Shown here: piece after piece, positions 1 to 63,784 of the stretch
Layout: every line of letters starts with the position of its first letter
Position numbering within the stretch: the first letter of the stretch is position 1
Source: Candidatus Omnitrophota bacterium
GTDB taxonomy: Bacteria > Omnitrophota > Gorgyraeia > Gygaellales > Profunditerraquicolaceae
NCBI GenBank assembly: GCA_903852325.1
Contig: CAINQO010000045.1
Coordinates: forward strand, 1-63,784
DNA length: 63,784 nucleotides
Direction of reading: 5' to 3'
Notes under the pieces: generated by a model
Told to the model about the DNA's origin: nothing
Databases searched by the model: none
What the model saw: only the letters and a program-made list of their open reading frames with translations
Made by a program: the position numbers and the translations under genes

Positions 1-109
1 GAGATGTATTATATGCTGCAGAGCTCCAAAAGCCTGAAATGGACGGCGGCAAACGTATTGGGGACCAAGCTAAAACTTTTGTTCTGATCTCCGGCAGGCC
101 TAATCTCCC

Positions 110-138
110 TTGACCCCTCCTGTTTACGGGTATATAAT
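110..138 (+). promoter_or_regulatory. sigma70-type promoter upstream of the lrp-aminotransferase-ANTAR-nadE gene string
   Basis: TTGACC (110-115), 17-nt spacer, TATAAT (133-138), about 80 nt upstream of ATG 219. Confidence 0.55.
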
Positions 139-218
139 CCATTCATAGTTTCTTTGTTTTTTATAGTCGCGATTGAATAAAAATTCGCCAGAATTTGTTG
201 TTTACCGGGAGGATGAAA

Positions 219-704
219 ATGGACGAAATACTGGAAATTTTAGAGAAGGACGGCAGGGCCAGCGTTGAAGATATCGCCAAGATGATCCACAAGAAGCCGG
301 AAGAAGTAAAAAAAGCGATCAAGAAGTATGAAAAAGAGGGGGCGATTTTAAAATATAAAGCGGTAATCAATAAGGATTTAATTCAAGACAGCCAGTCCGA
401 AGTCCGGGCGCTCATCGAAGTCAATATCCTTCCCCAGAAAGACCTGGGTTTTGAGAAGATCGCCGAGCGTATTTATTCGTTTCCGGAGGTCTCCAGCTGT
501 TATCTGATCAGCGGGACATATGATTTATTAGTGGTAGTGGAAGGCGAGAATCTGCATACGGTTTCTAATTTTGTGGCGGAGAAACTTTCCTGCCTGGAAA
601 ACGTGCGCGGCACCGCTACCCACTTTTTACTGAAAAAATATAAGGAAGACGGAGTGATCTTAAAACACCGGTCGGAGAATAAGAGGATCGCGATATCCTA
701 TTAG
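219..704 (+). CDS. Lrp/AsnC family transcriptional regulator
   Basis: N-terminal HTH (DEILEILEKDGRASVEDIAKMI) plus C-terminal AsnC/RAM-type ligand domain. GGGAGG at 208-213 favours ATG 219 over the track start at 195. Confidence 0.85.
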   Translation: MDEILEILEKDGRASVEDIAKMIHKKPEEVKKAIKKYEKEGAILKYKAVINKDLIQDSQSEVRALIEVNILPQKDLGFEKIAERIYSFPEVSSCYLISGTYDLLVVVEGENLHTVSNFVAEKLSCLENVRGTATHFLLKKYKEDGVILKHRSENKRIAISY

Positions 705-733
705 TCTTTGGCAGTGAGAATGCAGGTTAGAGA

Positions 734-1882
734 ATGGAAATATCCAAAGTAGTCGAAAAAATGCAGCCTTCTGGGATCCGGGCTTTTTTTGACCTGGTCC
801 TGGGGATGAAGGAGGTTATCTCCTTGGGGGTAGGGGAGCCGGATTTTGTCACTCCCTGGCAGATCCGCGAGGCAGGGATCTATTCCCTGGAGCAGGGGTT
901 TACCAGCTACACCTCAAATAAGGGGCTGTATAAACTGCGCCTGGGGATAAGCCGTTTCCTGAAAAATAAATACGGCCTGGAGTACAGCCCGGATGAAGAA
1001 ATACTGATTACGGTGGGGGTCAGCGAAGGATTGGACCTGGCGCTGCGCACGATCATTAACCCCGGCGACAAGATATTGATCCCCCAGCCCAGCTATGTTT
1101 CTTACGGGCCGGTGGCCGAGCTTGCCGGCGGGATTCCGGTTTATATCGATACTTCAAAAGACGGCTTCAAGCTTACGCCCGGACTCTTAGCAAAATATAT
1201 CGATAAAAAAACCAAAGCCATCGTTTTAAATTATCCGACCAATCCGACCGGGGTTTCCTATCGCCGGGGGGAATTGGAAAAGATCAACAAAATCTTATTG
1301 AAACATAAGGTGCTTTGTATCAGCGACGAAGTTTACGGGGACCTCACTTATGATTTTGAGCACGTCGCTTTCCCGACCCTGCCCGGGGCAAGAAAAAATA
1401 CGCTGTATCTTAACGGGTTTTCCAAGTCTTACGCGATGACCGGCTGGCGGGTGGGTTTTGCCTGCGGCCCGAAAGAGATCATCGCCGGGATGACTAAAAT
1501 TCACCAGTATACGATCATGTGCGTTCCGATCACCGGCCAAATGGCGGCCGCCGAAGCGCTGGTCAGCGCCAGACGTTCCGTGGAACAAATGAAACGGGAA
1601 TATAACCGCCGGCGGGAATTCATGCTTGCGGAACTGAATCTTTTGGGGCTCAAATGCGCCAAACCCCAGGGGGCATTCTATCTTTTTCCTTCGATCAAAA
1701 GCACCGGTTTATCCTCTTTGGATTTTTCGCGCAAGCTTTTGGAAGAAGAGAAAGTAGCGGTTGTCCCCGGGACGGCTTTTGGCCCCTGCGGGGAAGGGTA
1801 TATCCGGATCTCTTATGCTTCCAGCATGGATAATCTGCGGGAAGCTTTAGTCAGGTTAAAACGTTTTATAGAAAAGGGGTAA
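734..1882 (+). CDS. PLP-dependent class I/II aminotransferase (aspartate/aromatic aminotransferase-like)
   Basis: 382 aa; NYPTNPTGV motif and PLP-lysine motif NGFSKSYAMTGWRVGF. Confidence 0.9.
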   Translation: MEISKVVEKMQPSGIRAFFDLVLGMKEVISLGVGEPDFVTPWQIREAGIYSLEQGFTSYTSNKGLYKLRLGISRFLKNKYGLEYSPDEEILITVGVSEGLDLALRTIINPGDKILIPQPSYVSYGPVAELAGGIPVYIDTSKDGFKLTPGLLAKYIDKKTKAIVLNYPTNPTGVSYRRGELEKINKILLKHKVLCISDEVYGDLTYDFEHVAFPTLPGARKNTLYLNGFSKSYAMTGWRVGFACGPKEIIAGMTKIHQYTIMCVPITGQMAAAEALVSARRSVEQMKREYNRRREFMLAELNLLGLKCAKPQGAFYLFPSIKSTGLSSLDFSRKLLEEEKVAVVPGTAFGPCGEGYIRISYASSMDNLREALVRLKRFIEKG

Positions 1883-1884
1883 CG

Positions 1885-2616
1885 ATGGCTGCGGCTAAAA
1901 AAGATAATTTCACCATTTATGTAAAACAGATCGAAGCAATTTCCAAAGTGGCGAATTTGATCACTTCGGGAATGTACCTGGAGGAGTTGTTGCGCCTGGT
2001 GGTGCAGGTTACCGCGGAGATCATGAATTCGAAAATTTCCTCTTTAATGCTGCTTGACCCGGATAAAAAAGAATTAGTGGTCAAGGCGACCCAATCGATA
2101 TCCGAAGCATATAACGGCAAACCGAATATTCATCTGGGGGAAGGGATCGCCGGGGTAGTCGCGCAGACCAATAAGCCGATCTGCGTTTTGGATGTAAAAG
2201 CCGACACGCGTTATTTAAATCAGGATGTGGCTAAAAAAGAAGGTTTGTGTTCCCTGGCCTGCGTTCCGTTGGCCGTAAAAGGGAGGGTGATCGGAGTTTT
2301 GAACTGCTATACTTCCAAAAAACATAAATTTTCCAAACACGAGCTGGACCTTTTGACGGCTTTGGCCAACCAGGCGGCCCTGGCAATCGAGAACGCGGAG
2401 CTTGACCTGCGCGCCCGTTCCGCGGAAGAGGCCTTGACGACCCGTAAGCTTATCGAGCGGGCAAAAGATATCCTCTCCCTGGACGCCGGCATCCCTTCTT
2501 CGGAGGCTTACCGCTTGATCCAGAAACAAAGCATGGATATGCGTAAATCCATGCGCGAAGTAGCCGAAGCGATTATCCTGGCAAAAGATATCCGAAGCAA
2601 GAAAAATGAAAAATAA
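1885..2616 (+). CDS. GAF-ANTAR protein (RNA-binding transcription antitermination regulator)
   Basis: N-terminal GAF (GEGIAGVVAQTNKP, RVIGVLNCY) and C-terminal ANTAR (RKLIERAKDILSLDAGIPSSEAYRLIQKQSMDMRKSMREVAEAII). The 3' end overlaps the nadE start. Confidence 0.85.
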   Translation: MAAAKKDNFTIYVKQIEAISKVANLITSGMYLEELLRLVVQVTAEIMNSKISSLMLLDPDKKELVVKATQSISEAYNGKPNIHLGEGIAGVVAQTNKPICVLDVKADTRYLNQDVAKKEGLCSLACVPLAVKGRVIGVLNCYTSKKHKFSKHELDLLTALANQAALAIENAELDLRARSAEEALTTRKLIERAKDILSLDAGIPSSEAYRLIQKQSMDMRKSMREVAEAIILAKDIRSKKNEK

Positions 2617-4294
2617 AGTTTTGCTGCGCGTAGCGATAGCGCAGATCAATTCCACAGTCGGCGACCTAGAGGCGAATGCCGCTAAAATCATCAGCTATAC
2701 CCGGCAGGCAAAAGATTCCGGCGCCCAGATAATCTGTTTTCCGGAACTAGCGCTCTGCGGATACCCCCCCGAAGACCTCCTGTTAAAACCAAAATTTATC
2801 CGTGACAATACCGCCGCTTTAAAGGACCTGGTAAAAGGCATTGACCGGGGGATAGTGGCCGTGGTTGGTTTTGCCGACGGCAATATTAAAGAAGCGTACA
2901 ATGCCGCCGCCGTAATTTATAACCGCCAGGTCAAAGGGGTTTACCGGAAAATCTTTCTCCCCAATTACGGGGTTTTTGACGAAAAGCGTTATTTTTGTCC
3001 CGGGGATAAAGCGCTGGTCTTTTCCCTCGGCGATTTTATTTTCGGGGTGAATATCTGCGAGGATATCTGGGAAGCTTCCGGCCCGACCCGCCGGCAAGCC
3101 GCCGCCGGAGCAAAGCTGATCCTGAATATCAATGCCTCGCCGTATTATGCGGGCAAAAGGAAAAAGAGGCAGGAAGTGATCGCGCAGCAAGCCAGGGTTA
3201 ACGGCGTATTTGTGGTTTATACCAACCTGGTGGGCGGACAGGATGAGCTGGTTTTTGACGGCCAAAGCATGGTTGTGGATAATAAAGGTAAGCTTTTGGC
3301 CCGCGCCAGGGCGTTTAGCGAAGATTTATTATTTTATGACCTGGAGCTTCCGGCAAGCCGCGCCAGGGGTTCCAAAAAGGTAATTAAACTTTCTGCCGGT
3401 TTATCCGCGCCCAAAAAAGTTTTAGCGGCCAGCGAACAGCCGCCAGCCCTGGAACAGGAAGCCGAGGTTTACCAGGCGCTGGTTTTGGGGTTGAAGGATT
3501 ACGTGCATAAGAATGGTTTCGGTAAAGTGATCATCGGTTTAAGCGGAGGGGTAGACTCTTCCCTGGTCGCCACCCTGGCCGTTGACGCTTTGGGCAAGGA
3601 AAATGTTACCGGGGTATTTATGCCTTCCCGCTACACCAGCACCCAGTCGCAGGAGGATGCCTCGGGCCTGGCCAGGAATTTAGGGGTCAGATTTATCACT
3701 CTTTCCATCGAACAGATATTCAGATTTTATCTTTTGGTGCTTGAACCGCATTTCGCCGGCCGGGAAAGGGATATTGCCGAGGAGAACCTCCAGGCGCGCA
3801 TCCGGGGAAATATCCTGATGGCTTTTTCCAATAAATTCGGCTGGCTGGTTTTGACCACGGGAAATAAATCCGAAATGAGCATGGGCTATGCCACCCTGTA
3901 TGGAGATATGTGCGGGGGGCTTGCGGTGATCAAAGATGTGCCTAAAACTTTAGTCTACAAGTTAGCCAGGCACAGAAATTCCCTTGGCCTGGTGATCCCC
4001 GAACGCGTATTTTCCAAGGCGCCCACTGCCGAGTTGAAGTTTAATCAAACCGACCAGGATACCTTGCCTCCTTATGAGGTCCTGGACGGTATCTTGAAGG
4101 CATATGTCGAAGAGGATAAGGACATTACTCAGATCATCGCCTCGGGTTTTGACCCGGAGATGGTCCGGAAAACCTCCGGGGTAGTCGATAAAAACGAATA
4201 TAAGCGCCGGCAGGCCCCTCCGGGGATCAAGATCACTCCCAAAGCTTTCGGCCGCGACCGCAGGATGCCGATCACTAACGGCTACCGCGGTTAA
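2606..4294 (+). CDS. nadE: glutamine-dependent NAD+ synthetase
   Basis: 562 aa; N-terminal CN-hydrolase (glutaminase) domain plus NAD synthase domain with SGGVDSS PP-loop. Confidence 0.93.
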   Translation: MKNKVLLRVAIAQINSTVGDLEANAAKIISYTRQAKDSGAQIICFPELALCGYPPEDLLLKPKFIRDNTAALKDLVKGIDRGIVAVVGFADGNIKEAYNAAAVIYNRQVKGVYRKIFLPNYGVFDEKRYFCPGDKALVFSLGDFIFGVNICEDIWEASGPTRRQAAAGAKLILNINASPYYAGKRKKRQEVIAQQARVNGVFVVYTNLVGGQDELVFDGQSMVVDNKGKLLARARAFSEDLLFYDLELPASRARGSKKVIKLSAGLSAPKKVLAASEQPPALEQEAEVYQALVLGLKDYVHKNGFGKVIIGLSGGVDSSLVATLAVDALGKENVTGVFMPSRYTSTQSQEDASGLARNLGVRFITLSIEQIFRFYLLVLEPHFAGRERDIAEENLQARIRGNILMAFSNKFGWLVLTTGNKSEMSMGYATLYGDMCGGLAVIKDVPKTLVYKLARHRNSLGLVIPERVFSKAPTAELKFNQTDQDTLPPYEVLDGILKAYVEEDKDITQIIASGFDPEMVRKTSGVVDKNEYKRRQAPPGIKITPKAFGRDRRMPITNGYRG

Positions 4295-4306
4295 AATATA
4301 ATTTAA

Positions 4307-4336
4307 GTTACCAACTCTAGTTCTTTTTTACTTGTA
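4307..4336 (+). promoter_or_regulatory. bipartite box GTTACCA-N16-ACTTGTA, copy A (promoter-like)
   Basis: GTTACCA 4307-4313 and ACTTGTA 4330-4336 with exactly 16 nt between. The N16 ends in a T-run and the upstream flank is AT-rich (AATTTAA). Same box at 11468, 13597 and 15411. Confidence 0.5.
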
Positions 4337-4348
4337 TTGGTGTAAGGC

Positions 4349-4378
4349 TCGCAGAGAAGCGAAAAAAACATTGGCGTT
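4349..4378 (+). promoter_or_regulatory. leader RNA hexaloop hairpin pair (ANTAR-substrate-like), copy A
   Basis: P1 is TCGC-AGAGAA-GCGA (4349-4362). P2 is AAC-ATTGGC-GTT (4367-4378). The P2 loop and 3' arm (GGCGTT) form the 5' arm of the following terminator. Confidence 0.45.
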
Positions 4379-4407
4379 CCAAGATAAGGAACGCCATTTT
4401 TATTTTT
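4373..4407 (+). terminator. intrinsic terminator / attenuator in the leader of the APC-PII operon
   Basis: GGCGTTCC (4373-4380) pairs with GGAACGCC (4388-4395); 7-nt loop, then ATTTTTATTTTT. Confidence 0.75.
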
Positions 4408-4420
4408 AAACAGTTATCCT

Positions 4421-4440
4421 AGACGCAGGCGTCTTTTTTT
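4421..4440 (+). terminator. second terminator-like hairpin in the same leader
   Basis: AGACG-CAGG-CGTCT (or AGAC-GCAGGC-GTCT with a hexaloop) followed by a T-run. Confidence 0.55.
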
Positions 4441-4484
4441 GATCCTATGACGGAGAAAAAAAGGCGCTTTTTTATTTTATTAAC

Positions 4485-4495
4485 CAAATGTGTAA
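4485..4495 (+). promoter_or_regulatory. CAAATGTGTAA half-site shared with the amtB upstream regions
   Basis: 10/11 identical to CAATTGTGTAA at 13752-13762; lies about 25 nt upstream of ATG 4520. Confidence 0.3.
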
Positions 4496-4519
4496 TTAGT
4501 TAAAAGAAGGAGGGCAAAG

Positions 4520-6373
4520 ATGGCTCAAGGGGATATGACTTTGGTTAAGCCTAAGCTCGGTTTATTAGGCGCCACGATGAACGCAATGGCTTTGATTGCT
4601 CCGGGAGCGTTTTTGTGGATTACTTATCAGTTGCAGGCTGCGGCTACCGCGCCAAGCGGGGCTTCGGTTGCCAGCGACATTTGGGCAGGGATCGTGCTGG
4701 CCTTGACCGTATGTTTTTTAACCGCACTCTCCTATGCGCAGTTGGCAAAAATCTATCCGGAAGCAGGTTTTGCCAGCTGTACTTATTTCGCCGAAAAAGC
4801 CTTTTTGGATGCGCGTAAGGAGAAAGTAAGCGGCCCGACCTCGATAGCGCGTTTTGCGAAACTGGCTACCGGATGGGCGGCGCATCTTTTTTATTGGGTT
4901 TATCCGGGAGTAATGGTGGCGATGATGGCCACCCTGATCGGATATATTTATAACCAGTTTACCGGCCAAACCCTGCCGCTATTAAACATGACTGTTATCT
5001 GCGTAATATTTACGGTAGTGACCGGTTATGTCGCCTACCGGGGCGTAACCGGATCAACGGTTATTGCTATCTGGATCAATATTATTCAATGGGTTACTTT
5101 GGTGATCTTTACGGGCTTGGCGATCTGGTACCGCCTGGCTAATCCCCAGCATGCCACGCAGTGGGTATTTAGCGGAGGATTGGATATAATTAAACCGCAC
5201 TCCTTGCAGGGTATCCTGGTCCAGTCGACGATAGCGATTTTAATTCTCGTGGGTTTTGAAAGCTGCACGGCTTTGGCCGCCGAAACCAAAGATCCCAAAA
5301 CCACCATTCCCAAGGCGATCATTATTTCACTTATTGTTCAGGGGGTGTTTGCTTATCTGTTCCAGTATTTTGGTGCCGGATTGATGCTTAGTGAAAAGCT
5401 GGCTAATGCCGCAGGGGCAACCGGCATGGCTGCCGCCGCCGCTTCGGGGGCTCCCATCGGTGACTTGGCTAAACTTATCGGGGAATCTTTAATTCCCGGC
5501 CTGGGATTCGGTTTAATGATTACTATGGCCATTACCGTGGCGATCGCGGTGATCGGAACAACCTTAAGCTGTATGAATACGGCGATGCGGGTATCTGCCG
5601 GCATGGCGGAAGACCGGGAGCTGCCTTCCGCATTAAGCTTTATTCATCTAAAACATATTACGCCGCATGTTTCACTGGCAATGTTGATCCTGGTTACTTC
5701 GGTAATCGGAGCTATCGGCGTGCGTTCAGTAGTAGGGCTTTTTGGCATTACCCTTGCCTCAAACCTGGGGACTTTTATACTCTACGGGCTTACCTGCATC
5801 TGGACGATCGTTGCTTTTAAAAATAGGGAGGATTTTAATCTTTTAAAGCACGGGATTATCCCCGTGCTGGGGCTGATCGCCAATGTGGTGATGACCGCTG
5901 GGATCCTTTATTTATATATTATCGGCAATGCCGATGCCAAGGCGGAAGCCACGATCTGTTTTACTATCGCCGGAGGCTGGGCCTTGATCAGCGTTATCTA
6001 TGTTGCGGTAACTACCGTGCGTAAAACTTACCGCTTAAAGATGGTTTCCGGGATGATCCGTCCGGAGCAGCTCAACATAGTCGTGCAGGCGCTGAAAGAA
6101 GATGATTGTATTTTAGGGATGACGGTGACAAAAGTTAAAGGATTCGGCCGGCAAAAAGGTCACCTTGACGGTGAGCCGCAGAACGATATAATCAGTTTTA
6201 TACCGAAAATAAGGCTGGATGTCGTAGTTAAGGAGTGGGATGTCCCGCAGATAATGGATATTATCGCCGAAGCGGCGCGCACCGGCAATGTCGGTGACGG
6301 CAAGATCTTCGTGACCGATGCCTCGGAAGCGATGCGCATCCGCACCGGAGAAAAAGGGATTTGGGCGGTATAA
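4520..6373 (+). CDS. APC-superfamily permease with in-frame C-terminal PII (GlnB-like) domain
   Basis: 617 aa. About 500 aa form a multi-TM APC-type permease. The last ~105 aa carry the PII hallmarks GFGRQKG (T-loop base) and TGNVGDGKIFV (B-loop). AAGGAGGG RBS upstream. Confidence 0.85.
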   Translation: MAQGDMTLVKPKLGLLGATMNAMALIAPGAFLWITYQLQAAATAPSGASVASDIWAGIVLALTVCFLTALSYAQLAKIYPEAGFASCTYFAEKAFLDARKEKVSGPTSIARFAKLATGWAAHLFYWVYPGVMVAMMATLIGYIYNQFTGQTLPLLNMTVICVIFTVVTGYVAYRGVTGSTVIAIWINIIQWVTLVIFTGLAIWYRLANPQHATQWVFSGGLDIIKPHSLQGILVQSTIAILILVGFESCTALAAETKDPKTTIPKAIIISLIVQGVFAYLFQYFGAGLMLSEKLANAAGATGMAAAAASGAPIGDLAKLIGESLIPGLGFGLMITMAITVAIAVIGTTLSCMNTAMRVSAGMAEDRELPSALSFIHLKHITPHVSLAMLILVTSVIGAIGVRSVVGLFGITLASNLGTFILYGLTCIWTIVAFKNREDFNLLKHGIIPVLGLIANVVMTAGILYLYIIGNADAKAEATICFTIAGGWALISVIYVAVTTVRKTYRLKMVSGMIRPEQLNIVVQALKEDDCILGMTVTKVKGFGRQKGHLDGEPQNDIISFIPKIRLDVVVKEWDVPQIMDIIAEAARTGNVGDGKIFVTDASEAMRIRTGEKGIWAV

Positions 6374-6386
6374 ACAGGCAGGTGAA

Positions 6387-6710
6387 ATGATGAAAAAGAT
6401 AGAATGCATTATCCGTTCGGAAAAACTGAAAAACCTGACCGATTCGCTCCTGGGGGTAGGGATCGGGGGGATGACCGTGAGTGAAGTGCGCGGTTTCGGG
6501 ATGCAGAGTACGCGGCCGGAGAGTTTCCTGTTTGTGCATAAAACTAAAATCGAGATTTATGCCCTTGATGATCAGGTAAACGAAATCCTGGCGGTAATTT
6601 TAAAAGAATGTTTTTCCGGAAAAGCCGGTGACGGCAAAATTGCCGTGATCCCGCTGGATAACTGTATCCGTATCCGCACCAAAGAGAAGATGGACAAAGC
6701 CATTATTTAA
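6387..6710 (+). CDS. divergent PII-like signal transduction protein (short T-loop)
   Basis: MMKKIECIIRSEKL... with GFGMQST in place of GFGRQKG; B-loop SGKAGDGKIAV retained. The track ORF start at 6318 overlaps the upstream gene, so ATG 6387/6390 is preferred. Confidence 0.75.
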   Translation: MMKKIECIIRSEKLKNLTDSLLGVGIGGMTVSEVRGFGMQSTRPESFLFVHKTKIEIYALDDQVNEILAVILKECFSGKAGDGKIAVIPLDNCIRIRTKEKMDKAII

Positions 6711-6727
6711 ACGGAAGGAGAAAAACG

Positions 6728-8032
6728 ATGGAAAAGTTTTATAGAAGGTCTAAAGATATCGTAAGCAGCGGTATGGTAATAATGCTTTTGGGGCTGTGTT
6801 TTCTCGGGACAAATATTGCTTCTGTTTGGGCAGATGATCCTAGTGCGGCGGCGGCTGTTCCCGCGCCCGCGCCTACCTCTTCTCTCGGGCTGTTAATGAG
6901 CATGTTGGATAAGGCAGGGTTGGCTAAGCCTTTAAGCAATGCCGGGATCAACCTTTACGGTTACGTCCAGGCGGGTTTCTTCCATGACTTCACCCGTCCT
7001 CAAAAAGGGGGAGCAACATTTATGGGGTACAACAGCTTTAAAAATAGTGGCGTTCTTGACAAAGTGAGTTTGAACATTGAACGTACCGTTGATCCCACGA
7101 AAAAACAATTTGATTTGGGTTTCCGCCTGGAAGGGATTTATGGCTCGGATGCCGCTTTTGTCCACTCCAACGGGATGTGGGCTAAACAGACGGGTCATAC
7201 TCAAAGCGATCTTATCCAGGCCTATGTGGATATCGCCATTCCTAACCTGCCGGCAAAGATCCGGGTAGGTAAATGGATCGAGTTAGCCGGTTTTGAGCAG
7301 TTCGATGCCAACATTTACGGCGCTTTCGGCGATCCGTCCAGGGCATTGTATTCCTATAGCTACCAGTTTCTCTTTGCCGAACCGGTTACGCAGTCCGGTG
7401 CTTTTGCTACCTATGTATTTAGCCCGCAATTGACGATTGACGCGGGGATGACCCGCGGATGGAACCAGTCGACGCGGGATTCTAACGGCACCTCAGACTT
7501 CCTGGGCCGCCTGATCTTTACCCCCAATGACAAGACCACGGTTATTTTTGTAATGACGGAGGGGCCGGAATACCCGATTCTCGTAGGAAACAATGTCCCC
7601 GCCGGTGACAATAAAGATTGGTGGACCGCTTTGGACCTGGTTGTTACGCAGAAAATTAACGATAAGTTAAGGTTTGGCTTGGGCATGGATTACGTGCGGG
7701 CCCAGAAGATTCCCGGTTTAGAAGAAGGGGCTAAACAATGGGGCGGCGTGGCGGGTTATGCCAGCTACGCGTTTAATCCGTATTTAACGCTAAATAGCAG
7801 GTTGGAATGGTATCAGGATGCTGCCGGCGGTTTCTCAACCGGTGCGGCAACCGGAGCCAATTATTATGCTTCTACGGTAGGGGTGGCGATTAAACCGTTC
7901 CCGAATAATAAGTTTTTATCTAACTTGCTGTTCCGTCCTGAAGTGCGCTACGACTATTCTAATAAACCGGTTTTTAACAGCAACGAGCACAACCAGTGGA
8001 CATTCAGTATGGATACCATTTTTACCTTTTAG
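6728..8032 (+). CDS. outer-membrane beta-barrel porin (family uncertain)
   Basis: 434 aa; signal peptide (LLGLCFLGTNIASVWA), alternating beta-strand pattern, C-terminal ...TIFTF aromatic terminus. Confidence 0.7.
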   Translation: MEKFYRRSKDIVSSGMVIMLLGLCFLGTNIASVWADDPSAAAAVPAPAPTSSLGLLMSMLDKAGLAKPLSNAGINLYGYVQAGFFHDFTRPQKGGATFMGYNSFKNSGVLDKVSLNIERTVDPTKKQFDLGFRLEGIYGSDAAFVHSNGMWAKQTGHTQSDLIQAYVDIAIPNLPAKIRVGKWIELAGFEQFDANIYGAFGDPSRALYSYSYQFLFAEPVTQSGAFATYVFSPQLTIDAGMTRGWNQSTRDSNGTSDFLGRLIFTPNDKTTVIFVMTEGPEYPILVGNNVPAGDNKDWWTALDLVVTQKINDKLRFGLGMDYVRAQKIPGLEEGAKQWGGVAGYASYAFNPYLTLNSRLEWYQDAAGGFSTGAATGANYYASTVGVAIKPFPNNKFLSNLLFRPEVRYDYSNKPVFNSNEHNQWTFSMDTIFTF

Positions 8033-8090
8033 CATGAGCTAACCGATCGGCCGTAATTTAATAAGTACATATTTTAAGAGGGAGGATGCT

Positions 8091-8429
8091 ATGAAAAAGA
8101 TCGAAGCGATAATTCGTCCCGCAAAAGTGGGGGATGTTTGCGCGGCTTTAGCGAAAATTTGTAGTCCGGGGATTATGATCACCGAAATCGAAGGCCACGG
8201 AAGGCAATGCGGAATAAAGCAGGAGTTCCGCGGAAAAACCTACAAAACGGAACTGCTTAGTAAGGCTAAGCTGGAAATTATTGTAAATGATGGAGATCTG
8301 GATAAAACCGTTAAAGCGATCCGCGAAGCCGCCTTTACGGGAAAGGTGGGGGATGGCAAGATTTTTATTTATCCGGTAGACAATGCCATAAGGATCAGCA
8401 CAGATGAAAAAGGGGAGGCGGCAGTGTAG
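8091..8429 (+). CDS. PII family nitrogen regulatory protein (third paralog of the cluster)
   Basis: 112 aa; GHGRQCG T-loop base, TGKVGDGKIFIYP B-loop; GGGAGG RBS. Confidence 0.85.
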   Translation: MKKIEAIIRPAKVGDVCAALAKICSPGIMITEIEGHGRQCGIKQEFRGKTYKTELLSKAKLEIIVNDGDLDKTVKAIREAAFTGKVGDGKIFIYPVDNAIRISTDEKGEAAV

Positions 8430-8462
8430 CGCCGGGGCTGCCCGGCAGAAGAGCTTTTGAGC

Positions 8463-8490
8463 TTGACAGGGGTATTTTTTGTGCTATATT
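8463..8490 (+). promoter_or_regulatory. sigma70-type promoter of a long structured leader
   Basis: TTGACA (8463-8468), 16-nt spacer, TGc-TATATT (8485-8490, extended -10). Confidence 0.6.
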
Positions 8491-8496
8491 TTCTTG

Positions 8497-8689
8497 ATTA
8501 AGCTCAATCCCTTTTCGGGCGGTATTGACACCTGAGAAGAGCGAAAAGCCAGGTTTTCGATTTTTAATAGTCTCGGGGTGGATATCCGGAAATTTAGATT
8601 AGGTGTTATTCAACCTGAGCCCAACAACCGACCTCTTGAGAGCACGGTTCAAGAGGGGATCACCAGAGGACGTACACTCTGGTTTTTTA
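8497..8689 (+). promoter_or_regulatory. ~190-nt structured leader ending in a terminator; candidate riboswitch (possibly ydaO-type c-di-AMP class)
   Basis: Several hairpins plus a terminator sit directly upstream of a KimA-like transporter. GGGGTGGATATCC (8575-8587) and GAGCCCAACAACCGAC (8617-8632) loosely resemble conserved ydaO segments as I recall them. Confidence 0.35.
8662..8689 (+). terminator. intrinsic terminator closing the leader
   Basis: ACCAGAG-8 nt loop-CTCTGGT followed by TTTTTTAT. Confidence 0.75.
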
Positions 8690-8738
8690 TTGCAAAAAAG
8701 AATGCGCCCGTTCTTTGATTAATGCGGGACGCAGGGAG

Positions 8739-10718
8739 ATGATCGTGGAACAAGTACCTTGGTATACAAAAATAAAAAATCTGGTTATGGGCGGCCCGCG
8801 GAATGTTCAGGACCAGCACATTTTTCATAATTTATCCCTGATCGCTTTTTTTGCCTGGGTGGGGCTGGGCGCGGACGGCTTATCCTCCTCCTGTTATGGA
8901 CCCCAGGAAGCATTTCTGGCGTTAAACGGGCACACCTACCTGAGTATATTCGTCGCCATCGGCACCGTATTGACCATCTTTATTATCTGTTCCAGTTATT
9001 CGCAGATCGTTGAACTTTTCCCTCACGGAGGAGGCGGATATTTGGTGGCCAGTAAGCTGCTTTCTCCGACCCTGGGGATGGTTTCCGGCTGCGCCCTGCT
9101 GATCGATTACGTATTAACGATTACGGTTTCAGTGGCCAGCGGGGCTGATGCCATCTTCAGCTTTCTGCCTCCAGAGTGGCTGGGCTACAGGCTTAGTTTT
9201 GCGATTTTTATCGTGTTGATCCTTATTTATTTAAACATGCGAGGGGTAAAGGAATCGGTTGTCCCTTTGATGCCGATTTTTCTTATCTTTGTGGTGACCC
9301 ATGTTTTTATCATTATTTATGCGATCGCCAAACACGCTTCCAATATGCCGGCCCTGGCCGTTTCTACGGTGAGGGATACTCAGGCTACCCTTTCCCAGGT
9401 GGGTTTTTTCGGTTTATTATTTCTGGTCTTGCGCGCTTACAGTATGGGCGCCGGTACTTTTACCGGGATCGAGGCGGTAAGTAACGGGGTGCCGATTTTA
9501 AGGGAGCCCAGGGTGCAGACGGCAAAAAAGACCATGCACTACATGGCCTGGTCCCTGTCTTTTGTTGTCTTAGGGTTGATGGTGGCCTATTTACTTTTCC
9601 AGATCACTCCGGTTGAAGGCAAGACGCTTAACGCCATACTTTTTGAGTCGGCTACCTCAAACTGGGGCTGGGGGAAGATTTTTGTATTGGTCGCTTTATT
9701 TTCCGAAGGGATGCTGCTTTTTGTCGCCGCGCAAACCGGGTTTTTAGACGGCCCCCGGGTATTGGCGAATATGGCTGCCGACCGCTGGTTTCCCACCCGG
9801 TTTGCCAGCTTAAGCGACCGTCTGGTGATCAAAAAAGGGATATTGATCATGGGCGGCCTGGCTGCTTTACTCATGATCCTTACTCACGCCTCGGTAAAAT
9901 TCCTAGTCGTCCTTTACAGTATTAACGTATTTATTACTTTTGTCCTTTCTCAGAGCGGGATGGTACGCCACTGGTGGAATTACCGTAAAAAAGCCAAAGA
10001 ATGGATAAGAAAGATACTGATCAATGGTGTCGGGTTAATTTTAAGCTTTTTTATCCTGATTTCGATGGTGATCATGAAGTTTACTGAAGGTGGATGGATT
10101 ACCCTGTTCATTACCTCTATACTGGCTGTTTTAGCTATCCTGACGAAAAGGCATTACTATGAAATCTCCAAGCAGCTGCGCCGGCTCAACAGCCTGGTCA
10201 GGAGCGTGGAATTCCAGGAAGGTATCGCCAGCGGCGCTACCAGCGTTCCTCCGTATGATCCTAAATCTAAGACTGCGGTTTTAATGGTCAATGGTTTTAA
10301 CGGGGTGGGGCTGCATACGCTTTTTGGGGTAATCCGGCTGTTCGGAGGGGTATTTAAGAATTTTATTTTTCTGGAAGTGGGGATGGTGGATGCGGGGAAC
10401 TTTAAAGGCGTCACCGAAATGGAAGGCTTAAAGACCCAGGTGGATACGGATTTAAAACGCTACGTGAGTTTTATGAACCAGCAGGGTTATTTTGCCAAAG
10501 GGGTATCGGTGATCGGGGTAGATGTGGTCGATCAGGTGGCCCAGATCACTCCCCAGATCGTCGCAGAGTTCCCGAATGCGGTGTTTTTCGGCGGCCAGCT
10601 CTTATTTACCAAGGATTCCCTGTTTGCGCCGTTGTTCCATAACTACGCGGTATTCTCGATCCAGAAAAAACTGTACAGGCAGGGTGTCCCTTTTGTGATT
10701 TTGCCGATCAGGATTTAA
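8739..10718 (+). CDS. APC-superfamily transporter with cytoplasmic C-terminal domain, KimA (K+/H+ symporter)-like
   Basis: About 660 aa; N-terminal GADGLSSSCYGPQEAF motif typical of this APC subfamily, about 12 TM segments, ~200 aa soluble tail. The start is uncertain (ATG 8739, GTG 8745; the track gives 8715). Confidence 0.7.
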   Translation: MIVEQVPWYTKIKNLVMGGPRNVQDQHIFHNLSLIAFFAWVGLGADGLSSSCYGPQEAFLALNGHTYLSIFVAIGTVLTIFIICSSYSQIVELFPHGGGGYLVASKLLSPTLGMVSGCALLIDYVLTITVSVASGADAIFSFLPPEWLGYRLSFAIFIVLILIYLNMRGVKESVVPLMPIFLIFVVTHVFIIIYAIAKHASNMPALAVSTVRDTQATLSQVGFFGLLFLVLRAYSMGAGTFTGIEAVSNGVPILREPRVQTAKKTMHYMAWSLSFVVLGLMVAYLLFQITPVEGKTLNAILFESATSNWGWGKIFVLVALFSEGMLLFVAAQTGFLDGPRVLANMAADRWFPTRFASLSDRLVIKKGILIMGGLAALLMILTHASVKFLVVLYSINVFITFVLSQSGMVRHWWNYRKKAKEWIRKILINGVGLILSFFILISMVIMKFTEGGWITLFITSILAVLAILTKRHYYEISKQLRRLNSLVRSVEFQEGIASGATSVPPYDPKSKTAVLMVNGFNGVGLHTLFGVIRLFGGVFKNFIFLEVGMVDAGNFKGVTEMEGLKTQVDTDLKRYVSFMNQQGYFAKGVSVIGVDVVDQVAQITPQIVAEFPNAVFFGGQLLFTKDSLFAPLFHNYAVFSIQKKLYRQGVPFVILPIRI

Positions 10719-10751
10719 GTTAAAGAATAGAATTCATAACCATAAATCCTA

Positions 10752-10779
10752 TTGACAAATCCTTAAAATGTGGTAATCT
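10752..10779 (+). promoter_or_regulatory. sigma70-type promoter of the sigma-factor leader
   Basis: TTGACA (10752-10757), 16-nt spacer, TGg-TAATCT (10774-10779). Confidence 0.6.
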
Positions 10780-10787
10780 TTAAGTAA

Positions 10788-10818
10788 TACAGCGTTGTAG
10801 CAAAGACAGTGAAGTCTT
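10788..10818 (+). promoter_or_regulatory. dual hexaloop hairpins (ANTAR-substrate-like), sigma leader module 1
   Basis: P1 is TAC-AGCGTT-GTA (10788-10799) and P2 is AAGAC-AGTGAA-GTCTT (10803-10818). Both loops have A at position 1 and G at position 4. The P2 3' arm is part of the terminator 5' arm. Confidence 0.55.
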
Positions 10819-10851
10819 CTGGCAGTAATATCGCCCAGAAGGCTTTTTTTT
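10813..10851 (+). terminator. intrinsic terminator / attenuator 1 upstream of the sigma factor gene
   Basis: AGTCTTCTGG pairs with CCAGAAGGCT (one G-U pair), 12-nt loop, T8 run. Confidence 0.8.
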
Positions 10852-10886
10852 CGCCAAAATTGGCGAAGTTCCGGACTAAGGCGTCC
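10852..10886 (+). promoter_or_regulatory. hexaloop hairpin pair, sigma leader module 2
   Basis: CGCC-AAAATT-GGCG (10852-10865) and GGAC-TAAGGC-GTCC (10873-10886). The latter overlaps the next terminator stem. Confidence 0.4.
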
Positions 10887-10928
10887 TTTATCCAAAGAAG
10901 TAAACACGGGTAAAGGATTTTTTATTTT
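10884..10928 (+). terminator. terminator-like hairpin 2 upstream of the sigma factor gene
   Basis: TCCTTTA pairs with TAAAGGA, 20-nt loop, TTTTTTATTTT. Confidence 0.5.
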
Positions 10929-10943
10929 AAGGGGACTATAAAC

Positions 10944-11468
10944 ATGAGTTTTGAAGAGTTACACCAAAAATTATCGCCGACCATTAAAAGGATCGCCTAC
11001 CGGCTAAACGGGCATTACCGGTCTTTTAGCCATGAAGACCTTTACCAGGAGGCAACTATCCATCTTTGGAGTAATTTCTGTAAAGGTGTCCTTAGCGATA
11101 AGACCGACAGTTATATCCTCCAGGGTTGTTATTTCCACCTGAAAAACTATATCCGCAAGGTAAATGAGCGCTCCAATGTGATCAGTATTGACGCGACATT
11201 AAGCGCGCATGAAGATTCTACCGTTGAGGATGTCCTGGGCCAGTATTGGGCTTGTGATGATTGCCGGAGCCAACTGCACGATAAATTTTTAGTGCAAAGC
11301 ATCAGGAATAACGGTTTTGATCCGAAAGAAAAAAGGCTGCTGGATTATTTCAGCCAGGGGTTAACCACCAGGGATATCGGCAAGCGTATGGGGATATCCC
11401 ATGTCAGCGTAGTGAAGCTGATGCAAAAGGTCAGGGTCAAGGCCCGCAAGCATCTGGATAAAATTTAG
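10944..11468 (+). CDS. sigma-70 family (ECF-like, regions 2 and 4 only) RNA polymerase sigma factor
   Basis: 174 aa; region 2 (EDLYQEATIHLWSNF) and region 4 HTH (LTTRDIGKRMGISHVSVVKLMQKVRVKARKHL); no adjacent anti-sigma gene. Confidence 0.8.
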   Translation: MSFEELHQKLSPTIKRIAYRLNGHYRSFSHEDLYQEATIHLWSNFCKGVLSDKTDSYILQGCYFHLKNYIRKVNERSNVISIDATLSAHEDSTVEDVLGQYWACDDCRSQLHDKFLVQSIRNNGFDPKEKRLLDYFSQGLTTRDIGKRMGISHVSVVKLMQKVRVKARKHLDKI

Positions 11469-11497
11469 TTACCAGATCCGGGTATTTTTTACTTGTA
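11468..11497 (+). promoter_or_regulatory. bipartite box GTTACCA-N16-ACTTGTA, copy B
   Basis: GTTACCA 11468-11474 (its G is the last base of the sigma gene stop codon) and ACTTGTA 11491-11497. Confidence 0.5.
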
Positions 11498-11534
11498 CTC
11501 TTGTAATAATCTAAGTCCCCTTTAAAAAGGGCAG

Positions 11535-11568
11535 ACACAGTGATGTGTAAGATGTAAACATAGGCGTT
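11535..11568 (+). promoter_or_regulatory. leader RNA hexaloop hairpin pair, copy B
   Basis: P1 is ACAC-AGTGAT-GTGT (11535-11548) and P2 is AAC-ATAGGC-GTT (11557-11568). P2 overlaps the terminator 5' arm. Confidence 0.45.
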
Positions 11569-11595
11569 CTAGAGATAGAGCGCCTTTTTATTTTT
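11562..11595 (+). terminator. intrinsic terminator / attenuator, leader B
   Basis: AGGCGTTCT pairs with AGAGCGCCT (one G-U pair), hexaloop AGAGAT, then TTTTATTTTT. Confidence 0.8.
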
Positions 11596-11630
11596 CCCGG
11601 ACCCAGCGGGTTTTATGAAGGCGGTATCTG

Positions 11631-11807
11631 ATGATTGACGGAAAACTGATCGATAAATTGAGCCAATTAAAGGAAGCCAGGGGATATACTTTATATGATT
11701 TATCCAGAAAGCTGGATATTCAGGTCACGACCATTGAGCGCTGGTTTAAGACCAAACGCATCAATAAGGTTTACGCGCAGCTGGTTAGGGATAAGTTAAG
11801 TATTTAA
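11631..11807 (+). CDS. small XRE-like HTH protein (58 aa), below the ORF-track length cutoff
   Basis: Hand translation gives MIDGKLIDKLSQLKEARGYTLYDLSRKLDIQVTTIERWFKTKRINKVYAQLVRDKLSI. The YTLYDLSRKLDIQVTTIERW stretch looks like a helix-turn-helix. The RBS is weak. Confidence 0.45.
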   Translation: MIDGKLIDKLSQLKEARGYTLYDLSRKLDIQVTTIERWFKTKRINKVYAQLVRDKLSI

Positions 11808-11842
11808 AGCGATTAACGGGGAAAGGTCTTTTTGTTTAATTT

Positions 11843-11853
11843 TTACACAATTG
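11843..11853 (+). promoter_or_regulatory. TTACACAATTG half-site upstream of amtB copy 1
   Basis: Identical to the left arm of the 13735-13762 palindrome; the right arm is degenerate here. Confidence 0.3.
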
Positions 11854-11897
11854 GATAACCAAGAGTCAAGTTAAGTACTCATTTAAAGGAGGGAGAA

Positions 11898-13124
11898 ATG
11901 AATTCAGGGGATACAGCTTGGGTGTTAATCTCATCGGCACTGGTATTGCTGATGACTCCGGGTTTGGCCTTTTTTTACGGCGGGATGGTCAGGCGGAAAA
12001 ATGTGTTGAGTGTTTTGATGCAGTGCTTCATTATTATGTGCGTTTTGAGCATCCAGTGGGTTCTGATCGGATACAGCTTATCTTTTCACCCGGGAAACGG
12101 ATTCTGGGGAGGATTGAAATGGATGGGATTGAACGGGGTAGGCTTAGAGCCTTACGCGGATTATGCCGGAACGATCCCGCACCAGGCATTCATGGCCTTT
12201 CAGATGATGTTCGCCATTATCACTCCGGCGTTGATCATCGGGGCGTTTGCCGAAAGAATGAAATTTTCCGCATTTTTAATTTTTACCCTGCTCTGGGCGA
12301 CTTTTGTTTATGATCCTTTGTGCCACTGGGTTTGGGGAATGGGCGGCTGGTTAAGGAACCTGGGGGCTTTGGATTTTGCCGGGGGCACGGTCGTGCATAT
12401 TAACGCCGGGATCGCCGCTTTGGTTACGGCGATAGTTTTAGGAAAACGCGCTAACCTGGATAAGAACATCCCTACTCCGCACAATATGCCTTTTGTGGTG
12501 TTAGGGACCGGTTTATTGTGGTTTGGCTGGTTCGGTTTTAATGCCGGAAGCGCTTTGGCCGCTAACGGATTGGCGGTAAATGCTTTTGTGGTAACCAATA
12601 CCGCCGCGGCCGCCGCCGGTTTAAGCTGGGCGTTGATCGAGTGGATGCGTAACGGCAAACCGACGATCTTCGGGGTTTGTTCCGGGGCGGTAGCCGGCCT
12701 GGTGGCGATCACTCCTGCCGCCGGATACGTGAATGTAGTTTCGGCGCTCATTATCGGTTTTTTAGTCAGCATGATCTGTTTTATCGCGGTTACCGTAATC
12801 AAGCCTTTATTCGGTTATGATGATTCCCTGGATGCTTTCGGCGTGCACTGTGTCGGAGGGATGTGGGGGGCTTTGGCTACCGGGCTGTTTGCTTCCAAGC
12901 TGGTCAACCCGGCAGGAAGCGACGGTTTATTTTTCGGCAATCCTAAACAGTTCCTGGTCCAGCTGGCCGCGGTTTTAGTTACCGTAGCTTATACCAGCGT
13001 AGTCACTTTTATAATTTATAAGCTGGTAGACGTTTTTGTCGGAGTAAGGGTGGATGAAAAAACAGAAGCGATGGGCTTGGATCTTACTCAGCATCGCGAG
13101 AGAGCATATACCGTACTAGAGTAA
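11898..13124 (+). CDS. amtB: ammonium transporter (Amt family), copy 1
   Basis: 408 aa; Amt signatures (FFYGGMVRRKN, DFAGGTVVHINAG, LDAFGVHCVGG); GGAGGGAG RBS. Confidence 0.95.
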   Translation: MNSGDTAWVLISSALVLLMTPGLAFFYGGMVRRKNVLSVLMQCFIIMCVLSIQWVLIGYSLSFHPGNGFWGGLKWMGLNGVGLEPYADYAGTIPHQAFMAFQMMFAIITPALIIGAFAERMKFSAFLIFTLLWATFVYDPLCHWVWGMGGWLRNLGALDFAGGTVVHINAGIAALVTAIVLGKRANLDKNIPTPHNMPFVVLGTGLLWFGWFGFNAGSALAANGLAVNAFVVTNTAAAAAGLSWALIEWMRNGKPTIFGVCSGAVAGLVAITPAAGYVNVVSALIIGFLVSMICFIAVTVIKPLFGYDDSLDAFGVHCVGGMWGALATGLFASKLVNPAGSDGLFFGNPKQFLVQLAAVLVTVAYTSVVTFIIYKLVDVFVGVRVDEKTEAMGLDLTQHRERAYTVLE

Positions 13125-13178
13125 AAGGCAGGCAGCAGTTAGCCGCGAGTAGGTAGGAAAATTTAAGTGGAGGATAAG

Positions 13179-13520
13179 ATGAAATTAGTAATCGCGATTA
13201 TTCAGCCTTATAAGCTTGAAGAAGTTAAAGAAGAGCTGTATAAAGTGGATGTCAATTTGATCACGGTCAGCGAAGTCCTGGGGCATGGCCGGCAAAAAGG
13301 GGTGACGGAGGTATACCGAGGTTCTAAAGAAACCGGCAACCTTCTGCGTAAGGTGCGCCTGGAGATCGCGGTGAACGATAATTTCCTGGAGCCGACGATC
13401 AAGGCGATCGTTAAGGGGGCTAAAACCGGGGAAACCGGGGACGGAAAGATCTTTGTCCTGGATTTAAAAGAGTGCATCCGCATCCGGACGGAGGAGCAGG
13501 GAAGCCAGGCGATCGGATAG
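13179..13520 (+). CDS. glnK: PII nitrogen regulatory protein GlnK, copy 1
   Basis: 113 aa; GHGRQKG T-loop base, [12 protein letters not shown]-loop; follows amtB. GGAGG at 13169-13173 favours ATG 13179. Confidence 0.93.
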
Positions 13521-13596
13521 ATAAAAGATCCTTCGTCTGTAGATAAAAGATTATTGTGGACTCAGGATAAATTTTGCTTCGCAAAATTTAATTTAA

Positions 13597-13626
13597 GTTA
13601 CCAGAGTCGGTGTTTTTTTACTTGTA
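13597..13626 (+). promoter_or_regulatory. bipartite box GTTACCA-N16-ACTTGTA, copy C
   Basis: GTTACCA 13597-13603, ACTTGTA 13620-13626; the AATTTAA upstream flank matches copy A. Confidence 0.5.
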
Positions 13627-13665
13627 TGATTAATGTAAGCACGGGGTAGTGTTTTACATTAATCA
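13627..13665 (+). promoter_or_regulatory. 12-bp perfect hairpin in leader C
   Basis: TGATTAATGTAA (13627-13638) pairs with TTACATTAATCA (13654-13665), 15-nt loop. Confidence 0.6.
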
Positions 13666-13679
13666 AAGCGCAATGACGG

Positions 13680-13721
13680 CGCCGATATGGTTATTTAAAG
13701 TAACCGTAAAGGCGTTTTTTT
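13680..13721 (+). terminator. intrinsic terminator / attenuator, leader C
   Basis: CGCCGATATGGTTA pairs with TAACCGTAAAGGCG (imperfect), then T7. It is preceded by GCGC-AATGACG-GCGC (13668-13682), which competes for its 5' arm. Confidence 0.65.
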
Positions 13722-13734
13722 ATTTATCCTAATT

Positions 13735-13762
13735 TTACACAATTGAATAGTCAATTGTGTAA
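13735..13762 (+). promoter_or_regulatory. perfect 11-bp inverted repeat (candidate operator or hairpin) upstream of amtB copy 2
   Basis: TTACACAATTG-aatagt-CAATTGTGTAA, ending 19 nt before ATG 13781. Confidence 0.5.
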
Positions 13763-13780
13763 CGCACAAAGGGGAGGAAG

Positions 13781-15007
13781 ATGATTAATCAGGCGGATAC
13801 GTTATTTGTTTTGCTGTCGGCGGCGTTTGTGATGTTAATGACCCCGGGACTTGCTTTTTTCTACGGCGGCATGGTGCGGCGCAAAAATATCTTAAGCGTT
13901 TTAATGCAGTGTTTTGTGGCTTTATGTTTATTGTCTTTGCAGTGGATCCTTTTCGGCTACAGCCTTTCTTTTGCCCCCGGCAGCGGATTCTGGGGCGGCT
14001 TGAGCTGGTTTGGTTTAAACGGCGTGGGGACAGCTCCTTACGCGGGTTATTCTGCGACTATCCCGCATGAGGCGTTTATGGTTTTTCAGATGATGTTTGC
14101 CGTAATTACCCCGGCTTTAATTATCGGAGCGTTTGCCGAAAGAATGAAATTCTCGGCTTTTTTGGTTTTCACTCTGCTCTGGGCGACTTTTGTTTATGAT
14201 CCTTTGTGCCACTGGGTCTGGGGTGAAGGCGGCTGGTTAAGGAATCTGGGAGTGATGGATTTTGCCGGGGGGATCGTGGTGCACACCAGCGCCGGGGTCG
14301 CCGCTTTAGTGACGACCATTGTCATCGGCAAAAGAAAAAACTTGGAACATACCCCTTCCCCGCATAACCTGCCCTTCGTCGTTTTAGGCACCGCGCTTTT
14401 ATGGTTTGGCTGGTACGGGTTTAATGCCGGAAGCGCTCTGGCGGTTAATGGGATCGCCGTGAATGCTTTTGTGGTTACGAACACCGCCGCGGCCGCCGCC
14501 GGGTTAAGCTGGGCTTTATTGGAATGGATCCGTAACGGTAAACCGACAGTCTTCGGGATAGTTACCGGTTCGATTGCCGGTTTGGCTACGGTAACCCCGG
14601 CATCAGGGTTTGTCAGCCCGATTTCGGCGATCATTATCGGGATTGCCGCAAGCATCGTCTGTTTTATCGCGGTGGCGGTGACCAAACCGCGGTTCGGTTA
14701 TGATGATTCCCTGGACGCTTTCGGAGTGCACGGGGTCGGGGGCATATTGGGTACGCTCTTAACCGGGGTATTGGCTTCTAAGGTGATTAATCCGGCCGGA
14801 GCTAACGGATTATTCTATGGTAATCCTAAGCAGCTGTTGATACAATTGATCGGAGTGGCGGTTGCCGCCGGCTATACTTTCCTGGCCACCTTTGCTATTT
14901 ATAAGCTGGTGGATATTTTCTTTAGAATGCGCGTCAGCGAGAAGGATGAGCTGGTAGGGCTTGACCTCACCCAACACAGGGAAAGAGCGTATACTATCTT
15001 AGAGTAA
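13781..15007 (+). CDS. amtB: ammonium transporter (Amt family), copy 2
   Basis: 408 aa; colinear with copy 1; GGGGAGG RBS. Confidence 0.95.
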   Translation: MINQADTLFVLLSAAFVMLMTPGLAFFYGGMVRRKNILSVLMQCFVALCLLSLQWILFGYSLSFAPGSGFWGGLSWFGLNGVGTAPYAGYSATIPHEAFMVFQMMFAVITPALIIGAFAERMKFSAFLVFTLLWATFVYDPLCHWVWGEGGWLRNLGVMDFAGGIVVHTSAGVAALVTTIVIGKRKNLEHTPSPHNLPFVVLGTALLWFGWYGFNAGSALAVNGIAVNAFVVTNTAAAAAGLSWALLEWIRNGKPTVFGIVTGSIAGLATVTPASGFVSPISAIIIGIAASIVCFIAVAVTKPRFGYDDSLDAFGVHGVGGILGTLLTGVLASKVINPAGANGLFYGNPKQLLIQLIGVAVAAGYTFLATFAIYKLVDIFFRMRVSEKDELVGLDLTQHRERAYTILE

Positions 15008-15062
15008 GAGTAGTTAGTGGGTAGCAGAGAGCGTGTAGGAAAATCTAAAAGCGGAGGACAAG

Positions 15063-15404
15063 ATGAAGCTGGTTATCGCGATCATTCAGCCGTATAAATT
15101 AGAAGAAGTTAAAGAAGAATTGTATAAAGCGGAGATCAACCTGCTGACGGTCAGCGAAGTCCTGGGACATGGCCGGCAAAAAGGGGTAACGGAAGTTTAC
15201 CGCGGGGCCAGGGAAACCGGAAACCTGCTGCGCAAGATCCGTCTGGAGATCGCGGTGAACGATAATTTCCTGGAACCGACGATCAAAGCGATCGTTAAGG
15301 GGGCTAAAACGGGTGAGACCGGGGACGGAAAGATCTTTGTCCTGGATTTAAAAGAGTGCATCCGCATCCGGACGGAGGAGCGCGGAAGCCCGGCGATCGG
15401 CTAA
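15063..15404 (+). CDS. glnK: PII nitrogen regulatory protein GlnK, copy 2
   Basis: 113 aa; near-identical to copy 1, with Ala49 where copy 1 has Ser49. Confidence 0.93.
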
Positions 15405-15410
15405 AATCAG

Positions 15411-15440
15411 GTTACCAGAACCCCCGTTTCTTTACTTGTA
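15411..15440 (+). promoter_or_regulatory. bipartite box GTTACCA-N16-ACTTGTA, copy D
   Basis: GTTACCA 15411-15417, ACTTGTA 15434-15440. Confidence 0.5.
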
Positions 15441-15448
15441 ATTAAGAG

Positions 15449-15464
15449 AGAACTGAGGCGTTCT
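15449..15464 (+). promoter_or_regulatory. hexaloop hairpin competing with terminator, leader D
   Basis: AGAAC-TGAGGC-GTTCT; the loop and 3' arm form the 5' arm of terminator D. Confidence 0.4.
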
Positions 15465-15491
15465 GGATTTTAAAGAATGCCTCTTTTAATT
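15455..15491 (+). terminator. intrinsic terminator / attenuator upstream of glnA
   Basis: GAGGCGTTCT pairs with AGAATGCCTC (one G-U pair), 9-nt loop, then TTTTAATT (short T-run). Confidence 0.6.
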
Positions 15492-15549
15492 ATCGGGGTT
15501 TATGGTAAGATAGGTAATCATTTTTTAAGACCATATCACGGAGGAGAAA

Positions 15550-17745
15550 ATGAGCATAAGACAGGAAGTTTTATTCAAAATTAAAAGCACGGAATTAGAA
15601 AAGATCGATGCGCCGAAAAAAACCTCTTCTTATTTCGGAGTAAATACTTTCAGCACGGAAACGATGCAGAAGCATATCTCCAAAAGCACCTTTGAAGCAT
15701 TTAAAACCTGGATGTCCGAAGGCAAAACCATTACTTTAGCGCAGGCAAACGAAATCGCCGACGCGATGAAGGAATGGGCGATGGCTAAAGGCGCAACCTA
15801 TTATACGCACTGGTTCCAGCCGATGACCGGGCTTACCGCGGAAAAACACGATAGCTTTATTTCGATCGTTTCTCCGGGAAAAGTGATCGAGAAATTCTCC
15901 GGGAATAAATTGATCCAGGGTGAGCCGGATGCTTCCAGTTTTCCTTCCGGAGGGATCCGTTCCACCTTCGAAGCCAGGGGTTACACTGCCTGGGACCCTT
16001 CCAGCCCCGCATTCATCATTGAAAGCAAGCTCGGCAAAACTTTATGTATCCCCACGATATTTATTTCTTATCACGGCGAAGCGCTGGATAAAAAACTGCC
16101 GCTTTTACGCTCCGATGAAGCTTTGAATAACGCCGCCTTAGGCCTGGTCAAGCTTTTCGGCCACAAAGGGGTAAAGAAAGTATTTTCCACCTGCGGCCCG
16201 GAGCAGGAATATTTCTTGATCGATAAAAATTATTATAATTTACGCCAGGATCTGATCTTGACCGGCCGCACCCTGGTCGGCGCTCCCAGCCCTAAAGGCC
16301 AGCAGTTAGAGGACCAGTATTTCGGCACGATCAAGGAGCGGGTAGTAAATTTCATGTTTGAGGTCGCTGAGGAAGCCTATAAGTTAGGGATCCCCTTGAT
16401 GACCCGGCACAATGAAGTTGCCCCGCACCAATACGAATTTGCTCCGGTATTTGAGGAGTCAAACATCGCCGCCGACCACAACCAGCTGCTGATGGAAATA
16501 ATGAAAAAGGTAGCTTTAAGGCACGGGATGGTTTGCCTATTGCATGAGAAACCTTTTGCCGGGATAAACGGCAGCGGAAAACACCTGAACTGGTCCCTGG
16601 CAGATAATTTAGGAAACAACCTGTTGAATCCCGGTCAGACCCCGGAAGATAATCTGCAGTTTTTAGCGGTATTGGCCGCGGTTTTAAGGGCGGTTTATCT
16701 GCACGCAGATTTATTGCGCGCTTCCGTTGCCCTTGCCGGGAACGAACACCGCTTAGGAGCCAATGAAGCTCCTCCGGCGATCATCAGCGTGTTCTTGGGG
16801 GAACAATTGACCTCGATTTTAAACATGATCGAGAAGGGGGTAAAGTCCAAGGTTTCCAAAAGCGATATTATCGATTTAGGGGTTAACCGTTTGCCTAAGT
16901 TCAATAAGGATACCACCGACCGCAACCGTACCTCTCCTTTCGCTTTTACGGGAGCCAAGTTCGAATTTCGCGCGGTCGGTTCATCGCAGAACATTTCCAC
17001 TCCTATCGCGGTGATCAATACGATCATTGCCGAAAGCCTGGATTATGTCGCCGAACAGATCAAGAAAGCCGTTGCCAGCGGAAAAGACTTTAACGCCGGG
17101 GTGCTGCAGGTAATCTCCAAGATCGTTAAAGAAACCAAGGATATCCGTTTTGAAGGGAATAACTATTCCGAGGAATGGCTCAAGGAAGCCACCAAGCGTG
17201 GTTTACCGAATATCGCTTCGACCTATGCGTCCCTGGAGGCTTTAACCAAAAAAGAGAATATCGCCCTTTTTGAGAAATATAAAGTTTTTTCTAAAGAGGA
17301 GCTGGTCGCCCGTTACCATATCTGGATCCATATGTATGACCTTACCCTGGAGATCGAGGCCAATACTTTGATTGAAATGGTCAATGCTTCGATCGTGCCG
17401 GCAGGTTATAAATATGAACAATTATTGGCAGGCAACCTGGATGCTTTGGTAAAATTGCAGAAAGATGCCAGCTTAACTTTGGACAGCGCGGCGTTGAAAG
17501 ACAAGAAGGAGCATTTGGCCGAAATAGTCACCAAGATCTATTACGTGCGCAGAAATGCCTCGGAAATGGTAAAACTGCTGGAAAAGGCAGGGAAAATGGG
17601 AAGCGAAGAAAAGGCCGAGCTTTATTTCAATGAGCTTAAGCCTTTAATGGAACACATCAGGAAGCACGTGGACCAGCTGGAATGCGTAGTTTCCGACGAT
17701 GCCTGGGACCTTCCCAAGTACCGCGAGATGTTGTTTATAAAATAA
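15550..17745 (+). CDS. glnA: glutamine synthetase, type III
   Basis: 731 aa, the length and organisation typical of GSIII (GlnN); catalytic-domain motifs (NGSGKHLNWS, HEKPFAGINGSG); GGAGGAG RBS. Confidence 0.92.
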   Translation: MSIRQEVLFKIKSTELEKIDAPKKTSSYFGVNTFSTETMQKHISKSTFEAFKTWMSEGKTITLAQANEIADAMKEWAMAKGATYYTHWFQPMTGLTAEKHDSFISIVSPGKVIEKFSGNKLIQGEPDASSFPSGGIRSTFEARGYTAWDPSSPAFIIESKLGKTLCIPTIFISYHGEALDKKLPLLRSDEALNNAALGLVKLFGHKGVKKVFSTCGPEQEYFLIDKNYYNLRQDLILTGRTLVGAPSPKGQQLEDQYFGTIKERVVNFMFEVAEEAYKLGIPLMTRHNEVAPHQYEFAPVFEESNIAADHNQLLMEIMKKVALRHGMVCLLHEKPFAGINGSGKHLNWSLADNLGNNLLNPGQTPEDNLQFLAVLAAVLRAVYLHADLLRASVALAGNEHRLGANEAPPAIISVFLGEQLTSILNMIEKGVKSKVSKSDIIDLGVNRLPKFNKDTTDRNRTSPFAFTGAKFEFRAVGSSQNISTPIAVINTIIAESLDYVAEQIKKAVASGKDFNAGVLQVISKIVKETKDIRFEGNNYSEEWLKEATKRGLPNIASTYASLEALTKKENIALFEKYKVFSKEELVARYHIWIHMYDLTLEIEANTLIEMVNASIVPAGYKYEQLLAGNLDALVKLQKDASLTLDSAALKDKKEHLAEIVTKIYYVRRNASEMVKLLEKAGKMGSEEKAELYFNELKPLMEHIRKHVDQLECVVSDDAWDLPKYREMLFIK

Positions 17746-17753
17746 TGTAAAAT

Positions 17754-17805
17754 GGGGCCAGATTTATTTTTCAATAGCTAACTGCTGGAAAATAAATCTG
17801 ACCCC
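17754..17805 (+). terminator. long hairpin after glnA (weak terminator)
   Basis: 17-nt arms GGGGCCAGATTTATTTT and AAAATAAATCTGACCCC (one mismatch); no strong T-run follows. Confidence 0.4.
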
Positions 17806-17819
17806 ATTTAAAAGTTAAG

Positions 17820-17865
17820 AGCACAACGTAGTGCTTTAAAGATAAAAGTTGAACAGGGGCGTTCA
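17820..17865 (+). promoter_or_regulatory. dual hexaloop hairpins (ANTAR-substrate-like) upstream of the fis-like gene and gltBD
   Basis: P1 is AGCAC-AACGTA-GTGCT (17820-17835) and P2 is TGAAC-AGGGGC-GTTCA (17850-17865). Both loops have A1 and G4. P2 overlaps the terminator 5' arm. Confidence 0.55.
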
Positions 17866-17908
17866 CTTTGGCAAATATATTTTTTGCCATTGTGAGCGTC
17901 ATTTTTTT
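17858..17908 (+). terminator. intrinsic terminator / attenuator upstream of the fis-like gene and gltBD
   Basis: GGCGTTCACTTTGGC (17858-17872) pairs with GCCATTGTGAGCGTC (17886-17900): 13 of 15 positions pair, with a 2x2 internal loop. ATTTTTTTAA follows. Confidence 0.7.
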
Positions 17909-17938
17909 AAACAGCGGTGCATAAAAATTGAGCAAATC

Positions 17939-18319
17939 ATGCTGACGATCCTCATTACCGAGAACGAAACTGAAATTAAGGAAGCGCTGGCCAGGATCTT
18001 AAAACAGGAGGGGTATGCTTTATCCTCCGATAGCCAGGGGGAGGTGATCCGCCTGGTAAAAAAAGACTGCATCCGCGACCTGGCTTTCATTAAAGATAAA
18101 GCCATCGAATTAGAAAATTCTTTGTTTCTTGAAAAAAAAGGTGTATTATATAAATCCGTTTTAGAAGCAGTGGAAAAACCCCTACTGGAACAGACACTGG
18201 AGCGCTGCGAAGGCAACCAGCTTAAAGCCGCCAGGATTTTGGGGATAAACCGCAACACCATGCGCGCCAAGATAAATAAATTGGGGATCGACGTATCGAA
18301 ATGGAAAACAAATTCATGA
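17939..18319 (+). CDS. small Fis-type HTH protein with degenerate receiver-like N-terminus (NtrC remnant-like)
   Basis: C-terminal HTH_8 (GNQLKAARILGINRNTMRAKINKLGI). The N-terminus ILITENETEIKEALARILKQEGY resembles REC beta1-alpha1 without the acidic pocket. ATG 17939 lies downstream of the leader terminator. Confidence 0.7.
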   Translation: MLTILITENETEIKEALARILKQEGYALSSDSQGEVIRLVKKDCIRDLAFIKDKAIELENSLFLEKKGVLYKSVLEAVEKPLLEQTLERCEGNQLKAARILGINRNTMRAKINKLGIDVSKWKTNS

Positions 18320-21300
18320 CACCGGTAAATTTGCCGCAAAAACAGGGTTTATATGACCCGCAGTTCGAGCATGACTCCTGCGGGGTGGGGTTTGTTTGTA
18401 ATATTAAAGGTAAGCAAAGTAATGAGATCGTTAAGCAGGGGTTGGAAGTTTTGCGCCGCCTGAGCCATCGCGGGGCAACCGGAGCCGACCCGAAGACCGG
18501 GGACGGAGCCGGGCTGCTGATCCAATTCCCGCATGAATTTTTTGTTTCCGCCTGCGCCAAGGATAATCTTGTCCTGCCCGCGGGAGGAGAGTACGCTTCC
18601 GGCCTGGTATTTTTACCCAAAGATGCCAAGGAGCACCAATTTTGTAAAGAAACCTTTACCAAAATTATCGCTGCCCAGGGGCAGGTATTATTGGGCTGGC
18701 GCAAGGTCCCGGTGAACAATGCCGATATCGGCCAAAGCGCCAAAGACAGCCAGCCGGAGATCGAACAGGTTTTTATCGGTAAAAACAAAAAAGTAAAAGA
18801 TCTTTTGGCTTTTGAGAGAAAACTTTATATCATCCGCAAGCAAGTTGAAAACATTATCCGCGCCAGCCGGATCAAACAAAAATCATTTTTCTACATTCCC
18901 AGCTTATCCAGCCGCACCTTTATTTATAAAGGGTTGCTTACTCCCCAGCAGGTGGAAAATTTCTTTACGGATTTAAGTTCCCCGAAGATCAAGAGCGCCC
19001 TGGCGTTGGTGCATTCGCGTTATTCCACCAACACTTTTCCCACCTGGGATCTCTCCCAGCCTTTCCGGTTCATCGCCCATAACGGGGAGATCAATACCCT
19101 GCGTGGCAACATTAACTGGATGCGCAGCCGGGAGAGCCTTTTGAAAGATCCTTTATTGGGAGCGGAGCTTAAGAAAATACTGCCGGTGATCGTTCCGGGC
19201 GGAAGCGATTCGGCGACCATCGACAATGTTTTTGAGCTCCTGGTTTTATCCGGCAGGAGCCTGCCCCAGGCGATCTCCATGCTGATCCCGGCTGCCTGGC
19301 AGCAAAATAATTTACTTTCCAAAGAGGTGAAGGCCTTTTATCAATACCACAGCTGTTTGATGGAACCCTGGGACGGCCCGGCGGCAATGGCTTTTACCGA
19401 TGGTCAAAGTATCGGCGCCGTACTGGACCGCAACGGCCTGCGCCCCTGCCGTTATATTGTTACCAAAAATGATTTTGTGGTGATGGCCTCTGAGGTTGGG
19501 GTCCTGGATATCGATCCTTCCCAGATCCTGCATTCCGGCAGGCTGGAGCCGGGGAAAACTTTTTTTATCGATACCCTTGTCGGCTGTATCGTCCAGGACA
19601 GCCAGATCAAAAAAGACCTGGCTAAAGCCAGGCCTTATGAGCAGTGGGTGAAGAAAAATATTTTGGAGTTAGACAGCTTGCCGGCGAGGTCTTCCGTAAA
19701 GGCCGGGGAAAGATTGGATGCCTTTACCCAGCTTAAAGCCTTCGGATATACCCGGGAAGATTTAAAAACCATTATTAATCCGATGGCGGAAAACGGGCAG
19801 GAACCGGTAGGTTCAATGGGCAATGATACTGCCCATGCCGTGCTTTCGGCAAGGCCGCAGCTTTTGTTCTCTTACTTTAAACAATTGTTCGCCCAGGTAA
19901 CTAATCCCCCGATCGATCCGATCCGGGAAGAATTGGTGATGAGTTTAGCCAGCTACCTGGGGCCGCAGGAAAATATCTTAAGTGACGGCCAAAAACATTG
20001 CCATAAATTACTGGTCAACCGGCCCATCCTTACTGACGGGGAGATCGCCAAGATAAGCAAGGTCAAGAAAAACGGTTTTAAGACAAAAACCATCTCTTTG
20101 CTTTTTGACGCCCCGCTGGATACGGCCAAGGTTGATTTTGAAAAGATCTTGAACAAGATTTTCCGCCAGGCAGAATCGGCCATCAAGCAGGGTTATACAT
20201 TTGTAATTTTAAGCGACCGGGGAGTGGATAAAGATTCCGCCGCCCTGCCCAGCCTGTTGGCGGTTTCCGCCCTGCACCAATATTTAGTGCGCCGTTCCCT
20301 GCGCACCCGTTTAAGTATAATTTTGGAGAGCGCCGAACCCCGCGAAGTAAATCATTTTGCCCTGCTTTTTGCCTACGGAGCCGACTGCGTTAATCCTTAC
20401 CTGATCTTTAAGGCTTTGGAATGGCAGGTTAAGGAAAAAACCTTGAACCTGGAGATCGAAAAGGCTAAAAATAATTATATAAAAGCGATCGATAAAGGGA
20501 TATTAAAAGTGCTTTCGAAAATGGGGATCTCTACGCTGCAAAGCTACCGGGGAGCCCAGATTTTCGAAGCGGTCGGGTTGGGCCAGGAAGTGATCGATAA
20601 TTATTTCAGCGGTACGGTTTCCCGTATCAGCGGCGTTTCCTTGGCGGATATCGCCCGGGAGACCCTCATGCGCCACCGGGAGGCTTTTTGCCAGAGGCCG
20701 CCGAGCGAGAATTTAGCTGCCGGAGGAATTTATCAGTGGAAACGGGACGGAGAGTTCCATCTTTGGAACCCGGACAGTATCAGCGCGCTGCAGGATGCGG
20801 TGCGCAATAACGATGCCGCTAAATATAAGCAATTCGCCGCTTTGATCAATGATCAGTCGAAAAATCCGGTAACTTTGAGGAGCTTGTTAAAATTCAAGCT
20901 CCAGCCGCCCGTTCCCCTGGAAGAAGTGGAATCCACCCAGGAAATCATTAAAAGATTCGCTACCGGAGCGATGAGTTTCGGTTCGATCAGCCGGGCTACG
21001 CACGAAACCATCGCTATCGCGATGAACCGGTTACAGGGCAAGAGCAATACCGGAGAAGGCGGGGAAGACCCGGCGCGTTTTGTTCCTTTGGCTAACGGTG
21101 ATTCTGCACGGAGCGCGATTAAGCAGGTCGCTTCCGGCCGCTTCGGAGTGACCACGAATTATCTGGTTAATGCCGATGAACTGCAGATCAAGATTGCCCA
21201 GGGGGCAAAACCCGGAGAGGGCGGGCAGCTTCCGGGGCACAAGGTAAGCGCGATCATTGCCCGGACCCGCTATACTACACCGGGAGTGACACTGATCTCC

Positions 21301-22902
21301 CCGCCGCCGCACCACGATATTTATTCCATCGAGGACTTAGCGCAGTTGATCTTTGATTTAAAGAACGTAAACCCCAAAGCCCGGGTGAGTGTAAAATTAG
21401 TTTCCGAGATCGGGGTGGGGACGGTTGCCGCCGGAGTGGCCAAGGGACATGCGGATATGATTTTAATTTCCGGGCAGGACGGAGGGACCGGGGCATCTCC
21501 TTTGAGCTCGGTCAAGCATGCCGGCCTTCCCTGGGAGCTGGGGCTTTCTGAAACGCACCAGACCCTGGTTCTAAATGATTTAAGGAGTAGGGTAAGGCTG
21601 CAAACCGACGGGCAGATGCGCACCGGCCGGGACGTGGCGATCGCCGCGCTTTTAGGGGCCGAAGAGTTCGGTTTCTGCACCGCGGTGCTGATCGTGCTGG
21701 GATGCATAATGCTGCGGCACTGCAACCTGAACAATTGCTCGGTGGGTATCGCTACGCAGGATGAGATTTTAGAAAAAAGATTTACCGGCAGGCCGGAATT
21801 TATTATGAACTATTTTAACTTTATCGCCAACGAGCTGCGCCAGATCATGAGTGCTTTGGGAATAAGAAAAGTGGAGGAGATGATCGGCCGGGTGGACCTG
21901 TTGGAATTGAACCGGGAGATCCTGCCCTGGAAAGCCAAAGCGATTGATTTTTCCAAAATTCTTTATAAACCGCAGGTGCCCGCCTCGGTAGTGACGCATT
22001 ATAGCCGCCAGCCGCATCAGGGTAATGATGCTGCCGCCGTCCTTAACGCCAGCGGCGAATACGGCCAAACCATCGATAAGATCCTGGATCTAAAACTTAT
22101 CGAGTCGGCTAAGGCGGCCTTGGCCGGAGCTACCCCGGTGGAAATTGAGTTAAGGATCGATAATGTAAACCGGACTACGGGAGCGATGTTGAGCGGGGAG
22201 GTTTGTAAAAGGTTCGGGGAAAGCGGCCTGCCGGAAGATACGATCCAATGTAATTTTAAAGGGGTCGCCGGCCAGAGTTTCGGGGCATTTTTAGCCAAAG
22301 GCGTTACTTTTACCCTGGAAGGGATGGCCAATGATTATGTCGGCAAAGGAATCTCCGGAGGTAAAATTATAATTTATCCGGATAAAAGAGCCGACTATAA
22401 GCCGGATGAAAATATTATTATCGGCAACACTACTTTTTACGGAGCGATTAACGGGGAGGCGTATATCCGGGGAGTGGCGGGAGAAAGGTTTTGCATCAGG
22501 AACTCCGGGTTAAACGCGGTAATCGAAGGGGTGGGAGACCATGGCTGCGAATATATGACCGGCGGCAAGGTGGTGGTCCTGGGGGCAACCGGCAGGAATT
22601 TCGGCGCCGGGATGTCCGGCGGGATCGCTTACTGCCTGGATGAAGCCGGGGATTTTCATAAAAAATGCAACCTGGATATGGTGGTATTGGAAAAAATAGA
22701 TGAAGCGGATAAGGGGGCGATCAAGAACCTGTTGGTTAATCACCATAAATATACCCAAAGCCCCAAAGCCAGGGAGATCCTGGATAATTTTAATAAATAT
22801 GCGCACTCCTTTATTAAGGTAATGCCCTTAGAGTATAAGCGGATACTGGAAGAAAGGAAAATAGCCAAGAAAGCGGAGTCGGGAGAGTACACGGATGGGT
22901 GA
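18301..22902 (+). CDS. gltB: glutamate synthase large subunit
   Basis: 1533 aa; Ntn amidotransferase start (EHDSCGVGFV), FMN/3Fe-4S central domains, C-terminal GXGXG domain. An alternative start at ATG 18316 forms an ATGA overlap with the upstream stop. Confidence 0.95.
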   Translation: MENKFMTPVNLPQKQGLYDPQFEHDSCGVGFVCNIKGKQSNEIVKQGLEVLRRLSHRGATGADPKTGDGAGLLIQFPHEFFVSACAKDNLVLPAGGEYASGLVFLPKDAKEHQFCKETFTKIIAAQGQVLLGWRKVPVNNADIGQSAKDSQPEIEQVFIGKNKKVKDLLAFERKLYIIRKQVENIIRASRIKQKSFFYIPSLSSRTFIYKGLLTPQQVENFFTDLSSPKIKSALALVHSRYSTNTFPTWDLSQPFRFIAHNGEINTLRGNINWMRSRESLLKDPLLGAELKKILPVIVPGGSDSATIDNVFELLVLSGRSLPQAISMLIPAAWQQNNLLSKEVKAFYQYHSCLMEPWDGPAAMAFTDGQSIGAVLDRNGLRPCRYIVTKNDFVVMASEVGVLDIDPSQILHSGRLEPGKTFFIDTLVGCIVQDSQIKKDLAKARPYEQWVKKNILELDSLPARSSVKAGERLDAFTQLKAFGYTREDLKTIINPMAENGQEPVGSMGNDTAHAVLSARPQLLFSYFKQLFAQVTNPPIDPIREELVMSLASYLGPQENILSDGQKHCHKLLVNRPILTDGEIAKISKVKKNGFKTKTISLLFDAPLDTAKVDFEKILNKIFRQAESAIKQGYTFVILSDRGVDKDSAALPSLLAVSALHQYLVRRSLRTRLSIILESAEPREVNHFALLFAYGADCVNPYLIFKALEWQVKEKTLNLEIEKAKNNYIKAIDKGILKVLSKMGISTLQSYRGAQIFEAVGLGQEVIDNYFSGTVSRISGVSLADIARETLMRHREAFCQRPPSENLAAGGIYQWKRDGEFHLWNPDSISALQDAVRNNDAAKYKQFAALINDQSKNPVTLRSLLKFKLQPPVPLEEVESTQEIIKRFATGAMSFGSISRATHETIAIAMNRLQGKSNTGEGGEDPARFVPLANGDSARSAIKQVASGRFGVTTNYLVNADELQIKIAQGAKPGEGGQLPGHKVSAIIARTRYTTPGVTLISPPPHHDIYSIEDLAQLIFDLKNVNPKARVSVKLVSEIGVGTVAAGVAKGHADMILISGQDGGTGASPLSSVKHAGLPWELGLSETHQTLVLNDLRSRVRLQTDGQMRTGRDVAIAALLGAEEFGFCTAVLIVLGCIMLRHCNLNNCSVGIATQDEILEKRFTGRPEFIMNYFNFIANELRQIMSALGIRKVEEMIGRVDLLELNREILPWKAKAIDFSKILYKPQVPASVVTHYSRQPHQGNDAAAVLNASGEYGQTIDKILDLKLIESAKAALAGATPVEIELRIDNVNRTTGAMLSGEVCKRFGESGLPEDTIQCNFKGVAGQSFGAFLAKGVTFTLEGMANDYVGKGISGGKIIIYPDKRADYKPDENIIIGNTTFYGAINGEAYIRGVAGERFCIRNSGLNAVIEGVGDHGCEYMTGGKVVVLGATGRNFGAGMSGGIAYCLDEAGDFHKKCNLDMVVLEKIDEADKGAIKNLLVNHHKYTQSPKAREILDNFNKYAHSFIKVMPLEYKRILEERKIAKKAESGEYTDG

Positions 22903-24337
22903 TCTAAAGGGATTCTTGAAAATTAAAAGGCAGCCGGCTAGGTTCCGTCCGGTTTGCGAAAGGGTAAAAGATTTCGCAGAGATTCTTCAATTGCGGTCGG
23001 AAGCCGAAGATAAAGAGCAGTCCAGCCGCTGCATGGACTGCGGAACGCCTTTTTGCCATTGCGGATGCCCGATCGGTAATTATATCCCGGAATGGAACGA
23101 CCTGGTTTTTGCCGGCCGTTGGGAAAAAGCCCTGAGCTTGTTAAGAGAGACCAATAATCTGCCGGAAATTACCGGCCGTATTTGTCCGGCACCTTGTGAA
23201 TACGCCTGCGTTCTGGGGATTAATGATGATCCGGTGACGATCCGCGAAGATGAGCTGGCGATTATCGAACATGCTTTCGGTAAAGGGTTGATCAAGCCCC
23301 GGATCCCGCAAAAAAGGACCGGCAAAAAAATCGCGGTAGTCGGTTCCGGCCCGGCGGGATTATCCTGTGCCGACCAGCTCAACAGCGCTGGGCATAAAGT
23401 AGTGGTTTTTGAAAGGGATGATGCCGTGGGAGGGATATTGCGTTATGGCATCCCGGAATTTAAATTAGAAAAAGAAATTATTCAGCGCCGGGTCAGGATT
23501 TTACAGAAAGAAGGGATAGAGTTTAAAGTCAATGCCAATATCGGTATTGACGCCAAGACTAAAGACTTAACCAGGGAGTTCGACGCGGTCTGCCTGGCTT
23601 GCGGATCGCGCTCCCCCCGCGATTTGAATATTCCGGGCAGAGAACTTTCCGGGATCCAGTTCGCCATGGATTACCTGATCCAGTCGAATAAACGGATCGG
23701 CGGCGTAAAAATTCCTGCGGATAAACTGATCGATGCTAAAGGTAAACGGGTGGTGGTGATTGGGGGAGGGGATACCGGGGCTGACTGCGTGGGGGTGGCG
23801 CACCGCCAGGGGGCCGCCTGCATTATGCAGATCGAGATCCTGCCCAAGCCGGCAACCTGCCGCACCCAGGATTATCCCTGGCCGAAGTACCCTTTATTGC
23901 TTAAATCTTCCACCAGTCATGAAGAAGGTGGGAAAAGAGATTGGTCCATCCTGACTAAGAAATTTATCGGTTCAGCCGGGAGGGTGAATAAGCTTTCTTG
24001 CGTAAAAGTGGAGTTTAACAAAGACGCGGCCGGTTGTTCGCTGATGCAGGAAATTGCCGGTTCTGAATTTGAGATCGAAGCGGATCTAGTGATCCTGGCC
24101 CTGGGTTTTTTACACCCGGAGAAAAAGGGATTGCTCCAGGAGTGGAAACTGGAGCTGGACCAGCGCGGCAACGTCAAAACCGACGCCAAATTCATGACCT
24201 CTAAAAAAAGCGTATTTGCCTGCGGGGATATGCACCGCGGACAGTCCCTGATCGTCTGGGCGATCGCCGAAGGCAGGCGGGCGGCCCACGCCATAGACGA
24301 ATATCTGATGGGATATTCCAGCCTTCCTAAGTTATAA
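22895..24337 (+). CDS. gltD: glutamate synthase small subunit (NADPH)
   Basis: 480 aa; N-terminal Fe-S cysteines (CMDCGTPFCH, CPAPCEYAC) and two Rossmann motifs (VVGSGPAGL, VIGGGDTGADC). Confidence 0.93.
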   Translation: MGDLKGFLKIKRQPARFRPVCERVKDFAEILQLRSEAEDKEQSSRCMDCGTPFCHCGCPIGNYIPEWNDLVFAGRWEKALSLLRETNNLPEITGRICPAPCEYACVLGINDDPVTIREDELAIIEHAFGKGLIKPRIPQKRTGKKIAVVGSGPAGLSCADQLNSAGHKVVVFERDDAVGGILRYGIPEFKLEKEIIQRRVRILQKEGIEFKVNANIGIDAKTKDLTREFDAVCLACGSRSPRDLNIPGRELSGIQFAMDYLIQSNKRIGGVKIPADKLIDAKGKRVVVIGGGDTGADCVGVAHRQGAACIMQIEILPKPATCRTQDYPWPKYPLLLKSSTSHEEGGKRDWSILTKKFIGSAGRVNKLSCVKVEFNKDAAGCSLMQEIAGSEFEIEADLVILALGFLHPEKKGLLQEWKLELDQRGNVKTDAKFMTSKKSVFACGDMHRGQSLIVWAIAEGRRAAHAIDEYLMGYSSLPKL

Positions 24338-24421
24338 AAAATTATTCTTTTTAAAAAATTGATGTAGAATAGGCGTATACGGTTATTCCCTTTTAAGCCT
24401 TAAACAGGAAAGGAAGTAATA

Positions 24422-25039
24422 ATGAATATCGGTGAATTGATCAAGGTCGGCGGTTTTACGATGATCGTGCTTTTAGGCTCTTCGGTATTATCCATCGCGA
24501 TTATTCTGGAAAGGCTGATCGCTTACCGGGTTAAATCCCGGATCAAACGCAAAGAGTTCATGTTAAAGGTGCGCCAGGAGCTGAAAAAAAGCAAATTAAT
24601 TCCGGTTACGGAGATGTGCAAGAACACTAACGCCCCCTTTGCCCAGGTGGCTTACGCGGGCCTAAGTTTCTTTGACGCAAGCGAAAAAGAGATCTCCAAC
24701 AACATGGAACGCCAGATCATTATTGAAACCACCGTCCTTGAACGGTTGACCTCGATCATCGGGACCATCGGAAGCGTTTCGGTTTACGTCGGTTTATTCG
24801 GCACGGTCCTGGGGATAATCCGCGCCTTCCATGATATTTCCGCCAACGGCTCCGGAGGGATAAGCGTAGTGATCAACGGTATATCCGAAGCGCTGGCCTG
24901 CACCGCCGCCGGGCTTTGCGTGGCGGTCCCGGCAGTCGTGGCCTACAATTACTTTATGAAAAAAATAGACGATTTTATTAAAGATATGGAGTTAGCTGCT
25001 TCGGAAACCATGGACCTGATCAGCGCGATAAAGAAATGA
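24422..25039 (+). CDS. MotA/TolQ/ExbB proton channel family protein
   Basis: 205 aa; three TM segments; conserved C-terminal region (GISEALACTAAGLCVAVPAVVAYNYF). Confidence 0.85.
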   Translation: MNIGELIKVGGFTMIVLLGSSVLSIAIILERLIAYRVKSRIKRKEFMLKVRQELKKSKLIPVTEMCKNTNAPFAQVAYAGLSFFDASEKEISNNMERQIIIETTVLERLTSIIGTIGSVSVYVGLFGTVLGIIRAFHDISANGSGGISVVINGISEALACTAAGLCVAVPAVVAYNYFMKKIDDFIKDMELAASETMDLISAIKK

Positions 25040-25440
25040 GATCTCCCGCCAAACAGCAAAAGTTGATCGCGGAAATCAATATTACCCCTTTTACGGACGT
25101 GATCCTGGTGTTGTTGATCATTTTTATGATCACTACCCCGCTTATCCTGCAGTCAAATATCCGGGTGAACTTGCCCAGTTCTTCCAGCGGCCAGCCGCAG
25201 GAGCAGACCCTGCAGATCAGCGTCATGGTCACTAATGAAGGAATGGTTTATCTGGATAACAAGCCGATTTCCCGAAAATCCCTTAAGACGGAAATTACCA
25301 GGCTGCATCAAGCCAATCCGGGGCTGGAAGTCATCCTCTTTTCGGATAGGATGGTCAGATTTAAGGACCTGGTGGCGCTTTTGGATATTTTTAATGAATT
25401 AGGCATCAAAAATTTAAATATCGCCACCAGAACAGAATAG
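25036..25440 (+). CDS. ExbD/TolR family biopolymer transport protein
   Basis: 134 aa; N-terminal INITPFTDVILVLLIIFMI anchor; 4-nt overlap with the upstream gene. Confidence 0.85.
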   Translation: MRSPAKQQKLIAEINITPFTDVILVLLIIFMITTPLILQSNIRVNLPSSSSGQPQEQTLQISVMVTNEGMVYLDNKPISRKSLKTEITRLHQANPGLEVILFSDRMVRFKDLVALLDIFNELGIKNLNIATRTE

Positions 25441-25482
25441 GGCTAGCGCTTTAACCCGATTGTTTTTAACTGTTTATAGCGT

Positions 25483-25517
25483 AAAACTTCCCGATTCCCG
25501 AAAAGTTTTTATTTTTT
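25483..25517 (+). terminator. weak AT-rich terminator after exbD
   Basis: AAAACTT pairs with AAGTTTT, then TATTTTTT. Confidence 0.35.
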
Positions 25518-25520
25518 CCC

Positions 25521-25549
25521 TTGACTTACCTGAATTTGGAATTTATAAT
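25521..25549 (+). promoter_or_regulatory. sigma70-type promoter of the [NiFe] hydrogenase operon leader
   Basis: TTGACT (25521-25526), 17-nt spacer, TATAAT (25544-25549). Confidence 0.65.
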
Positions 25550-25591
25550 CTTTAGACTATCTGCGGGTAAATAACCTTTGGAAGAGAAGAC

Positions 25592-25625
25592 GCCAGAGAA
25601 ATGCGTTCTCTGGCTATTTTTATTT
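25592..25625 (+). terminator. intrinsic terminator inside the hydrogenase operon leader (attenuator or short RNA 3' end)
   Basis: GCCAGAGAA-ATGCG-TTCTCTGGC followed by TATTTTTATTT. An upstream AGAGAA (25583-25588) could pair alternatively with the 3' arm. Confidence 0.7.
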
Positions 25626-25666
25626 CACCCGGGAACCCGTAACCCTGTAGGCCTAAATAACCGATT

Positions 25667-27109
25667 ATGACCAAAGAATTGACCTTATTCCTAATTATCC
25701 TCATCCCGCTGACCGGGGTGTTTATCCTGCCCTTGATCAGCCGGGTTTCCGCTTCCCTGAGAAATTGGTTCTCTTTCGCGGCGATTCTTTTATCCGCGGT
25801 GTTTTCCTTCCTTTTGATTCCTTCTATATTTAAGGATGGAGCAGTGACGGTGTTTAAGAGCCTGCCTTTCGGGTTTAATCTTGCGTTGACCGCGGATAGC
25901 CTGGCTATTTTTACGGCTGCGGTGGTGTCTTTGATCAGCGCGCTCATCGTATTATTTTCCTTTGATTATATCAGCCACTACAAACACCAGGATGAATATT
26001 ACCCGATGGTGGTTTTGTTCCTGGGGGCGATGATGGGGCTGGTATTCTCCGCGAACCTGATCTTACTCTATATTTTTTGGGAGATTACCGCCATTACCAG
26101 TTGGCGGCTGATCGGGTTTTTCCGGGAGAAAGAGCATGTTTTACGCGCGGATAAGGCGTTTTTGGTTACGGTTTTCGGTTCATTGCTCATGCTGATGGGC
26201 TTCCTGAGGATCTATCAGGAGACCGGCTCTTTCGACCTGTTCACGATAAAAGAAGCGGTCAAGTTGCATCCGATCTCCAATCTTACTATTTCCTTAATTT
26301 TAGCCGGGATACTTTCCAAATCGGCGACCCTTCCTTTTCACACCTGGCTTCCGGATGCCGGCGTGGCTCCTTCTCCGGTAACCGCGCTTTTACATGCGGC
26401 GGTCCTGGTGAAGATAGGAGTTTATGTTTTTGCCAGGATTTTTGTCGCCACGATCCCCTTAAATCTGCCCTGGCAGACTATTGTCGCGGTGATTGCCGGG
26501 GCCAGCGCCCTGGTCTCCGCCGGAGCAGCCCTGGTGGACACGGACTTAAAAAGGATAATTGCTTATTCGACGGTCAGCCAGATCGGTTTTATCTTCCTGG
26601 GCTTTTCCCTGGGTAATGAAATCGGCGTTGCCGGAGGGGTTTTGTATATTTTGATGCACGGTTTGGCCAAAGCCGGGCTTTTCTTATGCGCCGGCATAAT
26701 CGAACAAAACGCAAAAACCAAAGATGTGCGCCATCTTGGCGGGTTATTTTCTTCCATGCCGATAACCGGAATTTCCTTCTTGTTTTGCGCTTTTTCCGTG
26801 ATGGCGATTCCTCCTTTCGGGGGATTTTTCAGCAAATATATGATCATCTCCGGAACATTCCAGGCCGGGCACCGGATTATCGCCACGGTATTCTTGTTCG
26901 GGGCATTTTTAACGGTCCTGTATCTTTTCCGGGCTTTTAATCTGGTGTTTATGGGCGAGAAAAAAAGCCCGTCTACGGTTGCAGGAGAAGGCTCCCGGCT
27001 GATGCTGGCTTGCGTGGCGGCCTTCGCTTTATTATCTTTACTCGGCGGTATTTTTATCCGGTTCCCCAGCGCGCTGGCTTTAATCACGGCGCAAAAAATG
27101 CTTTTATAA
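25667..27109 (+). CDS. antiporter-like membrane subunit (NuoN/MrpD family) of group 4 [NiFe] hydrogenase
   Basis: 480 aa; proton-conducting membrane transporter motifs (SKSATLPFHTWLPDA, LLHAAVLVKIG). Confidence 0.85.
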   Translation: MTKELTLFLIILIPLTGVFILPLISRVSASLRNWFSFAAILLSAVFSFLLIPSIFKDGAVTVFKSLPFGFNLALTADSLAIFTAAVVSLISALIVLFSFDYISHYKHQDEYYPMVVLFLGAMMGLVFSANLILLYIFWEITAITSWRLIGFFREKEHVLRADKAFLVTVFGSLLMLMGFLRIYQETGSFDLFTIKEAVKLHPISNLTISLILAGILSKSATLPFHTWLPDAGVAPSPVTALLHAAVLVKIGVYVFARIFVATIPLNLPWQTIVAVIAGASALVSAGAALVDTDLKRIIAYSTVSQIGFIFLGFSLGNEIGVAGGVLYILMHGLAKAGLFLCAGIIEQNAKTKDVRHLGGLFSSMPITGISFLFCAFSVMAIPPFGGFFSKYMIISGTFQAGHRIIATVFLFGAFLTVLYLFRAFNLVFMGEKKSPSTVAGEGSRLMLACVAAFALLSLLGGIFIRFPSALALITAQKMLL

Positions 27110-27110
27110 A

Positions 27111-28928
27111 ATGCAAACTTCCTTAATCGTATTTATCTTTATGCCGTTTGTCCTGGGACTGGCGGCTTTTCTGCTGCCTAAAGCGGCGCGCGGAATTTTA
27201 GTTCTGGCGGCGGCAGTGGCTAACTTTTTGTTCGCCGTTTCCATATTCCACAAAGAAGCGATGATCACCATCCCCTGGGCAGGGGCGGGGATGGATTTTT
27301 CACTGCGTTTAAATCAATTCAGCGGATTTATCCTTTTGGCTGCCGCGTTTTTCAGTTTGCTTATCGTGATTTATTCCCTCAGTTTCTTTAAAGGAAAAGA
27401 TAACGCCAAACAATTTTATTTGTATTTATTGATTTCTCTTTCCCTGGTTAACGGGGCGGTCTTGGCGAATAACCTGATCCTGCTGCTTTTCTTTTGGGAA
27501 GGGTTGCTTTTGACTTTGTTCGGCTTGATCGCCATCGGAGGGAGAATGGCATTTAAAACCGCCACCAAAGCCTTCCTTATCGTGGGAGTATCCGACCTGT
27601 GCCTGATGGCCGGGATCGCCCTCACCGGTTACCTGGCGAAAACCCTGGTCATCTCCGAGATCCATCTTTCCCTGGGAGGATTAGGCAGCCTGGCGTTTAT
27701 ACTTTTGGCGATCGGAGCGGTTTCCAAGGCCGGATCAATGCCTTTTCACAGCTGGATCCCCGACGCGGCAGAGGATGCCCCGCTTCCGTTTATGGCTTTT
27801 TTACCGGCTTCCCTGGAAAAACTGCTGGGGATTTATTTCCTTGCCCGGATCAGCCTGGAGATGTTCAAGCTTGAGCCGGAATCCTGGTTGAGCGTTTTTT
27901 TGATGATCCTCGGGGCGGCAACTATATTTTTGGCGGTAATGATGGCGCTGGTCCAGAAGAATTACAAAAAATTACTTTCCTATCACGCGATCAGCCAGGT
28001 GGGTTATATGGTCCTGGGGATCGGAACCGCTATCCCCATCGGGATTGTCGGCGGGCTTTTCCATATGCTTAACCACGCTTTATATAAAAGCTGCCTTTTT
28101 TTAACTGCCGGCAGCGTAGAAAAACAAGCCGGGGCCACAGACCTGGAAAAACTCGGGGGCTTAGGCAGGAAAATGCCTCTGACTTTTGCGGCCTTTACCG
28201 TGGCGGCGCTTTCTATCTCCGGGGTACCGCCGTTTAACGGGTTTTTCTCCAAAGAAATGGTTTATCATGCGGCCATGGAAAGAGGGATGATCTTTTATGT
28301 CGTGGCGGTAGTCGGAGCTTTTCTGACCGCCGCTTCTTTTTTAAAATTAGGGCACAGCGCTTTCCTGGGAAAGATCCATCAGGAGCACAAGGCCGTCAAA
28401 GAAGCGCCGGCGGCAATGCTTGTGCCGATGGCGGTGCTGGCGTCAACCTGTATTATTTTCGGGATTTTTAATTATTTACCGCTGAATAATTTTATCCAGC
28501 CGATTTTGGGGGCCAGGTTAGCCGGCAGGAGCTTCGCGGGTTTTTCCGCCAACTGGTTCCTGGTGATCATCACTCTTTTGGTTTTAACCGCGGCCCTGGT
28601 GCACCACCTTTTAGCGGTGCGGTTTTCCGGGAGCGCGCTTAAGGCTGCCGACCATATCCACCATGCCCCGGGACTTTCCGCATTATACCGCTGGGCCGGA
28701 AAAAAATATTTTGACCCCTATGTGGTCGGGCTTAAAATTATTGACGGCCTAACTTTGGTGCTTTTTAAGATCGACCGGGGGATCGATTGGATATACAGTT
28801 CTTTGGTTACGCGCCTGGCTTTGAATTTTTCCAAAATGATCCGTAAAATGCATACCGGTTATTACGCGGTATATATTTCCTGGTCCCTTTTAGGCGCGGT
28901 AATTGTCATGTTTTTTATGTTCAAGTAA
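27111..28928 (+). CDS. antiporter-like membrane subunit (NuoL/MrpA-like)
   Basis: 605 aa; SKAGSMPFHSWIPDA motif; C-terminal extension. Confidence 0.85.
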   Translation: MQTSLIVFIFMPFVLGLAAFLLPKAARGILVLAAAVANFLFAVSIFHKEAMITIPWAGAGMDFSLRLNQFSGFILLAAAFFSLLIVIYSLSFFKGKDNAKQFYLYLLISLSLVNGAVLANNLILLLFFWEGLLLTLFGLIAIGGRMAFKTATKAFLIVGVSDLCLMAGIALTGYLAKTLVISEIHLSLGGLGSLAFILLAIGAVSKAGSMPFHSWIPDAAEDAPLPFMAFLPASLEKLLGIYFLARISLEMFKLEPESWLSVFLMILGAATIFLAVMMALVQKNYKKLLSYHAISQVGYMVLGIGTAIPIGIVGGLFHMLNHALYKSCLFLTAGSVEKQAGATDLEKLGGLGRKMPLTFAAFTVAALSISGVPPFNGFFSKEMVYHAAMERGMIFYVVAVVGAFLTAASFLKLGHSAFLGKIHQEHKAVKEAPAAMLVPMAVLASTCIIFGIFNYLPLNNFIQPILGARLAGRSFAGFSANWFLVIITLLVLTAALVHHLLAVRFSGSALKAADHIHHAPGLSALYRWAGKKYFDPYVVGLKIIDGLTLVLFKIDRGIDWIYSSLVTRLALNFSKMIRKMHTGYYAVYISWSLLGAVIVMFFMFK

Positions 28929-28958
28929 ACTCTTTCTTAATATAAGGAAAAAGAAGTC

Positions 28959-30383
28959 ATGCTTTCATTATTTATTCTGGCCCCGCTTTTTTTATTATTC
29001 GTTTTAAACCTGCCTTTAAAGCCGGTAAATAAAGCCTGCTTTTGGCTGGCCGGGGTTTTATTGTCCGCGCAAATATTAATGGCGCTGGGGCATGCTTTGT
29101 GCCCCTGGAGCCTTTATCCGGACAAGCTGGGTTTATTTTTTGTTTTTAACCTGGTGATGGATAATTTGACCCTGGTGATGCTTCTGGTCATCGGGATCGT
29201 TTCCCTGGTTGCGCTTTTTGTCGGTAAAAGCACCATCATTCTGGAAGAACAAAGGTTTAATTTTGTCAGCCTGGTGCTGGCCTGCGTTATCGGAATGAAC
29301 GCGGTGGTGCTGGTCAGAGATATCTTTTCTCTGTATATTTTTATCGAAATTACTTCCATCGCTTCTTTTGTCCTCATTGCCCTGAAAAAAGATAAGCTGG
29401 CGATCGAAGGCACCTTTAAATATCTCATCATGTCGGCGGTGGCTACCGTATTTATGCTTTGTGCCATGGCTTTTTTACTGTTGGCCGCCGGAGACCTGTC
29501 TTTTGCCGCCGTGCACAGCGCTTTTTATAACCCGGCAAATGCCGGATTGCTTAAATGCGGAGCGGGTTTATTTTTGTGCGGCCTGTTGATTAAATCGGGA
29601 GTGGCCCCTTTCCACGGATGGGTGCCGGATGCTTATTCTTCGGCGCCGGCAGGGGTCTCGATCCTCCTGGCCGGGATAACTACCAAGGTCGCCGGGGTTT
29701 ATGTGTTACTGCGGCTTTTCGGTTCGGTATTTATCCTGAACGCGCAATTCCAGAACATTCTTTTATTCGCCGGAGCGTTCTCCATTGTTATGGCGGCGCT
29801 GGCCGCTTTAACCCAGGATGATTTTAAGCGGATGCTTGCATATTCAAGCATCAGCCAGGTCGGCTACATTATCCTGGCTTTGGGCTGCGGCACCCCGCTG
29901 GCTTTTGCCGGAGCGATATTCCATTTCTTTAACCACGCTATTTTTAAATCACTGCTTTTTGTCAACGCCGCGTCTTTGGAAAAAGAATTCGGTTCGACCA
30001 ATATGAATACCTTAGCCGGCCTGGGGAATAAATCTCCGGTAACCGGTTTTACTTCCCTGATCGGAGCGCTCTCTACCGCCGGTATTCCGCCTTTTTCCGG
30101 CTTCTGGAGCAAGCTGATCATTATCCTGGCTCTTTTTAGCGCGGGCAGGTTCGTTTACGGGGGGATTGCCCTGTTAGCCAGCATTCTGACCCTGGCTTAT
30201 TTTCTGGCCTTCCAGCGCCGGGTTTTCTTCGGGAAAACCGAGTCTACTTTAAGCAGCGCGGGAACATCCTGGGCCTTGCGGTTCTGGGAAATCGCGCTGG
30301 CGTTAATCACCGCCGCCAGCGGAGCGGTCTTTGTTTTAGTGCACAATAACTGGGTATTGCCTTTAAAGGCGATCTTTTGGTAA
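28959..30383 (+). CDS. antiporter-like membrane subunit (NuoM/MrpD family)
   Basis: 474 aa; KSGVAPFHGWVPDAY motif. Confidence 0.85.
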   Translation: MLSLFILAPLFLLFVLNLPLKPVNKACFWLAGVLLSAQILMALGHALCPWSLYPDKLGLFFVFNLVMDNLTLVMLLVIGIVSLVALFVGKSTIILEEQRFNFVSLVLACVIGMNAVVLVRDIFSLYIFIEITSIASFVLIALKKDKLAIEGTFKYLIMSAVATVFMLCAMAFLLLAAGDLSFAAVHSAFYNPANAGLLKCGAGLFLCGLLIKSGVAPFHGWVPDAYSSAPAGVSILLAGITTKVAGVYVLLRLFGSVFILNAQFQNILLFAGAFSIVMAALAALTQDDFKRMLAYSSISQVGYIILALGCGTPLAFAGAIFHFFNHAIFKSLLFVNAASLEKEFGSTNMNTLAGLGNKSPVTGFTSLIGALSTAGIPPFSGFWSKLIIILALFSAGRFVYGGIALLASILTLAYFLAFQRRVFFGKTESTLSSAGTSWALRFWEIALALITAASGAVFVLVHNNWVLPLKAIFW

Positions 30384-30384
30384 A

Positions 30385-30870
30385 ATGCTTATAAATTTAA
30401 TTCTTCTTTTTGCTCTGGTTCTTGCGGCGCTCTGGACGGTAACTACCCCGCGGCTTATCCGCGCTATCGTCGGACTGGCGATTACCAGCGCGATCCTTTC
30501 GGTGATCATGTATCAGCTCAGTTCTCCGCTGGCGGCGGTTTTTGAGCTTTCGGTTTGCTCCGGGCTGATCTCGGTTATCTTTGTCGTGACCATAAGTTTT
30601 ACGCGGCGGGTCAGCAAAGAAGAGCTGCTGGTGCGCCGGAAACAAAAAATCATTAAATACTGGTACCTGCCGGTTATTCTCATCGCCGCCGGATTATTAT
30701 TGAACCATTATTTACTGGCGAATTTAAATTCCTCGGTTTTGCCGGCGCAAGAGGGGGATGTCCGGAACCTGATCTGGAACTCCCGGCACCTGGACCTGTT
30801 CGGCCAGGCGGTCATCCTGTTAGTGGGGGCACTGGGAGTGGTGGTTTTGTTTAAGGAGCCTAAAAAATGA
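30385..30870 (+). CDS. small membrane subunit, MbhD/MnhB-like
   Basis: 161 aa; four or five TM segments; operon position between the antiporter-like and NuoK-like subunits. Confidence 0.55.
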   Translation: MLINLILLFALVLAALWTVTTPRLIRAIVGLAITSAILSVIMYQLSSPLAAVFELSVCSGLISVIFVVTISFTRRVSKEELLVRRKQKIIKYWYLPVILIAAGLLLNHYLLANLNSSVLPAQEGDVRNLIWNSRHLDLFGQAVILLVGALGVVVLFKEPKK

Positions 30871-31187
30871 GCGCGCCTTCAATGTATCTCTTTGTATTTT
30901 TCGGGATCTTTTCCGCCCTGCTTTTAATTACCGGCATTTATTGCATGCTGGTAAGTTTTAATCTGATCCGCATAATTATCGGATTTGAAATTCTGGTTAA
31001 AGCGGCAACACTTTTGATCATTTCCGCCGGGTATGCCTGCGGGAAAAGCGCCCTGGCGCAGGTGATGGTGATCACGCTGATCGTCATCGAGATCGTGGTG
31101 ATGGTGGTCGCCGGAGGGGTGGCGCTTTGGGCATTCAGGCACAATGATAATATCGATCCCAGGGAACTGGGCAACTTGAAAGGTTAA
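30867..31187 (+). CDS. NuoK/MnhC-like membrane subunit
   Basis: 106 aa; three TM segments with a conserved membrane glutamate context (IIGFEILVKAATLLI). Confidence 0.7.
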   Translation: MSAPSMYLFVFFGIFSALLLITGIYCMLVSFNLIRIIIGFEILVKAATLLIISAGYACGKSALAQVMVITLIVIEIVVMVVAGGVALWAFRHNDNIDPRELGNLKG

Positions 31188-31188
31188 G

Positions 31189-31524
31189 ATGCTGCAAGAG
31201 ATCCTGCTTTCTCCTCCGGGAGCTTTTATCGTGATCCTTATGGCGGTAACTATCGCCGCCAGGTTCCTGGGCAAATTTGCCTCCGGCAAACGCAGCGACC
31301 AGGGTGATTCCAAAAAGGCGTATGCCTGCGGGGAGGATTTCCAGGGAAGCGTGATCCAGCCGGATTACAGCCAATTTTTTCCGTTCGCTTTTTTCTTTAC
31401 TATTTTACACGTGGTGGCGCTGGTGATCGCCACGGTGCCCGCCGAAACTGCGGGGATGCTGGCCATGGCGCTGGTTTATGTGTTTGCCGCGGTCATCGGC
31501 CTTTTAATTTTACTAAGGAAATAA
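31189..31524 (+). CDS. small membrane subunit, NuoA/MbhI-like
   Basis: 111 aa; YACGED motif resembling the NuoA YECG loop, flanked by TM helices. Confidence 0.5.
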   Translation: MLQEILLSPPGAFIVILMAVTIAARFLGKFASGKRSDQGDSKKAYACGEDFQGSVIQPDYSQFFPFAFFFTILHVVALVIATVPAETAGMLAMALVYVFAAVIGLLILLRK

Positions 31525-31525
31525 C

Positions 31526-31984
31526 ATGGGAATGATTTCTAAAATAATCAACTGGTCGCGCCTTAAATCACCCTGGGTTTTGCATTTTAATACCGGCGCC
31601 TGCAACGCCTGCGATATCGAGATCATTGCCGCCCTTACCCCCAGTTATGATCTGGAACGTTTCGGGGTAGTGCTCAAAGCTACTCCGCGCCACGCCGATG
31701 TGCTTTTGTGCTCCGGCCCGGTGACCAAGCAGATCGAAAGCCGGTTGGTGCGGATATACGAACAGATGCCTGAGCCCAAATTCGTGGTGGCCATCGGCAG
31801 CTGCGCCTGCAGCGGAGGCGTGTTTAATGGCTGTTATAACGTGGCCGGGGGAATAAATTCGGTGATCCCGGTTTCCGCGTATATCCCGGGTTGCCCGGCC
31901 AGCCCCAAAGCGATCATTGACGGGGTGGTGAAACTTTTGCGCAGCCTGGAAACAAAAGAACGTAAATCCGGAGGCAAAAAATGA
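31526..31984 (+). CDS. [NiFe] hydrogenase small subunit (NuoB-like)
   Basis: 152 aa; Fe-S cysteines CNACDIE, GSCACSGG, IPGCP. Confidence 0.9.
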   Translation: MGMISKIINWSRLKSPWVLHFNTGACNACDIEIIAALTPSYDLERFGVVLKATPRHADVLLCSGPVTKQIESRLVRIYEQMPEPKFVVAIGSCACSGGVFNGCYNVAGGINSVIPVSAYIPGCPASPKAIIDGVVKLLRSLETKERKSGGKK

Positions 31985-32451
31985 ATGAAGAACAGATAAA
32001 GCAGGAATTGGAAGATAAATTTTCTTTCCTTAAAGACGCGGTCAGTATTACACGCAAGGGGCGGATTTTCGCGCAGGTCCCCTTGGATAAATTCGAAGCG
32101 GTATTTGCCCACGCGCTGAAGAAGATGAATTTCACGGCGCTTTCGGCGGTTACCGGGCTTGACCGCGGGGACGGTTTTGAAGTGATCTATCATCTTAACC
32201 GGGATGGGGCAATCGTATTGAATTTAAAAGTACTTTTAGAAAAAGAAAATCCACAGGTAAAAACCATCACTGGTTACTGCCCCAGCGCCGATATTTACGA
32301 AAGGGAGCTGATGGATTTATTAGGGATCAAGGTGGACGGGCTTGCCCCGGGACAGCGTTATCCGCTTTCCGATGACTGGCCCAAGGGAGAGTATCCGTTA
32401 CGCAAGGATTGGAAAGGGCCGACCTCGGCCAAGGAGGCGCAAAATGCATAA
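31981..32451 (+). CDS. NuoC-like (30 kDa) subunit
   Basis: 156 aa; ERELMDLLGIKVDG motif typical of NuoC/HycE N-terminal domains. Confidence 0.85.
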   Translation: MNEEQIKQELEDKFSFLKDAVSITRKGRIFAQVPLDKFEAVFAHALKKMNFTALSAVTGLDRGDGFEVIYHLNRDGAIVLNLKVLLEKENPQVKTITGYCPSADIYERELMDLLGIKVDGLAPGQRYPLSDDWPKGEYPLRKDWKGPTSAKEAQNA

Positions 32452-33679
32452 ATATGGAGATGTAATTGTCCCGATCGGGCCGCAGCATCCGGCATTAAAA
32501 GAACCGGAGAGTTTTTTGATCACTCTGCGCGGAGAGAAAATAACCGCTTCCAGCGTCAGGTTAGGTTATAATCACCGCGGCATTGAAAAGGCCTGCGAGG
32601 AAAGAACTTATACCCAGGGAGTTTACCTGATCGAGCGGGTTTGCGGGATCTGTTCGCATTCCCATTCTACCGCTTTTGTGCAGGCAGTGGAGGAGATCGC
32701 CGGAGTGGAAATCCCGGCGCGCGCTAAATATATCCGCACCCTGATCGCTGAGCTCGAGCGCATCCACAGCCATCTTTTATGGTTAGGGGTGGCCGGGCAT
32801 GAGATCGGTTTTGATACCCTGCTGATGTATACCTGGCGGGACCGGGAAGTAGTGATGGACCTGTTGGCCAAGCTTACCGGTAACCGGGTAAATTACGGGA
32901 TCAATACTATCGGCGGGGTCAGGCGGGATGTCAGCGTTAAGCAAAAAGAAGAAGTTTTAAAAGCGATCGACACGCTGGAAAAACAGACAAAATACTACAT
33001 TGATCTGGCGACAAAAGAAACCACCCTGCTTAAACGTTTACAGGGAGTGGGGGTTTTATCTCACGAAGACGCCATAAGCTTAGGAGCGGTGGGGCCCACC
33101 GGCCGGGCATCAGGGATCGCCCGGGATACGCGTAAAGATGATCCTTACGCGGCCTACGGGGAATTAGATTTTAAAGTGATCAGCGTAGATAACTGCGATG
33201 TTTACGGCCGCACTCTGGTGCGTTTGGGGGAATTGATCGAGTCCTTCAGCCTGGTGCGCCAGGTGATCGCCAAAATCCCGGACGGGCCGATTACCGTCAG
33301 GGTTCCGCGCAAGATCCCGGCGGGAGAGGTGTTGAGCCGCTATGAAGCGCCGCGCGGGGAGGATGTGCATTATGTGCGCTCCAACGGCACGGAAAAACCG
33401 GACCGGGTAAAAGTAAGGGCGCCGACCCTGGCGAATGTGCAGTCGGTTTCCAAAATGCTTGAAGACCGGTACCTGGCGGATATGCCCATCGTGATTGCCG
33501 CCATCGATCCCTGTTTTTCCTGCACCGACAGGTTGATCGCCCTGAGGGATACGCAGACAAAAAAAAGTAATACCGTGATCTGGGAAACGATCCGGCTCAA
33601 AGGGATAGAGTGGTATAAACAGCAGGGGGTAGATTTTACCGCCTTGAATAAAAAATTATCCAAAAAATTACACCTATAA
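32444..33679 (+). CDS. group 4 [NiFe] hydrogenase large subunit (NuoD-like)
   Basis: Both Ni-Fe ligand motifs are present: RVCGICSHSH near the N-terminus and DPCFSCTDR at the C-terminus. AAGGAGG at 32431-32437 favours ATG 32444 over the track start at 32342. Confidence 0.9.
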   Translation: MHKYGDVIVPIGPQHPALKEPESFLITLRGEKITASSVRLGYNHRGIEKACEERTYTQGVYLIERVCGICSHSHSTAFVQAVEEIAGVEIPARAKYIRTLIAELERIHSHLLWLGVAGHEIGFDTLLMYTWRDREVVMDLLAKLTGNRVNYGINTIGGVRRDVSVKQKEEVLKAIDTLEKQTKYYIDLATKETTLLKRLQGVGVLSHEDAISLGAVGPTGRASGIARDTRKDDPYAAYGELDFKVISVDNCDVYGRTLVRLGELIESFSLVRQVIAKIPDGPITVRVPRKIPAGEVLSRYEAPRGEDVHYVRSNGTEKPDRVKVRAPTLANVQSVSKMLEDRYLADMPIVIAAIDPCFSCTDRLIALRDTQTKKSNTVIWETIRLKGIEWYKQQGVDFTALNKKLSKKLHL

Positions 33680-33688
33680 AAGTGCAGA

Positions 33689-33824
33689 TAAACTCTAAAC
33701 TCAAAACACTAAACTCTAAACAAATCCAAAATCCAAAACCTGAAACCCTAAGGTTTCGTTTGGAATTTTGGATTTTGAGTTTTGGGTTTGTTTAGGATTT
33801 AGGGTTTAGGATTTAGGGTTTTTA
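33689..33824 (+). repeat. ~135-nt imperfect long hairpin built from degenerate heptads (copy 1 of a repeat family)
   Basis: A/C-rich arm TAAACTCTAAACTCAAAACACTAAACTCTAAACAAATCCAAAATCCAAAACC, centre GAAACC-ctaa-GGTTTC, G/T-rich arm ...TTTGGGTTTGTTTAGGATTTAGGGTTTAGGATTTAGGGTTT. A homologous copy lies at 60168-60301. Confidence 0.85.
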
Positions 33825-33830
33825 AAAATT

Positions 33831-34772
33831 ATGCTTAAAGCATTATTTCAAATTTTAATCTTTCCGGGAGTGTTGTTTCTCTTTGTCTTCGGCCTTTGCG
33901 GCGAATTTATCGACCGGAAGCTTTGCGCCCGGTTTCAAAACCGGATCGGGCCTCCCTGGTTCCAGCCGCTGGCGGATTTTATTAAGCTGGTCAGTAAAGA
34001 AGAGATTATCCCGGAAGAAGCGGATATCAAAGTGTTTAAGTTGATGCCTGTCTTGGCCCTTACCGCTTCATCGGTCTCTATACTTTATATCCCTACTCTG
34101 GCGGAGAGATCGGCTTTTTCCTTTAACGGGGATGTGATCGTGGTTTTATACCTTTTGACCCTGCCGACATTTACTTACTTTCTCGGGGGCTGGTATTCCC
34201 GGGGGGTTTATTCGATGATCGGAGCGGTGAGAAGCTTGACGCAGCTATTTGCTTATGAGGTGCCGCTCTTTTTAGTTATTTTAGCTTCGGCGTTGTTAGC
34301 CGATACCTGGTCGTTAAGCGGTATGGTCGCTTTTTACAGCCGCCACCTGGGTTACTGGTTTTGCAATATTATCGGGTTTGGCGTGGCCCTGATCTGTTTC
34401 CTGGGCAAGCTGGAGAAGGTCCCTTTCGATATCCCGGAAGCGGAAACCGAGATCGTCGCCGGAAGTTTTACCGAATATAACGGAAGGCTCCTGGCGCTTA
34501 TCCGCACCTCTTTTAATATCGAAATGATCGTCGGGGCGTCTTTGCTGGCGGCGGTGTTTCTGCCGTTCGGCCTTAACCTGTGGCCGGCGCTGATCTTTCC
34601 TTTCTACCTGCTCCAGGTATTGTTTATTATCGTGATCATTACTTTCCTGCGCCTGTTGTTCGCGCGGCTGCGCCTGGACCAGATGATCAGTTTTTGCTGG
34701 CGATTCCTGGCTCCTTTGGCGTTCCTGCAGGTCATTCTTAACCTGATTTTTAAGGCGGTGCTCCCAAGATGA
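33831..34772 (+). CDS. NuoH-like membrane subunit (HyfC/MbhM/EchB-like)
   Basis: 313 aa; RIGPPWFQPLADFIKL motif typical of NuoH family. Confidence 0.88.
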   Translation: MLKALFQILIFPGVLFLFVFGLCGEFIDRKLCARFQNRIGPPWFQPLADFIKLVSKEEIIPEEADIKVFKLMPVLALTASSVSILYIPTLAERSAFSFNGDVIVVLYLLTLPTFTYFLGGWYSRGVYSMIGAVRSLTQLFAYEVPLFLVILASALLADTWSLSGMVAFYSRHLGYWFCNIIGFGVALICFLGKLEKVPFDIPEAETEIVAGSFTEYNGRLLALIRTSFNIEMIVGASLLAAVFLPFGLNLWPALIFPFYLLQVLFIIVIITFLRLLFARLRLDQMISFCWRFLAPLAFLQVILNLIFKAVLPR

Positions 34773-35146
34773 AAAGGCCCGGTAAGATCGCAAAGCTGCT
34801 GATAAAGACATTTTTTAAAAAACCGATCACCGGGAATTATCCGGCGGACGGCTCGGGAATGCCGGAGGGTTTCCGGGGAAAGTTAAAATTCAATCCTTCC
34901 GCCTGCATCGGCTGTAAAATGTGCATGCGCGACTGCCCTTCGGGGGCAATCGAGATCAGAAAGACCGGGGAGAAACAATTTGAGGCGGAAGTTAATTTAG
35001 CCAGATGTATCTATTGCGGCCAATGCGTAGATTCCTGCCTGAAAAAAGCCCTGGAAATCACCGCCGACTTTGAACTTGCCAAGCTGGATCCCGCCCAGCT
35101 TAAGGTTATCCTGAATGCCGCAAATAAAGAACAGCCTAAAGCATAA
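34769..35146 (+). CDS. 2x[4Fe-4S] ferredoxin subunit (NuoI-like)
   Basis: CIGCKMCMRDCP and CIYCGQCVDSC cluster motifs. Confidence 0.88.
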   Translation: MKRPGKIAKLLIKTFFKKPITGNYPADGSGMPEGFRGKLKFNPSACIGCKMCMRDCPSGAIEIRKTGEKQFEAEVNLARCIYCGQCVDSCLKKALEITADFELAKLDPAQLKVILNAANKEQPKA

Positions 35147-35618
35147 TCTTAGAACAGCCAAAAAGATCGCCATCCTGGGCGTCGGTTCGCCGCTGCGCGC
35201 CGATGACGCCGCCGGCCTGATCATTTGCGGAAAACTTAAAAAAATTTTCAAGGAAAACAAAAAAAAAGGGCGGGTCAGGGTTTTTCTGGGAGAGACCGCT
35301 CCGGAGAATCTCACCGGCCAGATAAAAAAATTCAAGCCTACACATCTTCTGGTGATCGACGCAGTTGACCTGGGCCTGGCTACCGGAACGGTGAAGATGG
35401 TCAATCTGTGCGCCGAGGACCGGGTTTCTTTTTCCACCCACCGGGTCCCGGTCGGGATACTCCGGGATTACCTGCACCAGTCTATCGGCTGCGAAACTTT
35501 TCTGCTGGGGATCCAGCCCGGGTCTACGGAATTTTGCGGGAAGGTGTCGGCGCAGATCCATAAATCTTCCGCAGCCGCCTGTAAAGAAATAGCCCAAGCG
35601 CTTAAGGATTTTATTTAA
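35115..35618 (+). CDS. hydrogenase maturation endopeptidase (HycI/HyaD family)
   Basis: IAILGVGSPLRADDAAG N-terminal motif; LLVIDAVD; STHRVP. Confidence 0.8.
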   Translation: MPQIKNSLKHNLRTAKKIAILGVGSPLRADDAAGLIICGKLKKIFKENKKKGRVRVFLGETAPENLTGQIKKFKPTHLLVIDAVDLGLATGTVKMVNLCAEDRVSFSTHRVPVGILRDYLHQSIGCETFLLGIQPGSTEFCGKVSAQIHKSSAAACKEIAQALKDFI

Positions 35619-35716
35619 TCCCCGGTTGGAAATCCTTGGGTTTTACCCGGAGGATTTCCTGAGGGGGAGGAAGCCCGGACTTTAGTCCAGGGGCTTCGCA
35701 GACAAAGGAAACAGTT

Positions 35717-37012
35717 ATGTGTTATACCATACCGGCTTTGGTGGAGGAGGTGCGTAAGGGGGTCGCCACGATCTCATATTTCGGCGAGCGCAAGCAGGCC
35801 TACTGCGAATTCGTCAAGCTTTCTCCCGGGGATTACATCTACGCGCAGGGCGGTTACGTGGTCGAAAAAATCTCACCCGCGCAGGCGCAAAAAACCCTGA
35901 AAGCCTGGAAAGATGTTTTTTTCCAGCTAAGGAAACTGGATGCCGAGTCGGCGGCGTTAAAAGCTAATGACAACAGCTCCGACCTTAAATTGCAGCGGAT
36001 CCTGGAGAAAGCGCGGAATAGCGGCAAGCTTTCTAAAGCGGAAGCGCTGTTCCTTTTGAGGCTTAAAGACCCGCAGGCGCAATTCTTGCTGCGGCGTACC
36101 GCTAATTACCTGCGGCAAAAGTTCCACAATAATTCCTGCTGCGTGCACGGGATCCTGGAAATATCCAATATTTGCGTCAGGCAATGCGCTTATTGCGGGA
36201 TCTCCGCCCCCAGCGGCCCGGTGCGGTACCGGATGAGTGTCGGGGAAATAATCGCGGCGGCCGGGGAGGCAGTGAATAAATTCGGTTTTAAATCCCTGGT
36301 TCTGCAATCGGGGGAAGGGTGCGGTTATACGGTCGAAGAGCTGGCAGAGATCGTCAAAAAGATAAGGCAGCGGTTTCCCGTGCTTATTTTTATCAGTTTC
36401 GGGGAGGTCGGCATCCCGGGATTGCGTAAGCTGTATGCCGCAGGCGCCCGCGGGCTTTTGCTGCGCTTTGAAACTTCTAATCCGGCGCTTTATAAAAAGA
36501 TTCATCCCGGAGATACTCTGGATTCCCGGATCAAGCATTTACAAGCCGCTTACCGGATGGGATACTTGATCATCACCGGCGGACTGATCGGGCTTCCCGG
36601 ATCCACGGAAGCAGATTCAGTGAATGATATCAATCTGGCGGCCTCCCTGCACGCGGAAATGCTGAGTTTCGGCCCGTTTTTACCGCATCCGTTCACCCCT
36701 CTGGCTAAGCACCCGGCGCCTTCCGAAGAAGCAGTGCTGGGGGTTTTGGCTCTGGCCAGGATAATCTTTCCGGCCAAAACAAAAATCCTGATCACTACCG
36801 CTTATGAAACGCTTTCTCCGCAAGCCAGGCAGAATGGTTTGATTTCCGGGGGCAATTCGATCATGATCAATGTCACCCCTTTAAAATACCGTTCCCTCTA
36901 TACGATTTACCCTCACCGTGCCCACGCCGATCAAACCGTCGCCCAGCAGGTCCGGGAAGCGCTGGCCATGCTTAAATCCTTCGGGCGCGGACCGACGGAT
37001 TTGGGAAATTAA
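35717..37012 (+). CDS. HypC-like domain fused to a HydE/BioB-like radical SAM enzyme
   Basis: Residues 1-70 start MCYTIPALVEEV...GDYIYAQGGYVVEKI (HypC MCxxIP signature). The rest is colinear with the HydE at 50792 (CVRQCAYCG, YRM, VLQSGEG, FETSNPALYKKIHPG, LIGLPGS, GPFLPHP, NVTPLKYRSLYTIYP). Confidence 0.8.
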   Translation: MCYTIPALVEEVRKGVATISYFGERKQAYCEFVKLSPGDYIYAQGGYVVEKISPAQAQKTLKAWKDVFFQLRKLDAESAALKANDNSSDLKLQRILEKARNSGKLSKAEALFLLRLKDPQAQFLLRRTANYLRQKFHNNSCCVHGILEISNICVRQCAYCGISAPSGPVRYRMSVGEIIAAAGEAVNKFGFKSLVLQSGEGCGYTVEELAEIVKKIRQRFPVLIFISFGEVGIPGLRKLYAAGARGLLLRFETSNPALYKKIHPGDTLDSRIKHLQAAYRMGYLIITGGLIGLPGSTEADSVNDINLAASLHAEMLSFGPFLPHPFTPLAKHPAPSEEAVLGVLALARIIFPAKTKILITTAYETLSPQARQNGLISGGNSIMINVTPLKYRSLYTIYPHRAHADQTVAQQVREALAMLKSFGRGPTDLGN

Positions 37013-37036
37013 AACCGCAAGGATTACAAAGAGTAT

Positions 37037-37064
37037 TTGACAAGTAAACAATTTATGATAGCAT
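37037..37064 (+). promoter_or_regulatory. candidate promoter of the atp operon
   Basis: TTGACA (37037-37042), 16-nt spacer, TGa-TAGCAT (37059-37064). Confidence 0.45.
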
Positions 37065-37137
37065 AACTTATTATCAGCCTACACAGAGGTAGCGGTATTG
37101 AATAGCACGGCGACGTCTTAAATCCAAAATTGGATAT

Positions 37138-37395
37138 ATGACGTCATTTTTTTATTGGGGACTTATGCCCAAAGAAGAGTTATTTAAAGGGATAAAAGTC
37201 GTCGGTTTTGTCACTTTCATCCCGTTCATGCTGGCTGCCGGGCCGCTTACCGGTTATTTCGTAGGCACATTTTTAGTCGGGCGTTTTCATCTGTCTTCTT
37301 ATTGCGTGATTTTAGGGGTTATTCTTGGTTTCCTGGCGGCGGTGACCGAAGTGGTCAAGATCGTCAGGGCAATAATCAGGGTGAATAAAAAATGA
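37138..37395 (+). CDS. AtpZ/AtpI-like small membrane protein
   Basis: 85 aa; two TM helices; first gene of the atp operon; alternative start at ATG 37165. Confidence 0.6.
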   Translation: MTSFFYWGLMPKEELFKGIKVVGFVTFIPFMLAAGPLTGYFVGTFLVGRFHLSSYCVILGVILGFLAAVTEVVKIVRAIIRVNKK

Positions 37396-38165
37396 GCGAA
37401 GCAGGGGTACCGGAATTACCGAATATTTTGGGGTTGCTTAGCGCCAGGTTTCCGGGCAACAGTTTTCTTAAGTTCATTTATCACTGGGAAAACGTGAGTT
37501 TTTCCCTGATTATTGTCCTGGTTTTGAGCGGATTCTTTTTCCTGGCCTGCCGGAAAAGAAGCATCGTCCCGGCAAGGATGCAGGCGCTGGCGGAGTTGAT
37601 CGTCGGCGGAATGGATAGTTTTGTCTGCGGGATCATGGGCCCCCGGGGTAGGAAATTCACTCCTTTTATCGGCACCCTGTTCATTTATATCCTGGCGATG
37701 AACCTTTCCGGGTTGATCCCGTTCATGAAAGCCTCTACTTCCAGCTGGTCGACGACCCTGGCGCTTGCTTTATGCGTATTTTGTTACGTGCAGTATACCG
37801 CGATAAAAGAATTAGGATTTTTGGGTTATCTCGACCATTTGGCAGGGAAGCAGCGCGGGGCATTGGCTTTTACGATCATTATGCCGTTATTCATGCTGGT
37901 TTTACATATCCTTACCGAATTGATCCGGCCGATCAGCCTTTCTTTGCGTTTGCGCGGCAATATGTGGGGGGATGAAACTTTGATCGCCTTGCTTGCCGGG
38001 TTCGGGATTAAGGGTTTGCCGCTTTTGCTTTTTAATATGTTGATGGGGGTTTTAACTTCGATTGTCCAGGCTTCGGTTTTTTGCCTGTTAACCACAATTT
38101 ATTTCGCTTTGGTTTTGGAAGAGCACGAAGAAGAATCTGCGGAACAAGGGGTATTACCGAAATAG
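37392..38165 (+). CDS. atpB: F-type ATP synthase subunit a
   Basis: 257 aa; conserved Arg in LSLRLRGNMWGDE. Confidence 0.92.
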   Translation: MSEAGVPELPNILGLLSARFPGNSFLKFIYHWENVSFSLIIVLVLSGFFFLACRKRSIVPARMQALAELIVGGMDSFVCGIMGPRGRKFTPFIGTLFIYILAMNLSGLIPFMKASTSSWSTTLALALCVFCYVQYTAIKELGFLGYLDHLAGKQRGALAFTIIMPLFMLVLHILTELIRPISLSLRLRGNMWGDETLIALLAGFGIKGLPLLLFNMLMGVLTSIVQASVFCLLTTIYFALVLEEHEEESAEQGVLPK

Positions 38166-38322
38166 GGGTGTATTTTTTTAAGGAAACTTTCGCCTCAGAA
38201 GCTGCGTCAAAATTCTCTGGAATTTTGACGCATTCGGCGAAATTAATTCGCAGACGGCCTGGCGGCCTACGACTTACGTCGCTGGCGCTTCCGTAAGTCG
38301 TCTGCTCATTAAGGAGGAAAAA

Positions 38323-38550
38323 ATGGATTCAAAAGCAATAATGGATATCGGTGTAGCGGTGGCTCTGGGCGCGGCGGCTTTTGCCTCGGCAATCAGTTTA
38401 GGGATCGCGGTGGCGGCGGCAATGGGAGCGATCGGCAGGCAGCCGGAGGCATCCAATAAGATCATGACGAACATGATCATCGGCTGCGCCTTCATCGAAG
38501 CGATTACTATTTATGTTTTGGTATTTGCTTTTATGTACGCCGGTAAATAA
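38323..38550 (+). CDS. atpE: F-type ATP synthase subunit c
   Basis: 75 aa hairpin; GAIGRQPEA loop; carboxylate in FIEAITIY. Confidence 0.93.
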   Translation: MDSKAIMDIGVAVALGAAAFASAISLGIAVAAAMGAIGRQPEASNKIMTNMIIGCAFIEAITIYVLVFAFMYAGK

Positions 38551-38628
38551 AATTTAACGGGTAAGGTCAAGCCAGGGAGTGGTTTTTCTAACCTTTGCGG
38601 CTGGACTAATTTTTCGGGGGCTTAAGTC

Positions 38629-39132
38629 GTGGAACTGTTAAAGATGCTCAGCGGCAGTGAAATTCTGGCGCAAATCGTGAGTTTTTTCCTGCTTTTGTTC
38701 TTGCTCCGGGTTTTTGCCTGGAAAAAGATCCTGGGGCTTTTGGATCAGCGCAAGGAAAAGATAAGCTCTGAGCTTGGGGAAATCGAGAATACCAAACAGG
38801 AGATCACCCGGCTGAAGGAGGATTACGAGTCTAAGCTCTCCACGATCAGCGCGCAGGCCCAGGCAAAGATCGACGCGGCGATCGCCGAGGGCAAAGAACT
38901 CAATGCCCAGATGCGCAAAAAAGCCCACGAGGAGGCGCAGGATATTATTACTGACGCCCGCAAACAGGTAAAATACGAGGTCTCCAAGGCCCAGGAGCAG
39001 CTTAAGGAAAAAATCGTGGATATTGCCCTGGGGGCAGCGCAAAGTCTGATCCAGGAAAAGCTCACCGGCGAGGCGGACCGCAAAATCGTCGAGGAGTTCA
39101 TTGAAGAGGTATCCAGGGATGATCAGAAATAA
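38629..39132 (+). CDS. atpF: F-type ATP synthase subunit b
   Basis: One N-terminal TM helix then a long charged helix; the start is GTG 38629 or ATG 38644. Confidence 0.85.
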   Translation: MELLKMLSGSEILAQIVSFFLLLFLLRVFAWKKILGLLDQRKEKISSELGEIENTKQEITRLKEDYESKLSTISAQAQAKIDAAIAEGKELNAQMRKKAHEEAQDIITDARKQVKYEVSKAQEQLKEKIVDIALGAAQSLIQEKLTGEADRKIVEEFIEEVSRDDQK

Positions 39133-39667
39133 AGTTTTAGTTTCCCGGTACGCTGAGGCATTCTTAAATTTTTCCCGCGCTAATTGCGGGACGGATAAAG
39201 CACTGGTCGATCTGGCCGCGGTGAAGAAGATCCTCCGCGATAACCCCGGGCTTAAAGACCTGATGGATAACCCGGAGATCTCTTATCTCGAGAAGTGCGC
39301 GATCATCGACGAAGTGGTGCGGGACGGCATCTGCGAGGATATCCGTAATTTCCTGAAACTGCTTTTGGAAAAAAAACGTTTTGATATTTTACCGGACGTT
39401 GCCGAATACCTTCGCGTAAAATACAGCCACCAGGGGCAGCTGGACGTGGTGCTGAAAACCGCTTTCCCTTTGGAGCTGGAGCTGATCGAAAGGATCCAGG
39501 AAGCTTTAAGAAAAAGGTTTAAACAGAATTTACGGTTTTACATAGATTTGGACGGGAGTTTATTGGGCGGGGTGCAGGTGGTGGTGGGGAATACGATCCT
39601 GGACGGCTCGATAAAAAAACGGCTTTTGGAATTAAGGGGCAGGCTAACCGCCCTGGAAATGGGTTGA
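39119..39667 (+). CDS. atpH: F-type ATP synthase subunit delta
   Basis: OSCP-family sequence (VSRYAEAF..., GGVQVVVGNTILDGSIKKRL). Confidence 0.88.
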   Translation: MIRNKVLVSRYAEAFLNFSRANCGTDKALVDLAAVKKILRDNPGLKDLMDNPEISYLEKCAIIDEVVRDGICEDIRNFLKLLLEKKRFDILPDVAEYLRVKYSHQGQLDVVLKTAFPLELELIERIQEALRKRFKQNLRFYIDLDGSLLGGVQVVVGNTILDGSIKKRLLELRGRLTALEMG

Positions 39668-39708
39668 TCCGCCCGATGATCTTTAAGCTTGCTTAGGAGA
39701 ATACAAAA

Positions 39709-41232
39709 ATGGTTTTAAGGCCGGAAGAAGTTACTTCAATAATCGAAAAAGAATTAGAGAAATATAAGTCCCACTTGCACACCGAGTCTATTGGTACGGT
39801 CATCCAGGTCGGCGATACCATCGCCAGGATTTACGGGCTGGATGACGTAATGATGGGTGAGTTGGTGGAATTTTCCGACAATATCATGGGAATGGTATTG
39901 AACCTGGAAGAAGATACCGCCGGGGTGGTAATTTTCGGTACCGATAATCCGGATAAAAATATCCGCGAAGGGGATATCGTCAAGCGTACCGGCAAGATCG
40001 TCCAGGTGCCGGTAGGCGCGGCGCTGGTCGGCAGAGTGGTTAACGGCTTGGGCCGGCCGATTGACGGAAAAGGCGCGATCAATACGCAGAAGTTCCGTCC
40101 GGTTGAATCCAGCGCTCCGAATGTCGTCGAGCGCCAGCCGGTGAACCAGCCTTTGCAGACCGGGATCAAAGCGGTTGACGCTATGACTCCCATCGGCCGC
40201 GGGCAGCGGGAATTGATCATCGGAGACCGCCAGACCGGAAAAACCGCCATTGCCCTGGATACGATCATTAACCAAAAAGGCAAAGACGTTTATTGTATTT
40301 ATTGCGCTATCGGGCAGAAATTATCCAGCGTGGTGGCGGTAAATGAAACCTTGAAGAAGTACGGGGCGATGGAGTATACCACTATTGTCAGCGCTTCCAG
40401 CCGGGCTTCCGCCAGCCTGCAGTATCTGGCGCCTTATTCCGCCACGGCGATGGCCGAGGAGCTGATGTATTCCGGAAAACATGTCCTGGTAATTTATGAT
40501 GATCTCTCTAAACACGCCCAGGCTTACCGCCAGCTGTCCTTATTGCTGCGCCGGCCTCCGGGAAGGGAAGCTTATCCGGGAGATATTTTTTACCTGCATT
40601 CCCGGTTATTGGAGCGCAGCGCCAAATTAAATGATACTTTGGGCGGCGGCTCAATTACCGCGATCCCGATTGTCGAAACCCAGGCCGGGGATATCTCCAG
40701 CTATATCCCCACCAATGTCATTTCGATCACTGACGGACAGATCTATCTGGAAAGTGATTTATTTTATGCCGGTATCCGGCCGGCGGTAAACGTGGGTTTA
40801 TCCGTTTCCCGTGTCGGAGGCAAGGCCCAGAGTAAAGCGATGCGCCAGGTAGCCTCAAAATTAAGATTGGATTTGGCGCAATACCGGGAATTGGTAACCT
40901 TTACACAATTCGGTACGGACTTGGATAAAAATACCCGTGCCCAGCTGACCCGCGGGGAAAGAATGGTGGAAGTCTTAAAGCAGTCCCAGTATGAACCGCA
41001 GGAGACAGCCAAGCAGATAATCATTATCTATGCCGGAACAAACGGCTATTTGGATGATTTACCGGCGGCGGCGGTTAAAAAATTTGAGCAACAACTGGAT
41101 GTCTTTATCGAGAAAAAATATCCGCAAATTCAGGCAGAGGTCGTCTCGAAAAATGATTTAGACCAAAGCTTAAAGGAAAAATTGGACGCCTTGCTCGCGG
41201 AGTTTAAAAAAGAATTTTTAGCCAATCCTTAG
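39709..41232 (+). CDS. atpA: F-type ATP synthase subunit alpha
   Basis: 507 aa; Walker A GDRQTGKT. Confidence 0.97.
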
Positions 41233-41247
41233 ACAGCCGGGGTTTAA

Positions 41248-42105
41248 ATGTCGCAATCGATCAAACAGATAAAAAACCGCATCCGCAGCGTAGAAAACAC
41301 CAAAAAAGTGACCGGGGCGATGCAGATGATTTCGGTAGTTAAGCTCAACCGGATCCAGGCGCGCCTCCTGGCGCTGCGGCCATACGCGGCGAGATTAGAG
41401 AATTTGATGCATGATTTGGCTAATGCTTCGGGAAGGGCTCCCTCCGGATATTTCAATCAAAGGGAGGATGTGCCCGGAAGTATCCTGGTGCTTTTTGCCG
41501 CCGATAACGGATTATGCGGGCTGTATAACCAGAATGTAATGAGCTTGGCCCAGGAGTTTTTGGAGAAAAATAAAGCCAAAAAAATCAAATTGATCTTAAT
41601 CGGGCAAAAAGGAGCAAGTTATTTTAAGAATAGGCCCGTGGAAATACTGAATACCTACACCGGATTGAACGGAAAATTCGATCCGGATTTTTGCGATAAA
41701 ACCACGCAGCAGTTAAGTGATTTATTTTTAAGCGGCCAGGCCGGATCGGTTCATCTGGCTTATACCTATTTTAAAAATTCGTTGATCCAGAAACCGGTGC
41801 TGGAGCAGTTTTTGAGCATTCCACCCCGGCCGGGCAAGGCGATCGAGTATATCGCGGAGCCGGATCTGGCAAGCATCCTGGCAGACCTGATTCCGCAGTA
41901 TCTTAAGGTTAAACTGCAGCTTGTTTTGCTGGAATCCTTGACCAGCGAGCACGCGGCCAGGACTGTTTCAATGAAGACGGCTACGGATAATGCCAAAGAA
42001 CTTTTGGACGGGCTGGTGCTTTTCAGGAATAAAGTCCGCCAGGCAGGGATTACCCAGGACATTTTAGAGATTACTTCTTCAGCAGAAGCTTTAAGAAGCG
42101 GATAA
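41248..42105 (+). CDS. atpG: F-type ATP synthase subunit gamma
   Basis: 285 aa; N-terminal IKNRIRSVENTKKVTGAMQMIS and C-terminal ITQDILEI motifs. Confidence 0.95.
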   Translation: MSQSIKQIKNRIRSVENTKKVTGAMQMISVVKLNRIQARLLALRPYAARLENLMHDLANASGRAPSGYFNQREDVPGSILVLFAADNGLCGLYNQNVMSLAQEFLEKNKAKKIKLILIGQKGASYFKNRPVEILNTYTGLNGKFDPDFCDKTTQQLSDLFLSGQAGSVHLAYTYFKNSLIQKPVLEQFLSIPPRPGKAIEYIAEPDLASILADLIPQYLKVKLQLVLLESLTSEHAARTVSMKTATDNAKELLDGLVLFRNKVRQAGITQDILEITSSAEALRSG

Positions 42106-42123
42106 TAAATTAGCATTAAATAA

Positions 42124-43599
<1,476 letters not shown>

Positions 43600-43600
43600 T

Positions 43601-43855
43601 ATGTTCACTAAATCTTTTCAGGTAGGCATTTATTCCCGGGACAAGGTAGTATATGAAGGAAAGGTTGTCTCTTTGACCGTGCCCTCGGTATGGGGTTATT
43701 TGGGGGTTTTGGCCGACCACGCCCCGATCGTGGCTAAGCTGGTGAACGGTAAGATTACCGTACGCACCCCAGAAGGCGGCACCACCGCAATCGACTTATC
43801 CTCCGGAGGATTCCTGGAAGTTTTGCAGAATCAGGCGACCATTCTTTTAGCGTAA
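43601..43855 (+). CDS. atpC: F-type ATP synthase subunit epsilon, short form (beta-sandwich only)
   Basis: 84 aa; the N-terminal domain is present and there is no C-terminal helical hairpin. Confidence 0.85.
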   Translation: MFTKSFQVGIYSRDKVVYEGKVVSLTVPSVWGYLGVLADHAPIVAKLVNGKITVRTPEGGTTAIDLSSGGFLEVLQNQATILLA

Positions 43856-43872
43856 TAATTAAAAATATACTC

Positions 43873-43901
43873 TTGACAAGCAGTGAGGTTTTTGGTATAT
43901 T
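43873..43901 (+). promoter_or_regulatory. sigma70-type promoter of rex and the hyd operon
   Basis: TTGACA (43873-43878), 17-nt spacer, TATATT (43896-43901). Confidence 0.65.
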
Positions 43902-43911
43902 TGTGTTGTTA

Positions 43912-43929
43912 TTGTGAAAAATAGAACAA
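43912..43929 (+). promoter_or_regulatory. candidate Rex operator
   Basis: TTGTGAA-AAAT-AGAACAA versus the consensus TTGTGAA-N4-TTCACAA. The left half is perfect and the right half matches 4 of 7. It lies between the -10 box and the rex ATG. Confidence 0.5.
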
Positions 43930-43930
43930 T

Positions 43931-44557
43931 ATGATTACCAATAAGAATTGCATTATCCGGCTTTCCCGGTATAAAAACGCTCTTTATAGGCTGCAGGACC
44001 TGGGTTTTGTGAAAGTTTTCTCAGATAACCTGGCGGATGCCGTGGGGGGGACCGCCTCCCAGGTGAGAAAAGATTTTTCGATTTTCGGTATCAGCGGGAA
44101 TAAAAAAGGCGGCTACCAGATCGATTCGCTGCTGGAGAAATTAAACAGTATCCTGGGCAAAGACCAGCTGCAGAAAGTGATCGTGATCGGAGCAGGGCAT
44201 ATCGGCAGCGCCCTGATGCGTTACCGCGGGTTTGAAAAAGAAGGGATAAAGATAGTCGCCGGATTCGATATCGACCCGGCCAAGATCAACCGTTCTAACC
44301 CTGTTCCGGTTTATCCGTTAGAGGAAGCCAGGGCTTTTATAAAGACCAACCAGATCCGCATCGCGATCCTGGCGGTTCCGGATATCGCCGCCCAGCAGGC
44401 CGTGGATCTGATTTGCGCGGCGGGGATCAAAGGGGTGTTGAATTTTGCCCCCCTGGGGCTTAAAACCCCCGAGGGAAGTATTGTCAATAACGTAAATTTA
44501 GAGATCGAACTGGAAAACCTGATTTATTTCGTCAATGTGGCGGAGAAGACCCGCTAA
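43931..44557 (+). CDS. rex: redox-sensing transcriptional repressor Rex
   Basis: 208 aa; N-terminal winged helix (RLSRYKNALYRL) plus Rossmann fold (VIVIGAGHIGSAL). Confidence 0.92.
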   Translation: MITNKNCIIRLSRYKNALYRLQDLGFVKVFSDNLADAVGGTASQVRKDFSIFGISGNKKGGYQIDSLLEKLNSILGKDQLQKVIVIGAGHIGSALMRYRGFEKEGIKIVAGFDIDPAKINRSNPVPVYPLEEARAFIKTNQIRIAILAVPDIAAQQAVDLICAAGIKGVLNFAPLGLKTPEGSIVNNVNLEIELENLIYFVNVAEKTR

Positions 44558-44574
44558 AGCTAAGGAAAAATAAA

Positions 44575-45063
44575 ATGATCGAAGAAAAAAAGAGCATGCA
44601 GGAAGAGGTCGCCAGCCTGGTCGAGAAGTGGAAGGATAAAGAAGGGAATTTGATCATGATCCTGCATGAGCTGCAGAATTATTACGGCTATGTCCCGCGC
44701 CCGGCGGCTTTGGAGCTTTCCCGGGTTTTACATGCCCCGCTGGCCAGGATCTACGAAGTGATTACCTTCTATAATTTTTTTAAACTGGAAGCTCCCGGCA
44801 AACATACGATCTCTTTGTGCCTGGGGACCGCCTGTTATTTAAAAGGTTCGGCTATCCTGCTGAATGAAATTAAAACCCTGCTGAATATCGAGGAGGGGCA
44901 AACCACCAAAGACGGCCTTTTCCAGCTGGATGTGGTCCGCTGCCTGGGTTGCTGCGGGCTGGCTCCGGTGATCAAGATTGATGATAAAATTTACGGCAAA
45001 GTGCAGAAAAACCAGGTAATGGGGATCCTTTCCGAATACGCCGAACATAAACCAGAGGTATAA
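44575..45063 (+). CDS. hydC: NuoE-like [2Fe-2S] subunit of NAD(H)-linked [FeFe] hydrogenase
   Basis: 162 aa; CLGTACYLKG ... CLGCCGLAP cysteine pattern. Confidence 0.9.
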   Translation: MIEEKKSMQEEVASLVEKWKDKEGNLIMILHELQNYYGYVPRPAALELSRVLHAPLARIYEVITFYNFFKLEAPGKHTISLCLGTACYLKGSAILLNEIKTLLNIEEGQTTKDGLFQLDVVRCLGCCGLAPVIKIDDKIYGKVQKNQVMGILSEYAEHKPEV

Positions 45064-45064
45064 A

Positions 45065-45418
45065 ATGGGAAAACTTACGCCAAAAGATTTGGAGAGAATA
45101 AAAACGGCGCACGCCGATGACGGTAAAGACTGGATCAAAGTCGGGATGAGTACCTGCGGGATCGCCGCCGGGGCGGATAAAGTATATGCGCTTTTTGTCG
45201 AAGAGATCAAGAAAAGAAACCTGAATATCCAGGTGAAAAAATGCGGCTGCCAGGGGATGTGTTATTCCGAGCCGTCGGTAGAGGTGCGCGTCAAAGGCCT
45301 GCCGGATGTGATTTACGGCAAGGTGGATAAAGAAGGGGTAATCAAGATTTTAGATAAACATGTGTGCGGTAATGCGCTGGTAAAAGATTCCATCTACGAA
45401 TTAAGGACAAAGAGGTAA
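45065..45418 (+). CDS. small thioredoxin-like [2Fe-2S] ferredoxin subunit
   Basis: 117 aa; MSTCGIAAGA and CGCQGMCYSEP motifs; lies between the NuoE-like and NuoF-like genes, as in tetrameric HydABCD enzymes. Confidence 0.7.
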   Translation: MGKLTPKDLERIKTAHADDGKDWIKVGMSTCGIAAGADKVYALFVEEIKKRNLNIQVKKCGCQGMCYSEPSVEVRVKGLPDVIYGKVDKEGVIKILDKHVCGNALVKDSIYELRTKR

Positions 45419-45424
45419 ATTAAA

Positions 45425-47164
45425 ATGGGCGCCAAGATCGTTTTTATCAAAGATACCGCTGTAAACCAGGATACGACCCAGGATTTTTATGTCCACTTTT
45501 CGAACATCCTGCGCGAAAACGCATTGGAGGGCAAGGTTCAGGTGGTCAGGGTCGCCGATATCGGGATCTACGGCCAGGGGCTGGTAGTCAAGTTTCCCGA
45601 AGAAAATATAATTTATGCCAATGTGCAGGAAAAGGATCTAAAAAATATCGTCGATAAGACGGTCAGGGACGGTCAGGTGATCAAGGAATTATTATACCAA
45701 CCCGAGCCCAAACAGCTGCGCATTGTTTTGCGTAACTGCGGGGAGATCGACCCGGAAAATATCGACGAATATATCGCCAAGGACGGTTACCGGGCTTTGG
45801 CTAAGGCAATCAATGATTACCAGCCGGAGCAGGTGATCGAGGAATTGAAAAAAAGCGGCTTAAGGGGGAGGGGCGGGGCGGGATTCCCCACTTGGTTAAA
45901 ATGGAAGTTGACCCGGGAGACCCCGGAGGCGCAAAAATACGTAATCTGTAATGCCGATGAGGGAGATCCCGGAGCGTATATGGATCGCGGGGTGCTTGAG
46001 GGAGATCCGCATTCGGTGATCGAAGGATTGATCCTGGCCGGATACGCGATCGGAGCTTCCAAAGGGTATTTCTATGTGCGCGCCGAGTATCCGCTGGCGG
46101 TGGAAAGGATCGAAAAGGCTTTAAAACAGGCTTACGACTGCGGATTTTTGGGAAAAAATATTTTCGGCAGCAGTTTCAGTTTTGAGGTCGATATCCGTTT
46201 AGGGGCCGGGGCATTTGTCTGCGGCGAAGAAACCGCGTTGATCGCTTCCATCGAAGGCAGGCGCGGGACTCCCCGTCCGCGGCCGCCGTATCCTTCGGTA
46301 AAAGGTTTATGGGGAAAGCCCACGGCGATCAATAACGTCGAGACTCTGGCCAATATCCCCCCGATAATTTTAAAGGGGGGCGCCTGGTATGCTTCCATCG
46401 GGACCGAGAAATCAAAAGGCACCAAAGTGTTCGCGCTCACCGGAAAAGTGAAAAATTCCGGGTTAGTGGAAGTGCCGATGGGGATCACTTTAAGAGAGAT
46501 TGTTTTTGATATCGGCGGAGGGATGTTTTCCGGTAAGGGGTTAAAGGCGATCCAAACCGGAGGGCCTTCCGGAGGGGTCATCCCGAAAGAATATTTAGAC
46601 ACCCCGGTAGATTATGAAAACCTGCAGAAGCTGGGTTCGATCATGGGCTCAGGCGGAATGATCGTCATGGATGAGGACGATTGCATGGTGGATATCGCAA
46701 AGTTTTACCTGGGTTTTTGCGTGGATGAATCCTGCGGCAAATGCGTGCCCTGCCGGATCGGCGGGTATCAGATGTTGAATCTGCTGAATAAAATTACCGA
46801 AAGCCGGGGGGAACTTACGGACCTGGATAGTTTGAAGCGGATTGCCGTAGCGATGCAAAAAGCCTCCCTGTGCGCTTTGGGCCAGACCGCGGCAAACCCG
46901 GTAGTTTCCACGATCCGCTATTTTGAGGAAGAATACAAGGATCACATCGTCAATAAAAAATGCCGCTCGCATAAATGTAAGCACCTGCTTAATTACAACG
47001 TGATCCAGGAAAAATGCAAACGCTGCCGGGTTTGCGTAATCAACTGTCCGGTTAACGCCATCGAGGGAGACAAGGAAAAAGGATTTTTTGTCGACCCGAA
47101 AACCTGCGTGCGTTGCGGTAAATGTTATGAAGTCTGTAAATTCAATGCTATTTTTAAGGAGTAA
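45425..47164 (+). CDS. hydB: NuoF-like NAD(H)/FMN/Fe-S subunit of [FeFe] hydrogenase
   Basis: 579 aa; GRGGAGFPTWLKW FMN/NADH motif, ESCGKCVPCR N3 cluster motif, C-terminal 2x[4Fe-4S] motifs. Confidence 0.93.
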   Translation: MGAKIVFIKDTAVNQDTTQDFYVHFSNILRENALEGKVQVVRVADIGIYGQGLVVKFPEENIIYANVQEKDLKNIVDKTVRDGQVIKELLYQPEPKQLRIVLRNCGEIDPENIDEYIAKDGYRALAKAINDYQPEQVIEELKKSGLRGRGGAGFPTWLKWKLTRETPEAQKYVICNADEGDPGAYMDRGVLEGDPHSVIEGLILAGYAIGASKGYFYVRAEYPLAVERIEKALKQAYDCGFLGKNIFGSSFSFEVDIRLGAGAFVCGEETALIASIEGRRGTPRPRPPYPSVKGLWGKPTAINNVETLANIPPIILKGGAWYASIGTEKSKGTKVFALTGKVKNSGLVEVPMGITLREIVFDIGGGMFSGKGLKAIQTGGPSGGVIPKEYLDTPVDYENLQKLGSIMGSGGMIVMDEDDCMVDIAKFYLGFCVDESCGKCVPCRIGGYQMLNLLNKITESRGELTDLDSLKRIAVAMQKASLCALGQTAANPVVSTIRYFEEEYKDHIVNKKCRSHKCKHLLNYNVIQEKCKRCRVCVINCPVNAIEGDKEKGFFVDPKTCVRCGKCYEVCKFNAIFKE

Positions 47165-47168
47165 TTAA

Positions 47169-48914
47169 ATGGTTAAAGGAAAGATCAATAATATAGCGGT
47201 GGAGGTGGATGAGGGGGTATCCATTCTGGACGCGGCTAAAAAAGCCCAGATCAAGATCCCCACCCTTTGTAAGCACCCGGACCTGCCTCCCGGCGCCGGA
47301 TGCGGTCTATGCATTATCAGGATCAAGGGGACGCCGAAAATGCTGCGCGCCTGCTGTACGCCGTTAGAGGAGGGGATGGAGATCACTACCCATGACCCGG
47401 AGATCGTTGCGGTGCGCCGCACCGTGCTGGAATTGATCCTTTCCAACCACCCGAATGACTGCCTGCAGTGCGGCAGGAACAACAACTGCGAGTTACAGAC
47501 GCTGGTAGCGGATTTCGGCATCCGCCAGGAGTCTTTTCAGAAATTCCTGCCGGATGTGCCCAAGGATGATTCTACCCGCACGATCGTGCTTGACCCGCAG
47601 AAATGTATCCGCTGCGGAAGATGCGTTAAAGTCTGCCAGGAGATGCAGAATGTTTGGGCGCTTTCATTTTTGGAGAGAGGTTTTTGCACCCGGATTTCCC
47701 CGGCCGGAGATATAAAGCTGGCGGATTCTCCCTGCATCCGCTGCGGCCAATGCTCTAACCATTGCCCGACCGGTTCGATCGTGGAGCTGGATGAGACGGC
47801 AAGGGTTTGGGAATTATTGCAGGACCAGGATAAACATTGCGTGGTCCAGATCGCTCCGGCAGTCAGGGTAGCGATCGGGGAAGCTTTCGGCTATCCTTTG
47901 GGAACGAACTTAACCAAGAAACTTTACGCTTTACTTCGCCGGCTGGGATTTAAAGCGGTTTTCGATACGAATTTCGGCGCCGACGTGACGATCATGGAGG
48001 AGGCCAATGAATTTATCCAAAGGTTGCAGAAGGGTAAGGGCCACCTTCCCTTGATCACTTCCTGCTGCCCGGGTTGGGTGGATTTTATGGAAAAATTCCA
48101 TCCGGACATGATCGATCATTTTTCCAGCTGTAAATCCCCGCATGAAATCGTCGGGGTTTTATCCAAGACCTATTACGCGGAAAAGAATAATATCGATCCT
48201 AAAAAGATCGTGGTAGTTTCGATCATGCCTTGCACGGCGAAGAAGAATGAGATCATCCGCAGTGAAGAGATGTATGCTTCCGGCAGCCAGGATGTGGATG
48301 TGGCGCTGACTACCCGGGAATTAGCCAGAATGATCAAGCAGGCGGGGATAGATTTTGTAAATCTGCCGGATGAAAACCCGGATCATTTATTGGGGGATTA
48401 TACCGGAGCCGGGGTAATTTTCGGAGCAACCGGAGGGGTAATGGAGGCGGCATTAAGGACCGCTTACTTTTTACTTAACGGCAAAAACATGGAAAAGGTC
48501 GAGTTGAACCAGATTCGCGGCCTGGACGGGGTGAAAGTTTCCGAGATCCCGATCAACGGTAAAAGGATCCGCGTCGCGGTTGCCCACGGTTTAAATCACG
48601 TGGAGTATGTGTTGGACCAGGTCAGGGAAGCGGAAAAAAATAATAAAGAGATGCCTTTTCATTTTATCGAAGTCATGGCCTGCCTGGGCGGATGTGTCGG
48701 CGGCGGCGGGCAGCCTTACGGGGTAACCGATGAGCTGCGGGCAAAACGCGCCGCGGGAATTTATCAGGATGATAAAAGCTCTAAACAGCGCTGTTCACAT
48801 GAAAATCCTTTTGTGCAGCAGCTGTATAAGGAATTTTTAGGGGCGCCTTTAAGCGAGAAAGCGGAACACCTGCTGCATACGCATTACCATGCGCGGCCGG
48901 TTTACGCTAAATAA
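47169..48914 (+). CDS. hydA: [FeFe] hydrogenase catalytic subunit
   Basis: 581 aa; N-terminal 2Fe-2S and 4Fe-4S domains; H-cluster motifs TSCCPGW, MPCTAKKNE, EVMACLGGCVGGGGQP. Confidence 0.95.
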   Translation: MVKGKINNIAVEVDEGVSILDAAKKAQIKIPTLCKHPDLPPGAGCGLCIIRIKGTPKMLRACCTPLEEGMEITTHDPEIVAVRRTVLELILSNHPNDCLQCGRNNNCELQTLVADFGIRQESFQKFLPDVPKDDSTRTIVLDPQKCIRCGRCVKVCQEMQNVWALSFLERGFCTRISPAGDIKLADSPCIRCGQCSNHCPTGSIVELDETARVWELLQDQDKHCVVQIAPAVRVAIGEAFGYPLGTNLTKKLYALLRRLGFKAVFDTNFGADVTIMEEANEFIQRLQKGKGHLPLITSCCPGWVDFMEKFHPDMIDHFSSCKSPHEIVGVLSKTYYAEKNNIDPKKIVVVSIMPCTAKKNEIIRSEEMYASGSQDVDVALTTRELARMIKQAGIDFVNLPDENPDHLLGDYTGAGVIFGATGGVMEAALRTAYFLLNGKNMEKVELNQIRGLDGVKVSEIPINGKRIRVAVAHGLNHVEYVLDQVREAEKNNKEMPFHFIEVMACLGGCVGGGGQPYGVTDELRAKRAAGIYQDDKSSKQRCSHENPFVQQLYKEFLGAPLSEKAEHLLHTHYHARPVYAK

Positions 48915-48997
48915 ATTAATCCTGCGCTAAAACGCGCAGCAATATATTCCTGCGGTAAGGAGCTTTGGCTCTGAATCCAAGGGGGATAATAATTTAG

Positions 48998-49046
48998 AAT
49001 CCCAACCTTTATGCAGGAGAAATTGCAAAATAGAGGTTGGGATTTT
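48998..49046 (+). terminator. terminator-like hairpin after hydA
   Basis: AATCCCAACCT pairs with AGGTTGGGATT, 25-nt loop, short T-run. Confidence 0.4.
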
Positions 49047-49117
49047 GCTTGCGGAAGCACATTGGCGCGATTCCACTATGCGTCAGGTGTAGTCAACCAC
49101 TGTCTATGGAGGCTAAT

Positions 49118-49396
49118 ATGGAGAAGCGTCTAGGTTTTGTCGGGATGATCGTGCATAACCGTAAGAAAACTGCGCCTCAGGTGAACAAAGTATTAACCGA
49201 ATTCGGCGATTTGATTATCGGCCGGATGGGGATCCCGCATGTCAAGAGGGAGCACAGCGTGATTGTGGTGATCGTGGATGCTTCTACCGATGAATTAGGG
49301 GCAATGACCGGGAAGCTTGGAAAGATCGAAGGAGTTTCGGTGAAGTCTGGCTTAAGCAAAGACGAAACCTGCGCGGCGCTGGGGAAGAAGGAATAA
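49118..49396 (+). CDS. small ACT/NikR-C-like protein, TM1266-type iron-only hydrogenase system regulator
   Basis: 92 aa (MEKRLGFVGMIVHNRKKTAPQVNKVLTEFGDLIIGRMGIP...); conserved position ahead of hydG-hydE-hydF; GGAGG RBS before ATG 49118. Confidence 0.6.
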   Translation: MEKRLGFVGMIVHNRKKTAPQVNKVLTEFGDLIIGRMGIPHVKREHSVIVVIVDASTDELGAMTGKLGKIEGVSVKSGLSKDETCAALGKKE

Positions 49397-49419
49397 ATTC
49401 GCCTAACCTTAAATTAAAG

Positions 49420-50805
49420 ATGAAATATATAAATGCGGAAAAGATAAATAATTTATTGACGGATGCGGCTAAATTTGACCGTCGCCGATTAGATCAAATT
49501 TTGGACAAAGCCAGGTCGCTTAAACGTTTGACGCTTGCGGAGTCTGCGGCGTTATTGTCCGTTAAGGATCCGCAGGACCTCCAGAAAATATTCGCCGCCG
49601 CCAGCTTCGTTAAAGATGCGATTTACGGCAGGAGGGTAGTATTGTTTGCTCCGCTTTATATCAGCAATCTGTGCGCGAATAACTGTCTTTATTGCGCGTT
49701 TAAGGCGGATAATCTGGCGCTTAAGCGTAAAGCGCTGGCTATCCCGGAGATCGGAGAGCAAGCCGAATGGCTGCTCAAGCGCGGGCACAAAAGGATACTC
49801 ATGGTGTGCGGAGAAAAGGCTCCCGCAGGCAAATCCGGGGTCAGCTATTATACGGAAGCGGTGCAAGCCATATACAGCGCCGGAAGCGGTAAGGATAAAA
49901 TTAAAAGGGTCAATATTAATTGCGCGCCTTTAAGTATCGATGAATTTAAACAGCTTAAGGCCAGCGGCATCGGGACTTATCAGATATTTCAGGAGACTTA
50001 TCACGAACAGACTTACCGCCTCATGCATCCGTCCGGCCCCAAAAGCGATCCGGATAACCGGATTACCGCGGTTGACCGCGCCTTTAAAGCCGGGATCGAC
50101 GATATCGGGATCGGAGCGCTTTTTGGTTTATACGATTACCGTTTTGAAACTTTGGGCCTCTTGAGCCATGTCGAGCATATGGAAGAGGAGTTTAAGGTCG
50201 GCCCGCACACAATTTCGGTGCCGCGGATTGAACCGGCAGAGGGTTCCTTGATATCGCTTAATCCTCCCTGTAAAATTACCGATGAGGAATTTAAAAAAAT
50301 AGTCGCGGTCCTAAGGCTCAGCGTGCCTTATACCGGGATCATTATGTCTACCCGGGAGAACCCGGCTTTGCGGGACAGCCTGCTGAGCCTGGGGGTTTCC
50401 CAGGTCAGCGCTGGATCCAATACCTCTCCGGGAGGATATTCCGCGGCCAGGGCCGCAGCCGGAGGGCAATTTTCTTTAGGGGACACCCGCAGCCTGGATG
50501 AGATCGTGGGAACCCTTATTGCCCATGATTACATTCCCAGCTTTTGCGCCGCCTGCTACCGCATGGAGCGGACCGGGGAAAGTTTTATGGAACTGGCCCG
50601 GCCCGGAACCATTAAAGGTAAATGCAATATGAATGCCTTGATCACCTTGCAGGAGTATCTGTATGATTTCGCCTCCGCGCCCGTTAAGGCCGCCGGGCAA
50701 AAGATGATCGACCGTTATTTTAAGGCGCTGGCGCCTGCGGACCAGGAAAAGCTTAAGATTTTTTTTGCGCACGTAGCGCAAGGTAAAAGGGATGAGTATG
50801 TCTAA
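49420..50805 (+). CDS. hydG: [FeFe] hydrogenase maturase HydG (radical SAM)
   Basis: 461 aa; CANNCLYCAF radical SAM motif; C-terminal cysteines (FCAACYR, GKCNMN). Confidence 0.92.
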   Translation: MKYINAEKINNLLTDAAKFDRRRLDQILDKARSLKRLTLAESAALLSVKDPQDLQKIFAAASFVKDAIYGRRVVLFAPLYISNLCANNCLYCAFKADNLALKRKALAIPEIGEQAEWLLKRGHKRILMVCGEKAPAGKSGVSYYTEAVQAIYSAGSGKDKIKRVNINCAPLSIDEFKQLKASGIGTYQIFQETYHEQTYRLMHPSGPKSDPDNRITAVDRAFKAGIDDIGIGALFGLYDYRFETLGLLSHVEHMEEEFKVGPHTISVPRIEPAEGSLISLNPPCKITDEEFKKIVAVLRLSVPYTGIIMSTRENPALRDSLLSLGVSQVSAGSNTSPGGYSAARAAAGGQFSLGDTRSLDEIVGTLIAHDYIPSFCAACYRMERTGESFMELARPGTIKGKCNMNALITLQEYLYDFASAPVKAAGQKMIDRYFKALAPADQEKLKIFFAHVAQGKRDEYV

Positions 50806-51862
50806 GCCCGAGGATATTTTAAACCGGATCTATGATCAGGCCTTGCCGGAACCGGCTGACCTGGAGCAGGCCTTGTCCTGGGATAAACCGCAGGAGCTTG
50901 AGCGGTTATTTAATTTTGCCGATACGGTAAGAAAAGAATACTGCGGGGACGGGATCATCCCGCGCGGAATAATCGAATTTTCCAATTTTTGCGATAAGGA
51001 GTGCTCTTATTGCGGTTTAAATAAAAATAACCGCAAGCTTGGCCGCTACCGGATGAAAGCAGAGGAGGTGCTCAAAAGCGCCGGTCATTTATTTTCTTGC
51101 GGGATCAGGACGGTGGTTTTGCAATCCGGGGAAGACCCGGGGAGCGATGTTTCCTGGCTGGCGGAGATGATCAAACAGATAAAATCGCAGTTTGCTCTAA
51201 GCATTACCCTTTGCGTCGGAGAGCGTCCTTTCCAGGATTACCGGCGGTGGAAGGATGCCGGCGCGGACCGGTATCTTTTAAAAATAGAGACTTCTGATAA
51301 GGAATTATACCGGCAAATGCATCCGGGAATGAGCTTTGAGCAGAGGATCGGTTGTTTGGATGCTTTGCGCGAATCAGGGTACCAGGTGGGTTCGGGAAAT
51401 ATCGTGGGATTACCCGGCCAGAGCCGGGAAAGCCTTGCCCGGGACATTTTGTTTTTTAAACAGAATAATTTTGACATGATCGGTATCGGCCCGTTTATCG
51501 CGCATCAGGAAACCCGGCTGGCCGGCCAGCCCAAAGGCCAGGCGCTGCTTACTTTAAAAGTGCTGGCGCTGGCCCGGATTGCTACCCGCAACGCGCATTT
51601 ACCGGCGACCACGGCTTTGGGCAGCCTGGGAGAAGATTACCGGCAGGAGGGTTTAAAGTGCGGAGCCAATGTTTTAATGCCGAATTTTACCCCGCTTCCC
51701 TACCGCAAGCTTTATGAGATCTATCCGGATAAAAAATGCGTCAATGAACCGGTGGGCGCCTGCAATTTCTGCATGGAGCAGATGGCCAAACAGATCAACC
51801 GGTTCATCGATTATACTAAAGGCGATTCTTTAAAATTCAAAGGAGTAACGTTAAATGTATAG
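50792..51862 (+). CDS. hydE: [FeFe] hydrogenase maturase HydE (radical SAM)
   Basis: 356 aa; CDKECSYCG motif; BioB-like fold motifs. Confidence 0.9.
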   Translation: MSMSKPEDILNRIYDQALPEPADLEQALSWDKPQELERLFNFADTVRKEYCGDGIIPRGIIEFSNFCDKECSYCGLNKNNRKLGRYRMKAEEVLKSAGHLFSCGIRTVVLQSGEDPGSDVSWLAEMIKQIKSQFALSITLCVGERPFQDYRRWKDAGADRYLLKIETSDKELYRQMHPGMSFEQRIGCLDALRESGYQVGSGNIVGLPGQSRESLARDILFFKQNNFDMIGIGPFIAHQETRLAGQPKGQALLTLKVLALARIATRNAHLPATTALGSLGEDYRQEGLKCGANVLMPNFTPLPYRKLYEIYPDKKCVNEPVGACNFCMEQMAKQINRFIDYTKGDSLKFKGVTLNV

Positions 51863-53096
51863 GACACCCGCAAGCAACCGGCTGCACATAGGGATATTCG
51901 GAAAAAGAAACACCGGCAAATCCAGTTTGATCAACGCGGTCACCGGGCAGGAGGCGGCGATTGTTTCGGAGATTGCCGGCACGACCACCGACCCGGTATA
52001 TAAATCCATGGAAATTATGCCCATCGGCCCCTGCATGCTGATCGATACTGCCGGGATCGATGATGTGGGGATCCTGGGGGAGGAAAGGGTCAAGCGCACC
52101 CTGGTGGTTTTAAGAAAAACCGACCTGGGGCTGATCGTAGTTTCCCCGGATACGACCATCGATAATTTTGAAGAAGAATTGATCGGCACGCTGCAAAAGA
52201 AGAAACTGCCGTTTTTGTTTGTGATCAATAAATGCGAATTACCCGGTAATGCCGCGCAGGATTATCTGGAAAAAAACAAACTCCCCTTTATCCGGGTCAG
52301 CGCCAAAACCAAGCAGGGGATCGAAGAACTTAAATTAAAGATCATGGAGATGGCTCCCGGGCACTGGTCCCCGGTCCCGCTAGTCGGTGATATTATCAGC
52401 GCCAAAGACGTGGTGATCCTGGTTTGTCCGATCGATAATGCCATGCCGCAGGGCCGCCTGATCTTACCGCAGGTGCAGGTGATGCGCGATTGCCTGGATA
52501 ACAACGCGATGGCTTTGGTGACCAAGGAAACGGAATTACTGGACTGTCTTAAGGCGTTAAAAGCCAAGCCGCGCCTGGTGATCACCGATTCGCAGGTGTT
52601 TGAGGATGTCCGGGATATGCTGCCCGCCGATATTGCGCTCACCTCATTTTCTACGGTTTTTGCCAGGCATAAGGGTGACCTTAACGCTTACATCCGCGGG
52701 GTATACGCGTTGGAAGGGTTAAAGGACGGAGATGAAATTTTAATTGCAGAAGCCTGCACGCACCATGTGCAGCCGGAAGATATCGGCCGCTCCAAGATCC
52801 CCAGCTGGTTATTGAATTATACGAAAAAAGAACTGCATTACGAAGTAACCGCGGGAGGGGATTTTCCGGAAGATTTACGCCGCTATAAATTGATCATTTC
52901 CTGCGGCGGCTGCATGGTCAACCGGAGGGAAATCCTGCACCGGATCCAGAAAGCCAAAGACGCGGGGGTGCCGATCACTAATTACGGGGTTTTAATGGCG
53001 TATCTGTCCGGGATCCTTGAGCGAGTGATCGCGCCTTTCCGGGGAGGCCTGGTTGAGATTGATACGCCGCAGTTTGACAAAGTCAGGGGAAAGTAG
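51855..53096 (+). CDS. hydF: [FeFe] hydrogenase maturase GTPase HydF
   Basis: 413 aa; G1 GKRNTGKSS, G3 DTAG, C-terminal cluster cysteines (EACTHH, SCGGCMVN). Confidence 0.92.
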   Translation: MYRTPASNRLHIGIFGKRNTGKSSLINAVTGQEAAIVSEIAGTTTDPVYKSMEIMPIGPCMLIDTAGIDDVGILGEERVKRTLVVLRKTDLGLIVVSPDTTIDNFEEELIGTLQKKKLPFLFVINKCELPGNAAQDYLEKNKLPFIRVSAKTKQGIEELKLKIMEMAPGHWSPVPLVGDIISAKDVVILVCPIDNAMPQGRLILPQVQVMRDCLDNNAMALVTKETELLDCLKALKAKPRLVITDSQVFEDVRDMLPADIALTSFSTVFARHKGDLNAYIRGVYALEGLKDGDEILIAEACTHHVQPEDIGRSKIPSWLLNYTKKELHYEVTAGGDFPEDLRRYKLIISCGGCMVNRREILHRIQKAKDAGVPITNYGVLMAYLSGILERVIAPFRGGLVEIDTPQFDKVRGK

Positions 53097-53103
53097 TATA
53101 AAC

Positions 53104-53153
53104 AAGGGGACGGTTCTCTTTTAACAAATCTTATCAAAGAGAATGGTCCCCTT
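53104..53153 (+). terminator. 18-bp imperfect hairpin after hydF
   Basis: AAGGGGACGGTTCTCTTT pairs with AAAGAGAATGGTCCCCTT (one mismatch, one wobble); weak T-tract. Confidence 0.45.
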
Positions 53154-53167
53154 AATTTAAGACAAAA

Positions 53168-54007
53168 ATGAAAATTCTTGCCAAAGAAATAATCGCCGAT
53201 TACTCCGGGATCAAAATTATTCAGTTAATCGTGGAGGCCCCGGAGATCAGCCGTAAAGCCCGCGCCGGCCAGTTTGTCGTGATAATGGTTAGCGAAAAAG
53301 GGGAAAGGATTCCTTTGACCATTGTGGAGGCGGATGCGCAAGCCGGCAGGATAAAACTTATTTTTCAGGAAGCCGGTTTAACTACCCGGGTTCTGGGAGC
53401 CCGCAGCGCCGGAGATGATTTATTCGCTTTGCTTGGACCGTTGGGGCACCCCACGGAAATTAGCAAGTATGGAAAAGTGATCCTGGTTGCCGGAGGAGTG
53501 GGGATCGCCGAGATCCTGCCGGTTGCCCGGGCATTAAAGCAGGCCGGTAATCAGGTAATCAGCATCCTGGGAGCAAAGAATCAGGCGCTGCTTATTTTAG
53601 AGAAGGAAATTAAAGCCTACAGTGATGAGTTTTATCCGGTAACCGATGACGGCTCGAGTGGAAAAAAAGGTTTTACCACTGATAAGCTTGAAGAGCTTTT
53701 AAGTCAGGGTAAATATGATTTGATTTACGCGGTCGGCCCCATTCCGATGATGAAAAAAGTATCCGCGATCAGCCAGGCCGCCGGGGTCAAAATCCTGGTT
53801 TCCTTGAATGCGCTGATGGTCGACGCCACCGGGATGTGCGGCTGCTGCCGGGTAACCGTAGGCGGGCAGGTTAAATTCAGCTGCATTGATGGCCCGGATT
53901 TTGACGGCCAATACGTTGACTGGGAGGAACTGGCCAAAAGAAATCAGGCCTACAATCAGCAGGAAAAACATATCTGCAGCCATTTTCCTTCAGCGAAAAC
54001 CCCATGA
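53168..54007 (+). CDS. nfnA: NfnA-type ferredoxin-NADP+ reductase subunit (FAD/[2Fe-2S])
   Basis: 279 aa; FNR-like fold with C-terminal CGCCRV...FSCIDGP cluster motif. Confidence 0.85.
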   Translation: MKILAKEIIADYSGIKIIQLIVEAPEISRKARAGQFVVIMVSEKGERIPLTIVEADAQAGRIKLIFQEAGLTTRVLGARSAGDDLFALLGPLGHPTEISKYGKVILVAGGVGIAEILPVARALKQAGNQVISILGAKNQALLILEKEIKAYSDEFYPVTDDGSSGKKGFTTDKLEELLSQGKYDLIYAVGPIPMMKKVSAISQAAGVKILVSLNALMVDATGMCGCCRVTVGGQVKFSCIDGPDFDGQYVDWEELAKRNQAYNQQEKHICSHFPSAKTP

Positions 54008-55425
54008 AAAAAGAACCGGTAAAAACCAGGGAGCTTGATCCGCAAGTCAGGACGGGTAATTTTCAGGAGGTGGTTTTGGGTTACTCCGAAACAGAGGCTT
54101 TGGCTGAGGCCTCCCGCTGTCTGCAGTGCGCTAAACCCCTTTGCGTCGGCGGCTGCCCGGTGAATATCGAGATTAAAAAATTTATTTATTATATCCAGCG
54201 CAAGGATTACGCCCGGGCGTATTTTACGATCCGGGAAAGGAATAGCTTTGCCTCTATTTGCGGCAGGGTCTGTCCGGCGGAATACCAGTGCCGCAAGGCC
54301 TGCGTCCTGAACAAGAAGCAGCAGCCTTTTGCTTCTAGCGAAGCGATCAATATCCATTTTTTGGAGCGTTTCGCGGGAGATTACGGGAAGGATAACCGCC
54401 TGGCGGTTGCCTCCGAGAAAGAGGAAAAATTTTCTGAATTTAAGGTAGCGGTAGTGGGTTCGGGACCGGCGGGATTATGCTGTGCCGGGGAGCTGGCGCG
54501 TAAAGGGATCAAGGTAGATATTTTTGAAAGCTTACACAAGCTGGGCGGGGTGCTGCGCTACGGGATCCCGCCTTTCCGGCTTCCGGCGGAGGTCCTGGAT
54601 TTTGAAATAAACCTGCTTAAGCAGCTGGGAGTAAATTTTACTCCTAATTTTCTCGTGGGGAAAGCCAAGTCGATCAAAGAATTATTTGCCGACGGCTATT
54701 CCTGCATTTTTTTGGGGCTGGGAGCCGGGGTCCCCTCATTCTTGGGGATCAAGGGAGAGAACCTGAATAATATTTATTCGGTAAATGAATTCCTTACCCG
54801 GGTGAATCTGATGTCCGCTTATAAATTTCCGGAGTTCCATACGCCGGTAAATATCGGCAAGCATGTTTTGGTTGTCGGCGGCGGAAACACGGCGATGGAT
54901 GCGGCCCGGGTGGCGCTTAGACTGCAGAAGCTTAAAGGGCTTGTCCCGGATACCACGGTTGTTTACCGGCGCACAGAAACAGAGATGCCTGCCCGCAGAC
55001 TGGAGATCGAACATGCCAAAGAAGAAGGGATCAAATTTGAATTTTTGACCCAGCCGAAAGAATTTGAGGGAGATGAACAGGGTTTTGTCAATAAGCTGTC
55101 CTGTTTGCGGGCCAAATTAGGGGAAGCGGATGCCTCCGGACGGCGGCGGCCGGTGATCCTGGAGGGAAGCGATTTTTCCCTGGATTGTGATTTATGTGTG
55201 ATCGCCGTGGGTTTAAAGGCCAATCAGATTTTAATTAAAGAAACCGCGGAATTAAAGATCAACCAGGACTCCGATATCGTCGTTGACCCGGAAACCATGG
55301 AAAGCTCGATTCCGGGAGTTTATGCCGGAGGGGACATTGTCGGAGGGGAAGGGACGATCATCGAGGCGATGGGAATGGCTAAAATTGCTGCCCGGGCAAT
55401 TATCAAGAAACTCGCCCCGGTTTAA
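54004..55425 (+). CDS. nfnB: NfnB-type (GltD-like) NADPH-dependent oxidoreductase subunit
   Basis: 473 aa; CLQCAKPLCVGGCP, CGRVCPAEYQC, two Rossmann motifs (VVGSGPAGL, VVGGGNTAMD). Confidence 0.88.
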   Translation: MKKEPVKTRELDPQVRTGNFQEVVLGYSETEALAEASRCLQCAKPLCVGGCPVNIEIKKFIYYIQRKDYARAYFTIRERNSFASICGRVCPAEYQCRKACVLNKKQQPFASSEAINIHFLERFAGDYGKDNRLAVASEKEEKFSEFKVAVVGSGPAGLCCAGELARKGIKVDIFESLHKLGGVLRYGIPPFRLPAEVLDFEINLLKQLGVNFTPNFLVGKAKSIKELFADGYSCIFLGLGAGVPSFLGIKGENLNNIYSVNEFLTRVNLMSAYKFPEFHTPVNIGKHVLVVGGGNTAMDAARVALRLQKLKGLVPDTTVVYRRTETEMPARRLEIEHAKEEGIKFEFLTQPKEFEGDEQGFVNKLSCLRAKLGEADASGRRRPVILEGSDFSLDCDLCVIAVGLKANQILIKETAELKINQDSDIVVDPETMESSIPGVYAGGDIVGGEGTIIEAMGMAKIAARAIIKKLAPV

Positions 55426-55465
55426 AAATTTGTTTTTATCCCTCGAGTGATACTTTTACGCAGAG

Positions 55466-55508
55466 ACGCGCCGCGACCAGGTTGATCACGGCGCGTTTAT
55501 TTTTTTTG
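55466..55508 (+). terminator. intrinsic terminator after nfnB
   Basis: ACGCGCCG pairs with CGGCGCGT, 15-nt loop, TTATTTTTTTT. Confidence 0.8.
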
Positions 55509-55544
55509 GTTGCGGGTAGGCTTTTTTGGATGTAAAATAAGCCC

Positions 55545-57467
55545 GTGAAAAAAGAAAAAGCCATCGATGAATTTTTCCGCAGCTTGAGGGTCACCCTGAC
55601 CAACGCTTTCTCTTACCCCAAAGACCACCCTTATTTTCTGAAATCCATTGATAGTTTTAAGCTCAAGCTTCAAGAGGTCCAGGAAACTCTAAATCCGCTT
55701 AAAATCGGGGTTACCGATACAGGGCTGGTCGTCAATGAAGAGAGCTTGTCCGGTTCCGGTTTCTACGAAGAGCTGGGCCGCCTGCTGCATCAGCGTAAAA
55801 TCAAAAGCGTGGAAATCAGGAGCGGGGTGACCCCCTCCGAGATCGTGAGTTTTTTTTCCGTTATTTCCATGTCCACCAAGGATATTCTGAAACAGGGCGG
55901 GGTCAATGCCCTCCTGGGAAAATATCAGGTGGTTAATTTTATTGTCGAGGAACTCGATTATTCCGTGCTCTTGCAGGAGAACGGGCAGGAGTGCGCCGAC
56001 CTTTGGGGTTATCTCCTCAACTATGCTTCGCAGGGTAACGATCAATCCAAATTAGACAGCCTGGTAGAGAACTTCGGCGGCTTGATCAAGCGTACGGACC
56101 AGAACGATCTTTTTAAAACCGAAGCGATCCCTTCCAATATCAGCGATTTTCTGCTTTCTCTCAAAGAAAAGAATAAAGAACATTTTGCCAAATGCTCCAA
56201 GGAACTTTTCCTGTGGTTATTGCGGAATAAAAAATCCCTGAACGAAGAAAAAATGGAAAAGCTTAAATTGATTTTCAACAGCCTCAACAGCGAGGATATG
56301 GATACGCTTTTCTGGGAGGGGTTATTGCAGGAGGATAATTTCGATATTTTAAGCCTGGAACTCTTTTCCAAGATCTCCGAGCAAAAGAACCCGCAAAAGT
56401 TCGGGGAAGGTTTTTTAAGCAAGCTAAAAAGCGGCCAGCAGCTGGCCGCCAACAACCCCAAGGTGGTCAAAACGGTGAAAAACCTGCTGACCGGTATCCA
56501 CGGCAGCCAACTTTCCGCGGTTTACCGCCACACCCTGGAATCTTTGGTCCGCGGGATTTCCGCTTCCGGGGTGCAGGTTTTTGATCAAAAGGCGCTGCGG
56601 GAAAATTACCGCTATATAACTTTAAACGTGCTTTCGGTGGAAGAGGATAAGGATAATTTATCCCTGGCCGCGGAAATCCTGGAAAAAGAACTCCCGGTGG
56701 TGCTGGAGGATGACGCCCTGGATTTCCTTAAAGATCTTTGGGGAGCGTTGCTTAAAAGGAAAAATGAGCCGCTGGGGATTTGCGCGGAGCTGGAAAAAAA
56801 ATTCTCCGCTTTTATCGAGAATATCATCCTGAACCAGGATTTGCCTGCCGAAAAAGAATTTTTTCTGGAAATGGTTTCCCTCCCCTCCCAGGATGCGGGT
56901 TTTTACCTGGACAAAATATTTGCCGCGGAAAAGGCCAATAAAAATATTCTAAGTCTATTTTTCAAATTTTTCCCGGGGAACCTGGATATCTTTTATTCGC
57001 AGGTCGAGCAAAGGATTATGGATATCGAGTTCCTCGCCTCCCTCATTGAAGCGTTGGGGAGCCTGAGTACTCCCGAGACCCTGGGCATCCTGGACCACAT
57101 CTATTCTTCCGCCAATGAATTGATCAAGAATGAGATACTGAATATTATGCGTAAATTAAAAAAGGTGGATGTTCAATTCTTACTGCGTCAACTCCAGACG
57201 GAATCTCCCTTGTTGAGAAAAAACCTGCTTTCTGTTTTGATCATCGACGCCCAGGGGGCGGAAGGGGCGCTGGAGGCTTTATTTAAATTCCCCAATTTCC
57301 TGGGCAGGAAGAATGAGCTGCTTATGGAAAACATGCAGATCGCCTTTGAGCTGGGACTGCTTGAGGCGGTAGGGTTGATCCATGAGTTGAGCCGCCGGAG
57401 ATTTTTCTGGAACCGCGCCCTGCGCAAAAAGGCAAAACAGGTTCTTAAGGAGTGGAATGCTCAATAA
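55545..57467 (+). CDS. HEAT-repeat-like protein sharing an N-terminal domain with the downstream HD-GYP protein
   Basis: 640 aa; GTG start. Its N-terminal ~110 aa align by eye with the N-terminus of the 57457 ORF. The C-terminal region is helical-repeat-like. Confidence 0.6.
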   Translation: MKKEKAIDEFFRSLRVTLTNAFSYPKDHPYFLKSIDSFKLKLQEVQETLNPLKIGVTDTGLVVNEESLSGSGFYEELGRLLHQRKIKSVEIRSGVTPSEIVSFFSVISMSTKDILKQGGVNALLGKYQVVNFIVEELDYSVLLQENGQECADLWGYLLNYASQGNDQSKLDSLVENFGGLIKRTDQNDLFKTEAIPSNISDFLLSLKEKNKEHFAKCSKELFLWLLRNKKSLNEEKMEKLKLIFNSLNSEDMDTLFWEGLLQEDNFDILSLELFSKISEQKNPQKFGEGFLSKLKSGQQLAANNPKVVKTVKNLLTGIHGSQLSAVYRHTLESLVRGISASGVQVFDQKALRENYRYITLNVLSVEEDKDNLSLAAEILEKELPVVLEDDALDFLKDLWGALLKRKNEPLGICAELEKKFSAFIENIILNQDLPAEKEFFLEMVSLPSQDAGFYLDKIFAAEKANKNILSLFFKFFPGNLDIFYSQVEQRIMDIEFLASLIEALGSLSTPETLGILDHIYSSANELIKNEILNIMRKLKKVDVQFLLRQLQTESPLLRKNLLSVLIIDAQGAEGALEALFKFPNFLGRKNELLMENMQIAFELGLLEAVGLIHELSRRRFFWNRALRKKAKQVLKEWNAQ

Positions 57468-58788
57468 TATCGAAGAAGCTTTTAAGGCATTACTTAGCTG
57501 CCTGCAGTCTTTGAAGATGTACGGCCAGGCGCATCCGATGTTCCAGAAGTCGCTGGACAAGGCTTTTGAGGCGCTCAGCGAGGTCTTAAGTACCCGCCAG
57601 GACATGGTGATCGGGATCGTCGGCCAGGACCTGGCTTTTGAAAAAGAGGTGCTCTTTGATCTGGCCAAGATCCTGCGGCCGGCGATTGTTTACCTCAAAG
57701 AAAGGAACATCGAGCGGATCGCTTTTTACCGCGGGCTGACCAAAGAAGAGTTGGGGTCGTTCGTTAATTTCATTGCCGCGCCGAAAGCGGATTTTAAAGG
57801 GGATGTCCAGGCTGCTTTTAGCCTTCTGGGGATCGAACATGTAAGCATCAGCAAGCTTAAGGTCGACCCGAATAACAAGGGGGGAGGGTTTTCCCTGGCG
57901 CAGGCGGAGCTTTACGATTCTTCCGCTGATATTGTCGGCCAGGCTTTAAGCGGGGTACTTAACTCCGAGAAGGTCGACCACCTGGCGCTTAAATTTTCCC
58001 TGAATAACATCATCGAAAACTTAAGCACCCAGCGCCAGGAACTTCTGCAATTAGCCACGGTAAAAAGATATGATATGGAAACTTACATGCATATGCTCAA
58101 CGTTTCCATTTTTTCCATGTATTTTGCCTCCTGTTTGGGTTTTGACAAGGCGGATATTTTAAATATCGGCATCGCCGCGATGTATCACGATATCGGTAAA
58201 TTATTTATTTCGCGTAAAATCCTGCATAAGCCGGGAGAGTTAACGGATCAGGAGTTTGTCCGGATCAAAAGCCACACCCTGATGGGCGCCGAGATCATGA
58301 TGCGCTATATCGATACCCTGGGCATCCTGCCGGTAGTGGTCGCCTACGAGCACCATTTAAAGTTCGACGCCAGCGGGTATCCGCACCTGCCTTTTTTAAG
58401 AAAACAGCACATCGCTTCTTCGATCGTTTCGATTTGCGATGTTTACGACGCGCTTTCCCAAAGGCGGGGTTATAAACAGGATTATTCCCCGGATGTGGTT
58501 TATAACCTGATGAACCGGGACCGGGGCAGCTATTTTGACCCGGAATTGCTGGATAAATTTTTTAAATTTATGGGTTATTGGCCGATCGGTTCGGTGGTCG
58601 CCTTAAATGACGGCAGCATCGCCCTGGTAAAGAGCCCCAGCGAAACGGATATCCGCCGGCCAAAAATCCAGATCGTTGCTCCCCCCGAAAAGAAGCGTCT
58701 GGTCGATTTGACTCAGGAGCCGGCCCTAAGCATTGAGCGTTATCTTAACCCTTGGAAAGAGGGCAAGGAATACCTGGAGATGGGTTAA
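57457..58788 (+). CDS. HD-GYP domain protein (putative cyclic-di-GMP phosphodiesterase)
   Basis: 443 aa; HMLNVS, MYHDIGK, HHLKFDASGYP motifs. Confidence 0.88.
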   Translation: MLNNIEEAFKALLSCLQSLKMYGQAHPMFQKSLDKAFEALSEVLSTRQDMVIGIVGQDLAFEKEVLFDLAKILRPAIVYLKERNIERIAFYRGLTKEELGSFVNFIAAPKADFKGDVQAAFSLLGIEHVSISKLKVDPNNKGGGFSLAQAELYDSSADIVGQALSGVLNSEKVDHLALKFSLNNIIENLSTQRQELLQLATVKRYDMETYMHMLNVSIFSMYFASCLGFDKADILNIGIAAMYHDIGKLFISRKILHKPGELTDQEFVRIKSHTLMGAEIMMRYIDTLGILPVVVAYEHHLKFDASGYPHLPFLRKQHIASSIVSICDVYDALSQRRGYKQDYSPDVVYNLMNRDRGSYFDPELLDKFFKFMGYWPIGSVVALNDGSIALVKSPSETDIRRPKIQIVAPPEKKRLVDLTQEPALSIERYLNPWKEGKEYLEMG

Positions 58789-58791
58789 TTT

Positions 58792-58914
58792 GAGTAGTGA
58801 GGGTTAGGGTGAGGAGCGGGTTAGGTGGCGTGAATGAGTAGTTAGTTTTGCCTCACTACCAATCCCCACTACGTAACTCACTACTTTACCTAATCCACAT
58901 CCACACTACTCATC
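58792..58914 (+). repeat. imperfect long hairpin with G/T-rich left arm and C/A-rich right arm
   Basis: GAGTAGTGAGGGTTAGGGTGAGG...TTAGGTGG on the left faces ...TTACCTAATCCACATCCACACTACTCATC on the right. Complementarity is partial (e.g. GAGTAGTG with CACTACTC, TTAGGT with ACCTAA). Confidence 0.45.
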
Positions 58915-58944
58915 TCGGCATCAGGGTATTTTTTTATTGGAGGG

Positions 58945-58972
58945 TTGACTTTACGGTAAATTGTGCTATAGT
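58945..58972 (+). promoter_or_regulatory. sigma70-type promoter of carA
   Basis: TTGACT (58945-58950), 16-nt spacer, TGc-TATAGT (58967-58972). Confidence 0.6.
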
Positions 58973-58977
58973 TATTC

Positions 58978-58991
58978 AAACAAAGGCGTTT
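58978..58991 (+). promoter_or_regulatory. hexaloop hairpin competing with the carA leader terminator
   Basis: AAAC-AAAGGC-GTTT; same AC-NNNGGC-GT core as the nitrogen-operon leaders; overlaps the terminator 5' arm. Confidence 0.4.
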
Positions 58992-59025
58992 AGGGGCCGC
59001 AATTTCGGCACTAAGCGCTTTTTTT
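58985..59025 (+). terminator. intrinsic terminator / attenuator in the carA leader
   Basis: GGCGTTTAG pairs with CTAAGCGCT (two G-U pairs), enclosing GCCG-CAATTT-CGGC; a T7 run follows. Confidence 0.65.
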
Positions 59026-59072
59026 GCGGAATTAGCGGTCAATTTTAAAGGCAAAAATTAAGGGAAAAGAAT

Positions 59073-60164
59073 ATGCAGGCGGTATTGGCTTTAGAGGATG
59101 GAACAATCTATAAAGGTATTTCTTTCGGCGCCAGCGGAGAAGTCCTGGGAGAGGTGGTTTTTAATACCAGCATGGCCGGATACCAGGAGATCATTACCGA
59201 TCCTTCTTATAAAGGCCAGATCGTGGCAATGACCTATCCGTTGATCGGCAATTACGGGGTGAACAAAGAAGATGTGGAAAGCCGCCAGCCTTTCTTGGAA
59301 GGTTTTGTGGTCAAGGAGTACAGTAAAATCGCCAGCAACTGGAGAAAAGACCAGGGGTTGGGGGAGTACCTGAAAGAAAATAATATTTTAGCCATCGAGG
59401 GGATCGATACCCGCGCCCTGACCTTGCGCATCCGGGAAAAAGGGGCGATGAAGGCGGTTCTCTCTACGCAGGATTTTGATGCCGCCAGCCTGGTCAGAAA
59501 AGCCAGCCAGAGCCGGGGCTTAGTCGGCCTGGATCTGGTTAAAGAAGTCACCATCTCCCGGAAATATTTGTATACCCAGTCCAGGGACGCTAAATTCAAA
59601 GTGGCGGTCTTGGACTGCGGAGTAAAATATAACATCTTAAGGGAATTGCTGCGCCATAAATGTAACGTCACCGTGTTCCCGGCGCAGACCAGCGCCAAAG
59701 AGATCCTCGCCCTTAAGCCTGAAGGAGTTTTATTGTCTAACGGTCCCGGTGATCCGGCGGCAGTAGAGTGCGTGATCAAAACGACCGCCGATCTGATCGG
59801 CCGGGTGCCCATCTTCGGGATCTGCCTGGGGCATCAAATGCTCGGGCTGGCGATGGGAGGAAAGACCTTTAAACTTAAGTTCGGCCATCACGGAGCCAAT
59901 CATCCGGTAAAGGACCTGCGCACCGGTAAGGTCCACATCACCAGCCAGAACCACGGTTTTTGCGTGGATATCAATTCTTTGCCCAAAAAAGAGATCCAGT
60001 TGACCCACGTAAATTTGAATGACGATACTTCGGAAGGGATGCGCCATAAAAAGCTGCCGGTATTTTCCGTGCAGTTCCATCCGGAGTCGGCTCCCGGGCC
60101 GCACGACGCCAAATATTTATTTGCCGAATTTACACAGTTGATGAGCAAGAACAAGAAACATTAA
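59073..60164 (+). CDS. carA: carbamoyl-phosphate synthase small (glutaminase) subunit
   Basis: 363 aa; GATase catalytic GICLGHQ and HPE triad elements. Confidence 0.95.
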   Translation: MQAVLALEDGTIYKGISFGASGEVLGEVVFNTSMAGYQEIITDPSYKGQIVAMTYPLIGNYGVNKEDVESRQPFLEGFVVKEYSKIASNWRKDQGLGEYLKENNILAIEGIDTRALTLRIREKGAMKAVLSTQDFDAASLVRKASQSRGLVGLDLVKEVTISRKYLYTQSRDAKFKVAVLDCGVKYNILRELLRHKCNVTVFPAQTSAKEILALKPEGVLLSNGPGDPAAVECVIKTTADLIGRVPIFGICLGHQMLGLAMGGKTFKLKFGHHGANHPVKDLRTGKVHITSQNHGFCVDINSLPKKEIQLTHVNLNDDTSEGMRHKKLPVFSVQFHPESAPGPHDAKYLFAEFTQLMSKNKKH

Positions 60165-60167
60165 TGT

Positions 60168-60301
60168 TAAACTCTAAACCCGAAATCCTAAACTCTAAAC
60201 AAACCCAAAAAATCAAAACACAAAACTCAAAACGTTAGATTAAAAATTTGAGTTTTGGATTTTGGATTTGTTTAGGATTTAGAGTTTAGTGTTTAGGGTT
60301 T
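60168..60301 (+). repeat. ~135-nt imperfect long hairpin, copy 2 of the heptad-repeat family
   Basis: Starts TAAACTCTAAAC and ends TTTAGGGTTT like copy 1. The right arm TTTTGGATTTGTTTAGGATTTAGAGTTTAGTGTTTAGGGTTT is near-identical to 33781-33822. Confidence 0.85.
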
Positions 60302-60310
60302 GAAAAAAAT

Positions 60311-61972
60311 ATGCCTAAAAGAAAAGATATCAAGAAAATTTTAATTATCGGAAGCGGGCCGATCGTTATCGGCCAGGCCTGCGAGTTCGATTATTCCGGC
60401 ACCCAGGCCTGCAAGGTCCTTAAGCAGGAAGGGTATAAAATCGTGCTGGTCAATTCCAATCCCGCGACGATCATGACTGACCCGGAGGTCGCCGATAAAA
60501 CTTATATCGAACCGCTTACCGTGGAGATGGTGGAAAAAATCATCGCCAAGGAAAGGCCGGACGCGCTTCTGCCTACTTTAGGCGGCCAGACCGCCCTGAA
60601 TACGACGATCGGCCTGGCGCAAAAAGGGGTGTTGAAGAAATATAAAGTCGAAACCATCGGAGCCGATATCAAGGCGATCAAAAAAGGGGAAGACCGTCAA
60701 TTGTTCAAGGCGGCGATGAAAAAGATCGGCTTGGACCTGCCTAAAAGCGGCCGGGCCTATAATCTTGAAGAGGCAATCTCTGTTTCGCAGGAGGTCGGTT
60801 TTCCTTTGATCATCCGCCCCAGTTTTACGATGGGAGGAAGCGGGGGATCTATCGCTTACAATATCGAGGAGTTTAGGGCTTTAGCCAAGCGCGGACTGGA
60901 ATCAAGTATTATTAGTGAAATCCTGGTAGAAGAATCGGTGATCGGTTGGAAAGAATTCGAGCTGGAGGTCATGCGCGATTTAAAGGATAATGTCGTGGTT
61001 ATCTGCACTATTGAAAACTTCGATCCGATGGGGGTGCACACCGGGGATAGTATCACGGTTGCCCCGATCCAGACCCTGACTAACCGGGAATACCAGTTGA
61101 TGCGTAATGCCGCCATTGCCTGCATCCGGGAGATCGGCGTTTCCACCGGCGGTTCAAATATCCAGTTTGCCGTCCACCCGGAAACCGGAAGGATGGTGGT
61201 GATTGAAATGAACCCCCGGGTTTCGCGCAGTTCGGCGCTATCTTCCAAAGCCACCGGTTTTCCGATCGCTAAAATCGCCGCTAAGCTTGCCGTCGGCTAT
61301 ACCCTGGATGAGATCGCTAACGATATTACCCAGTCTACCCCGGCCTGCTTTGAACCGGCCATCGATTATTGCGTGGTGAAGATCCCGCGTTTTACTTTTG
61401 AAAAATTTGCCTCCGCCGAGAATATCCTGGGGATTTCCATGAAATCCGTCGGGGAAGCGATGGCGATCGGCCGGACCTTTAAGGAGGCGTTACAGAAGGG
61501 GCTGAGGGCGCTGGAGCTTAAAAAATTCGGCCTGGAAAGCATCCTTTTCAGCGACCTGCGGGAAATAAAACCCGAAAACGGGGTCCTGGATATAATTTAT
61601 CAAAAGTTAAGACAACCCAATGCTGAAAGGATCTTTTATATCGGCGACGCTTTTCGCGCGAATTTAGATATCGAGATCGTCCACGACCTGACTAAGATCG
61701 ACCGCTGGTTTTTGCATAACATAAAAGAGATTATCGATTGCGAACGGCAGCTGTTAAATAGTAAAGAAGGCCTTAGTTTTGAAATGCTCAAGAAAGCCAA
61801 AGAATACGGCTTTAGCGACAGGCAGTTAAGCAGGCTTTTGGCCAAAAGCGAGCAGGAGATCCGGGATTTACGCAGATCCATGGGGCTTTTCCCGGATTTT
61901 AAACTGGTAGATACCTGCGCCGCGGAGTTTGCCGCCAAGACCCCGTATTTTTATTCTACTTATGACAAGTAA
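60311..61972 (+). CDS. carB: carbamoyl-phosphate synthase large subunit, N-terminal half only (split carB)
   Basis: 553 aa. It contains the first ATP-grasp and oligomerisation domains ([21 protein letters not shown]) and ends at ...YFYSTYDK. No second ATP-grasp half follows. Confidence 0.9.
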
Positions 61973-61984
61973 TTTATTTCCCTT

Positions 61985-63340
61985 ATGGCCGTTAAAATAA
62001 AATTTCTGGGAGGGGCAAAAACCGTTACCGGTTCCAGCCACCTGATCTCCGCCGGCAATACCGATATCCTTCTTGACGGAGGGCTTTTCCAGGGACACCG
62101 CCAGGCGTTTTATGATATCAATACGACTTTTCATTATAATCCCCGCACCATTAAAGCGATGGTCCTTTCGCACGCGCACATCGACCATTGCGGGAACATT
62201 CCCAACTTGATCCGCCAGGGGCTGCGCTGCAAGATCTATACCACCTCAGCAACCAAGGACCTGGCGGACCTGATGCTGGTGGATTCGGGTAAGATCCAGG
62301 AAGAAGACGTGCGCTACGTAAATAAGATCAACCGGCGGATGAACCTGCCGCTGCGTAAGCCGCTCTATACCGCTAAAGAAGCTTCCAAGGCGACCCGGAT
62401 ATTCCGCTCCATTTCTTATAACCAGAAATTTTGCATCGCCAAGGATGTTTCGGCGACCATTGTTGACGCTGGGCATATTTTAGGTTCCGGAATTATTGTT
62501 TTAGATATCCGGGACGGGGAACGCTGCCTGCGGCTGGGCTATGCCGTGGACTTGGGCAGGAAGAACCTCCCGCTTTTGAATAACCCATCCATTCCCAAGG
62601 GGCTGGATTATTTAATTTTAGAGTCTACTTACGGCGGAAGGATGCACCGGCCGATCGAAGAGGCTCAATCAAAATTAAGGGAAGCGATCTCCCGGGCGGT
62701 TAAAAGAGGGGGGAAGGTGATCATTCCCTCTTTTACTCTGGAGCGCACCCAGGAGGTAATTTATTTTCTGAATGAGCTGCTGAAGGAAAAGATCATTCCT
62801 TCCGTCCCGATCTATGTGGACAGCCCCCTGGCCACCAATATTACTGATCTTTTTAAATATCACCTTGATTTTTTGAATGAAAAGACCCGCCAGGCTTTTA
62901 TGCGCGGGGACAACCCTTTCGAATTATTGAATTTACGCTTTATCCGGGAACAGAGGGAATCCAAGGCTTTAAATACCGACAATCGGCCGATGATCATTAT
63001 CGCCGGAAGCGGGATGTGCGAATCCGGCCGGGTACTCCACCATTTACAGAACAATATCGAAGATTCACGCAACATGGTGTTGGTGGTCGGTTATATGGCC
63101 CAGGATACTTTAGGCAGGAGGATCGTGGATAAGACCCCTTTTGTAAAAATATTCGGAGTGGAGTATGAGCTGAATGCCGAAGTGGTGGTGATCAACTCTT
63201 TTTCCGGCCACGCCGACCAGGGGGAATTACTGGAATTTGTCTCCGGCTGCCTTCCTCTTAAGCGCATCTTTCTGGTCCACGGAGAGCTGGAGCAGTCCCA
63301 GGCACTGGCGGAGGCATTGATCCTTCAGTGGTTAGATTAA
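61985..63340 (+). CDS. beta-CASP family metallo-beta-lactamase-fold RNase
   Basis: 451 aa; HAHIDHCG motif, beta-CASP insert, C-terminal SGHAD motif. Confidence 0.85.
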   Translation: MAVKIKFLGGAKTVTGSSHLISAGNTDILLDGGLFQGHRQAFYDINTTFHYNPRTIKAMVLSHAHIDHCGNIPNLIRQGLRCKIYTTSATKDLADLMLVDSGKIQEEDVRYVNKINRRMNLPLRKPLYTAKEASKATRIFRSISYNQKFCIAKDVSATIVDAGHILGSGIIVLDIRDGERCLRLGYAVDLGRKNLPLLNNPSIPKGLDYLILESTYGGRMHRPIEEAQSKLREAISRAVKRGGKVIIPSFTLERTQEVIYFLNELLKEKIIPSVPIYVDSPLATNITDLFKYHLDFLNEKTRQAFMRGDNPFELLNLRFIREQRESKALNTDNRPMIIIAGSGMCESGRVLHHLQNNIEDSRNMVLVVGYMAQDTLGRRIVDKTPFVKIFGVEYELNAEVVVINSFSGHADQGELLEFVSGCLPLKRIFLVHGELEQSQALAEALILQWLD

Positions 63341-63784
63341 ATGATGCCTTTCCTAATTGTTTATTAGCTAGTAGTTTTCCTAATTGCAGATTGTCTGACT
63401 TTACTTCACCGCTGTAGATAAGGTCTTTCAACTCGTTTTCAAATTTCAAAGAAACATCCGTTGTAATGTCCCCAATATTTGTCAACACGTTGCCATAGAG
63501 AACCAGGTTGTTAAGGAATCCGGTAATGTTACCCTTATAATGCACCACCCCAAGTTGATTAAGTTCGTCGGGGGAGCAGAAATGGTTTACGGGTAAGGTC
63601 AGAAATAAAATCCTGTAAATCACTTTTTTGGAAGTGTAGATCAACAATCTGACCGTAAATAAAGGCTTCGCGTAAATCAGGAAAGCCGTTTACATCCAAA
63701 TCGGCATTAAGTTGGAACGTATCACCGTATTTAATTTCCATTTTCTGGAAATGCATTCCTTTTACTCGTCCGGTTATCAAGCCC
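63341..63784 (-). pseudogene. 3'-truncated, frameshifted fragment of a minus-strand gene of unknown function in a low-GC terminal segment
   Basis: Two minus-strand ORFs (63559-63780 and 63258-63647) read as one protein only if a 1-nt frameshift near 63590-63600 is allowed. The lower ORF finds a stop only after running 83 nt into the convergent RNase gene. Confidence 0.4.

Follow-up and report, generated by a model that had tools for sequence, protein, structure and literature searches.

Nearly every operon for nitrogen uptake and assimilation in a 63,784-nucleotide stretch of DNA from an uncultured Candidatus Omnitrophota bacterium (the window, about 64 kb) opens with an intrinsic terminator, which is most likely overridden by a GAF-ANTAR protein encoded in the neighboring operon. 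A nitrogen-assimilation regulon under ANTAR-type antitermination by this protein, with an additional layer formed by a sigma factor and a promoter box, is our preferred explanation of the whole arrangement, with a probability of about 0.7. The antitermination mechanism is known; the GAF-type one-component sensor, the phylum Omnitrophota, and the extra sigma-factor layer are new, and GAF-ANTAR proteins would gain their first assigned regulon. The features of the window are collected in Table 1.

Table 1. Regulator operon, attenuator leaders, and gated genes of the window (loops in brackets; P1, upstream hairpin; P2, hairpin competing with the terminator; R1, covariance model; E, E-value).
Feature	Position	Strand	Elements and evidence
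Regulator-operon promoter, sigma-70-like	110-138	+	promoter scan
Regulator operon	195-4294	+	lrp/asnC 195-704; aminotransferase 734-1882; GAF-ANTAR 1885-2616; glutamine-dependent nadE 2606-4294 (Pfam)
GAF-ANTAR one-component regulator	1885-2616	+	243 aa; GAF residues 32-169, ANTAR residues 180-231
Leader 1a (APC-PII cluster)	4307-4406	+	box 4307-4336; P1 4349-4362 TCGC[AGAGAA]GCGA; P2 4367-4378 AAC[ATTGGC]GTT; terminator 4372-4396 plus T-tail; R1 4348-4380, E 0.054
Leader 1b (tandem second attenuator)	4421-4480	+	single hairpin 4421-4434 AGAC[GCAGGC]GTCT; overlapping terminator 4426-4470 (-19.2 kcal/mol)
Gated genes	4520-24337	+	APC-PII fusion, PII, BBP2 porin, PII, (APC2), sigma, small HTH, amtB-glnK (twice), GSIII, Fis-like ORF, gltB, gltD (Pfam)
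Sigma leader	10752-10928	+	sigma-70 promoter TTGACA-N16-TAATCT 10752-10779; R1 E 5e-7
Sigma leader, module 1 (2a)		+	P1 10788-10799; P2 10803-10818; terminator 1 10810-10847
Sigma leader, module 2 (2b)		+	single hairpin 10873-10886 GGAC[TAAGGC]GTCC; terminator 2 10883-10918
ECF-type sigma factor	10944-11468	+	174 aa; behind two tandem attenuators
Leader 3 (small HTH gene, amtB1, glnK1)	11468-11595	+	box 11468-11497, overlapping the sigma stop codon; P1 11535-11548; P2 11557-11568; terminator 11562-11585; R1 E 6.7e-6
Leader 4 (amtB2-glnK2)	13597-13725	+	box 13597-13626; long P1 13629-13663, core 13638-13653 AGCAC[GGGGTA]GTGTT; P2 13668-13682 GCGC[AATGACG]GCGC, 7-nt loop; terminator 13679-13715; R1 finds P1 only, E 0.88
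Leader 5 (GSIII)	15411-15492	+	box 15411-15440; single hairpin 15449-15464 AGAAC[TGAGGC]GTTCT; terminator 15455-15483
Extended -10 promoter	15501-15511		past the GSIII leader terminator
Leader 6 (Fis-like ORF 17939-18319, then gltBD 18301-24337)	17818-17910	+	P1 17818-17837; P2 17850-17865; terminator 17858-17900 (-24 kcal/mol); R1 E 6.2e-5
carA leader	58945-59028	+	sigma-70 promoter TTGACT-N16-TATAGT 58945-58972; single hairpin 58978-58991 AAAC[AAAGGC]GTTT; terminator 58985-59019; R1 E 1.1

The GAF-ANTAR protein and its gene neighborhood

The genes named in a preliminary description of this DNA (GAF-ANTAR, aminotransferase, glutamine-dependent NadE, APC-PII, two amtB-glnK pairs, GSIII, gltBD, carAB, and a small sigma factor) are all confirmed by Pfam. 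The ANTAR domain (PF03861) scores 61.9 bits against a gathering cut-off of 27.3, and the relatives of the protein in the PDB, found with phmmer, are Rv1626 (1s8n), EutV (6wsh), and NasR (4akk). Residues Y209, M217, R187, K188, and K194 align with Tyr164, Met172, Arg142, Lys143, and Lys149 of EutV and are invariant in an alignment of 16 GAF-ANTAR orthologues; in EutV, Tyr164 stacks on the G at loop position 4 and Met172 serves as a plug. EutV Arg168 is not kept, with Q213 at the aligned position. Judged from its sequence, the window protein is a true ANTAR protein that retains RNA-contact residues of EutV. The AlphaFold monomer has a helix at residues 151-200 that continues into the ANTAR domain, followed by helices at 205-219 and 223-242 (pLDDT ~88-92); the three-helix ANTAR part is confident, and the GAF half is too unreliable to hint at a ligand. 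In NCBIfam, the GAF domain is matched best by the GAF domains of NifA (E 1.7e-15) and PtsP (E 1.2e-14), and its PDB matches likewise include PtsP and NifA-like GAFs. PtsP and NifA GAF domains bind 2-oxoglutarate. The GAF domain of PtsP also binds glutamine (PMC4848567).

The gene order lrp-aminotransferase-GAF-ANTAR is kept in nearly all of 80 related loci, and the conserved unit is best written lrp-aminotransferase-(glnA)-GAF-ANTAR, with glnA preceding the regulator gene in some lineages. An attenuator lies at most 400 nt 3' of the GAF-ANTAR gene in 25 of 70 loci, and GSIII follows it directly in 11 loci.

Attenuator leaders and their conservation

All 11 hairpins listed in the preliminary description are present in the DNA as given, each with G at loop position 4 (G4), and each listed competing hairpin overlaps a strong intrinsic terminator. 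The competing hairpin and the terminator share 4-10 nt in all nine attenuators of the window. The P2 hairpins alone have energies of 0 to -4.6 kcal/mol, far weaker than the terminators (-12.6 to -24 kcal/mol), so that termination would be the default. Missing from that list were the tandem attenuator 1b and both hairpins of the amtB2-glnK2 leader. If the leader is defined, following Ramesh et al. (2012), by two hairpins with stems of at least 3 bp, 6-nt loops, and a variable linker, then leaders 1a, 2a, 3, and 6 belong to the type and leader 4 is close to it, its P2 loop having 7 nt; leaders 1b, 2b, 5, and carA lack a second hairpin. In relatives, dual hairpins occur in about half of the modules, and the others have one. 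The description had also placed A at loop position 1 (A1) in most loops, which holds for 9 of its 11 hairpins; across relatives A1 is loose, at 50% in P2 and 68% in P1, and is mostly replaced by G.

The PII complement of the window (Pfam) comprises the APC-PII fusion, three more PII genes in the transporter cluster, and two glnK genes. In relatives, the attenuators precede amtB-glnK, GSIII, GS-I, GDH, gltBD, carA, porins, and the ECF sigma gene.

The hairpins are strongly enriched and biased toward one strand. The motif ACNNNGGCGT occurs 14 times in the window against 4.8 +/- 2.4 in shuffled controls, with 0 of 100 shuffles reaching 14, and 7 of its 14 copies lie in + strand leaders. Counted over the window and 80 loci together, the + strand has 228 strict terminators; a hexaloop hairpin competes with 137 of these, and in 123 of the 137 it carries G4, compared with local shuffle expectations of ~54 and ~22, respectively, and with 7 of 59 terminators on the - strand. 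Where the terminator helix does not include loop position 4, G4 is still found in 43 of 51 cases, and it occurs in 33 of 62 upstream P1 hairpins against a background of 25%; in the leaders of GSIII and of classes B and C, the terminator stem takes in loop positions 4-6, and G4 there is therefore not independent evidence. The orthologues of leader 3 in relatives constitute the class B leaders.

A covariance model, R1, was trained on relatives only, with the window excluded. Its best seven matches in the window all fall on these leaders, at 10786, 11534, 17820, and 4348, then at GSIII, 4383, and amtB2. In 80 related Omnitrophota loci (1.05 Mb), R1 gives 71 matches on the + strand, which is that of the regulator, and 0 on the - strand. 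The gated genes in relatives are nitrogen genes. Leaders of carA are found by R1 in independent metagenome loci (L121, L116, L102, and L097; E 0.001-0.3). In an alignment of 39 modules, 90% of cells pair compared with 30-44% when partners are slid, although this percentage is inflated for the inner pairs because the descriptor that chose the training modules demanded 3 bp. Double-change cells number 67 against 27 +/- 8 in shuffles. Applied to 13 orthologous gltB leaders, RNAalifold finds both P1 and the terminator, with 7 compensatory pairs; P1 is 97% paired, and its loop has G4 in all 13. Within a set of orthologous leaders the core stem of P2 hardly varies, and P2 covariation comes mainly from comparing leader classes; compensatory changes support the P1 stem strongly and the P2 stem mainly between classes. 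The layout of the sigma leader recurs in ~22 loci, with G4 invariant and the other loop positions variable.

Sigma factor, promoter box, and alternative readings

The 174-residue sigma factor matches the ECF superfamily model TIGR02937 over its full length (46.4 bits, cut-off 42.9), in keeping with a group 4 factor made up of regions 2 and 4 only, and its Sigma70_r2 match is weak. A conserved promoter box, RGTTACCA-N13-TTTACTTGTA, stands ahead of attenuated leaders; its copies number 53 on the + strand and 1 on the - strand, always 5' of attenuated nitrogen leaders, and of 25 loci with the sigma gene, 24 also have the box. The preliminary description missed both this box, GTTACC...TACTTGTA, and its likely link to the gated sigma gene. 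The ECF sigma factor is proposed to recognize the box on the basis of their co-occurrence within one gene cluster. A cascade is suggested that would lead from a sigma-70 promoter to the ANTAR-gated ECF sigma gene and on to the ANTAR-gated operons.

In the proposed mechanism, the leader RNA can adopt either of two mutually exclusive folds, the strong intrinsic terminator or the weak P2 hairpin of 3-5 bp, whose hexaloop carries G4 and whose loop and 3' arm are also the 5' arm of the terminator. In about half of the modules, P1, a second hexaloop hairpin with G4, lies 2-20 nt upstream of P2. The GAF-ANTAR protein, presumably a dimer, is predicted to bind these hairpins as the RNA emerges, and G4 would stack on Y209 in the way it does on Tyr164 of EutV; bound P2 would stay closed, the terminator would be blocked, and RNA polymerase would read through. 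The GAF domain may tune RNA binding to a metabolite that reflects nitrogen status, 2-oxoglutarate and/or glutamine being the likeliest. The sigma gene would itself be a target, transcribed from its sigma-70 promoter through two tandem attenuators, and its product probably drives the box promoters of the other attenuated operons, so that sigma factor and antitermination together would form a feed-forward, AND-type circuit. That the GAF-ANTAR protein relieves termination at nitrogen leaders, the central proposal of the preliminary description, gains support from every computational test applied: the ANTAR domain and its contact residues, the agreement of the RNA elements with the published definition of ANTAR targets, their conservation with covariation across Omnitrophota, and synteny, from which we infer the protein-RNA link. 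Tentatively, the same data can be extended to a global nitrogen control of Omnitrophota that works without classical NtrC/sigma-54, GlnR, NtcA, or TnrA, in which a single cytoplasmic GAF-ANTAR protein sensing 2-oxoglutarate/glutamine gates elongation at every nitrogen operon, many of its sites being single hexaloops, and a dedicated ECF sigma factor, itself gated and with novel GTTACC-N16-TACTTG-type promoters ahead of those operons, completes a coherent feed-forward loop. If true, ANTAR antitermination through a single hexaloop would have its first example in nature here.

The attenuators may be of ANTAR type and yet answer to another ANTAR protein whose gene lies outside the window, such as a response regulator of the GnfR kind, with other targets for the adjacent GAF-ANTAR protein. 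Only 64 kb of the genome are visible, a Geobacter REC-ANTAR acts on glnK/amtB leaders at a site resembling P2 of amtB2, and a second GAF-ANTAR paralogue with 56-58% identity occurs in two related loci (L053 and L076). We nevertheless consider such a regulator unlikely: the GAF-ANTAR gene is the only ANTAR gene of the window, the first attenuator often begins <100 nt past its stop codon, and the protein is 77-92% conserved across ~80 species, where its gene keeps synteny with the attenuators as well as with glnA or GSIII.

Control might instead reside at the promoter, through the ECF sigma factor and the GTTACC box, with the terminators merely separating successive operons of the same orientation, as constitutive insulators or as partial attenuators, and the small hairpins having no regulatory role. 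The box is indeed highly conserved and specific, each terminator also lies downstream of a preceding operon, GSIII has its second promoter past the terminator, and the 5' arm is lost in some relatives (L005, L020, and L024). Against this, the hexaloop size and G4 are kept while other loop bases vary, even outside the terminator, and P1 overlaps no terminator yet shows compensatory changes and an invariant G4. The sigma and carA leaders carry the hexaloop motif behind sigma-70 promoters, and the terminators lie downstream of the operons' own promoters and must be overcome for any expression, all of which makes control by promoters alone rather improbable. It is scarcely credible that the hairpins are chance features beside ordinary terminators: stems of only 3-5 bp do arise by chance ~0.2 times per 25 nt, and a hairpin/terminator overlap at 55459-55497, after a gltD-like gene, is probably such a case, but the enrichment, strand-bias, R1, and conservation statistics all speak against a chance origin and effectively refute it.

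Relation to known ANTAR systems

Antitermination by the GAF-ANTAR protein would resemble that by EutV/EutW in the eut operon of Enterococcus faecalis, where two short hexaloop stem-loops carry G4 and P2 lies over an intrinsic terminator (PMC3369931, PMC8934654). Several attenuators per regulon are likewise found there, and Tyr164, Met172, Arg142, Lys143, and Lys149 are those kept in the window protein. Here, unlike in EutV/EutW, a fused GAF sensor replaces the phosphorylated receiver domain, the targets belong to nitrogen assimilation rather than ethanolamine utilization, conservation of A1 is loose, and single hairpins make up about half of the sites. In the structure of EutV with RNA, G4 contacts Tyr164 and A1 has no protein contact, and one hexaloop suffices as the minimal site (PMC8934654); in vivo, EutV requires both hairpins (PMC3369931).

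In Geobacter sulfurreducens, GnfK/GnfR relieves termination in nitrogen leaders by ANTAR antitermination, shown for nif, glnK, and amtB (PMC2995071), and a specialized sigma factor, RpoN, takes part in the cascade. The GnfR binding site CAGGCAANGGCGCC resembles P2 of amtB2 in the window, GCGCAATGACGGCGCC. GnfR is a two-component response regulator that works with sigma-54 promoters and the activator GnfM, whereas here the regulator is a one-component GAF-ANTAR protein, the promoters are sigma-70 or the novel box, and the sigma gene itself is attenuator-gated.

Multi-operon ANTAR regulons were predicted in 2012 by Ramesh et al., among them 13 sites in 6 units in Desulfotomaculum acetoxidans (PMC3369931). 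They span PII, ammonium transporters, and glutamine and glutamate synthases, and their units carry tandem sites, as in the window. Because of these predictions and the Geobacter leaders (PMC2995071), the preliminary description overstated its case in calling the breadth of the present regulon unusual. The 2012 regulons belong to Firmicutes and Deltaproteobacteria and had no GAF-type regulator assigned, whereas the Omnitrophota regulon has a defined, syntenic GAF-ANTAR gene and a linked ECF sigma gene and promoter box. NasR of Klebsiella oxytoca (NIT-ANTAR) is likewise a one-component sensor-ANTAR protein that acts on a nitrogen-related leader terminator with an A1/G4 hexaloop (PMC7496416), but it responds to nitrate/nitrite through its NIT domain and serves one operon, in contrast to the GAF sensor and broad regulon proposed here. 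The GAF domains of NifA and EI-Ntr (PtsP), which match the window GAF best, both report nitrogen status; the output domains set them apart from the window protein, NifA having an AAA+ activator and PtsP a phosphotransferase.

Leaders of the nitrogen cluster and their probable attenuators

With a probability of about 0.8, the leaders of the nitrogen genes in this 63.8-kb window of a Candidatus Omnitrophota bacterium are ANTAR-responsive attenuators, and the adjacent GAF-ANTAR protein is likely to be their regulator. All genes between 195 and 24337 lie on the + strand, and the Pfam assignments uphold the gene identities in the preliminary description, which had proposed a nitrogen regulon governed by this protein and had stated that nearly every nitrogen transcription unit carries such a leader. 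Its eleven hairpin strings are all present where it had placed them, and at least one attenuator was found in six of the seven units of the nitrogen cluster. The window contains nine attenuators in total, including tandem pairs in the sigma factor and APC-PII leaders. Folding of each leader gave intrinsic terminators of -12.6 to -24 kcal/mol, far stronger than the competing hairpins, which alone reach 0 to -4.6 kcal/mol and have 4-10 nt in common with the 5' arm of the terminator. Since weak hairpins share these nucleotides with strong terminators, the two folds exclude each other and the transcript terminates by default.

Genes and attenuators of the window (P1, upstream hexaloop hairpin; P2, hairpin competing with the terminator)
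Feature	Position	Strand	Remark
lrp/asnC, then class I/II aminotransferase		+	first genes of the 195-24337 cluster
GAF-ANTAR protein, 243 aa	1885-2616	+	
Glutamine-dependent NAD synthetase		+	3' of GAF-ANTAR
APC permease-PII fusion, PII, BBP2 porin, PII, second APC permease		+	in this order
Sigma factor, 174 aa, then HTH protein, 58 aa	10944-11468; 11631-11807	+	
amtB-glnK, two pairs		+	
Type III glutamine synthetase (GSIII)		+	
Fis-type HTH protein, 126 aa, then gltB, gltD	17939-18319 (HTH)	+	
carA, carB	from 59073 on		
Dual-hairpin canonical module	4349-4396	+	APC-PII leader
Dual-hairpin canonical module	10788-10847	+	sigma leader
Dual-hairpin canonical module	11535-11585	+	amtB1 leader
Dual-hairpin canonical module	17818-17900	+	gltB leader
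Dual module with 7-nt P2 loop	13638-13715	+	5' of amtB2
Single-hairpin attenuator	4421-4470	+	leader 1b, APC-PII
Single-hairpin attenuator	10873-10918	+	sigma leader
Single-hairpin attenuator	15449-15483	+	GSIII
Single-hairpin attenuator	58978-59019		carA

The second APC permease is the sole unit of the seven without an ANTAR attenuator. It has a sigma-70 promoter (8463-8490), and its ~200-nt leader closes with a terminator (8662-8683) and is structured (8463-8700; MFE -62.7 kcal/mol, z = -2.8). Because neither an ANTAR-type hairpin nor an Rfam match was found in 8463-8700, this leader may be a different riboregulator. Rfam gave nothing at gathering thresholds and only chance-level matches (Phe leader, miRNAs) at E up to 10, and there was no match to a curated ANTAR-target family.

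The APC-family permease with its C-terminal PII fusion (617 aa; cluster 4520-8429) is followed by two PII genes and the BBP2 porin, and six PII domains in total lie inside 11 kb. This cluster is missing from all 80 related Omnitrophota loci (given L numbers below), so it is a lineage-specific insertion that gained a promoter-like box and two attenuators. The 58-aa Cro/C1-like HTH ORF, kept in 11 loci, lies between the attenuator and amtB1. The 126-aa Fis-type HTH ORF (HTH_8, resembling the NtrC C-terminus) shares 19 nt with the start of gltB; it sits between attenuator and operon and is conserved 5' of gltB in many loci.

Other elements accompany the leaders. Both amtB genes have a conserved palindrome, TACACAATTG-N6-CAATTGTGTA, behind the terminator of the leader and ahead of the RBS (13736-13761 and ~11840-11865), and L003, L010, L016, L054 and L060 have it too; it may serve as an operator, with the 58-aa HTH protein encoded just 5' of amtB1 as one conceivable binder, or form a 5'-UTR stem. 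Right after the GSIII attenuator (15484-15511; also L020, L024, L078) lies AAGAATGCCTCTTTTATTTT with an extended -10 of the TGTGGTAAAAT type. This element is kept even in relatives without the 5' arm of the terminator, which suggests a second, attenuator-independent GSIII promoter. GC-rich palindromic inserts of ~45 nt, CACCCCGCGC...GCGCGGGTG, sometimes duplicated, lie just 5' of the RBS in GSIII and amtB 5' UTRs of several relatives (L004 at ~14250-14350, L030, L054, L057, L065) and resemble REP or MITE elements. Long imperfect inverted repeats occur twice, at 17748-17811 after GSIII and at 58775-58912 after an HD-domain gene (arms of 24-27 nt, ~75 nt apart, with a T-run behind), and are probably bidirectional or operon-end terminators. 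At 25521-25620, an Mrp/Nuo-like antiporter cluster has a consensus sigma-70 promoter and, 3' of it, a leader terminator (25592-25614), for which no hexaloop competitor was found; in L044 (10725-10830) and L064 a homologous antiporter gene stands behind an ANTAR-type attenuator right after GAF-ANTAR.

Enrichment, covariation and rejected hairpins

The hairpin-terminator pattern is beyond chance by three kinds of test. The core motif ACNNNGGCGT occurs 14 times, compared with 4.8 +/- 2.4 in shuffles; seven copies lie in + strand leaders, including one at 4423 that the preliminary description had overlooked. Terminators were scanned in the window and the 80 related loci (1.1 Mb) under strict single-hairpin criteria, which replaced a looser finder that flagged long imperfect structures within coding regions. 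On the + strand, 137 of 228 strict terminators are invaded by the 3' arm of a hexaloop hairpin, versus 7 of 59 on the - strand, and 123 of the 137 hairpins carry G at loop position 4 (G4); shuffling the 14 nt upstream of each terminator gave an expectation of ~54 with a hairpin and ~22 with G4. That G4 might be a by-product of G-rich terminator stems is contradicted by its presence in 43 of the 51 cases in which loop position 4 falls outside the terminator helix.

Two single candidates were set aside. CGC[AGAGAC]GCG at 55459 has both A1 (A at loop position 1) and G4 and precedes a terminator (55465-55497), but this terminator lies at an operon end, 3' of a second gltD-like gene and upstream of a 640-aa ORF without a Pfam match, and no conserved P1 or partner hairpin is present; the hairpin is therefore probably a chance one. 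At 10851-10868, TTCGCC[AAAATT]GGCGAA was considered as the P1 of the hairpin at 10873 and was dismissed: it has no G4, folds with a tetraloop and occurs in few loci only.

The gene order lrp, aminotransferase, GAF-ANTAR is retained in almost all 80 loci, and the genes that usually follow are sigma, porin, amtB-glnK, GSIII and Fis-gltB. The layout of the sigma leader is the same in ~22 genomes, consisting of a sigma-70 promoter, P1 TAC[AGCGTT]GTA, P2 AAGAC[NNNGNN]GTCTT with terminator 1, and GGAC[NNNGNN]GTCC with terminator 2; in the loops, position 4 never changes and the remaining positions vary. An alignment of 39 dual modules, taken from relatives only, has 90% of cells paired, compared with 30-44% for slid partners, and 67 double-sided changes, compared with 27 +/- 8 in shuffles, with the inner three pairs demanded by the descriptor that selected the modules. 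R1, the covariance model built on this alignment and so trained without the window, was searched against the whole window on both strands with filters off, and its seven best matches, every one of them + strand, are the sigma, amtB1, gltB, APC-PII, GSIII, 1b and amtB2 leaders. R1 has 71 matches at E <= 1 in the 80 loci, all on the regulator's strand and ~30 of them outside the training set; among 80 metagenomic carA loci that formed an independent set, it picks out four leaders, each directly 5' of carA. The genes 3' of the attenuators in relatives are overwhelmingly nitrogen genes, and the list includes sigma, small porins then amtB, glnK, GSIII, GS-I, glutamate dehydrogenase, Fis-gltBD and carA. 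Covariation, on which the proposal of competing hairpins had been staked, is seen across modules and within the gltB leaders for P1 and the terminator: unguided RNAalifold on 13 orthologous Fis-gltB leaders recovered both, with compensatory changes in 7 of 19 pairs, and P1 is 97% paired with an invariant G4 (n = 13). The P2 core GAAC/GTTC is sequence-conserved among these orthologues, so its pairing is neither supported nor contradicted there.

The GAF-ANTAR protein, the promoter-like box and the ECF sigma factor

The window has no ANTAR gene other than GAF-ANTAR. Among the matches listed (best 120 proteins), the closest relatives of this protein, at 77-92% identity, are all from Omnitrophota or Planctomycetales-labelled MAGs. 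The score of its ANTAR domain is far over the threshold, and the domain has matches in Rv1626, EutV and NasR. The RNA contacts of EutV, Tyr164 (which stacks on G4), Met172, Arg142, Lys143 and Lys149 (PMC8934654), align to Y209, M217, R187, K188 and K194, all of them unchanged across 16 orthologues. An AlphaFold model, reliable C-terminally only (pLDDT 63 overall and <50 for residues 1-85, owing to a shallow alignment), shows an unbroken helix from the GAF into a three-helix ANTAR. The GAF domain is nearest to the N-terminal GAFs of NifA and EI-Ntr/PtsP, which bind 2-oxoglutarate. The PtsP GAF also binds glutamine (PMC4848567). Either metabolite is a possible signal, which we suggest tentatively. 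An attenuator lies within 400 nt 3' of the GAF-ANTAR stop in 25 of 70 loci, and GSIII is directly 3' of GAF-ANTAR in 11 loci. In L029, L036, L040-L042, L047-L049 and L055, GSIII begins 13-90 nt past this stop without an attenuator, an arrangement implying that the regulator is co-transcribed with a glutamine synthetase. Several lineages (L028, L039, L043, L062, L067, L068) have a GS-I glnA just 5' of GAF-ANTAR, after the aminotransferase.

The preliminary description had accounted for the leaders by their hairpins and terminators, and a regulatory layer was missing from it. A box, RGTTACCA-N13-TTTACTTGTA, is identical at 4307-4336, 11468-11497, 13597-13626 and 15411-15440, where each copy starts an attenuated leader. 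Across the loci there are 53 copies on the + strand and one on the - strand, always a few to ~40 nt 5' of a nitrogen-operon attenuator, and the box is present in 24 of 25 loci with the sigma gene. The gltB leader of the window is without it; orthologous gltB leaders have one. R1 had read the GTTACC box of the GSIII leader as an RNA P1, GTTAC...GTAAT with a 22-nt loop. This reading was rejected because the pairing is lost in other boxes and the N13 spacing is promoter-like. Its fixed spacing and non-conserved T-rich spacer make the box look like a promoter, one that departs from the consensus of sigma-70 and from that of sigma-54.

The sigma gene is a member of the ECF superfamily and is itself expressed through two attenuators from a sigma-70 promoter. 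The GAF-ANTAR protein would permit synthesis of the ECF sigma, which would initiate at the box promoters, and GAF-ANTAR would be needed a second time, at each operon. This cascade is the most economical reading, and we infer the link only from co-occurrence; the odds that this sigma has the box as its cognate promoter are about even.

Relation to known ANTAR systems

GAF-ANTAR is among the commonest ANTAR architectures, and we know of no member to which a regulon or signal has been assigned. None has been characterised (PMC3369931; PMC7496416), and as of 2020 the only characterised one-component ANTARs were NasR and PAL (PMC7496416). Literature searches found no work on what GAF-ANTAR proteins do or on how Omnitrophota regulate nitrogen metabolism. 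What is new here is a broad, phylum-conserved regulon that probably belongs to a one-component GAF-ANTAR with a NifA/PtsP-like sensor, an apparently attenuator-gated ECF sigma with a conserved putative promoter box, and an abundance of single-hexaloop attenuators. The latter occur naturally and bear directly on an open question that the EutV-RNA structure posed, the need for two hairpins. The regulon is testable: the window alone has nine attenuators, orthologous leaders number in the dozens and the regulator is 77-92% conserved across the phylum; leaders and protein are small, and in vitro or heterologous tests are feasible without culturing the organism. It offers a first view of nitrogen sensing in an uncultured, poorly understood phylum, together with a candidate new ECF sigma-promoter pair. 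The candidate regulon is solid, well supported and directly testable, yet it introduces no new principle.

The RNA element, the mechanism and the tie to nitrogen metabolism are already known. In the definition of Ramesh et al., an ANTAR target has two hexaloop hairpins (A1, G4) with stems of 3 bp or more, and P2 overlaps a terminator; the targets that they predicted lie mostly ahead of nitrogen genes (PII, amtB, and genes for the synthesis of glutamine, glutamate and arginine), and one genome has 13 sites in 6 units (PMC3369931). In Geobacter, the REC-ANTAR protein GnfR relieves termination in the nifH, glnK and amtB leaders (PMC2995071). In the EutV-RNA structure the specific contact is with G4 and none is made by A1, and a single hexaloop is the minimal site (PMC8934654). 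This structure and the ANTAR biology of Ramesh et al. and Geobacter agree with the window, in which G4 is invariant, A1 is loose and many modules have a single hairpin.

Follow-up and report, generated by a model that had tools for sequence, protein, structure and literature searches.

The DNA element GTTACCA-N16-ACTTGTA, which stands in front of four nitrogen operons of a Candidatus Omnitrophota bacterium, is probably a core promoter read by RNA polymerase containing the sigma factor that is encoded among these operons at positions 10944-11468. This reading is based on sequence comparison, both in the 63,784-nt stretch of DNA analysed here (hereafter, the window) and in related loci. The -35 element would be GTTACCA and the -10 element ACTTGTA, with a centre-to-centre distance of 23 bp. 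An A-rich, UP-like flank lies upstream of these elements, the proximal spacer end is T-rich, and transcription would start approximately 6-8 nt past ACTTGTA.

A preliminary description of the window had listed four copies of the box, all on the plus strand, and no others. Exact copies were indeed found four times and on the plus strand only, against an expectation of 0, since none occurred in 100 dinucleotide-preserving shuffles of the window. When up to three mismatches were allowed, one extra match appeared, at 53672, which corresponds to chance level. In all four copies the spacer ended in a T-run and the upstream flank was rich in A and T, as had been described. Box A (4307-4336) begins 12 nt past the nadE stop codon and is the predicted promoter of an operon for an APC permease-PII fusion, PII, a BBP2 porin and PII. 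Box B (11468-11497) is the predicted promoter of amtB1 and glnK1, which are preceded by a gene for a 58-aa HTH protein (11631-11807), so that amtB comes second. As noted earlier, this box overlaps the stop codon of the sigma gene, the G of the TAG (11466-11468) being common to both. Box C (13597-13626) is predicted to drive amtB2-glnK2, and box D (15411-15440), located 6 nt past the glnK2 stop codon, is the predicted nitrogen-regulated promoter of glnA, encoding a type III glutamine synthetase. The assignment of the APC-PII cluster, two amtB-glnK operons and glnA to the four boxes was thus confirmed. The distance of 40-100 nt from each box to a leader terminator was correct only when counted from the start of the box; counted from its end it was not, the glnA terminator lying approximately 15 nt after box D. 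The promoters cited as representatives of a different class (110, 8463, 10752, 25521, 43873 and 58945) were all of TTGACn-N16-18-TAnnnT types.

The search for the box in relatives that had been proposed was run on 80 related sigma loci, each of at most 20 kb and together comprising 1.09 Mb. In these loci, 120 exact boxes were found, compared with approximately 0.008 expected. The spacer was 16 nt long in 120 of 120 boxes, and none was found with spacers of 12-15 or 17-20 nt. The sequence of the spacer is free, but its length is fixed to a single nucleotide. All 120 boxes were on the same strand as the sigma gene and 0 on the opposite one. They preceded genes for AmtB, GSIII or GSI, FisHTH-GltB, PII, APC-PII, porins, Hcp and GATase, a distribution that is not random with respect to gene function. 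Within 450 nt upstream, the box was found for 0 of 75 sigma genes, 0 of 35 nadE genes and 0 of 36 glnK genes. The corresponding count for amtB was confounded by the arrangement of the operons, many of these genes sitting behind a porin or HTH gene, and it was used for negative controls only. The box was missing at some nitrogen operons, namely, at gltB in the window and at several glnA genes elsewhere, and in one related locus (L066) a sigma-70 extended -10 promoter took its place in front of the same ANTAR leader.

The properties of the box itself were compared with those of known promoters and operators. With regard to the housekeeping sigma-70 consensus, TTACCA agrees with 4 of 6 positions of the -35 hexamer and CTTGTA with 1 of 6 positions of TATAAT, and a promoter scan detected no sigma-70-type site at the boxes. 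ACTTGTA is unlike any described -10 element. Candidate sigma-70 -10 elements just past the box (TAATGT and TATATA) were considered and rejected, as they were not conserved between leader classes and their -35 partner would fall within the variable spacer. The sigma-54 motif TGGCAC-N5-TTGC, with up to two mismatches, gave 40 matches versus 51.5 expected, and none lay in the relevant intergenic regions.

The box might instead be the operator of a DNA-binding activator or repressor acting at a housekeeping-sigma promoter. The candidates for such a regulator are the 58-aa protein encoded behind box B, which is of XRE type, and an HTH protein of Fis type whose gene lies upstream of gltB. The genes for both proteins are conserved in the same regulon, and some dimeric regulators also show rigid spacing. 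However, many box-bearing loci lack the HTH genes, and the two 7-mers are not repeats of each other in either orientation: reverse-complementing GTTACCA gives TGGTAAC, not ACTTGTA, and the site profile contained no conserved dyad. The box therefore lacks the dyad symmetry of the GlnR/TnrA (TGTNA-N7-TNACA) and NtcA (GTA-N8-TAC) operators. The distance between the 7-mers and the A-rich upstream flank fit the geometry of -35 and -10 elements, and at usable distances there was no conserved TATAAT-like element. Sigma-70 promoters in the same genomes are close to consensus. In addition, the transcribed hairpin of glnA starts 7-11 nt past the box (+7 in glnA leaders elsewhere, +10/+11 for box D), so that a separate core promoter would not fit in between. 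Compared with a sigma-dependent promoter, a rigidly spaced transcription-factor site is thus less likely, and we regard the operator as improbable.

The protein predicted to read the box (10944-11468, plus strand; 174 aa) has sigma-2 and sigma-4 domains and bears the hallmark DKTDSYILQGCYFHLKNYIRK. NCBIfam, Pfam and the predicted fold all agreed with its earlier assignment to the sigma-70 family. TIGR02937 matched residues 3-171 with 46.4 bits (cut-off 42.9), and Pfam Sigma70_r2 matched with E = 5.6e-5, narrowly below the curated cut-off. The motif DLxQEAxxHLW is present in the sigma-2 domain, a GerE/sigma-4-type HTH occupies residues 127-169, and there were profile matches to region 4 of FliA, SigB and WhiG. 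The AF2 model aligned with sigma factors, which made up nearly all of the top 50 PDB matches found by Foldseek, along with a few other chains such as a WhiA entry. Residues 77-120 of the model form a low-confidence segment of approximately 45 aa with short helices (pLDDT 51-62), which may represent either a linker or the remnant of a sigma-3 domain. In the PDB, the closest relatives by sequence were the group 3 factors FliA and SigB. Since these matches were weak, no subfamily could be assigned, and no NCBIfam subfamily fitted the protein. The family comprises at least 124 clusters, none of which has been characterised. The statement that the gene has no anti-sigma partner was borne out by its neighbours across loci: in most of them the gene directly upstream encodes a GAF-ANTAR protein (in the window, an APC permease gene takes this place), and a porin gene, an HTH gene or amtB lies downstream.

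Several observations associate this sigma factor with the box across phyla, and adjacency, strand, exact spacing and taxonomic range all agree. The box started 0-150 nt from the sigma stop codon in approximately 64 of 79 loci, and the first box was usually at or just past this codon. In an unbiased count of 7-mers in the 165 nt downstream of the stop codon, ACTTGTA (64 of 77 loci) and GTTACCA (59 of 77) ranked as the top two. The box and the sigma family share the same unusual taxonomic range. A pattern scan of GTDB genomes gave at least 120 matches. Among the matches listed, those with a T-run and a nitrogen gene came only from sigma-bearing taxa, and at least 15 of them encoded the sigma factor within 8 kb; the chance matches in other taxa, again among those listed, had neither the T-run nor nitrogen genes nor the sigma factor.

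The sequence of the sigma factor also varied together with that of the box. The DNA-reading regions are nearly invariant across proteins of 41-100% identity and approximately 100 clusters (at 50% identity), and region 2.3/2.4 is almost invariant in the family. This invariance parallels that of the box, even in GC-rich genomes. In a divergent sub-clade (Elusimicrobia and others; 30-37% identity), residues of regions 2.4 and 4.2 were changed, and the box was GTTAACA-N16-ACTTGTA in seven of eight loci and had GGTAACA in the eighth. The GTTAACA variant never occurred in the core clade. Divergence of the sigma factor is thus accompanied by a change in the box. This co-variation represents one evolutionary split rather than many independent events.

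These data also bear on the idea that the promoter at the box belongs to some other alternative sigma factor, whose gene lies elsewhere in the genome, while the neighbouring sigma factor reads another motif. Such an arrangement would agree with the lack of a box upstream of the sigma gene, that is, with the lack of an autoregulatory link, and the genomes inspected were partial. It is, however, opposed by the position of the box next to the sigma stop codon, by the common taxonomic range and by the co-variation; moreover, the related loci showed no other conserved bipartite motif. We consider it quite unlikely that another sigma factor reads the box.

The transcripts predicted to start at the boxes open with leaders of the ANTAR type. 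Leader A (4337-4519; fold z = -4.6) contains the P1 hairpin TCGC-AGAGAA-GCGA (4349-4362) and the P2 hairpin AAC-ATTGGC-GTT (4367-4378), the latter overlapping a terminator (4372-4396); a second unit, AGAC-GCAGGC-GTCT (4421-4434), is followed by a second terminator. Leader B (11498-11630) has the same order of P1 (ACAC-AGTGAT-GTGT, 11535-11548), P2 (AAC-ATAGGC-GTT, 11557-11568) and overlapping terminator (11562-11585). In leader C (13627-13780; fold z = -5.6), P1 is GCAC-GGGGTA-GTGT (13639-13652), and the hairpin GCGC-AATGACG-GCGC (13668-13682) overlaps a long terminator whose T-run ends near 13723; the palindrome TACACAATTGA-N4-TCAATTGTGTA lies 3' of this terminator, ahead of the ribosome-binding site. 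Leader D (15441-15549) has a single hexaloop hairpin, GAAC-TGAGGC-GTTC (15450-15463), which overlaps the terminator at 15455-15483. It also contains an extended -10 sigma-70-like sequence, TGgTAAGAT (15503-15511), that is a probable second, basal promoter of glnA. The leader of the gltB operon (17815-17900), with P1 AGCAC-AACGTA-GTGCT, P2 GAAC-AGGGGC-GTTC and a terminator, has no box in the window, whereas a box is present at this position in other genomes. These leaders, like all boxes, are on the plus strand.

Comparison of leaders gave the consensus CAC-AnnGAA-GTG for P1 and AAC-AnnGGC-GTT for P2. At least one hexaloop hairpin with A1 and G4 was found in 85% of leaders versus 23% of random windows; some leaders (the glnA class) had one hairpin only, and some loops started with G. 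P1 was 100% paired, with compensatory changes, P2 was 95% paired, and the terminator was 96% paired, with four compensatory pairs; GGCGTTC is common to P2 and the terminator stem. The leader terminators were also found independently. Searches of Rfam, in the whole window at the gathering threshold and in positions 4000-18500 at E <= 1, returned nothing relevant, and the leaders fit no curated RNA family.

With these leaders so close by, the box could conceivably act as RNA in read-through transcripts, as a processing site, a 3'-end signal or a part of the ANTAR leader. Boxes often stand directly behind a stop codon with no terminator between, and the spacer is closed by a T-run. However, RNA folding of the box revealed neither a significant structure nor a consistent one (z from -1.7 to +0.4), and the fold energy was no better than that of shuffled sequences. 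The spacer together with the T-run was likewise rejected as a terminator of the upstream gene, there being no consistent hairpin. A free spacer sequence of fixed length is typical of protein-DNA recognition on one face of the helix, and GC-rich genomes lose the T-run but keep both 7-mers. ANTAR leaders also occur without a box, behind sigma-70 promoters, which indicates that the RNA element does not include the box. A function at the RNA level is therefore very improbable.

The sigma gene itself is preceded by a canonical sigma-70 promoter (10752-10779, plus strand; TTGACA-N16-TAATCT, extended by a TG at the -10 element), which is conserved in related loci as cTTGACA-N17-TAtAcT. The gene has no upstream box of its own, so the autoregulatory link usual for ECF factors is missing. 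Its leader (10780-10943, plus strand; fold z = -3.5) had been described as carrying two ANTAR-like attenuators. Two overlaps of a hexaloop hairpin with a terminator were found, namely, AGAC-AGTGAA-GTCT (10804-10817) with terminator 1 and GGAC-TAAGGC-GTCC (10873-10886) with terminator 2, and the structures are backed by pairing and compensatory changes. The GAF-ANTAR protein encoded in the window (1885-2616, plus strand; Pfam PF03861, ANTAR, E = 5e-17) is predicted to be the RNA-binding antiterminator for all box and sigma leaders. As its GAF domain resembles that of NifA, the signal may be 2-oxoglutarate or PII status.

Taking the box as the promoter of this sigma factor, the putative cascade leading from ANTAR to the sigma factor and on to box-driven operons, which had been suggested before, is supported by comparative evidence for every element. 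We infer the recognition of the box by the sigma factor, the signal sensed and the direction of regulation. Upon nitrogen limitation, the GAF-ANTAR protein would bind the sigma mRNA, transcribed from an ordinary sigma-70 promoter, at the hexaloop hairpins of its nascent leader; this binding would override the two leader terminators, and the sigma factor would be made. The sigma factor would then direct transcription from the boxes of the APC-PII/porin operon, both amtB-glnK operons and glnA and, in other genomes, may also serve gltB, PII, other porins, type I glutamine synthetase and hcp. Since each box transcript would again open with an ANTAR antiterminator and a terminator, full expression would need both the sigma factor and active ANTAR protein, which would constitute a coherent feed-forward AND gate.

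HrpL is an ECF (group 4) sigma factor that recognises the hrp box GGAACC-N15/16-CCACNNA. The system proposed here resembles HrpL and other ECF factors in having a small factor with sigma-2 and sigma-4 domains, two short promoter elements with a fixed spacer of approximately 16 nt, and a compact, functionally coherent regulon with the sigma gene beside its targets. Unlike in ECF systems, there is neither an anti-sigma gene nor an autoregulatory promoter, a consensus sigma-70 promoter being present instead; the box lacks the AAC (-35) and CGT (-10) cores, and the sequence of the factor scores closest to FliA and SigB-type factors. Its synthesis is apparently under RNA antitermination, and the regulon is that of central nitrogen assimilation.

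In the sigma-54/NtrBC nitrogen regulon of Proteobacteria, glnA has a sigma-70 promoter, glnAp1, and a sigma-54 promoter, glnAp2. Similarly, a dedicated alternative holoenzyme is predicted here for amtB-glnK, glnA and gltB, and glnA apparently has two tandem promoters, the box and the downstream extended -10 promoter. In contrast to sigma-54/NtrBC, the sigma family is unrelated, a -24/-12 motif is lacking, the locus encodes no enhancer-binding AAA+ activator, and control is apparently exerted on the supply of the sigma factor and on elongation via ANTAR rather than on open-complex formation.

Nitrogen regulons controlled by ANTAR proteins are known from the GnfK/GnfR cascade of Geobacter (PMC2995071), and others were predicted by Ramesh et al. 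(2012), according to whom no GAF-ANTAR protein had been characterised (PMC3369931). At nasF, NasR acts together with sigma-54, i.e., a special promoter is combined with an antiterminator (PMC12591593). The leaders described here share with known ANTAR regulons the A1/G4 hexaloops, a P2 that overlaps an intrinsic terminator, and a location before amtB, glnK/PII, glnA and gltB; as at nasF, there are two layers of control, a special promoter and an antiterminator. Unlike in the known regulons, the sensor is a GAF domain rather than a receiver or NIT domain, an ANTAR leader is also present on a sigma gene, and the promoters appear to be of a new sigma-70-family specificity.

In a literature search covering ECF or alternative sigma factors linked to amtB or glnA, sigma factors of Omnitrophota, and ANTAR-controlled sigma genes, no description of such a system was found, and the ECF re-classification paper is silent in its main text on ammonium, nitrogen, glutamine and Omnitrophica. 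It seems reasonably likely that the factor is a previously unrecognised sigma-70-family "nitrogen sigma" with the hallmark SYILQGCYFHLKNY and the promoter GTTA(C/A)CA-N16-ACTTGTA, which takes part in a GAF-ANTAR-gated RNA-to-sigma feed-forward circuit not described before and defines the nitrogen regulon in Omnitrophota, Elusimicrobiota, Syntrophorhabdia and relatives, functionally replacing sigma-54/NtrC.

The prediction is concrete, comprising a protein family, an exact and strictly spaced promoter, a naturally occurring -35 variant matched by a variant of the sigma factor, and a defined regulon, and tests of it in E. coli or in vitro would not require the organisms to be cultured. If it is true, the pair of sigma factor and promoter would be orthogonal and of use in synthetic biology, and annotators could call nitrogen regulons in metagenome-assembled genomes of this kind. 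The system would also exemplify a sigma factor whose supply depends on an RNA-binding antiterminator and not on an anti-sigma factor. The known paradigms of global nitrogen control are sigma-54/NtrC, NtcA, GlnR/TnrA, AmtR, NrpR and ANTAR attenuation. A dedicated sigma-70-family factor for amtB, glnK, glnA and gltB would be added to these paradigms, in phyla with no or almost no cultured, genetically tractable members.

An exact pattern search for the box, GTTACCA-N16-ACTTGTA, gave four matches in the 63.8-kb window, starting at 4307, 11468, 13597 and 15411, all on the plus strand and identical to the four copies of the preliminary description. No match was found in 100 shuffled sequences, and allowing up to three mismatches added one chance-level match in the window. 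Alignment of the four regions gave a consensus of an A/T-rich flank, (A/G)GTTACCA(G/A), a free spacer with a T-rich end, and ACTTGTA. Neither a sigma-70-like nor a sigma-54-like site was detected at the box positions, and the other promoters that had been described as canonical were all TTGACn-N16-18-TAnnnT sites.

Box A (4307-4336) was located between nadE and the genes for an APC permease-PII fusion, a PII protein, a BBP2 porin and another PII protein. A second APC permease gene and the gene for a 174-aa sigma-70-family factor (10944-11468, plus strand), the candidate reader of the box, followed. Box B (11468-11497) was followed by a 58-aa HTH gene, amtB and glnK; its reported overlap with the sigma stop codon consisted of a single common G. 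Box C (13597-13626) preceded amtB and glnK, and box D (15411-15440) preceded glnA, encoding type III glutamine synthetase, a Fis-type HTH gene, gltB and gltD. Gene annotation thus agreed with the operons initially assigned to the boxes.

Several features of these operons were also recorded. The APC-family amino-acid permease (4520-6373) carries a C-terminal PII domain (Pfam P-II, residues 507-611), and two stand-alone PII genes (6318-6710 and 8091-8429) and the BBP2 porin gene lie 3' of it. Such a transporter-PII fusion suggests built-in gating of uptake by nitrogen status; it was found again behind a box in a related locus (L126). The 58-aa XRE/Cro-type HTH gene (11631-11807) is located between the leader of box B and the first amtB, and many related loci, among them L010, L058, L072 and L160, have a homologous small gene 5' of amtB. 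A palindrome, TTACACAATTGA-N4-TCAATTGTGTAA, is present at 13732-13762 and at about 11843-11870, after the leader terminator and before the ribosome-binding site of amtB; many Omnitrophota loci keep it upstream of amtB, for example as TTTGCACAATTGGTTAACCAGTTGTGCAAA. Its role could be that of an operator, which the small HTH protein might bind, or of an RNA hairpin close to the ribosome-binding site.

The box was then studied in 80 loci encoding sigma homologues (1.09 Mb), mostly from Omnitrophota, with some from Syntrophorhabdales and 'delta proteobacterium' MAGs and one from an Elusimicrobia MAG. These loci contained 120 exact boxes, all with a 16-nt spacer and all on the strand of the sigma gene; the two 7-mers were never found at spacers of 12-15 or 17-20 nt. 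In a prior-free count of 7-mers in the 165 nt 3' of the sigma stop codon, the top two were ACTTGTA (64/77 loci) and GTTACCA (59/77). The first box typically started at the last base of this stop codon. Further boxes preceded amtB-glnK, type III or type I glutamine synthetase genes, the Fis-HTH/gltB operon and PII genes, as well as genes for BBP2 or TorF-like porins and for a putative 267-aa outer-membrane beta-barrel protein. The inspection of related MAGs proposed in the preliminary description revealed a bias toward nitrogen and porin genes. As negative controls, 75 sigma, 35 nadE and 36 glnK genes were inspected, and none had a box within 450 nt upstream. Rare non-exact orthologous boxes differed by one or two bases, always within the upstream 7-mer. 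In GC-rich Syntrophorhabdales loci, the spacer and T-run turned GC-rich, and both 7-mers and their spacing were kept.

In most Omnitrophota, the first box-driven gene encodes a protein of about 267 aa directly 3' of sigma (L001-L064; e.g., 10642-11442 in L046). With its signal peptide and C-terminal Phe, and with no Pfam or NCBIfam match, this protein resembles a small beta-barrel of the outer membrane. Other genomes have a Gcw_chp/TorF-type porin in its place; both could act as porins for ammonium or urea under nitrogen starvation. In an Omnitrophica GWA2_41_15 contig (L082), the gene behind a box at 381 on the minus strand and its ANTAR-type leader encodes a hybrid-cluster protein (Prismane/Hcp), which suggests that the regulon of some genomes includes hydroxylamine or NO detoxification.

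The bare pattern was also searched for in 185,579 species genomes, which yielded at least 120 matches. Most of the matches listed were due to chance, being located inside genes of Bacteroidota, Lactobacillaceae, archaea and other groups and lacking the T-run. About 27 of those listed had both the A-rich flank and the T-run, and these came only from Omnitrophota, Planctomycetales/Planctomycetia-labelled MAGs, Syntrophaceae or Syntrophorhabdus, and Elusimicrobia. They were followed by genes for AmtB, glutamine synthetase, porins, PII, APC-PII and Fis-HTH/GltB, and also for hybrid-cluster protein, class I amidotransferase and an Rrf2 regulator. Among the matches listed, sigma was encoded within the 8-kb stretch at 15 of the loci with flank and T-run and at none of the chance loci. 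Therefore, the box and the sigma family have a common taxonomic range and neighbourhood, also in loci retrieved solely by the DNA motif.

The geometry of the box is that of a core promoter: the centres of its 7-mers are 23 bp apart, as are -35 and -10 hexamers with a 17-nt spacer, and the upstream flank is A-rich and UP-element-like. This distance argues against an operator of a DNA-binding regulator, as does the fact that the 7-mers form neither an inverted nor a direct repeat. Moreover, in most related loci the conserved hairpin GAAC-NNNGGC-GTTC of glnA-class leaders starts 7 nt 3' of the box (10-11 nt for box D in the window). Since this leaves no room for a separate promoter, the box must be either the core promoter itself or a part of the transcript. 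An element acting within the transcript is in turn argued against by RNA folding of the four boxes, which gave no common structure and no stability above that of shuffled sequences (z -1.7 to +0.4), and by the spacer, whose fixed length and free sequence indicate protein-DNA recognition. In addition, ANTAR-type leaders were found behind ordinary sigma-70 promoters (the sigma gene, and glnA in L066) and without a box (gltB in the window). Therefore, the box is probably an exchangeable promoter module outside the RNA element.

Database searching gave over 900 close homologues of the sigma factor. Essentially all belong to Candidatus Omnitrophota MAGs, and none is named beyond 'sigma-70 family'; when a Syntrophorhabdales-type homologue served as the query, more than 1,200 clusters were retrieved, with equally generic names. 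The protein passed the NCBIfam sigma-70/ECF superfamily model and fitted no NCBIfam subfamily, and Pfam matches to region 2 and a GerE-type region 4 were weak. Its AlphaFold model was all-helical (pLDDT 76), and the best PDB fold matches were, with few exceptions, sigma factors (SigB, sigma-28, ECF SigL, SigH, SigE and SigW). When 1.84 billion representative proteins were searched with a profile, a compact family emerged, with 124 clusters (50% identity) at E <= 1e-30; the looser limit of E <= 1e-10 gave 282. Nearly all carried the hallmark SY(I/L)LQGC(Y/F)FHLKNY(I/L)R in region 2.3/2.4. Comparison of 79 genomic homologues (41-100% identity) showed near-invariance of this segment and of the helix-turn-helix in region 4.2, whereas the remainder drifted. 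Judged from its sequence, the sigma factor is placed between groups 3 and 4.

The box was found to vary together with the sigma factor. Eight loci of a distant sub-clade (30-37% identity to the window protein), from Elusimicrobia MAGs and a few MAGs labelled Deltaproteobacteria or Clostridia, were examined. Its members have the motif SYILQ(S/G)CWFH and a region 4.2 helix of ISFVRV(H/S)K or VSHVMV(H/Y)K. All eight neighbourhoods contained nadE, amtB-glnK, glutamine synthetase and gltB genes, and some contained GAF-ANTAR. The box, directly 3' of sigma or of sigma and nadE, was GTTAACA-N16-ACTTGTA in seven loci and began with GGTAACA in one; GTTAACA was never seen in core-clade loci. The two small HTH proteins of the regulon are less likely candidates for reading the box. 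The co-variation fits reading of the upstream 7-mer by sigma region 4 and, as essentially one evolutionary split, is supportive of it, not conclusive.

The conserved leaders behind the boxes comprise a hairpin P1, (A/G)CAC-[A/G]nnG[A/T]n-GTG(T/C), and a hairpin P2, AAC-AnnGGC-GTT, joined by a linker that measures about 8-14 nt and is longer in leaders of the gltB and glutamine synthetase classes. The 3' half of P2, GGCGTTC, doubles as the 5' arm of an intrinsic terminator. Often, there is a second unit, AGAC-GCAGGC-GTCT, which has a terminator of its own. In 34 aligned leaders, pairing was 100% for P1, with compensatory AU/GC exchanges, 95% for P2 and 96% for the terminator, with compensatory changes at four pairs; all slid controls collapsed. 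A1/G4 hexaloop hairpins were found in 85% of leaders versus 23% of random windows. The leaders match the two-hairpin hexaloop ANTAR substrate design, which Ramesh et al. (PMC3369931) described together with its association with nitrogen genes.

A GAF-ANTAR protein is encoded in the window (1885-2616), and in most related loci, across phyla, its gene lies immediately 5' of sigma. Between the two genes lie a sigma-70 promoter close to consensus and a leader with two hairpins, AGAC-AnnGAA-GTCT and GGAC-TnAGGC-GTCC, both overlapping terminators, in line with the two ANTAR-like attenuators noted there at first reading. Thus, the sigma gene is not autoregulated via the box and appears to be under sigma-70 initiation and ANTAR antitermination.

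Two further leaders were observed in the window. At 17746-17900, a long terminator hairpin 3' of glnA is followed by the ANTAR-type leader (P1, P2, terminator) of the Fis-HTH/gltB operon, which has no box here and has one in other genomes. Because the mechanical ORF start (17849, TTG) lies inside this leader, the Fis-HTH gene probably starts further downstream. At 8463-8714, 5' of the second APC permease gene, a leader of about 225 nt, closed by a terminator (8662-8683), lies behind a strong sigma-70 promoter, TTGACA-N16-TATATT with TG. This leader matched nothing in Rfam and showed no obvious ANTAR hairpins; it may be another attenuator or a riboswitch.

In the proposed circuit, active GAF-ANTAR protein would allow read-through of the sigma leader, and the accumulating sigma factor would direct RNA polymerase to the boxes. 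Since every box transcript would again need ANTAR-mediated read-through, the circuit would be a feed-forward AND gate. An extended -10 sigma-70-like element, TGgTAAGAT (15503-15511), 3' of the glnA attenuator and kept as TGnTA(A/G)AAT in other genomes, is probably an additional, constitutive promoter of glnA that would provide basal expression; together with box D, it resembles the tandem promoters of enterobacterial glnA. The GAF domain of the GAF-ANTAR protein scores against the N-terminal GAF domain of NifA; in Azotobacter, this NifA domain binds 2-oxoglutarate. From this likeness, the sensed signal may be 2-oxoglutarate or PII status.

As a kind of element, alternative sigma-70-family factors that read a cognate bipartite promoter and control a compact regulon are already known. 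Classical ECF factors have an anti-sigma partner, autoregulation and promoters with AAC/CGT cores; none of these was found here, and therefore the sigma factor is not a classical ECF member. A literature search found no paper on this sigma family, which appears to be new in having no characterised member, as does the proposed promoter specificity. In other Gram-negative bacteria, the same regulon content, central nitrogen assimilation, is run by sigma-54/NtrC; its proposed control by this sigma factor, with an ANTAR riboregulator upstream, likewise appears to be new.

Follow-up and report, generated by a model that had tools for sequence, protein, structure and literature searches.

A sigma-70-family gene of an Omnitrophota nitrogen locus preceded by a leader with two predicted ANTAR-type attenuators

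The region between positions 10752 and 10943 of a contig from a Candidatus Omnitrophota bacterium is probably the promoter and leader of a sigma-70-family gene in a nitrogen locus, with two protein-dependent attenuators arranged in series. The window, i.e. the whole stretch of DNA that was analysed, comprises 63,784 nt (contig CAINQO010000045.1, assembly GCA_903852325.1). For comparison we used 80 related loci of Omnitrophota and some Syntrophorhabdales, amounting to 569 kb of DNA scanned for motifs. Judged from its sequence, the leader is a member of the known ANTAR nitrogen-regulon attenuators. It occurs without any base difference in two independent metagenome assemblies, and the z-score of its fold is -4.4. 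The population is represented in ENA ERZ27313066 and JGI 3300029442. Upon re-reading of the sequence, every element listed in the first-pass annotation of this DNA was found in its place. The elements are the following.

10752-10779, forward strand: sigma-70-type promoter, with the -35 box TTGACA at 10752-10757, a 16-nt spacer and the TG-extended -10 box TAATCT at 10774-10779
10771-10779, forward strand: extended -10 sequence, TGg-TAATCT
10788-10799, forward strand: hairpin P1, TAC[AGCGTT]GTA, with TAC at 10788-10790, the loop at 10791-10796 and GTA at 10797-10799; 3-bp stem, A1 and G4 in the loop
Between 10799 and 10803, forward strand: 3-nt linker GCA between P1 and hairpin A
10803-10818, forward strand: hairpin A (P2), AAGAC[AGTGAA]GTCTT, with AAGAC at 10803-10807, the loop at 10808-10813 and GTCTT at 10814-10818; candidate antiterminator hairpin
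10813-10851, forward strand: terminator T1, in which AGTCTTCTGG (10813-10822) and CCAGAAGGCT (10835-10844) form the stem, with one G-U pair, and T8 comes next at 10844-10851
10850-10867, forward strand: spacer hairpin TTCGCC[AAAATT]GGCGAA, non-conserved
10873-10886, forward strand: hairpin B, GGAC[TAAGGC]GTCC; candidate antiterminator hairpin of module 2
10883-10928, forward strand: terminator T2, in which GTCCTTTATCC (10883-10893) and GGGTAAAGGAT (10908-10918) form the stem around a 14-nt loop, and T6-A-T4 comes next at 10918-10928
10930-10934, forward strand: ribosome-binding site AGGGG
10944-11468, forward strand: sigma-70-family gene of 174 aa (TIGR02937 match and homologue profile)

The promoter had been described as canonical. 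This holds for the TTGACA box, the spacer and the overall arrangement, which is kept in relatives, as TTGACA-16/17-TAnnnT is present at the equivalent place in most related loci (most of L001-L031). In contrast, the -10 hexamer is non-canonical, agreeing with TATAAT at 3/6 positions. Transcription would start near 10786. A consensus scanner listed neither this promoter nor T1 and T2; these omissions are explained by the 3/6 agreement of the -10 box and by terminator loops longer than 8 nt, and thus they are not evidence against the three elements.

Module 1, composed of P1, hairpin A and T1, is supported in silico as a conserved dual-hexaloop antiterminator/terminator switch that fits the ANTAR definition across the phylum. 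Its two adjacent short stem-loops have counterparts in 33 related leaders, and both hexaloops, AGCGTT and AGTGAA, carry A at the first position (A1) and G at the fourth (G4). Among the 33 leaders, A1 is present in 30 of the P1 loops and 24 of the hairpin A loops (with G in 8), and G4 in 32/33 for each hairpin. From hairpin A, the 5' arm of T1 takes up the 3' arm together with the final base of the loop (10813-10818), and this sharing of bases makes the two structures mutually exclusive, in 33/33 relatives. By folding, T1 has -14.9 to -18.5 kcal/mol versus -3.8 kcal/mol for P1 and hairpin A together; the value for hairpin A by itself is -3.9 kcal/mol.

As for the evidence for pairing, it differs in kind between these structures. 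In P1 and hairpin A, 97% of the cells of the 33-leader alignment are paired and no covariation is seen, because both stems are invariant in sequence; their pairing thus rests on conservation and complementarity. The AGAC of the hairpin A 5' arm is also invariant, even though it lies outside T1. For T1, 93% of cells are paired and 6/12 pairs are altered on both sides. The covariation score was reached by 0/500 shuffles, and slid controls were just 44-60% paired. Sharing of the terminator 5' arm by the upstream hairpin is found for T1 and for T2, with covariation in both terminators.

Module 1 had been called a textbook dual-hexaloop arrangement, which is apt with respect to its A1/G4 hairpins, their overlap with T1 and their conservation, but less so for the linker. 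Counting the 5-bp stem of hairpin A, the latter is 3 nt long in the window and 2-5 nt in relatives, short of the working range of 5-12 nt in eut leaders, where linkers of 3 nt and 14 nt are inactive for EutV (PMC3369931). It would be 5-7 nt if just the invariant GAC/GTC pairs form.

Module 2 is built differently. T2 takes up positions 10883-10886 of hairpin B, which makes these structures mutually exclusive as well, and this holds in 54/54 relatives. T2 is the weakest structure of its kind in the set, with -12.9 to -13.2 kcal/mol, and hairpin B alone has -5.3 kcal/mol. All of the 54 related leaders harbour a T2 counterpart, a hairpin of -13 to -32 kcal/mol that involves the 3' arm of hairpin B and usually its loop bases 2-6; these values come from per-sequence RNAfold predictions anchored on the gapless 5' arm and are by construction biased towards pairing. 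When module 2 is aligned with MAFFT, T2 has its 3' arms out of register, and column-wise pair counts were not used for it. At stem positions 11-18 of T2, many differing pair types are found among the 54 leaders. Hairpin B has an invariant GAC/GTC stem in the leaders compared, of which GAC lies outside T2. Its loop has G4 in 54/54 leaders, C at position 6 in 47 and G at position 5 in 38, and it starts with T in 41 and with A in 3. The rarity of A1 (3/54) departs from the published consensus.

In the first-pass annotation, module 2 was a second dual-hexaloop unit, with CGCC[AAAATT]GGCG (10852-10865) as its P1. The part concerning GGAC[TAAGGC]GTCC and its overlap with T2 is borne out in 54/54 leaders, whereas the proposed partner has no G4 and is unconserved. 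We discarded this element as a P1: it folds into a stem of 6-7 bp with a tetraloop and is absent from most relatives. Hairpins resembling CGCC/GGCG, with loops of 6-9 nt, are found in just a few of them (L013, L016 and L056) and represent a lineage-specific insert; in most relatives, no element separates T1 from hairpin B. Of the two adjacent stem-loops of a dual-hexaloop unit, module 2 thus has a single conserved one, hairpin B. Accordingly, the idea of a sigma gene behind two tandem attenuators stands in that two successive predicted terminators are each exclusive with an upstream hexaloop hairpin, with the amendment that the second module is of a single-hairpin type.

The single-hairpin nature of module 2 brings up an alternative that we regard as unlikely but worth weighing, namely that module 1 is ANTAR-controlled and module 2 is no second ANTAR gate. 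Hairpin B and T2 might then form a constitutive partial terminator that sets the level of expression or a unit responding to some other factor, or they might belong to a long-range pair in which hairpin A is the other half. The absence of a conserved partner for hairpin B and the T at the start of most of its loops speak for this possibility, as does the finding that EutV antitermination in vitro needed two correctly spaced hairpins (PMC8934654). In addition, loci of the Syntrophorhabdales type have a hairpin A without its own terminator, such that only hairpin B and T2 are predicted to terminate, which suggests that A and B once acted together. Nevertheless, the distance between A and B varies from ~50 to 106 nt across relatives, and G4 and the GAC arm outside T2 are invariant. 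The NNNGGC type of loop is also present at positions 4367, 11557, 15449 and 58978 of the window, and in other leaders of the window such hairpins overlap terminators and are preceded by a canonical A1/G4 P1 (4349-4378 and 11535-11568). It is the site type to which GnfR was shown experimentally to bind (PMC2995071). Furthermore, a lone B-type hairpin directly follows the promoter-like motif GTTACC-N17-ACTTGTA (see below) in glutamine synthetase leaders. We favour the reading of hairpin B and T2 as a second ANTAR gate. Among the observations counted against a two-gate reading are the weakness of T2 (14-nt loop, -13 kcal/mol), the poor -10 box and the 3-nt linker, together with a hairpin B that lacks a conserved partner and the in vitro need of EutV for both spaced hairpins.

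Pairs of A1/G4 hexaloops with 3-bp stems occur 22 times in the window, mostly inside ORFs, and such a pair by itself is thus not rare. Composite units, in which the 3' arm of a G4-hexaloop hairpin lies inside a terminator, number 9 in the window, all on the forward strand and all intergenic, versus a mean of 1.07 and a maximum of 3 in 30 dinucleotide shuffles of the window, an enrichment of ~8-fold. In the related loci, the same units are found before nitrogen genes in 197 cases on the sense (+) strand versus 3 on the antisense (-) strand. G4 and the C-G closing pair stand out by their invariance in these units, the latter being present in 165/186 of them in the related loci. In the loci whose sigma gene directly follows nadE (L034, L052, L062 and L080), the tandem of hairpins A and B sits before nadE.

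These figures bear on the very improbable view that T1 and T2 are ordinary tandem terminators or insulators against upstream transcription, with hexaloops as incidental by-products of the terminator sequence. The frequency of chance A1/G4 pairs and the lack of covariation in P1 and hairpin A are in line with it; however, it leaves the enrichment and the strand bias of the composite units unaccounted for, as well as the invariance of bases outside the terminators (TAC, AAGAC, GGAC and the loop G4) next to variable terminator loops and distal stems. Moreover, T1 and T2 are flanked by a conserved promoter upstream and, immediately downstream, by the start codon of the sigma gene, and unconditional termination there would silence a conserved gene (74-91% over the closest 120 homologue clusters).

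The window also encodes a candidate for the protein that would act on this leader.

1885-2616, forward strand: GAF-ANTAR one-component protein of 243 aa, candidate antiterminator (Pfam GAF_2 2e-24, ANTAR 5e-17)

Of the 80 loci, 43 encode an orthologue of it in the fetched flank, in most cases immediately before the sigma gene. In an alignment to EutV (6wsh), the equivalents of Arg142, Lys149, Tyr164 and Met172 are kept; the roles of the RNA-contacting residues of EutV have been described (PMC8934654). The same genome thus encodes an ANTAR protein with intact RNA-binding residues. As the residues that stack on or bind G4 in EutV are among those kept, we count this as support for the GAF-ANTAR protein as the regulator that would bind this leader. 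The sigma factor would probably be made only when this neighbouring sensor permits read-through.

That the leader is read not by an ANTAR protein but by another RNA-binding protein, or works as a small-molecule riboswitch or through a leader peptide, is a far-fetched prospect: although the binding of the GAF-ANTAR protein to the leader is deduced from sequence, and the linker length and the U1 of hairpin B are off the published ANTAR consensus, Rfam gives 0 matches at gathering score in the whole window and, in 10700-11700 searched with E up to 10, just chance-level ones (none below E = 2.4). With two or three hairpins of 12-16 nt, what is conserved is too small to form a ligand pocket, and the elements fit the ANTAR definition and travel with the ANTAR gene across two phyla. 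Leader-peptide attenuation is ruled out by the absence of a sense-strand ORF in the leader, the sole ORF listed there being an antisense one of 52 codons (10749-10907).

We propose the following sequence of events. A housekeeping-type promoter would start the RNA near 10786, and by default the nascent transcript would fold T1, yielding an RNA of ~65 nt. Transcripts that read through T1 would fold T2, giving one of ~140 nt. When the GAF-ANTAR protein is active, presumably under nitrogen limitation sensed via its NifA-like GAF domain, an ANTAR dimer would settle on the G4 hexaloops of P1 and hairpin A and hold the latter closed, thereby withholding GTCTT from T1. The protein would then bind the single G4 hexaloop of hairpin B and withhold GTCC from T2. 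Only transcripts that pass both gates would encode the sigma factor; with the gates acting one after the other, their stringencies should multiply and little basal expression of the sigma factor should remain.

The 174-aa protein appears by its matches to be a divergent member of the sigma-70 family. It matches the NCBIfam model TIGR02937 (sigma70-ECF) along residues 3-171 of 174, and its 46.4 bits exceed the cut-off (42.9). Searched alone against the PDB it gives weak matches (best E = 0.0014), while a profile of 17 homologues retrieves sigma B, FliA, WhiG and sigma H chains, with a best E of 8e-10. In Pfam, Sigma70_r2 (23.3 bits vs 24) and GerE (21.9 vs 23.5) fall just under the gathering score, and the listing for this protein includes no Sigma70_r4 match. 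We found 923 homologues, belonging to Omnitrophota wherever named.

A promoter-like motif at the end of the sigma gene hints at possible targets.

11468-11497, forward strand: promoter-like motif GTTACC-N17-ACTTGTA, sharing its first base with the end of the sigma stop codon
4307-4336, 13597-13626 and 15411-15440: further copies of GTTACC-N17-ACTTGTA, found by sequence scan

In the 569 kb of related loci, this motif has 93 strict matches versus 0.05 expected by chance, every one of them lying on the gene strand with the 17-nt spacing. The genes downstream are amtB (53), GSIII (11) and those for PII, a porin and HTH58. The motif is a candidate target promoter of this sigma factor, and its distribution suggests a cascade from ANTAR protein to sigma factor to regulon. 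Taken together, a constitutive GAF-ANTAR sensor might open two serial attenuators to allow production of a divergent sigma factor, which in turn might serve GTTACC-N17-ACTTGTA promoters before amtB, PII, glutamine synthetase III and permease genes. As most target transcripts have their own ANTAR attenuators, some with a single hexaloop, this would amount to a coherent feed-forward AND gate in place of NtrC/sigma-54-type control, and to an undescribed nitrogen circuit of Omnitrophota and some Syntrophorhabdales. We put forward this joint reading as a tentative one, conceivable but a little short of likely. If it is true, lone U1/G4 hexaloops can support co-transcriptional antitermination. With the motif, a sigma family that is as yet uncharacterised would also gain a testable candidate promoter in organisms not yet cultivable, which would let their nitrogen regulons be read from metagenomes.

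Targets of ANTAR proteins are hexaloop hairpins that overlap terminators, mostly before PII, amtB, GS and GOGAT genes (PMC3369931). ANTAR attenuators before nitrogen genes are thus already known, and to meet one in a further phylum is no surprise. What sets this attenuator apart is the gated gene: as this is a sigma factor, the leader would be a phylum-wide example of a post-initiation switch placed at the top of a transcription-initiation regulon. The supplements of Ramesh et al. 2012 (PMC3369931) contain no mention of 'sigma', and we came across no earlier case of a sigma factor gated by an ANTAR protein, which does not prove that none exists.

In Enterococcus faecalis, the eut leaders controlled by EutV are closely similar (Ramesh et al. 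2012, PMC3369931; Walshaw et al. 2022, PMC8934654); they share paired A1/G4 hexaloops with a C-G closing pair, a second hairpin exclusive with an intrinsic terminator, an ANTAR gene nearby and a theme of nitrogen metabolism. Unlike in the eut system, the linker is 3 nt long (2-5 nt in relatives) rather than 5-12 nt, the candidate regulator is a one-component GAF-ANTAR protein and not a REC-ANTAR protein that is phosphorylated, a sigma factor is the gene under control, and the same leader has a second, single-hairpin unit with U1. EutV contacts G4 and leaves A1 uncontacted, and its minimal binding unit is a single hexaloop; both hairpins, properly spaced, are required for antitermination in vitro (PMC8934654). 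The lone G4 hexaloop with U1, apparently kept under selection as an antiterminator in 54 independent leaders and in glutamine synthetase leaders, may represent natural evidence that bears on the structural proposal of a single hexaloop as the minimal ANTAR site.

Hairpin B is also reminiscent of the sites of GnfR, a REC-ANTAR protein of Geobacter sulfurreducens (Ueki and Lovley 2010, PMC2995071), whose site CAGGCAANGGCGCC reads GGC[AANGGC]GCC and overlaps the terminators before nifH, glnK and amtB. Its hexaloop ends in GGC, is closed by C-G and overlaps a terminator before a nitrogen gene, and the NNNGGC loop is common to the other P2-type hairpins of the window; this is a resemblance and not orthology (GAF versus REC). 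As with GnfR, antitermination would operate on top of a nitrogen-specific initiation system, here a predicted one. In Geobacter, however, initiation relies on sigma-54 together with GnfL/GnfM, and the induced component is the ANTAR protein itself; in the present case, the promoter of the ANTAR operon is of the housekeeping type, and it is the sigma factor that would be gated. The stems differ as well, being GAC/GTC or AAC/GTT here and GGC/GCC there.

The leaders controlled by NasR (NIT-ANTAR), NasT and AmiR, i.e. those of nasF, nirBD and amiE, offer further parallels: a one-component ligand-sensing or partner-controlled ANTAR protein, a leader hexaloop before a terminator and a role in nitrogen assimilation. 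Their sensor domains differ, they have a single attenuator per leader, and their targets are enzymes and transporters. As for two termination gates in series before one gene, they are found in tandem T-boxes and tandem TPP riboswitches, from which a sharper response and lower leak are expected. Unlike those RNAs, which sense ligands or tRNA by themselves, both gates of the leader described here would be read by one protein.

The window covers a region of an Omnitrophota genome devoted to nitrogen assimilation, in which genes for Lrp, an aminotransferase, GAF-ANTAR (1885-2616, the candidate antiterminator), NAD synthetase, permease-PII, a porin, PII and a permease precede a sigma-like gene, followed by those for a 58-aa HTH protein, amtB, PII, amtB, PII, GSIII, a Fis-type HTH protein, gltB and gltD. 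The 174-aa product of the sigma-like gene is a predicted divergent member of the sigma-70 family. It scores 46.4 bits over its full length against the NCBIfam sigma70-ECF model (cut-off 42.9), a profile of 17 homologues matches structures of sigma B, FliA, WhiG and sigma H (best E = 8e-10), and its Pfam region 2 and GerE matches fall slightly under threshold. It has 923 homologues, the best 120 clusters of which are 74-91% identical to it and come from Omnitrophota where named. At least five PII-type domains are present in the 63-kb window; one is fused to the C-terminus of an amino-acid permease (4520-6373), and a small PII-like ORF (6389-6710) follows this fusion.

Reading of the sequence at 10400-11900 bore out all the elements named in the first-pass annotation; the sigma leader is composed as follows:

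10752-10757 and 10774-10779, + strand: promoter, TTGACA, 16 nt, TG-extended TAATCT
10788-10799, + strand: P1, TAC[AGCGTT]GTA, then the linker GCA
10803-10818, + strand: hairpin A (P2 of the first-pass annotation), AAGAC[AGTGAA]GTCTT
10813-10822 with 10835-10844, + strand: terminator T1, AGTCTTCTGG pairing with CCAGAAGGCT, then T8 (10844-10851)
10852-10865, + strand: spacer hairpin, CGCC[AAAATT]GGCG
10873-10886, + strand: hairpin B, GGAC[TAAGGC]GTCC
10883-10893 with 10908-10918, + strand: terminator T2, GTCCTTTATCC pairing with GGGTAAAGGAT, then T6-A-T4
10930-10934, + strand: AGGGG, with the ATG of the 174-codon ORF at 10944

The leader folds far more stably than its shuffles (z-score -4.4), with T1 and T2 both formed in the minimum-energy structure. 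As T1 (-14.9 to -18.5 kcal/mol, versus -3.8 for P1 plus A) and T2 (about -13 kcal/mol, versus -5.3 for B) outweigh the hairpins they compete with, termination is the predicted default outcome, and the small hairpins would win only with outside help. A consensus scanner listed neither the promoter nor T1 nor T2, because the -10 element fits at 3 of 6 positions and the terminator loops exceed the scanner's limit. The leader sequence is identical in two other assemblies, which excludes an assembly artefact.

We read the upstream regions of 80 related loci from Omnitrophota and some Syntrophorhabdales. Most Omnitrophota loci have the order TTGACA-16/17-TAnnnT, P1, hairpin A, T1, hairpin B, T2 and start codon. 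Across 33 aligned leaders, the stems of P1 and A are 97% paired and invariant in sequence, and therefore without covariation. In the P1 loop, A at position 1 (A1) is found in 30 of 33 leaders and G at position 4 (G4) in 32; in the loop of hairpin A the figures are 24 (G in 8 others) and 32. The AGAC 5' arm of hairpin A is invariant though it lies outside T1. As for T1, it is 93% paired with both-sided changes in 6 of 12 pairs, a covariation score matched by none of 500 shuffles, and its pairing falls to 44-60% when the partner is slid by 1-3 columns. The description of module 1 as a dual-hexaloop attenuator is thus largely borne out by a near-invariant G4 and a covarying T1.

For module 2, sequences were folded one by one because MAFFT put the 3' arms out of alignment. 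Each of the 54 leaders has a hairpin, worth -13 to -32 kcal/mol and ending in a T-run, that takes in the 3' arm of B and usually also covers bases 2-6 of the B loop; the distal stem of T2 shows many pair types. Every one of the 54 B loops carries G4; position 1 is T in 41 of them and position 6 is C in 47. Of the second module initially proposed, the unit of B and T2 therefore holds, whereas CGCC[AAAATT]GGCG as its partner is not conserved: most relatives pass directly from the T-run of T1 to B, CGCC/GGCG stems with loops of 6-9 nt occur in few (including L013, L016 and L056), and the element takes a tetraloop form in the window fold. In L031, L036, L046, L047 and L055, a REP-like palindromic element (TTGCCCACAAGGGCACACCGGCC...GGCCGGGTG) is inserted between T1 and B or after T2, so the spacing between the modules is free to vary.

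A1/G4 hexaloop pairs with 3-bp stems are a weak pattern by themselves, with 22 in the window, mostly within ORFs. Composite units, in which a terminator of 8 bp or more with a T-run incorporates the 3' arm of a G4 hexaloop hairpin, number nine, all on the + strand and intergenic, whereas 30 dinucleotide shuffles of the window average 1.07 and never exceed 3:

4367 and 4421, + strand: before the permease-PII fusion gene
10803 and 10873, + strand: before the sigma gene
11557, + strand: before the HTH/amtB unit
15449, + strand: before glutamine synthetase III
55454/55459, + strand: before one unknown gene
58978, + strand: before carA

In 569 kb of related loci, the gene strand carries 197 such units against 3 for its complement, and C-G closes the loop in 165 of 186.

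Other leaders of the window deserve mention. That of the permease-PII fusion gene (4349-4480) has two attenuators in series: the first combines tcgc[AGAGAA]gcga, aac[ATTGGC]gtt and a terminator, the second agac[GCAGGC]gtct and another terminator. The sigma gene is thus not alone in having a tandem design. The carA gene (59073) has a sigma-70-type promoter (TTGACT, 16 nt, TG-extended TATAGT, 58945-58972) and, directly 3' of it, aaac[AAAGGC]gttt (58978-58991) overlapping a terminator (region 58945-59010), a predicted lone hexaloop attenuator on the gene of a glutamine-consuming enzyme. The amino-acid permease gene at 8715 also has a sigma-70-type promoter (TTGACA, 16 nt, TATATT, 8463-8490); its leader of about 200 nt, ending in the terminator CCAGAG...CTCTGG plus T6 (8663-8688, region 8463-8714), has neither a hexaloop unit nor an Rfam match and may be a different kind of attenuator. 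Furthermore, three regions (33680-33830, 58789-58930, 60165-60310) hold long, imperfect inverted repeats whose arms, each about 60 nt, consist of CTAAAC(C/T) and TTTAGGG-like heptamers; their positions are the ends of operons and the gap between carA and carB. Folding energies are -43 to -50 kcal/mol whichever strand is taken, and these repeats may represent long terminators or a family of repeat elements.

A tblastn search with the window proteins found a GAF-ANTAR orthologue in 43 of the 80 loci. The genes mostly run Lrp, aminotransferase, GAF-ANTAR, sigma, and the leader then occupies the gap of about 190 nt; GAF-ANTAR, nadE, sigma also occurs. In L034, L052, L062 and L080, sigma directly follows nadE without a leader, and the A-then-B tandem sits before nadE. 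Aligned with EutV (6wsh), the ANTAR protein of the Enterococcus faecalis eut system, the ANTAR domain keeps the equivalents of Arg142, Lys149, Tyr164 and Met172. According to Walshaw et al. (PMC8934654), these are the residues through which EutV binds the hexaloop, with Tyr164 stacking on G4. The best curated matches of the GAF domain, far under the model cut-offs, are the N-terminal GAF domains of NifA and PtsP, a mere hint that it might sense nitrogen or carbon status.

We propose that transcription starts from the housekeeping promoter just before P1, the position of the start being deduced. With GAF-ANTAR inactive, most polymerases would halt at T1, after about 65 nt, and the remaining ones at T2, after about 140 nt. 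Active GAF-ANTAR would bind P1 and A, blocking T1, and B, blocking T2, so that the sigma factor is made. We consider this two-gate mechanism probable overall, with higher confidence for module 1 and lower confidence for module 2 as an ANTAR gate. The main alternative, rather unlikely, is that module 2 is not a second ANTAR gate; it could instead be a constitutive partial stop, respond to another factor or be what is left of an ancestral A-plus-B pair. In its favour, the terminator of Syntrophorhabdales-type loci is found only at B and T2, and hairpin A has an alternative partner, AAAGAC, without a T-run. In these loci (L057, L060, L061, L063 and similar 'delta proteobacterium'/Syntrophorhabdales ones), the variant leader lies about 100-200 nt upstream of the sigma match, with AAGAC[ATTGAN]GTCTT upstream of that partner, in some cases a third hexaloop hairpin next, AAC[GCTGAA]GTT, and at its end GGAC[TNGGNC]GTCC with the sole terminator. 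This suggests that the Omnitrophota T1 arose from an alternative helix that did not terminate transcription. As explanations of the leader, plain unconditional terminators, a riboswitch, another RNA-binding protein or a leader peptide each seem highly improbable.

As for the targets of the sigma factor, a motif of two blocks, GTTACC(A)-N17-ACTTGTA, recurs in the window; its upstream flank is A-rich and the end of its spacer T-rich:

4307-4336, + strand: before permease-PII
11468-11497, + strand: directly after the sigma stop codon, before HTH/amtB
13597-13626, + strand: before amtB
15411-15440, + strand: before GSIII

The related loci contain 93 strict matches versus 0.05 expected by chance, all on the gene strand with a spacing of exactly 17 nt, and the genes that follow include amtB (53), GSIII (11), PII, porin and HTH genes. 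The sigma gene, the Lrp/GAF-ANTAR operon and carA have TTGACA/TATAAT-like promoters, not this motif. Between Omnitrophota and Syntrophorhabdales, neither the motif nor the presumed DNA-reading segments of the sigma protein (DKTDSYILQGCYFHLKNYIRK and the C-terminal HTH) vary, which suggests that the motif may be the promoter read by this sigma factor. If so, ANTAR would control sigma and sigma the regulon, whose transcripts would be ANTAR-gated once more.

Known ANTAR targets consist of two A1/G4 hexaloop hairpins, the second overlapping a terminator, mainly before PII, amtB, GS, GOGAT and nitrogenase genes (Ramesh et al., PMC3369931). Module 1 fits this definition apart from its linker of 3 nt (2-5 nt in relatives), whereas EutV targets have linkers of 5-12 nt and a 3-nt linker is inactive (PMC3369931). 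The minimal site was later redefined as a single hexaloop, one per ANTAR dimer, in which G4 is the contacted base and A1 has no specific contact; antitermination in vitro required both hairpins and their spacing (Walshaw et al., PMC8934654). Geobacter GnfR binds RNA with CAGGCAANGGCGCC, i.e. GGC[AANGGC]GCC, overlapping terminators before nifH, glnK and amtB (Ueki and Lovley, PMC2995071). As hairpin B shares this loop type with the window's other terminator-overlapping hairpins (AAC[ATTGGC]GTT, AAC[ATAGGC]GTT, GAAC[TGAGGC]GTTC and AAAC[AAAGGC]GTTT), it resembles the regular second hairpin of this regulon, here without a first. Glutamine synthetase leaders likewise carry a second-type hairpin without a first, ACTTGTAATTAGAGAAC[AGAGGC]GTTCTGG. 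A limited literature search found no report of an ANTAR-gated sigma factor; the attenuator in the sigma leader itself belongs to an already known kind of element.
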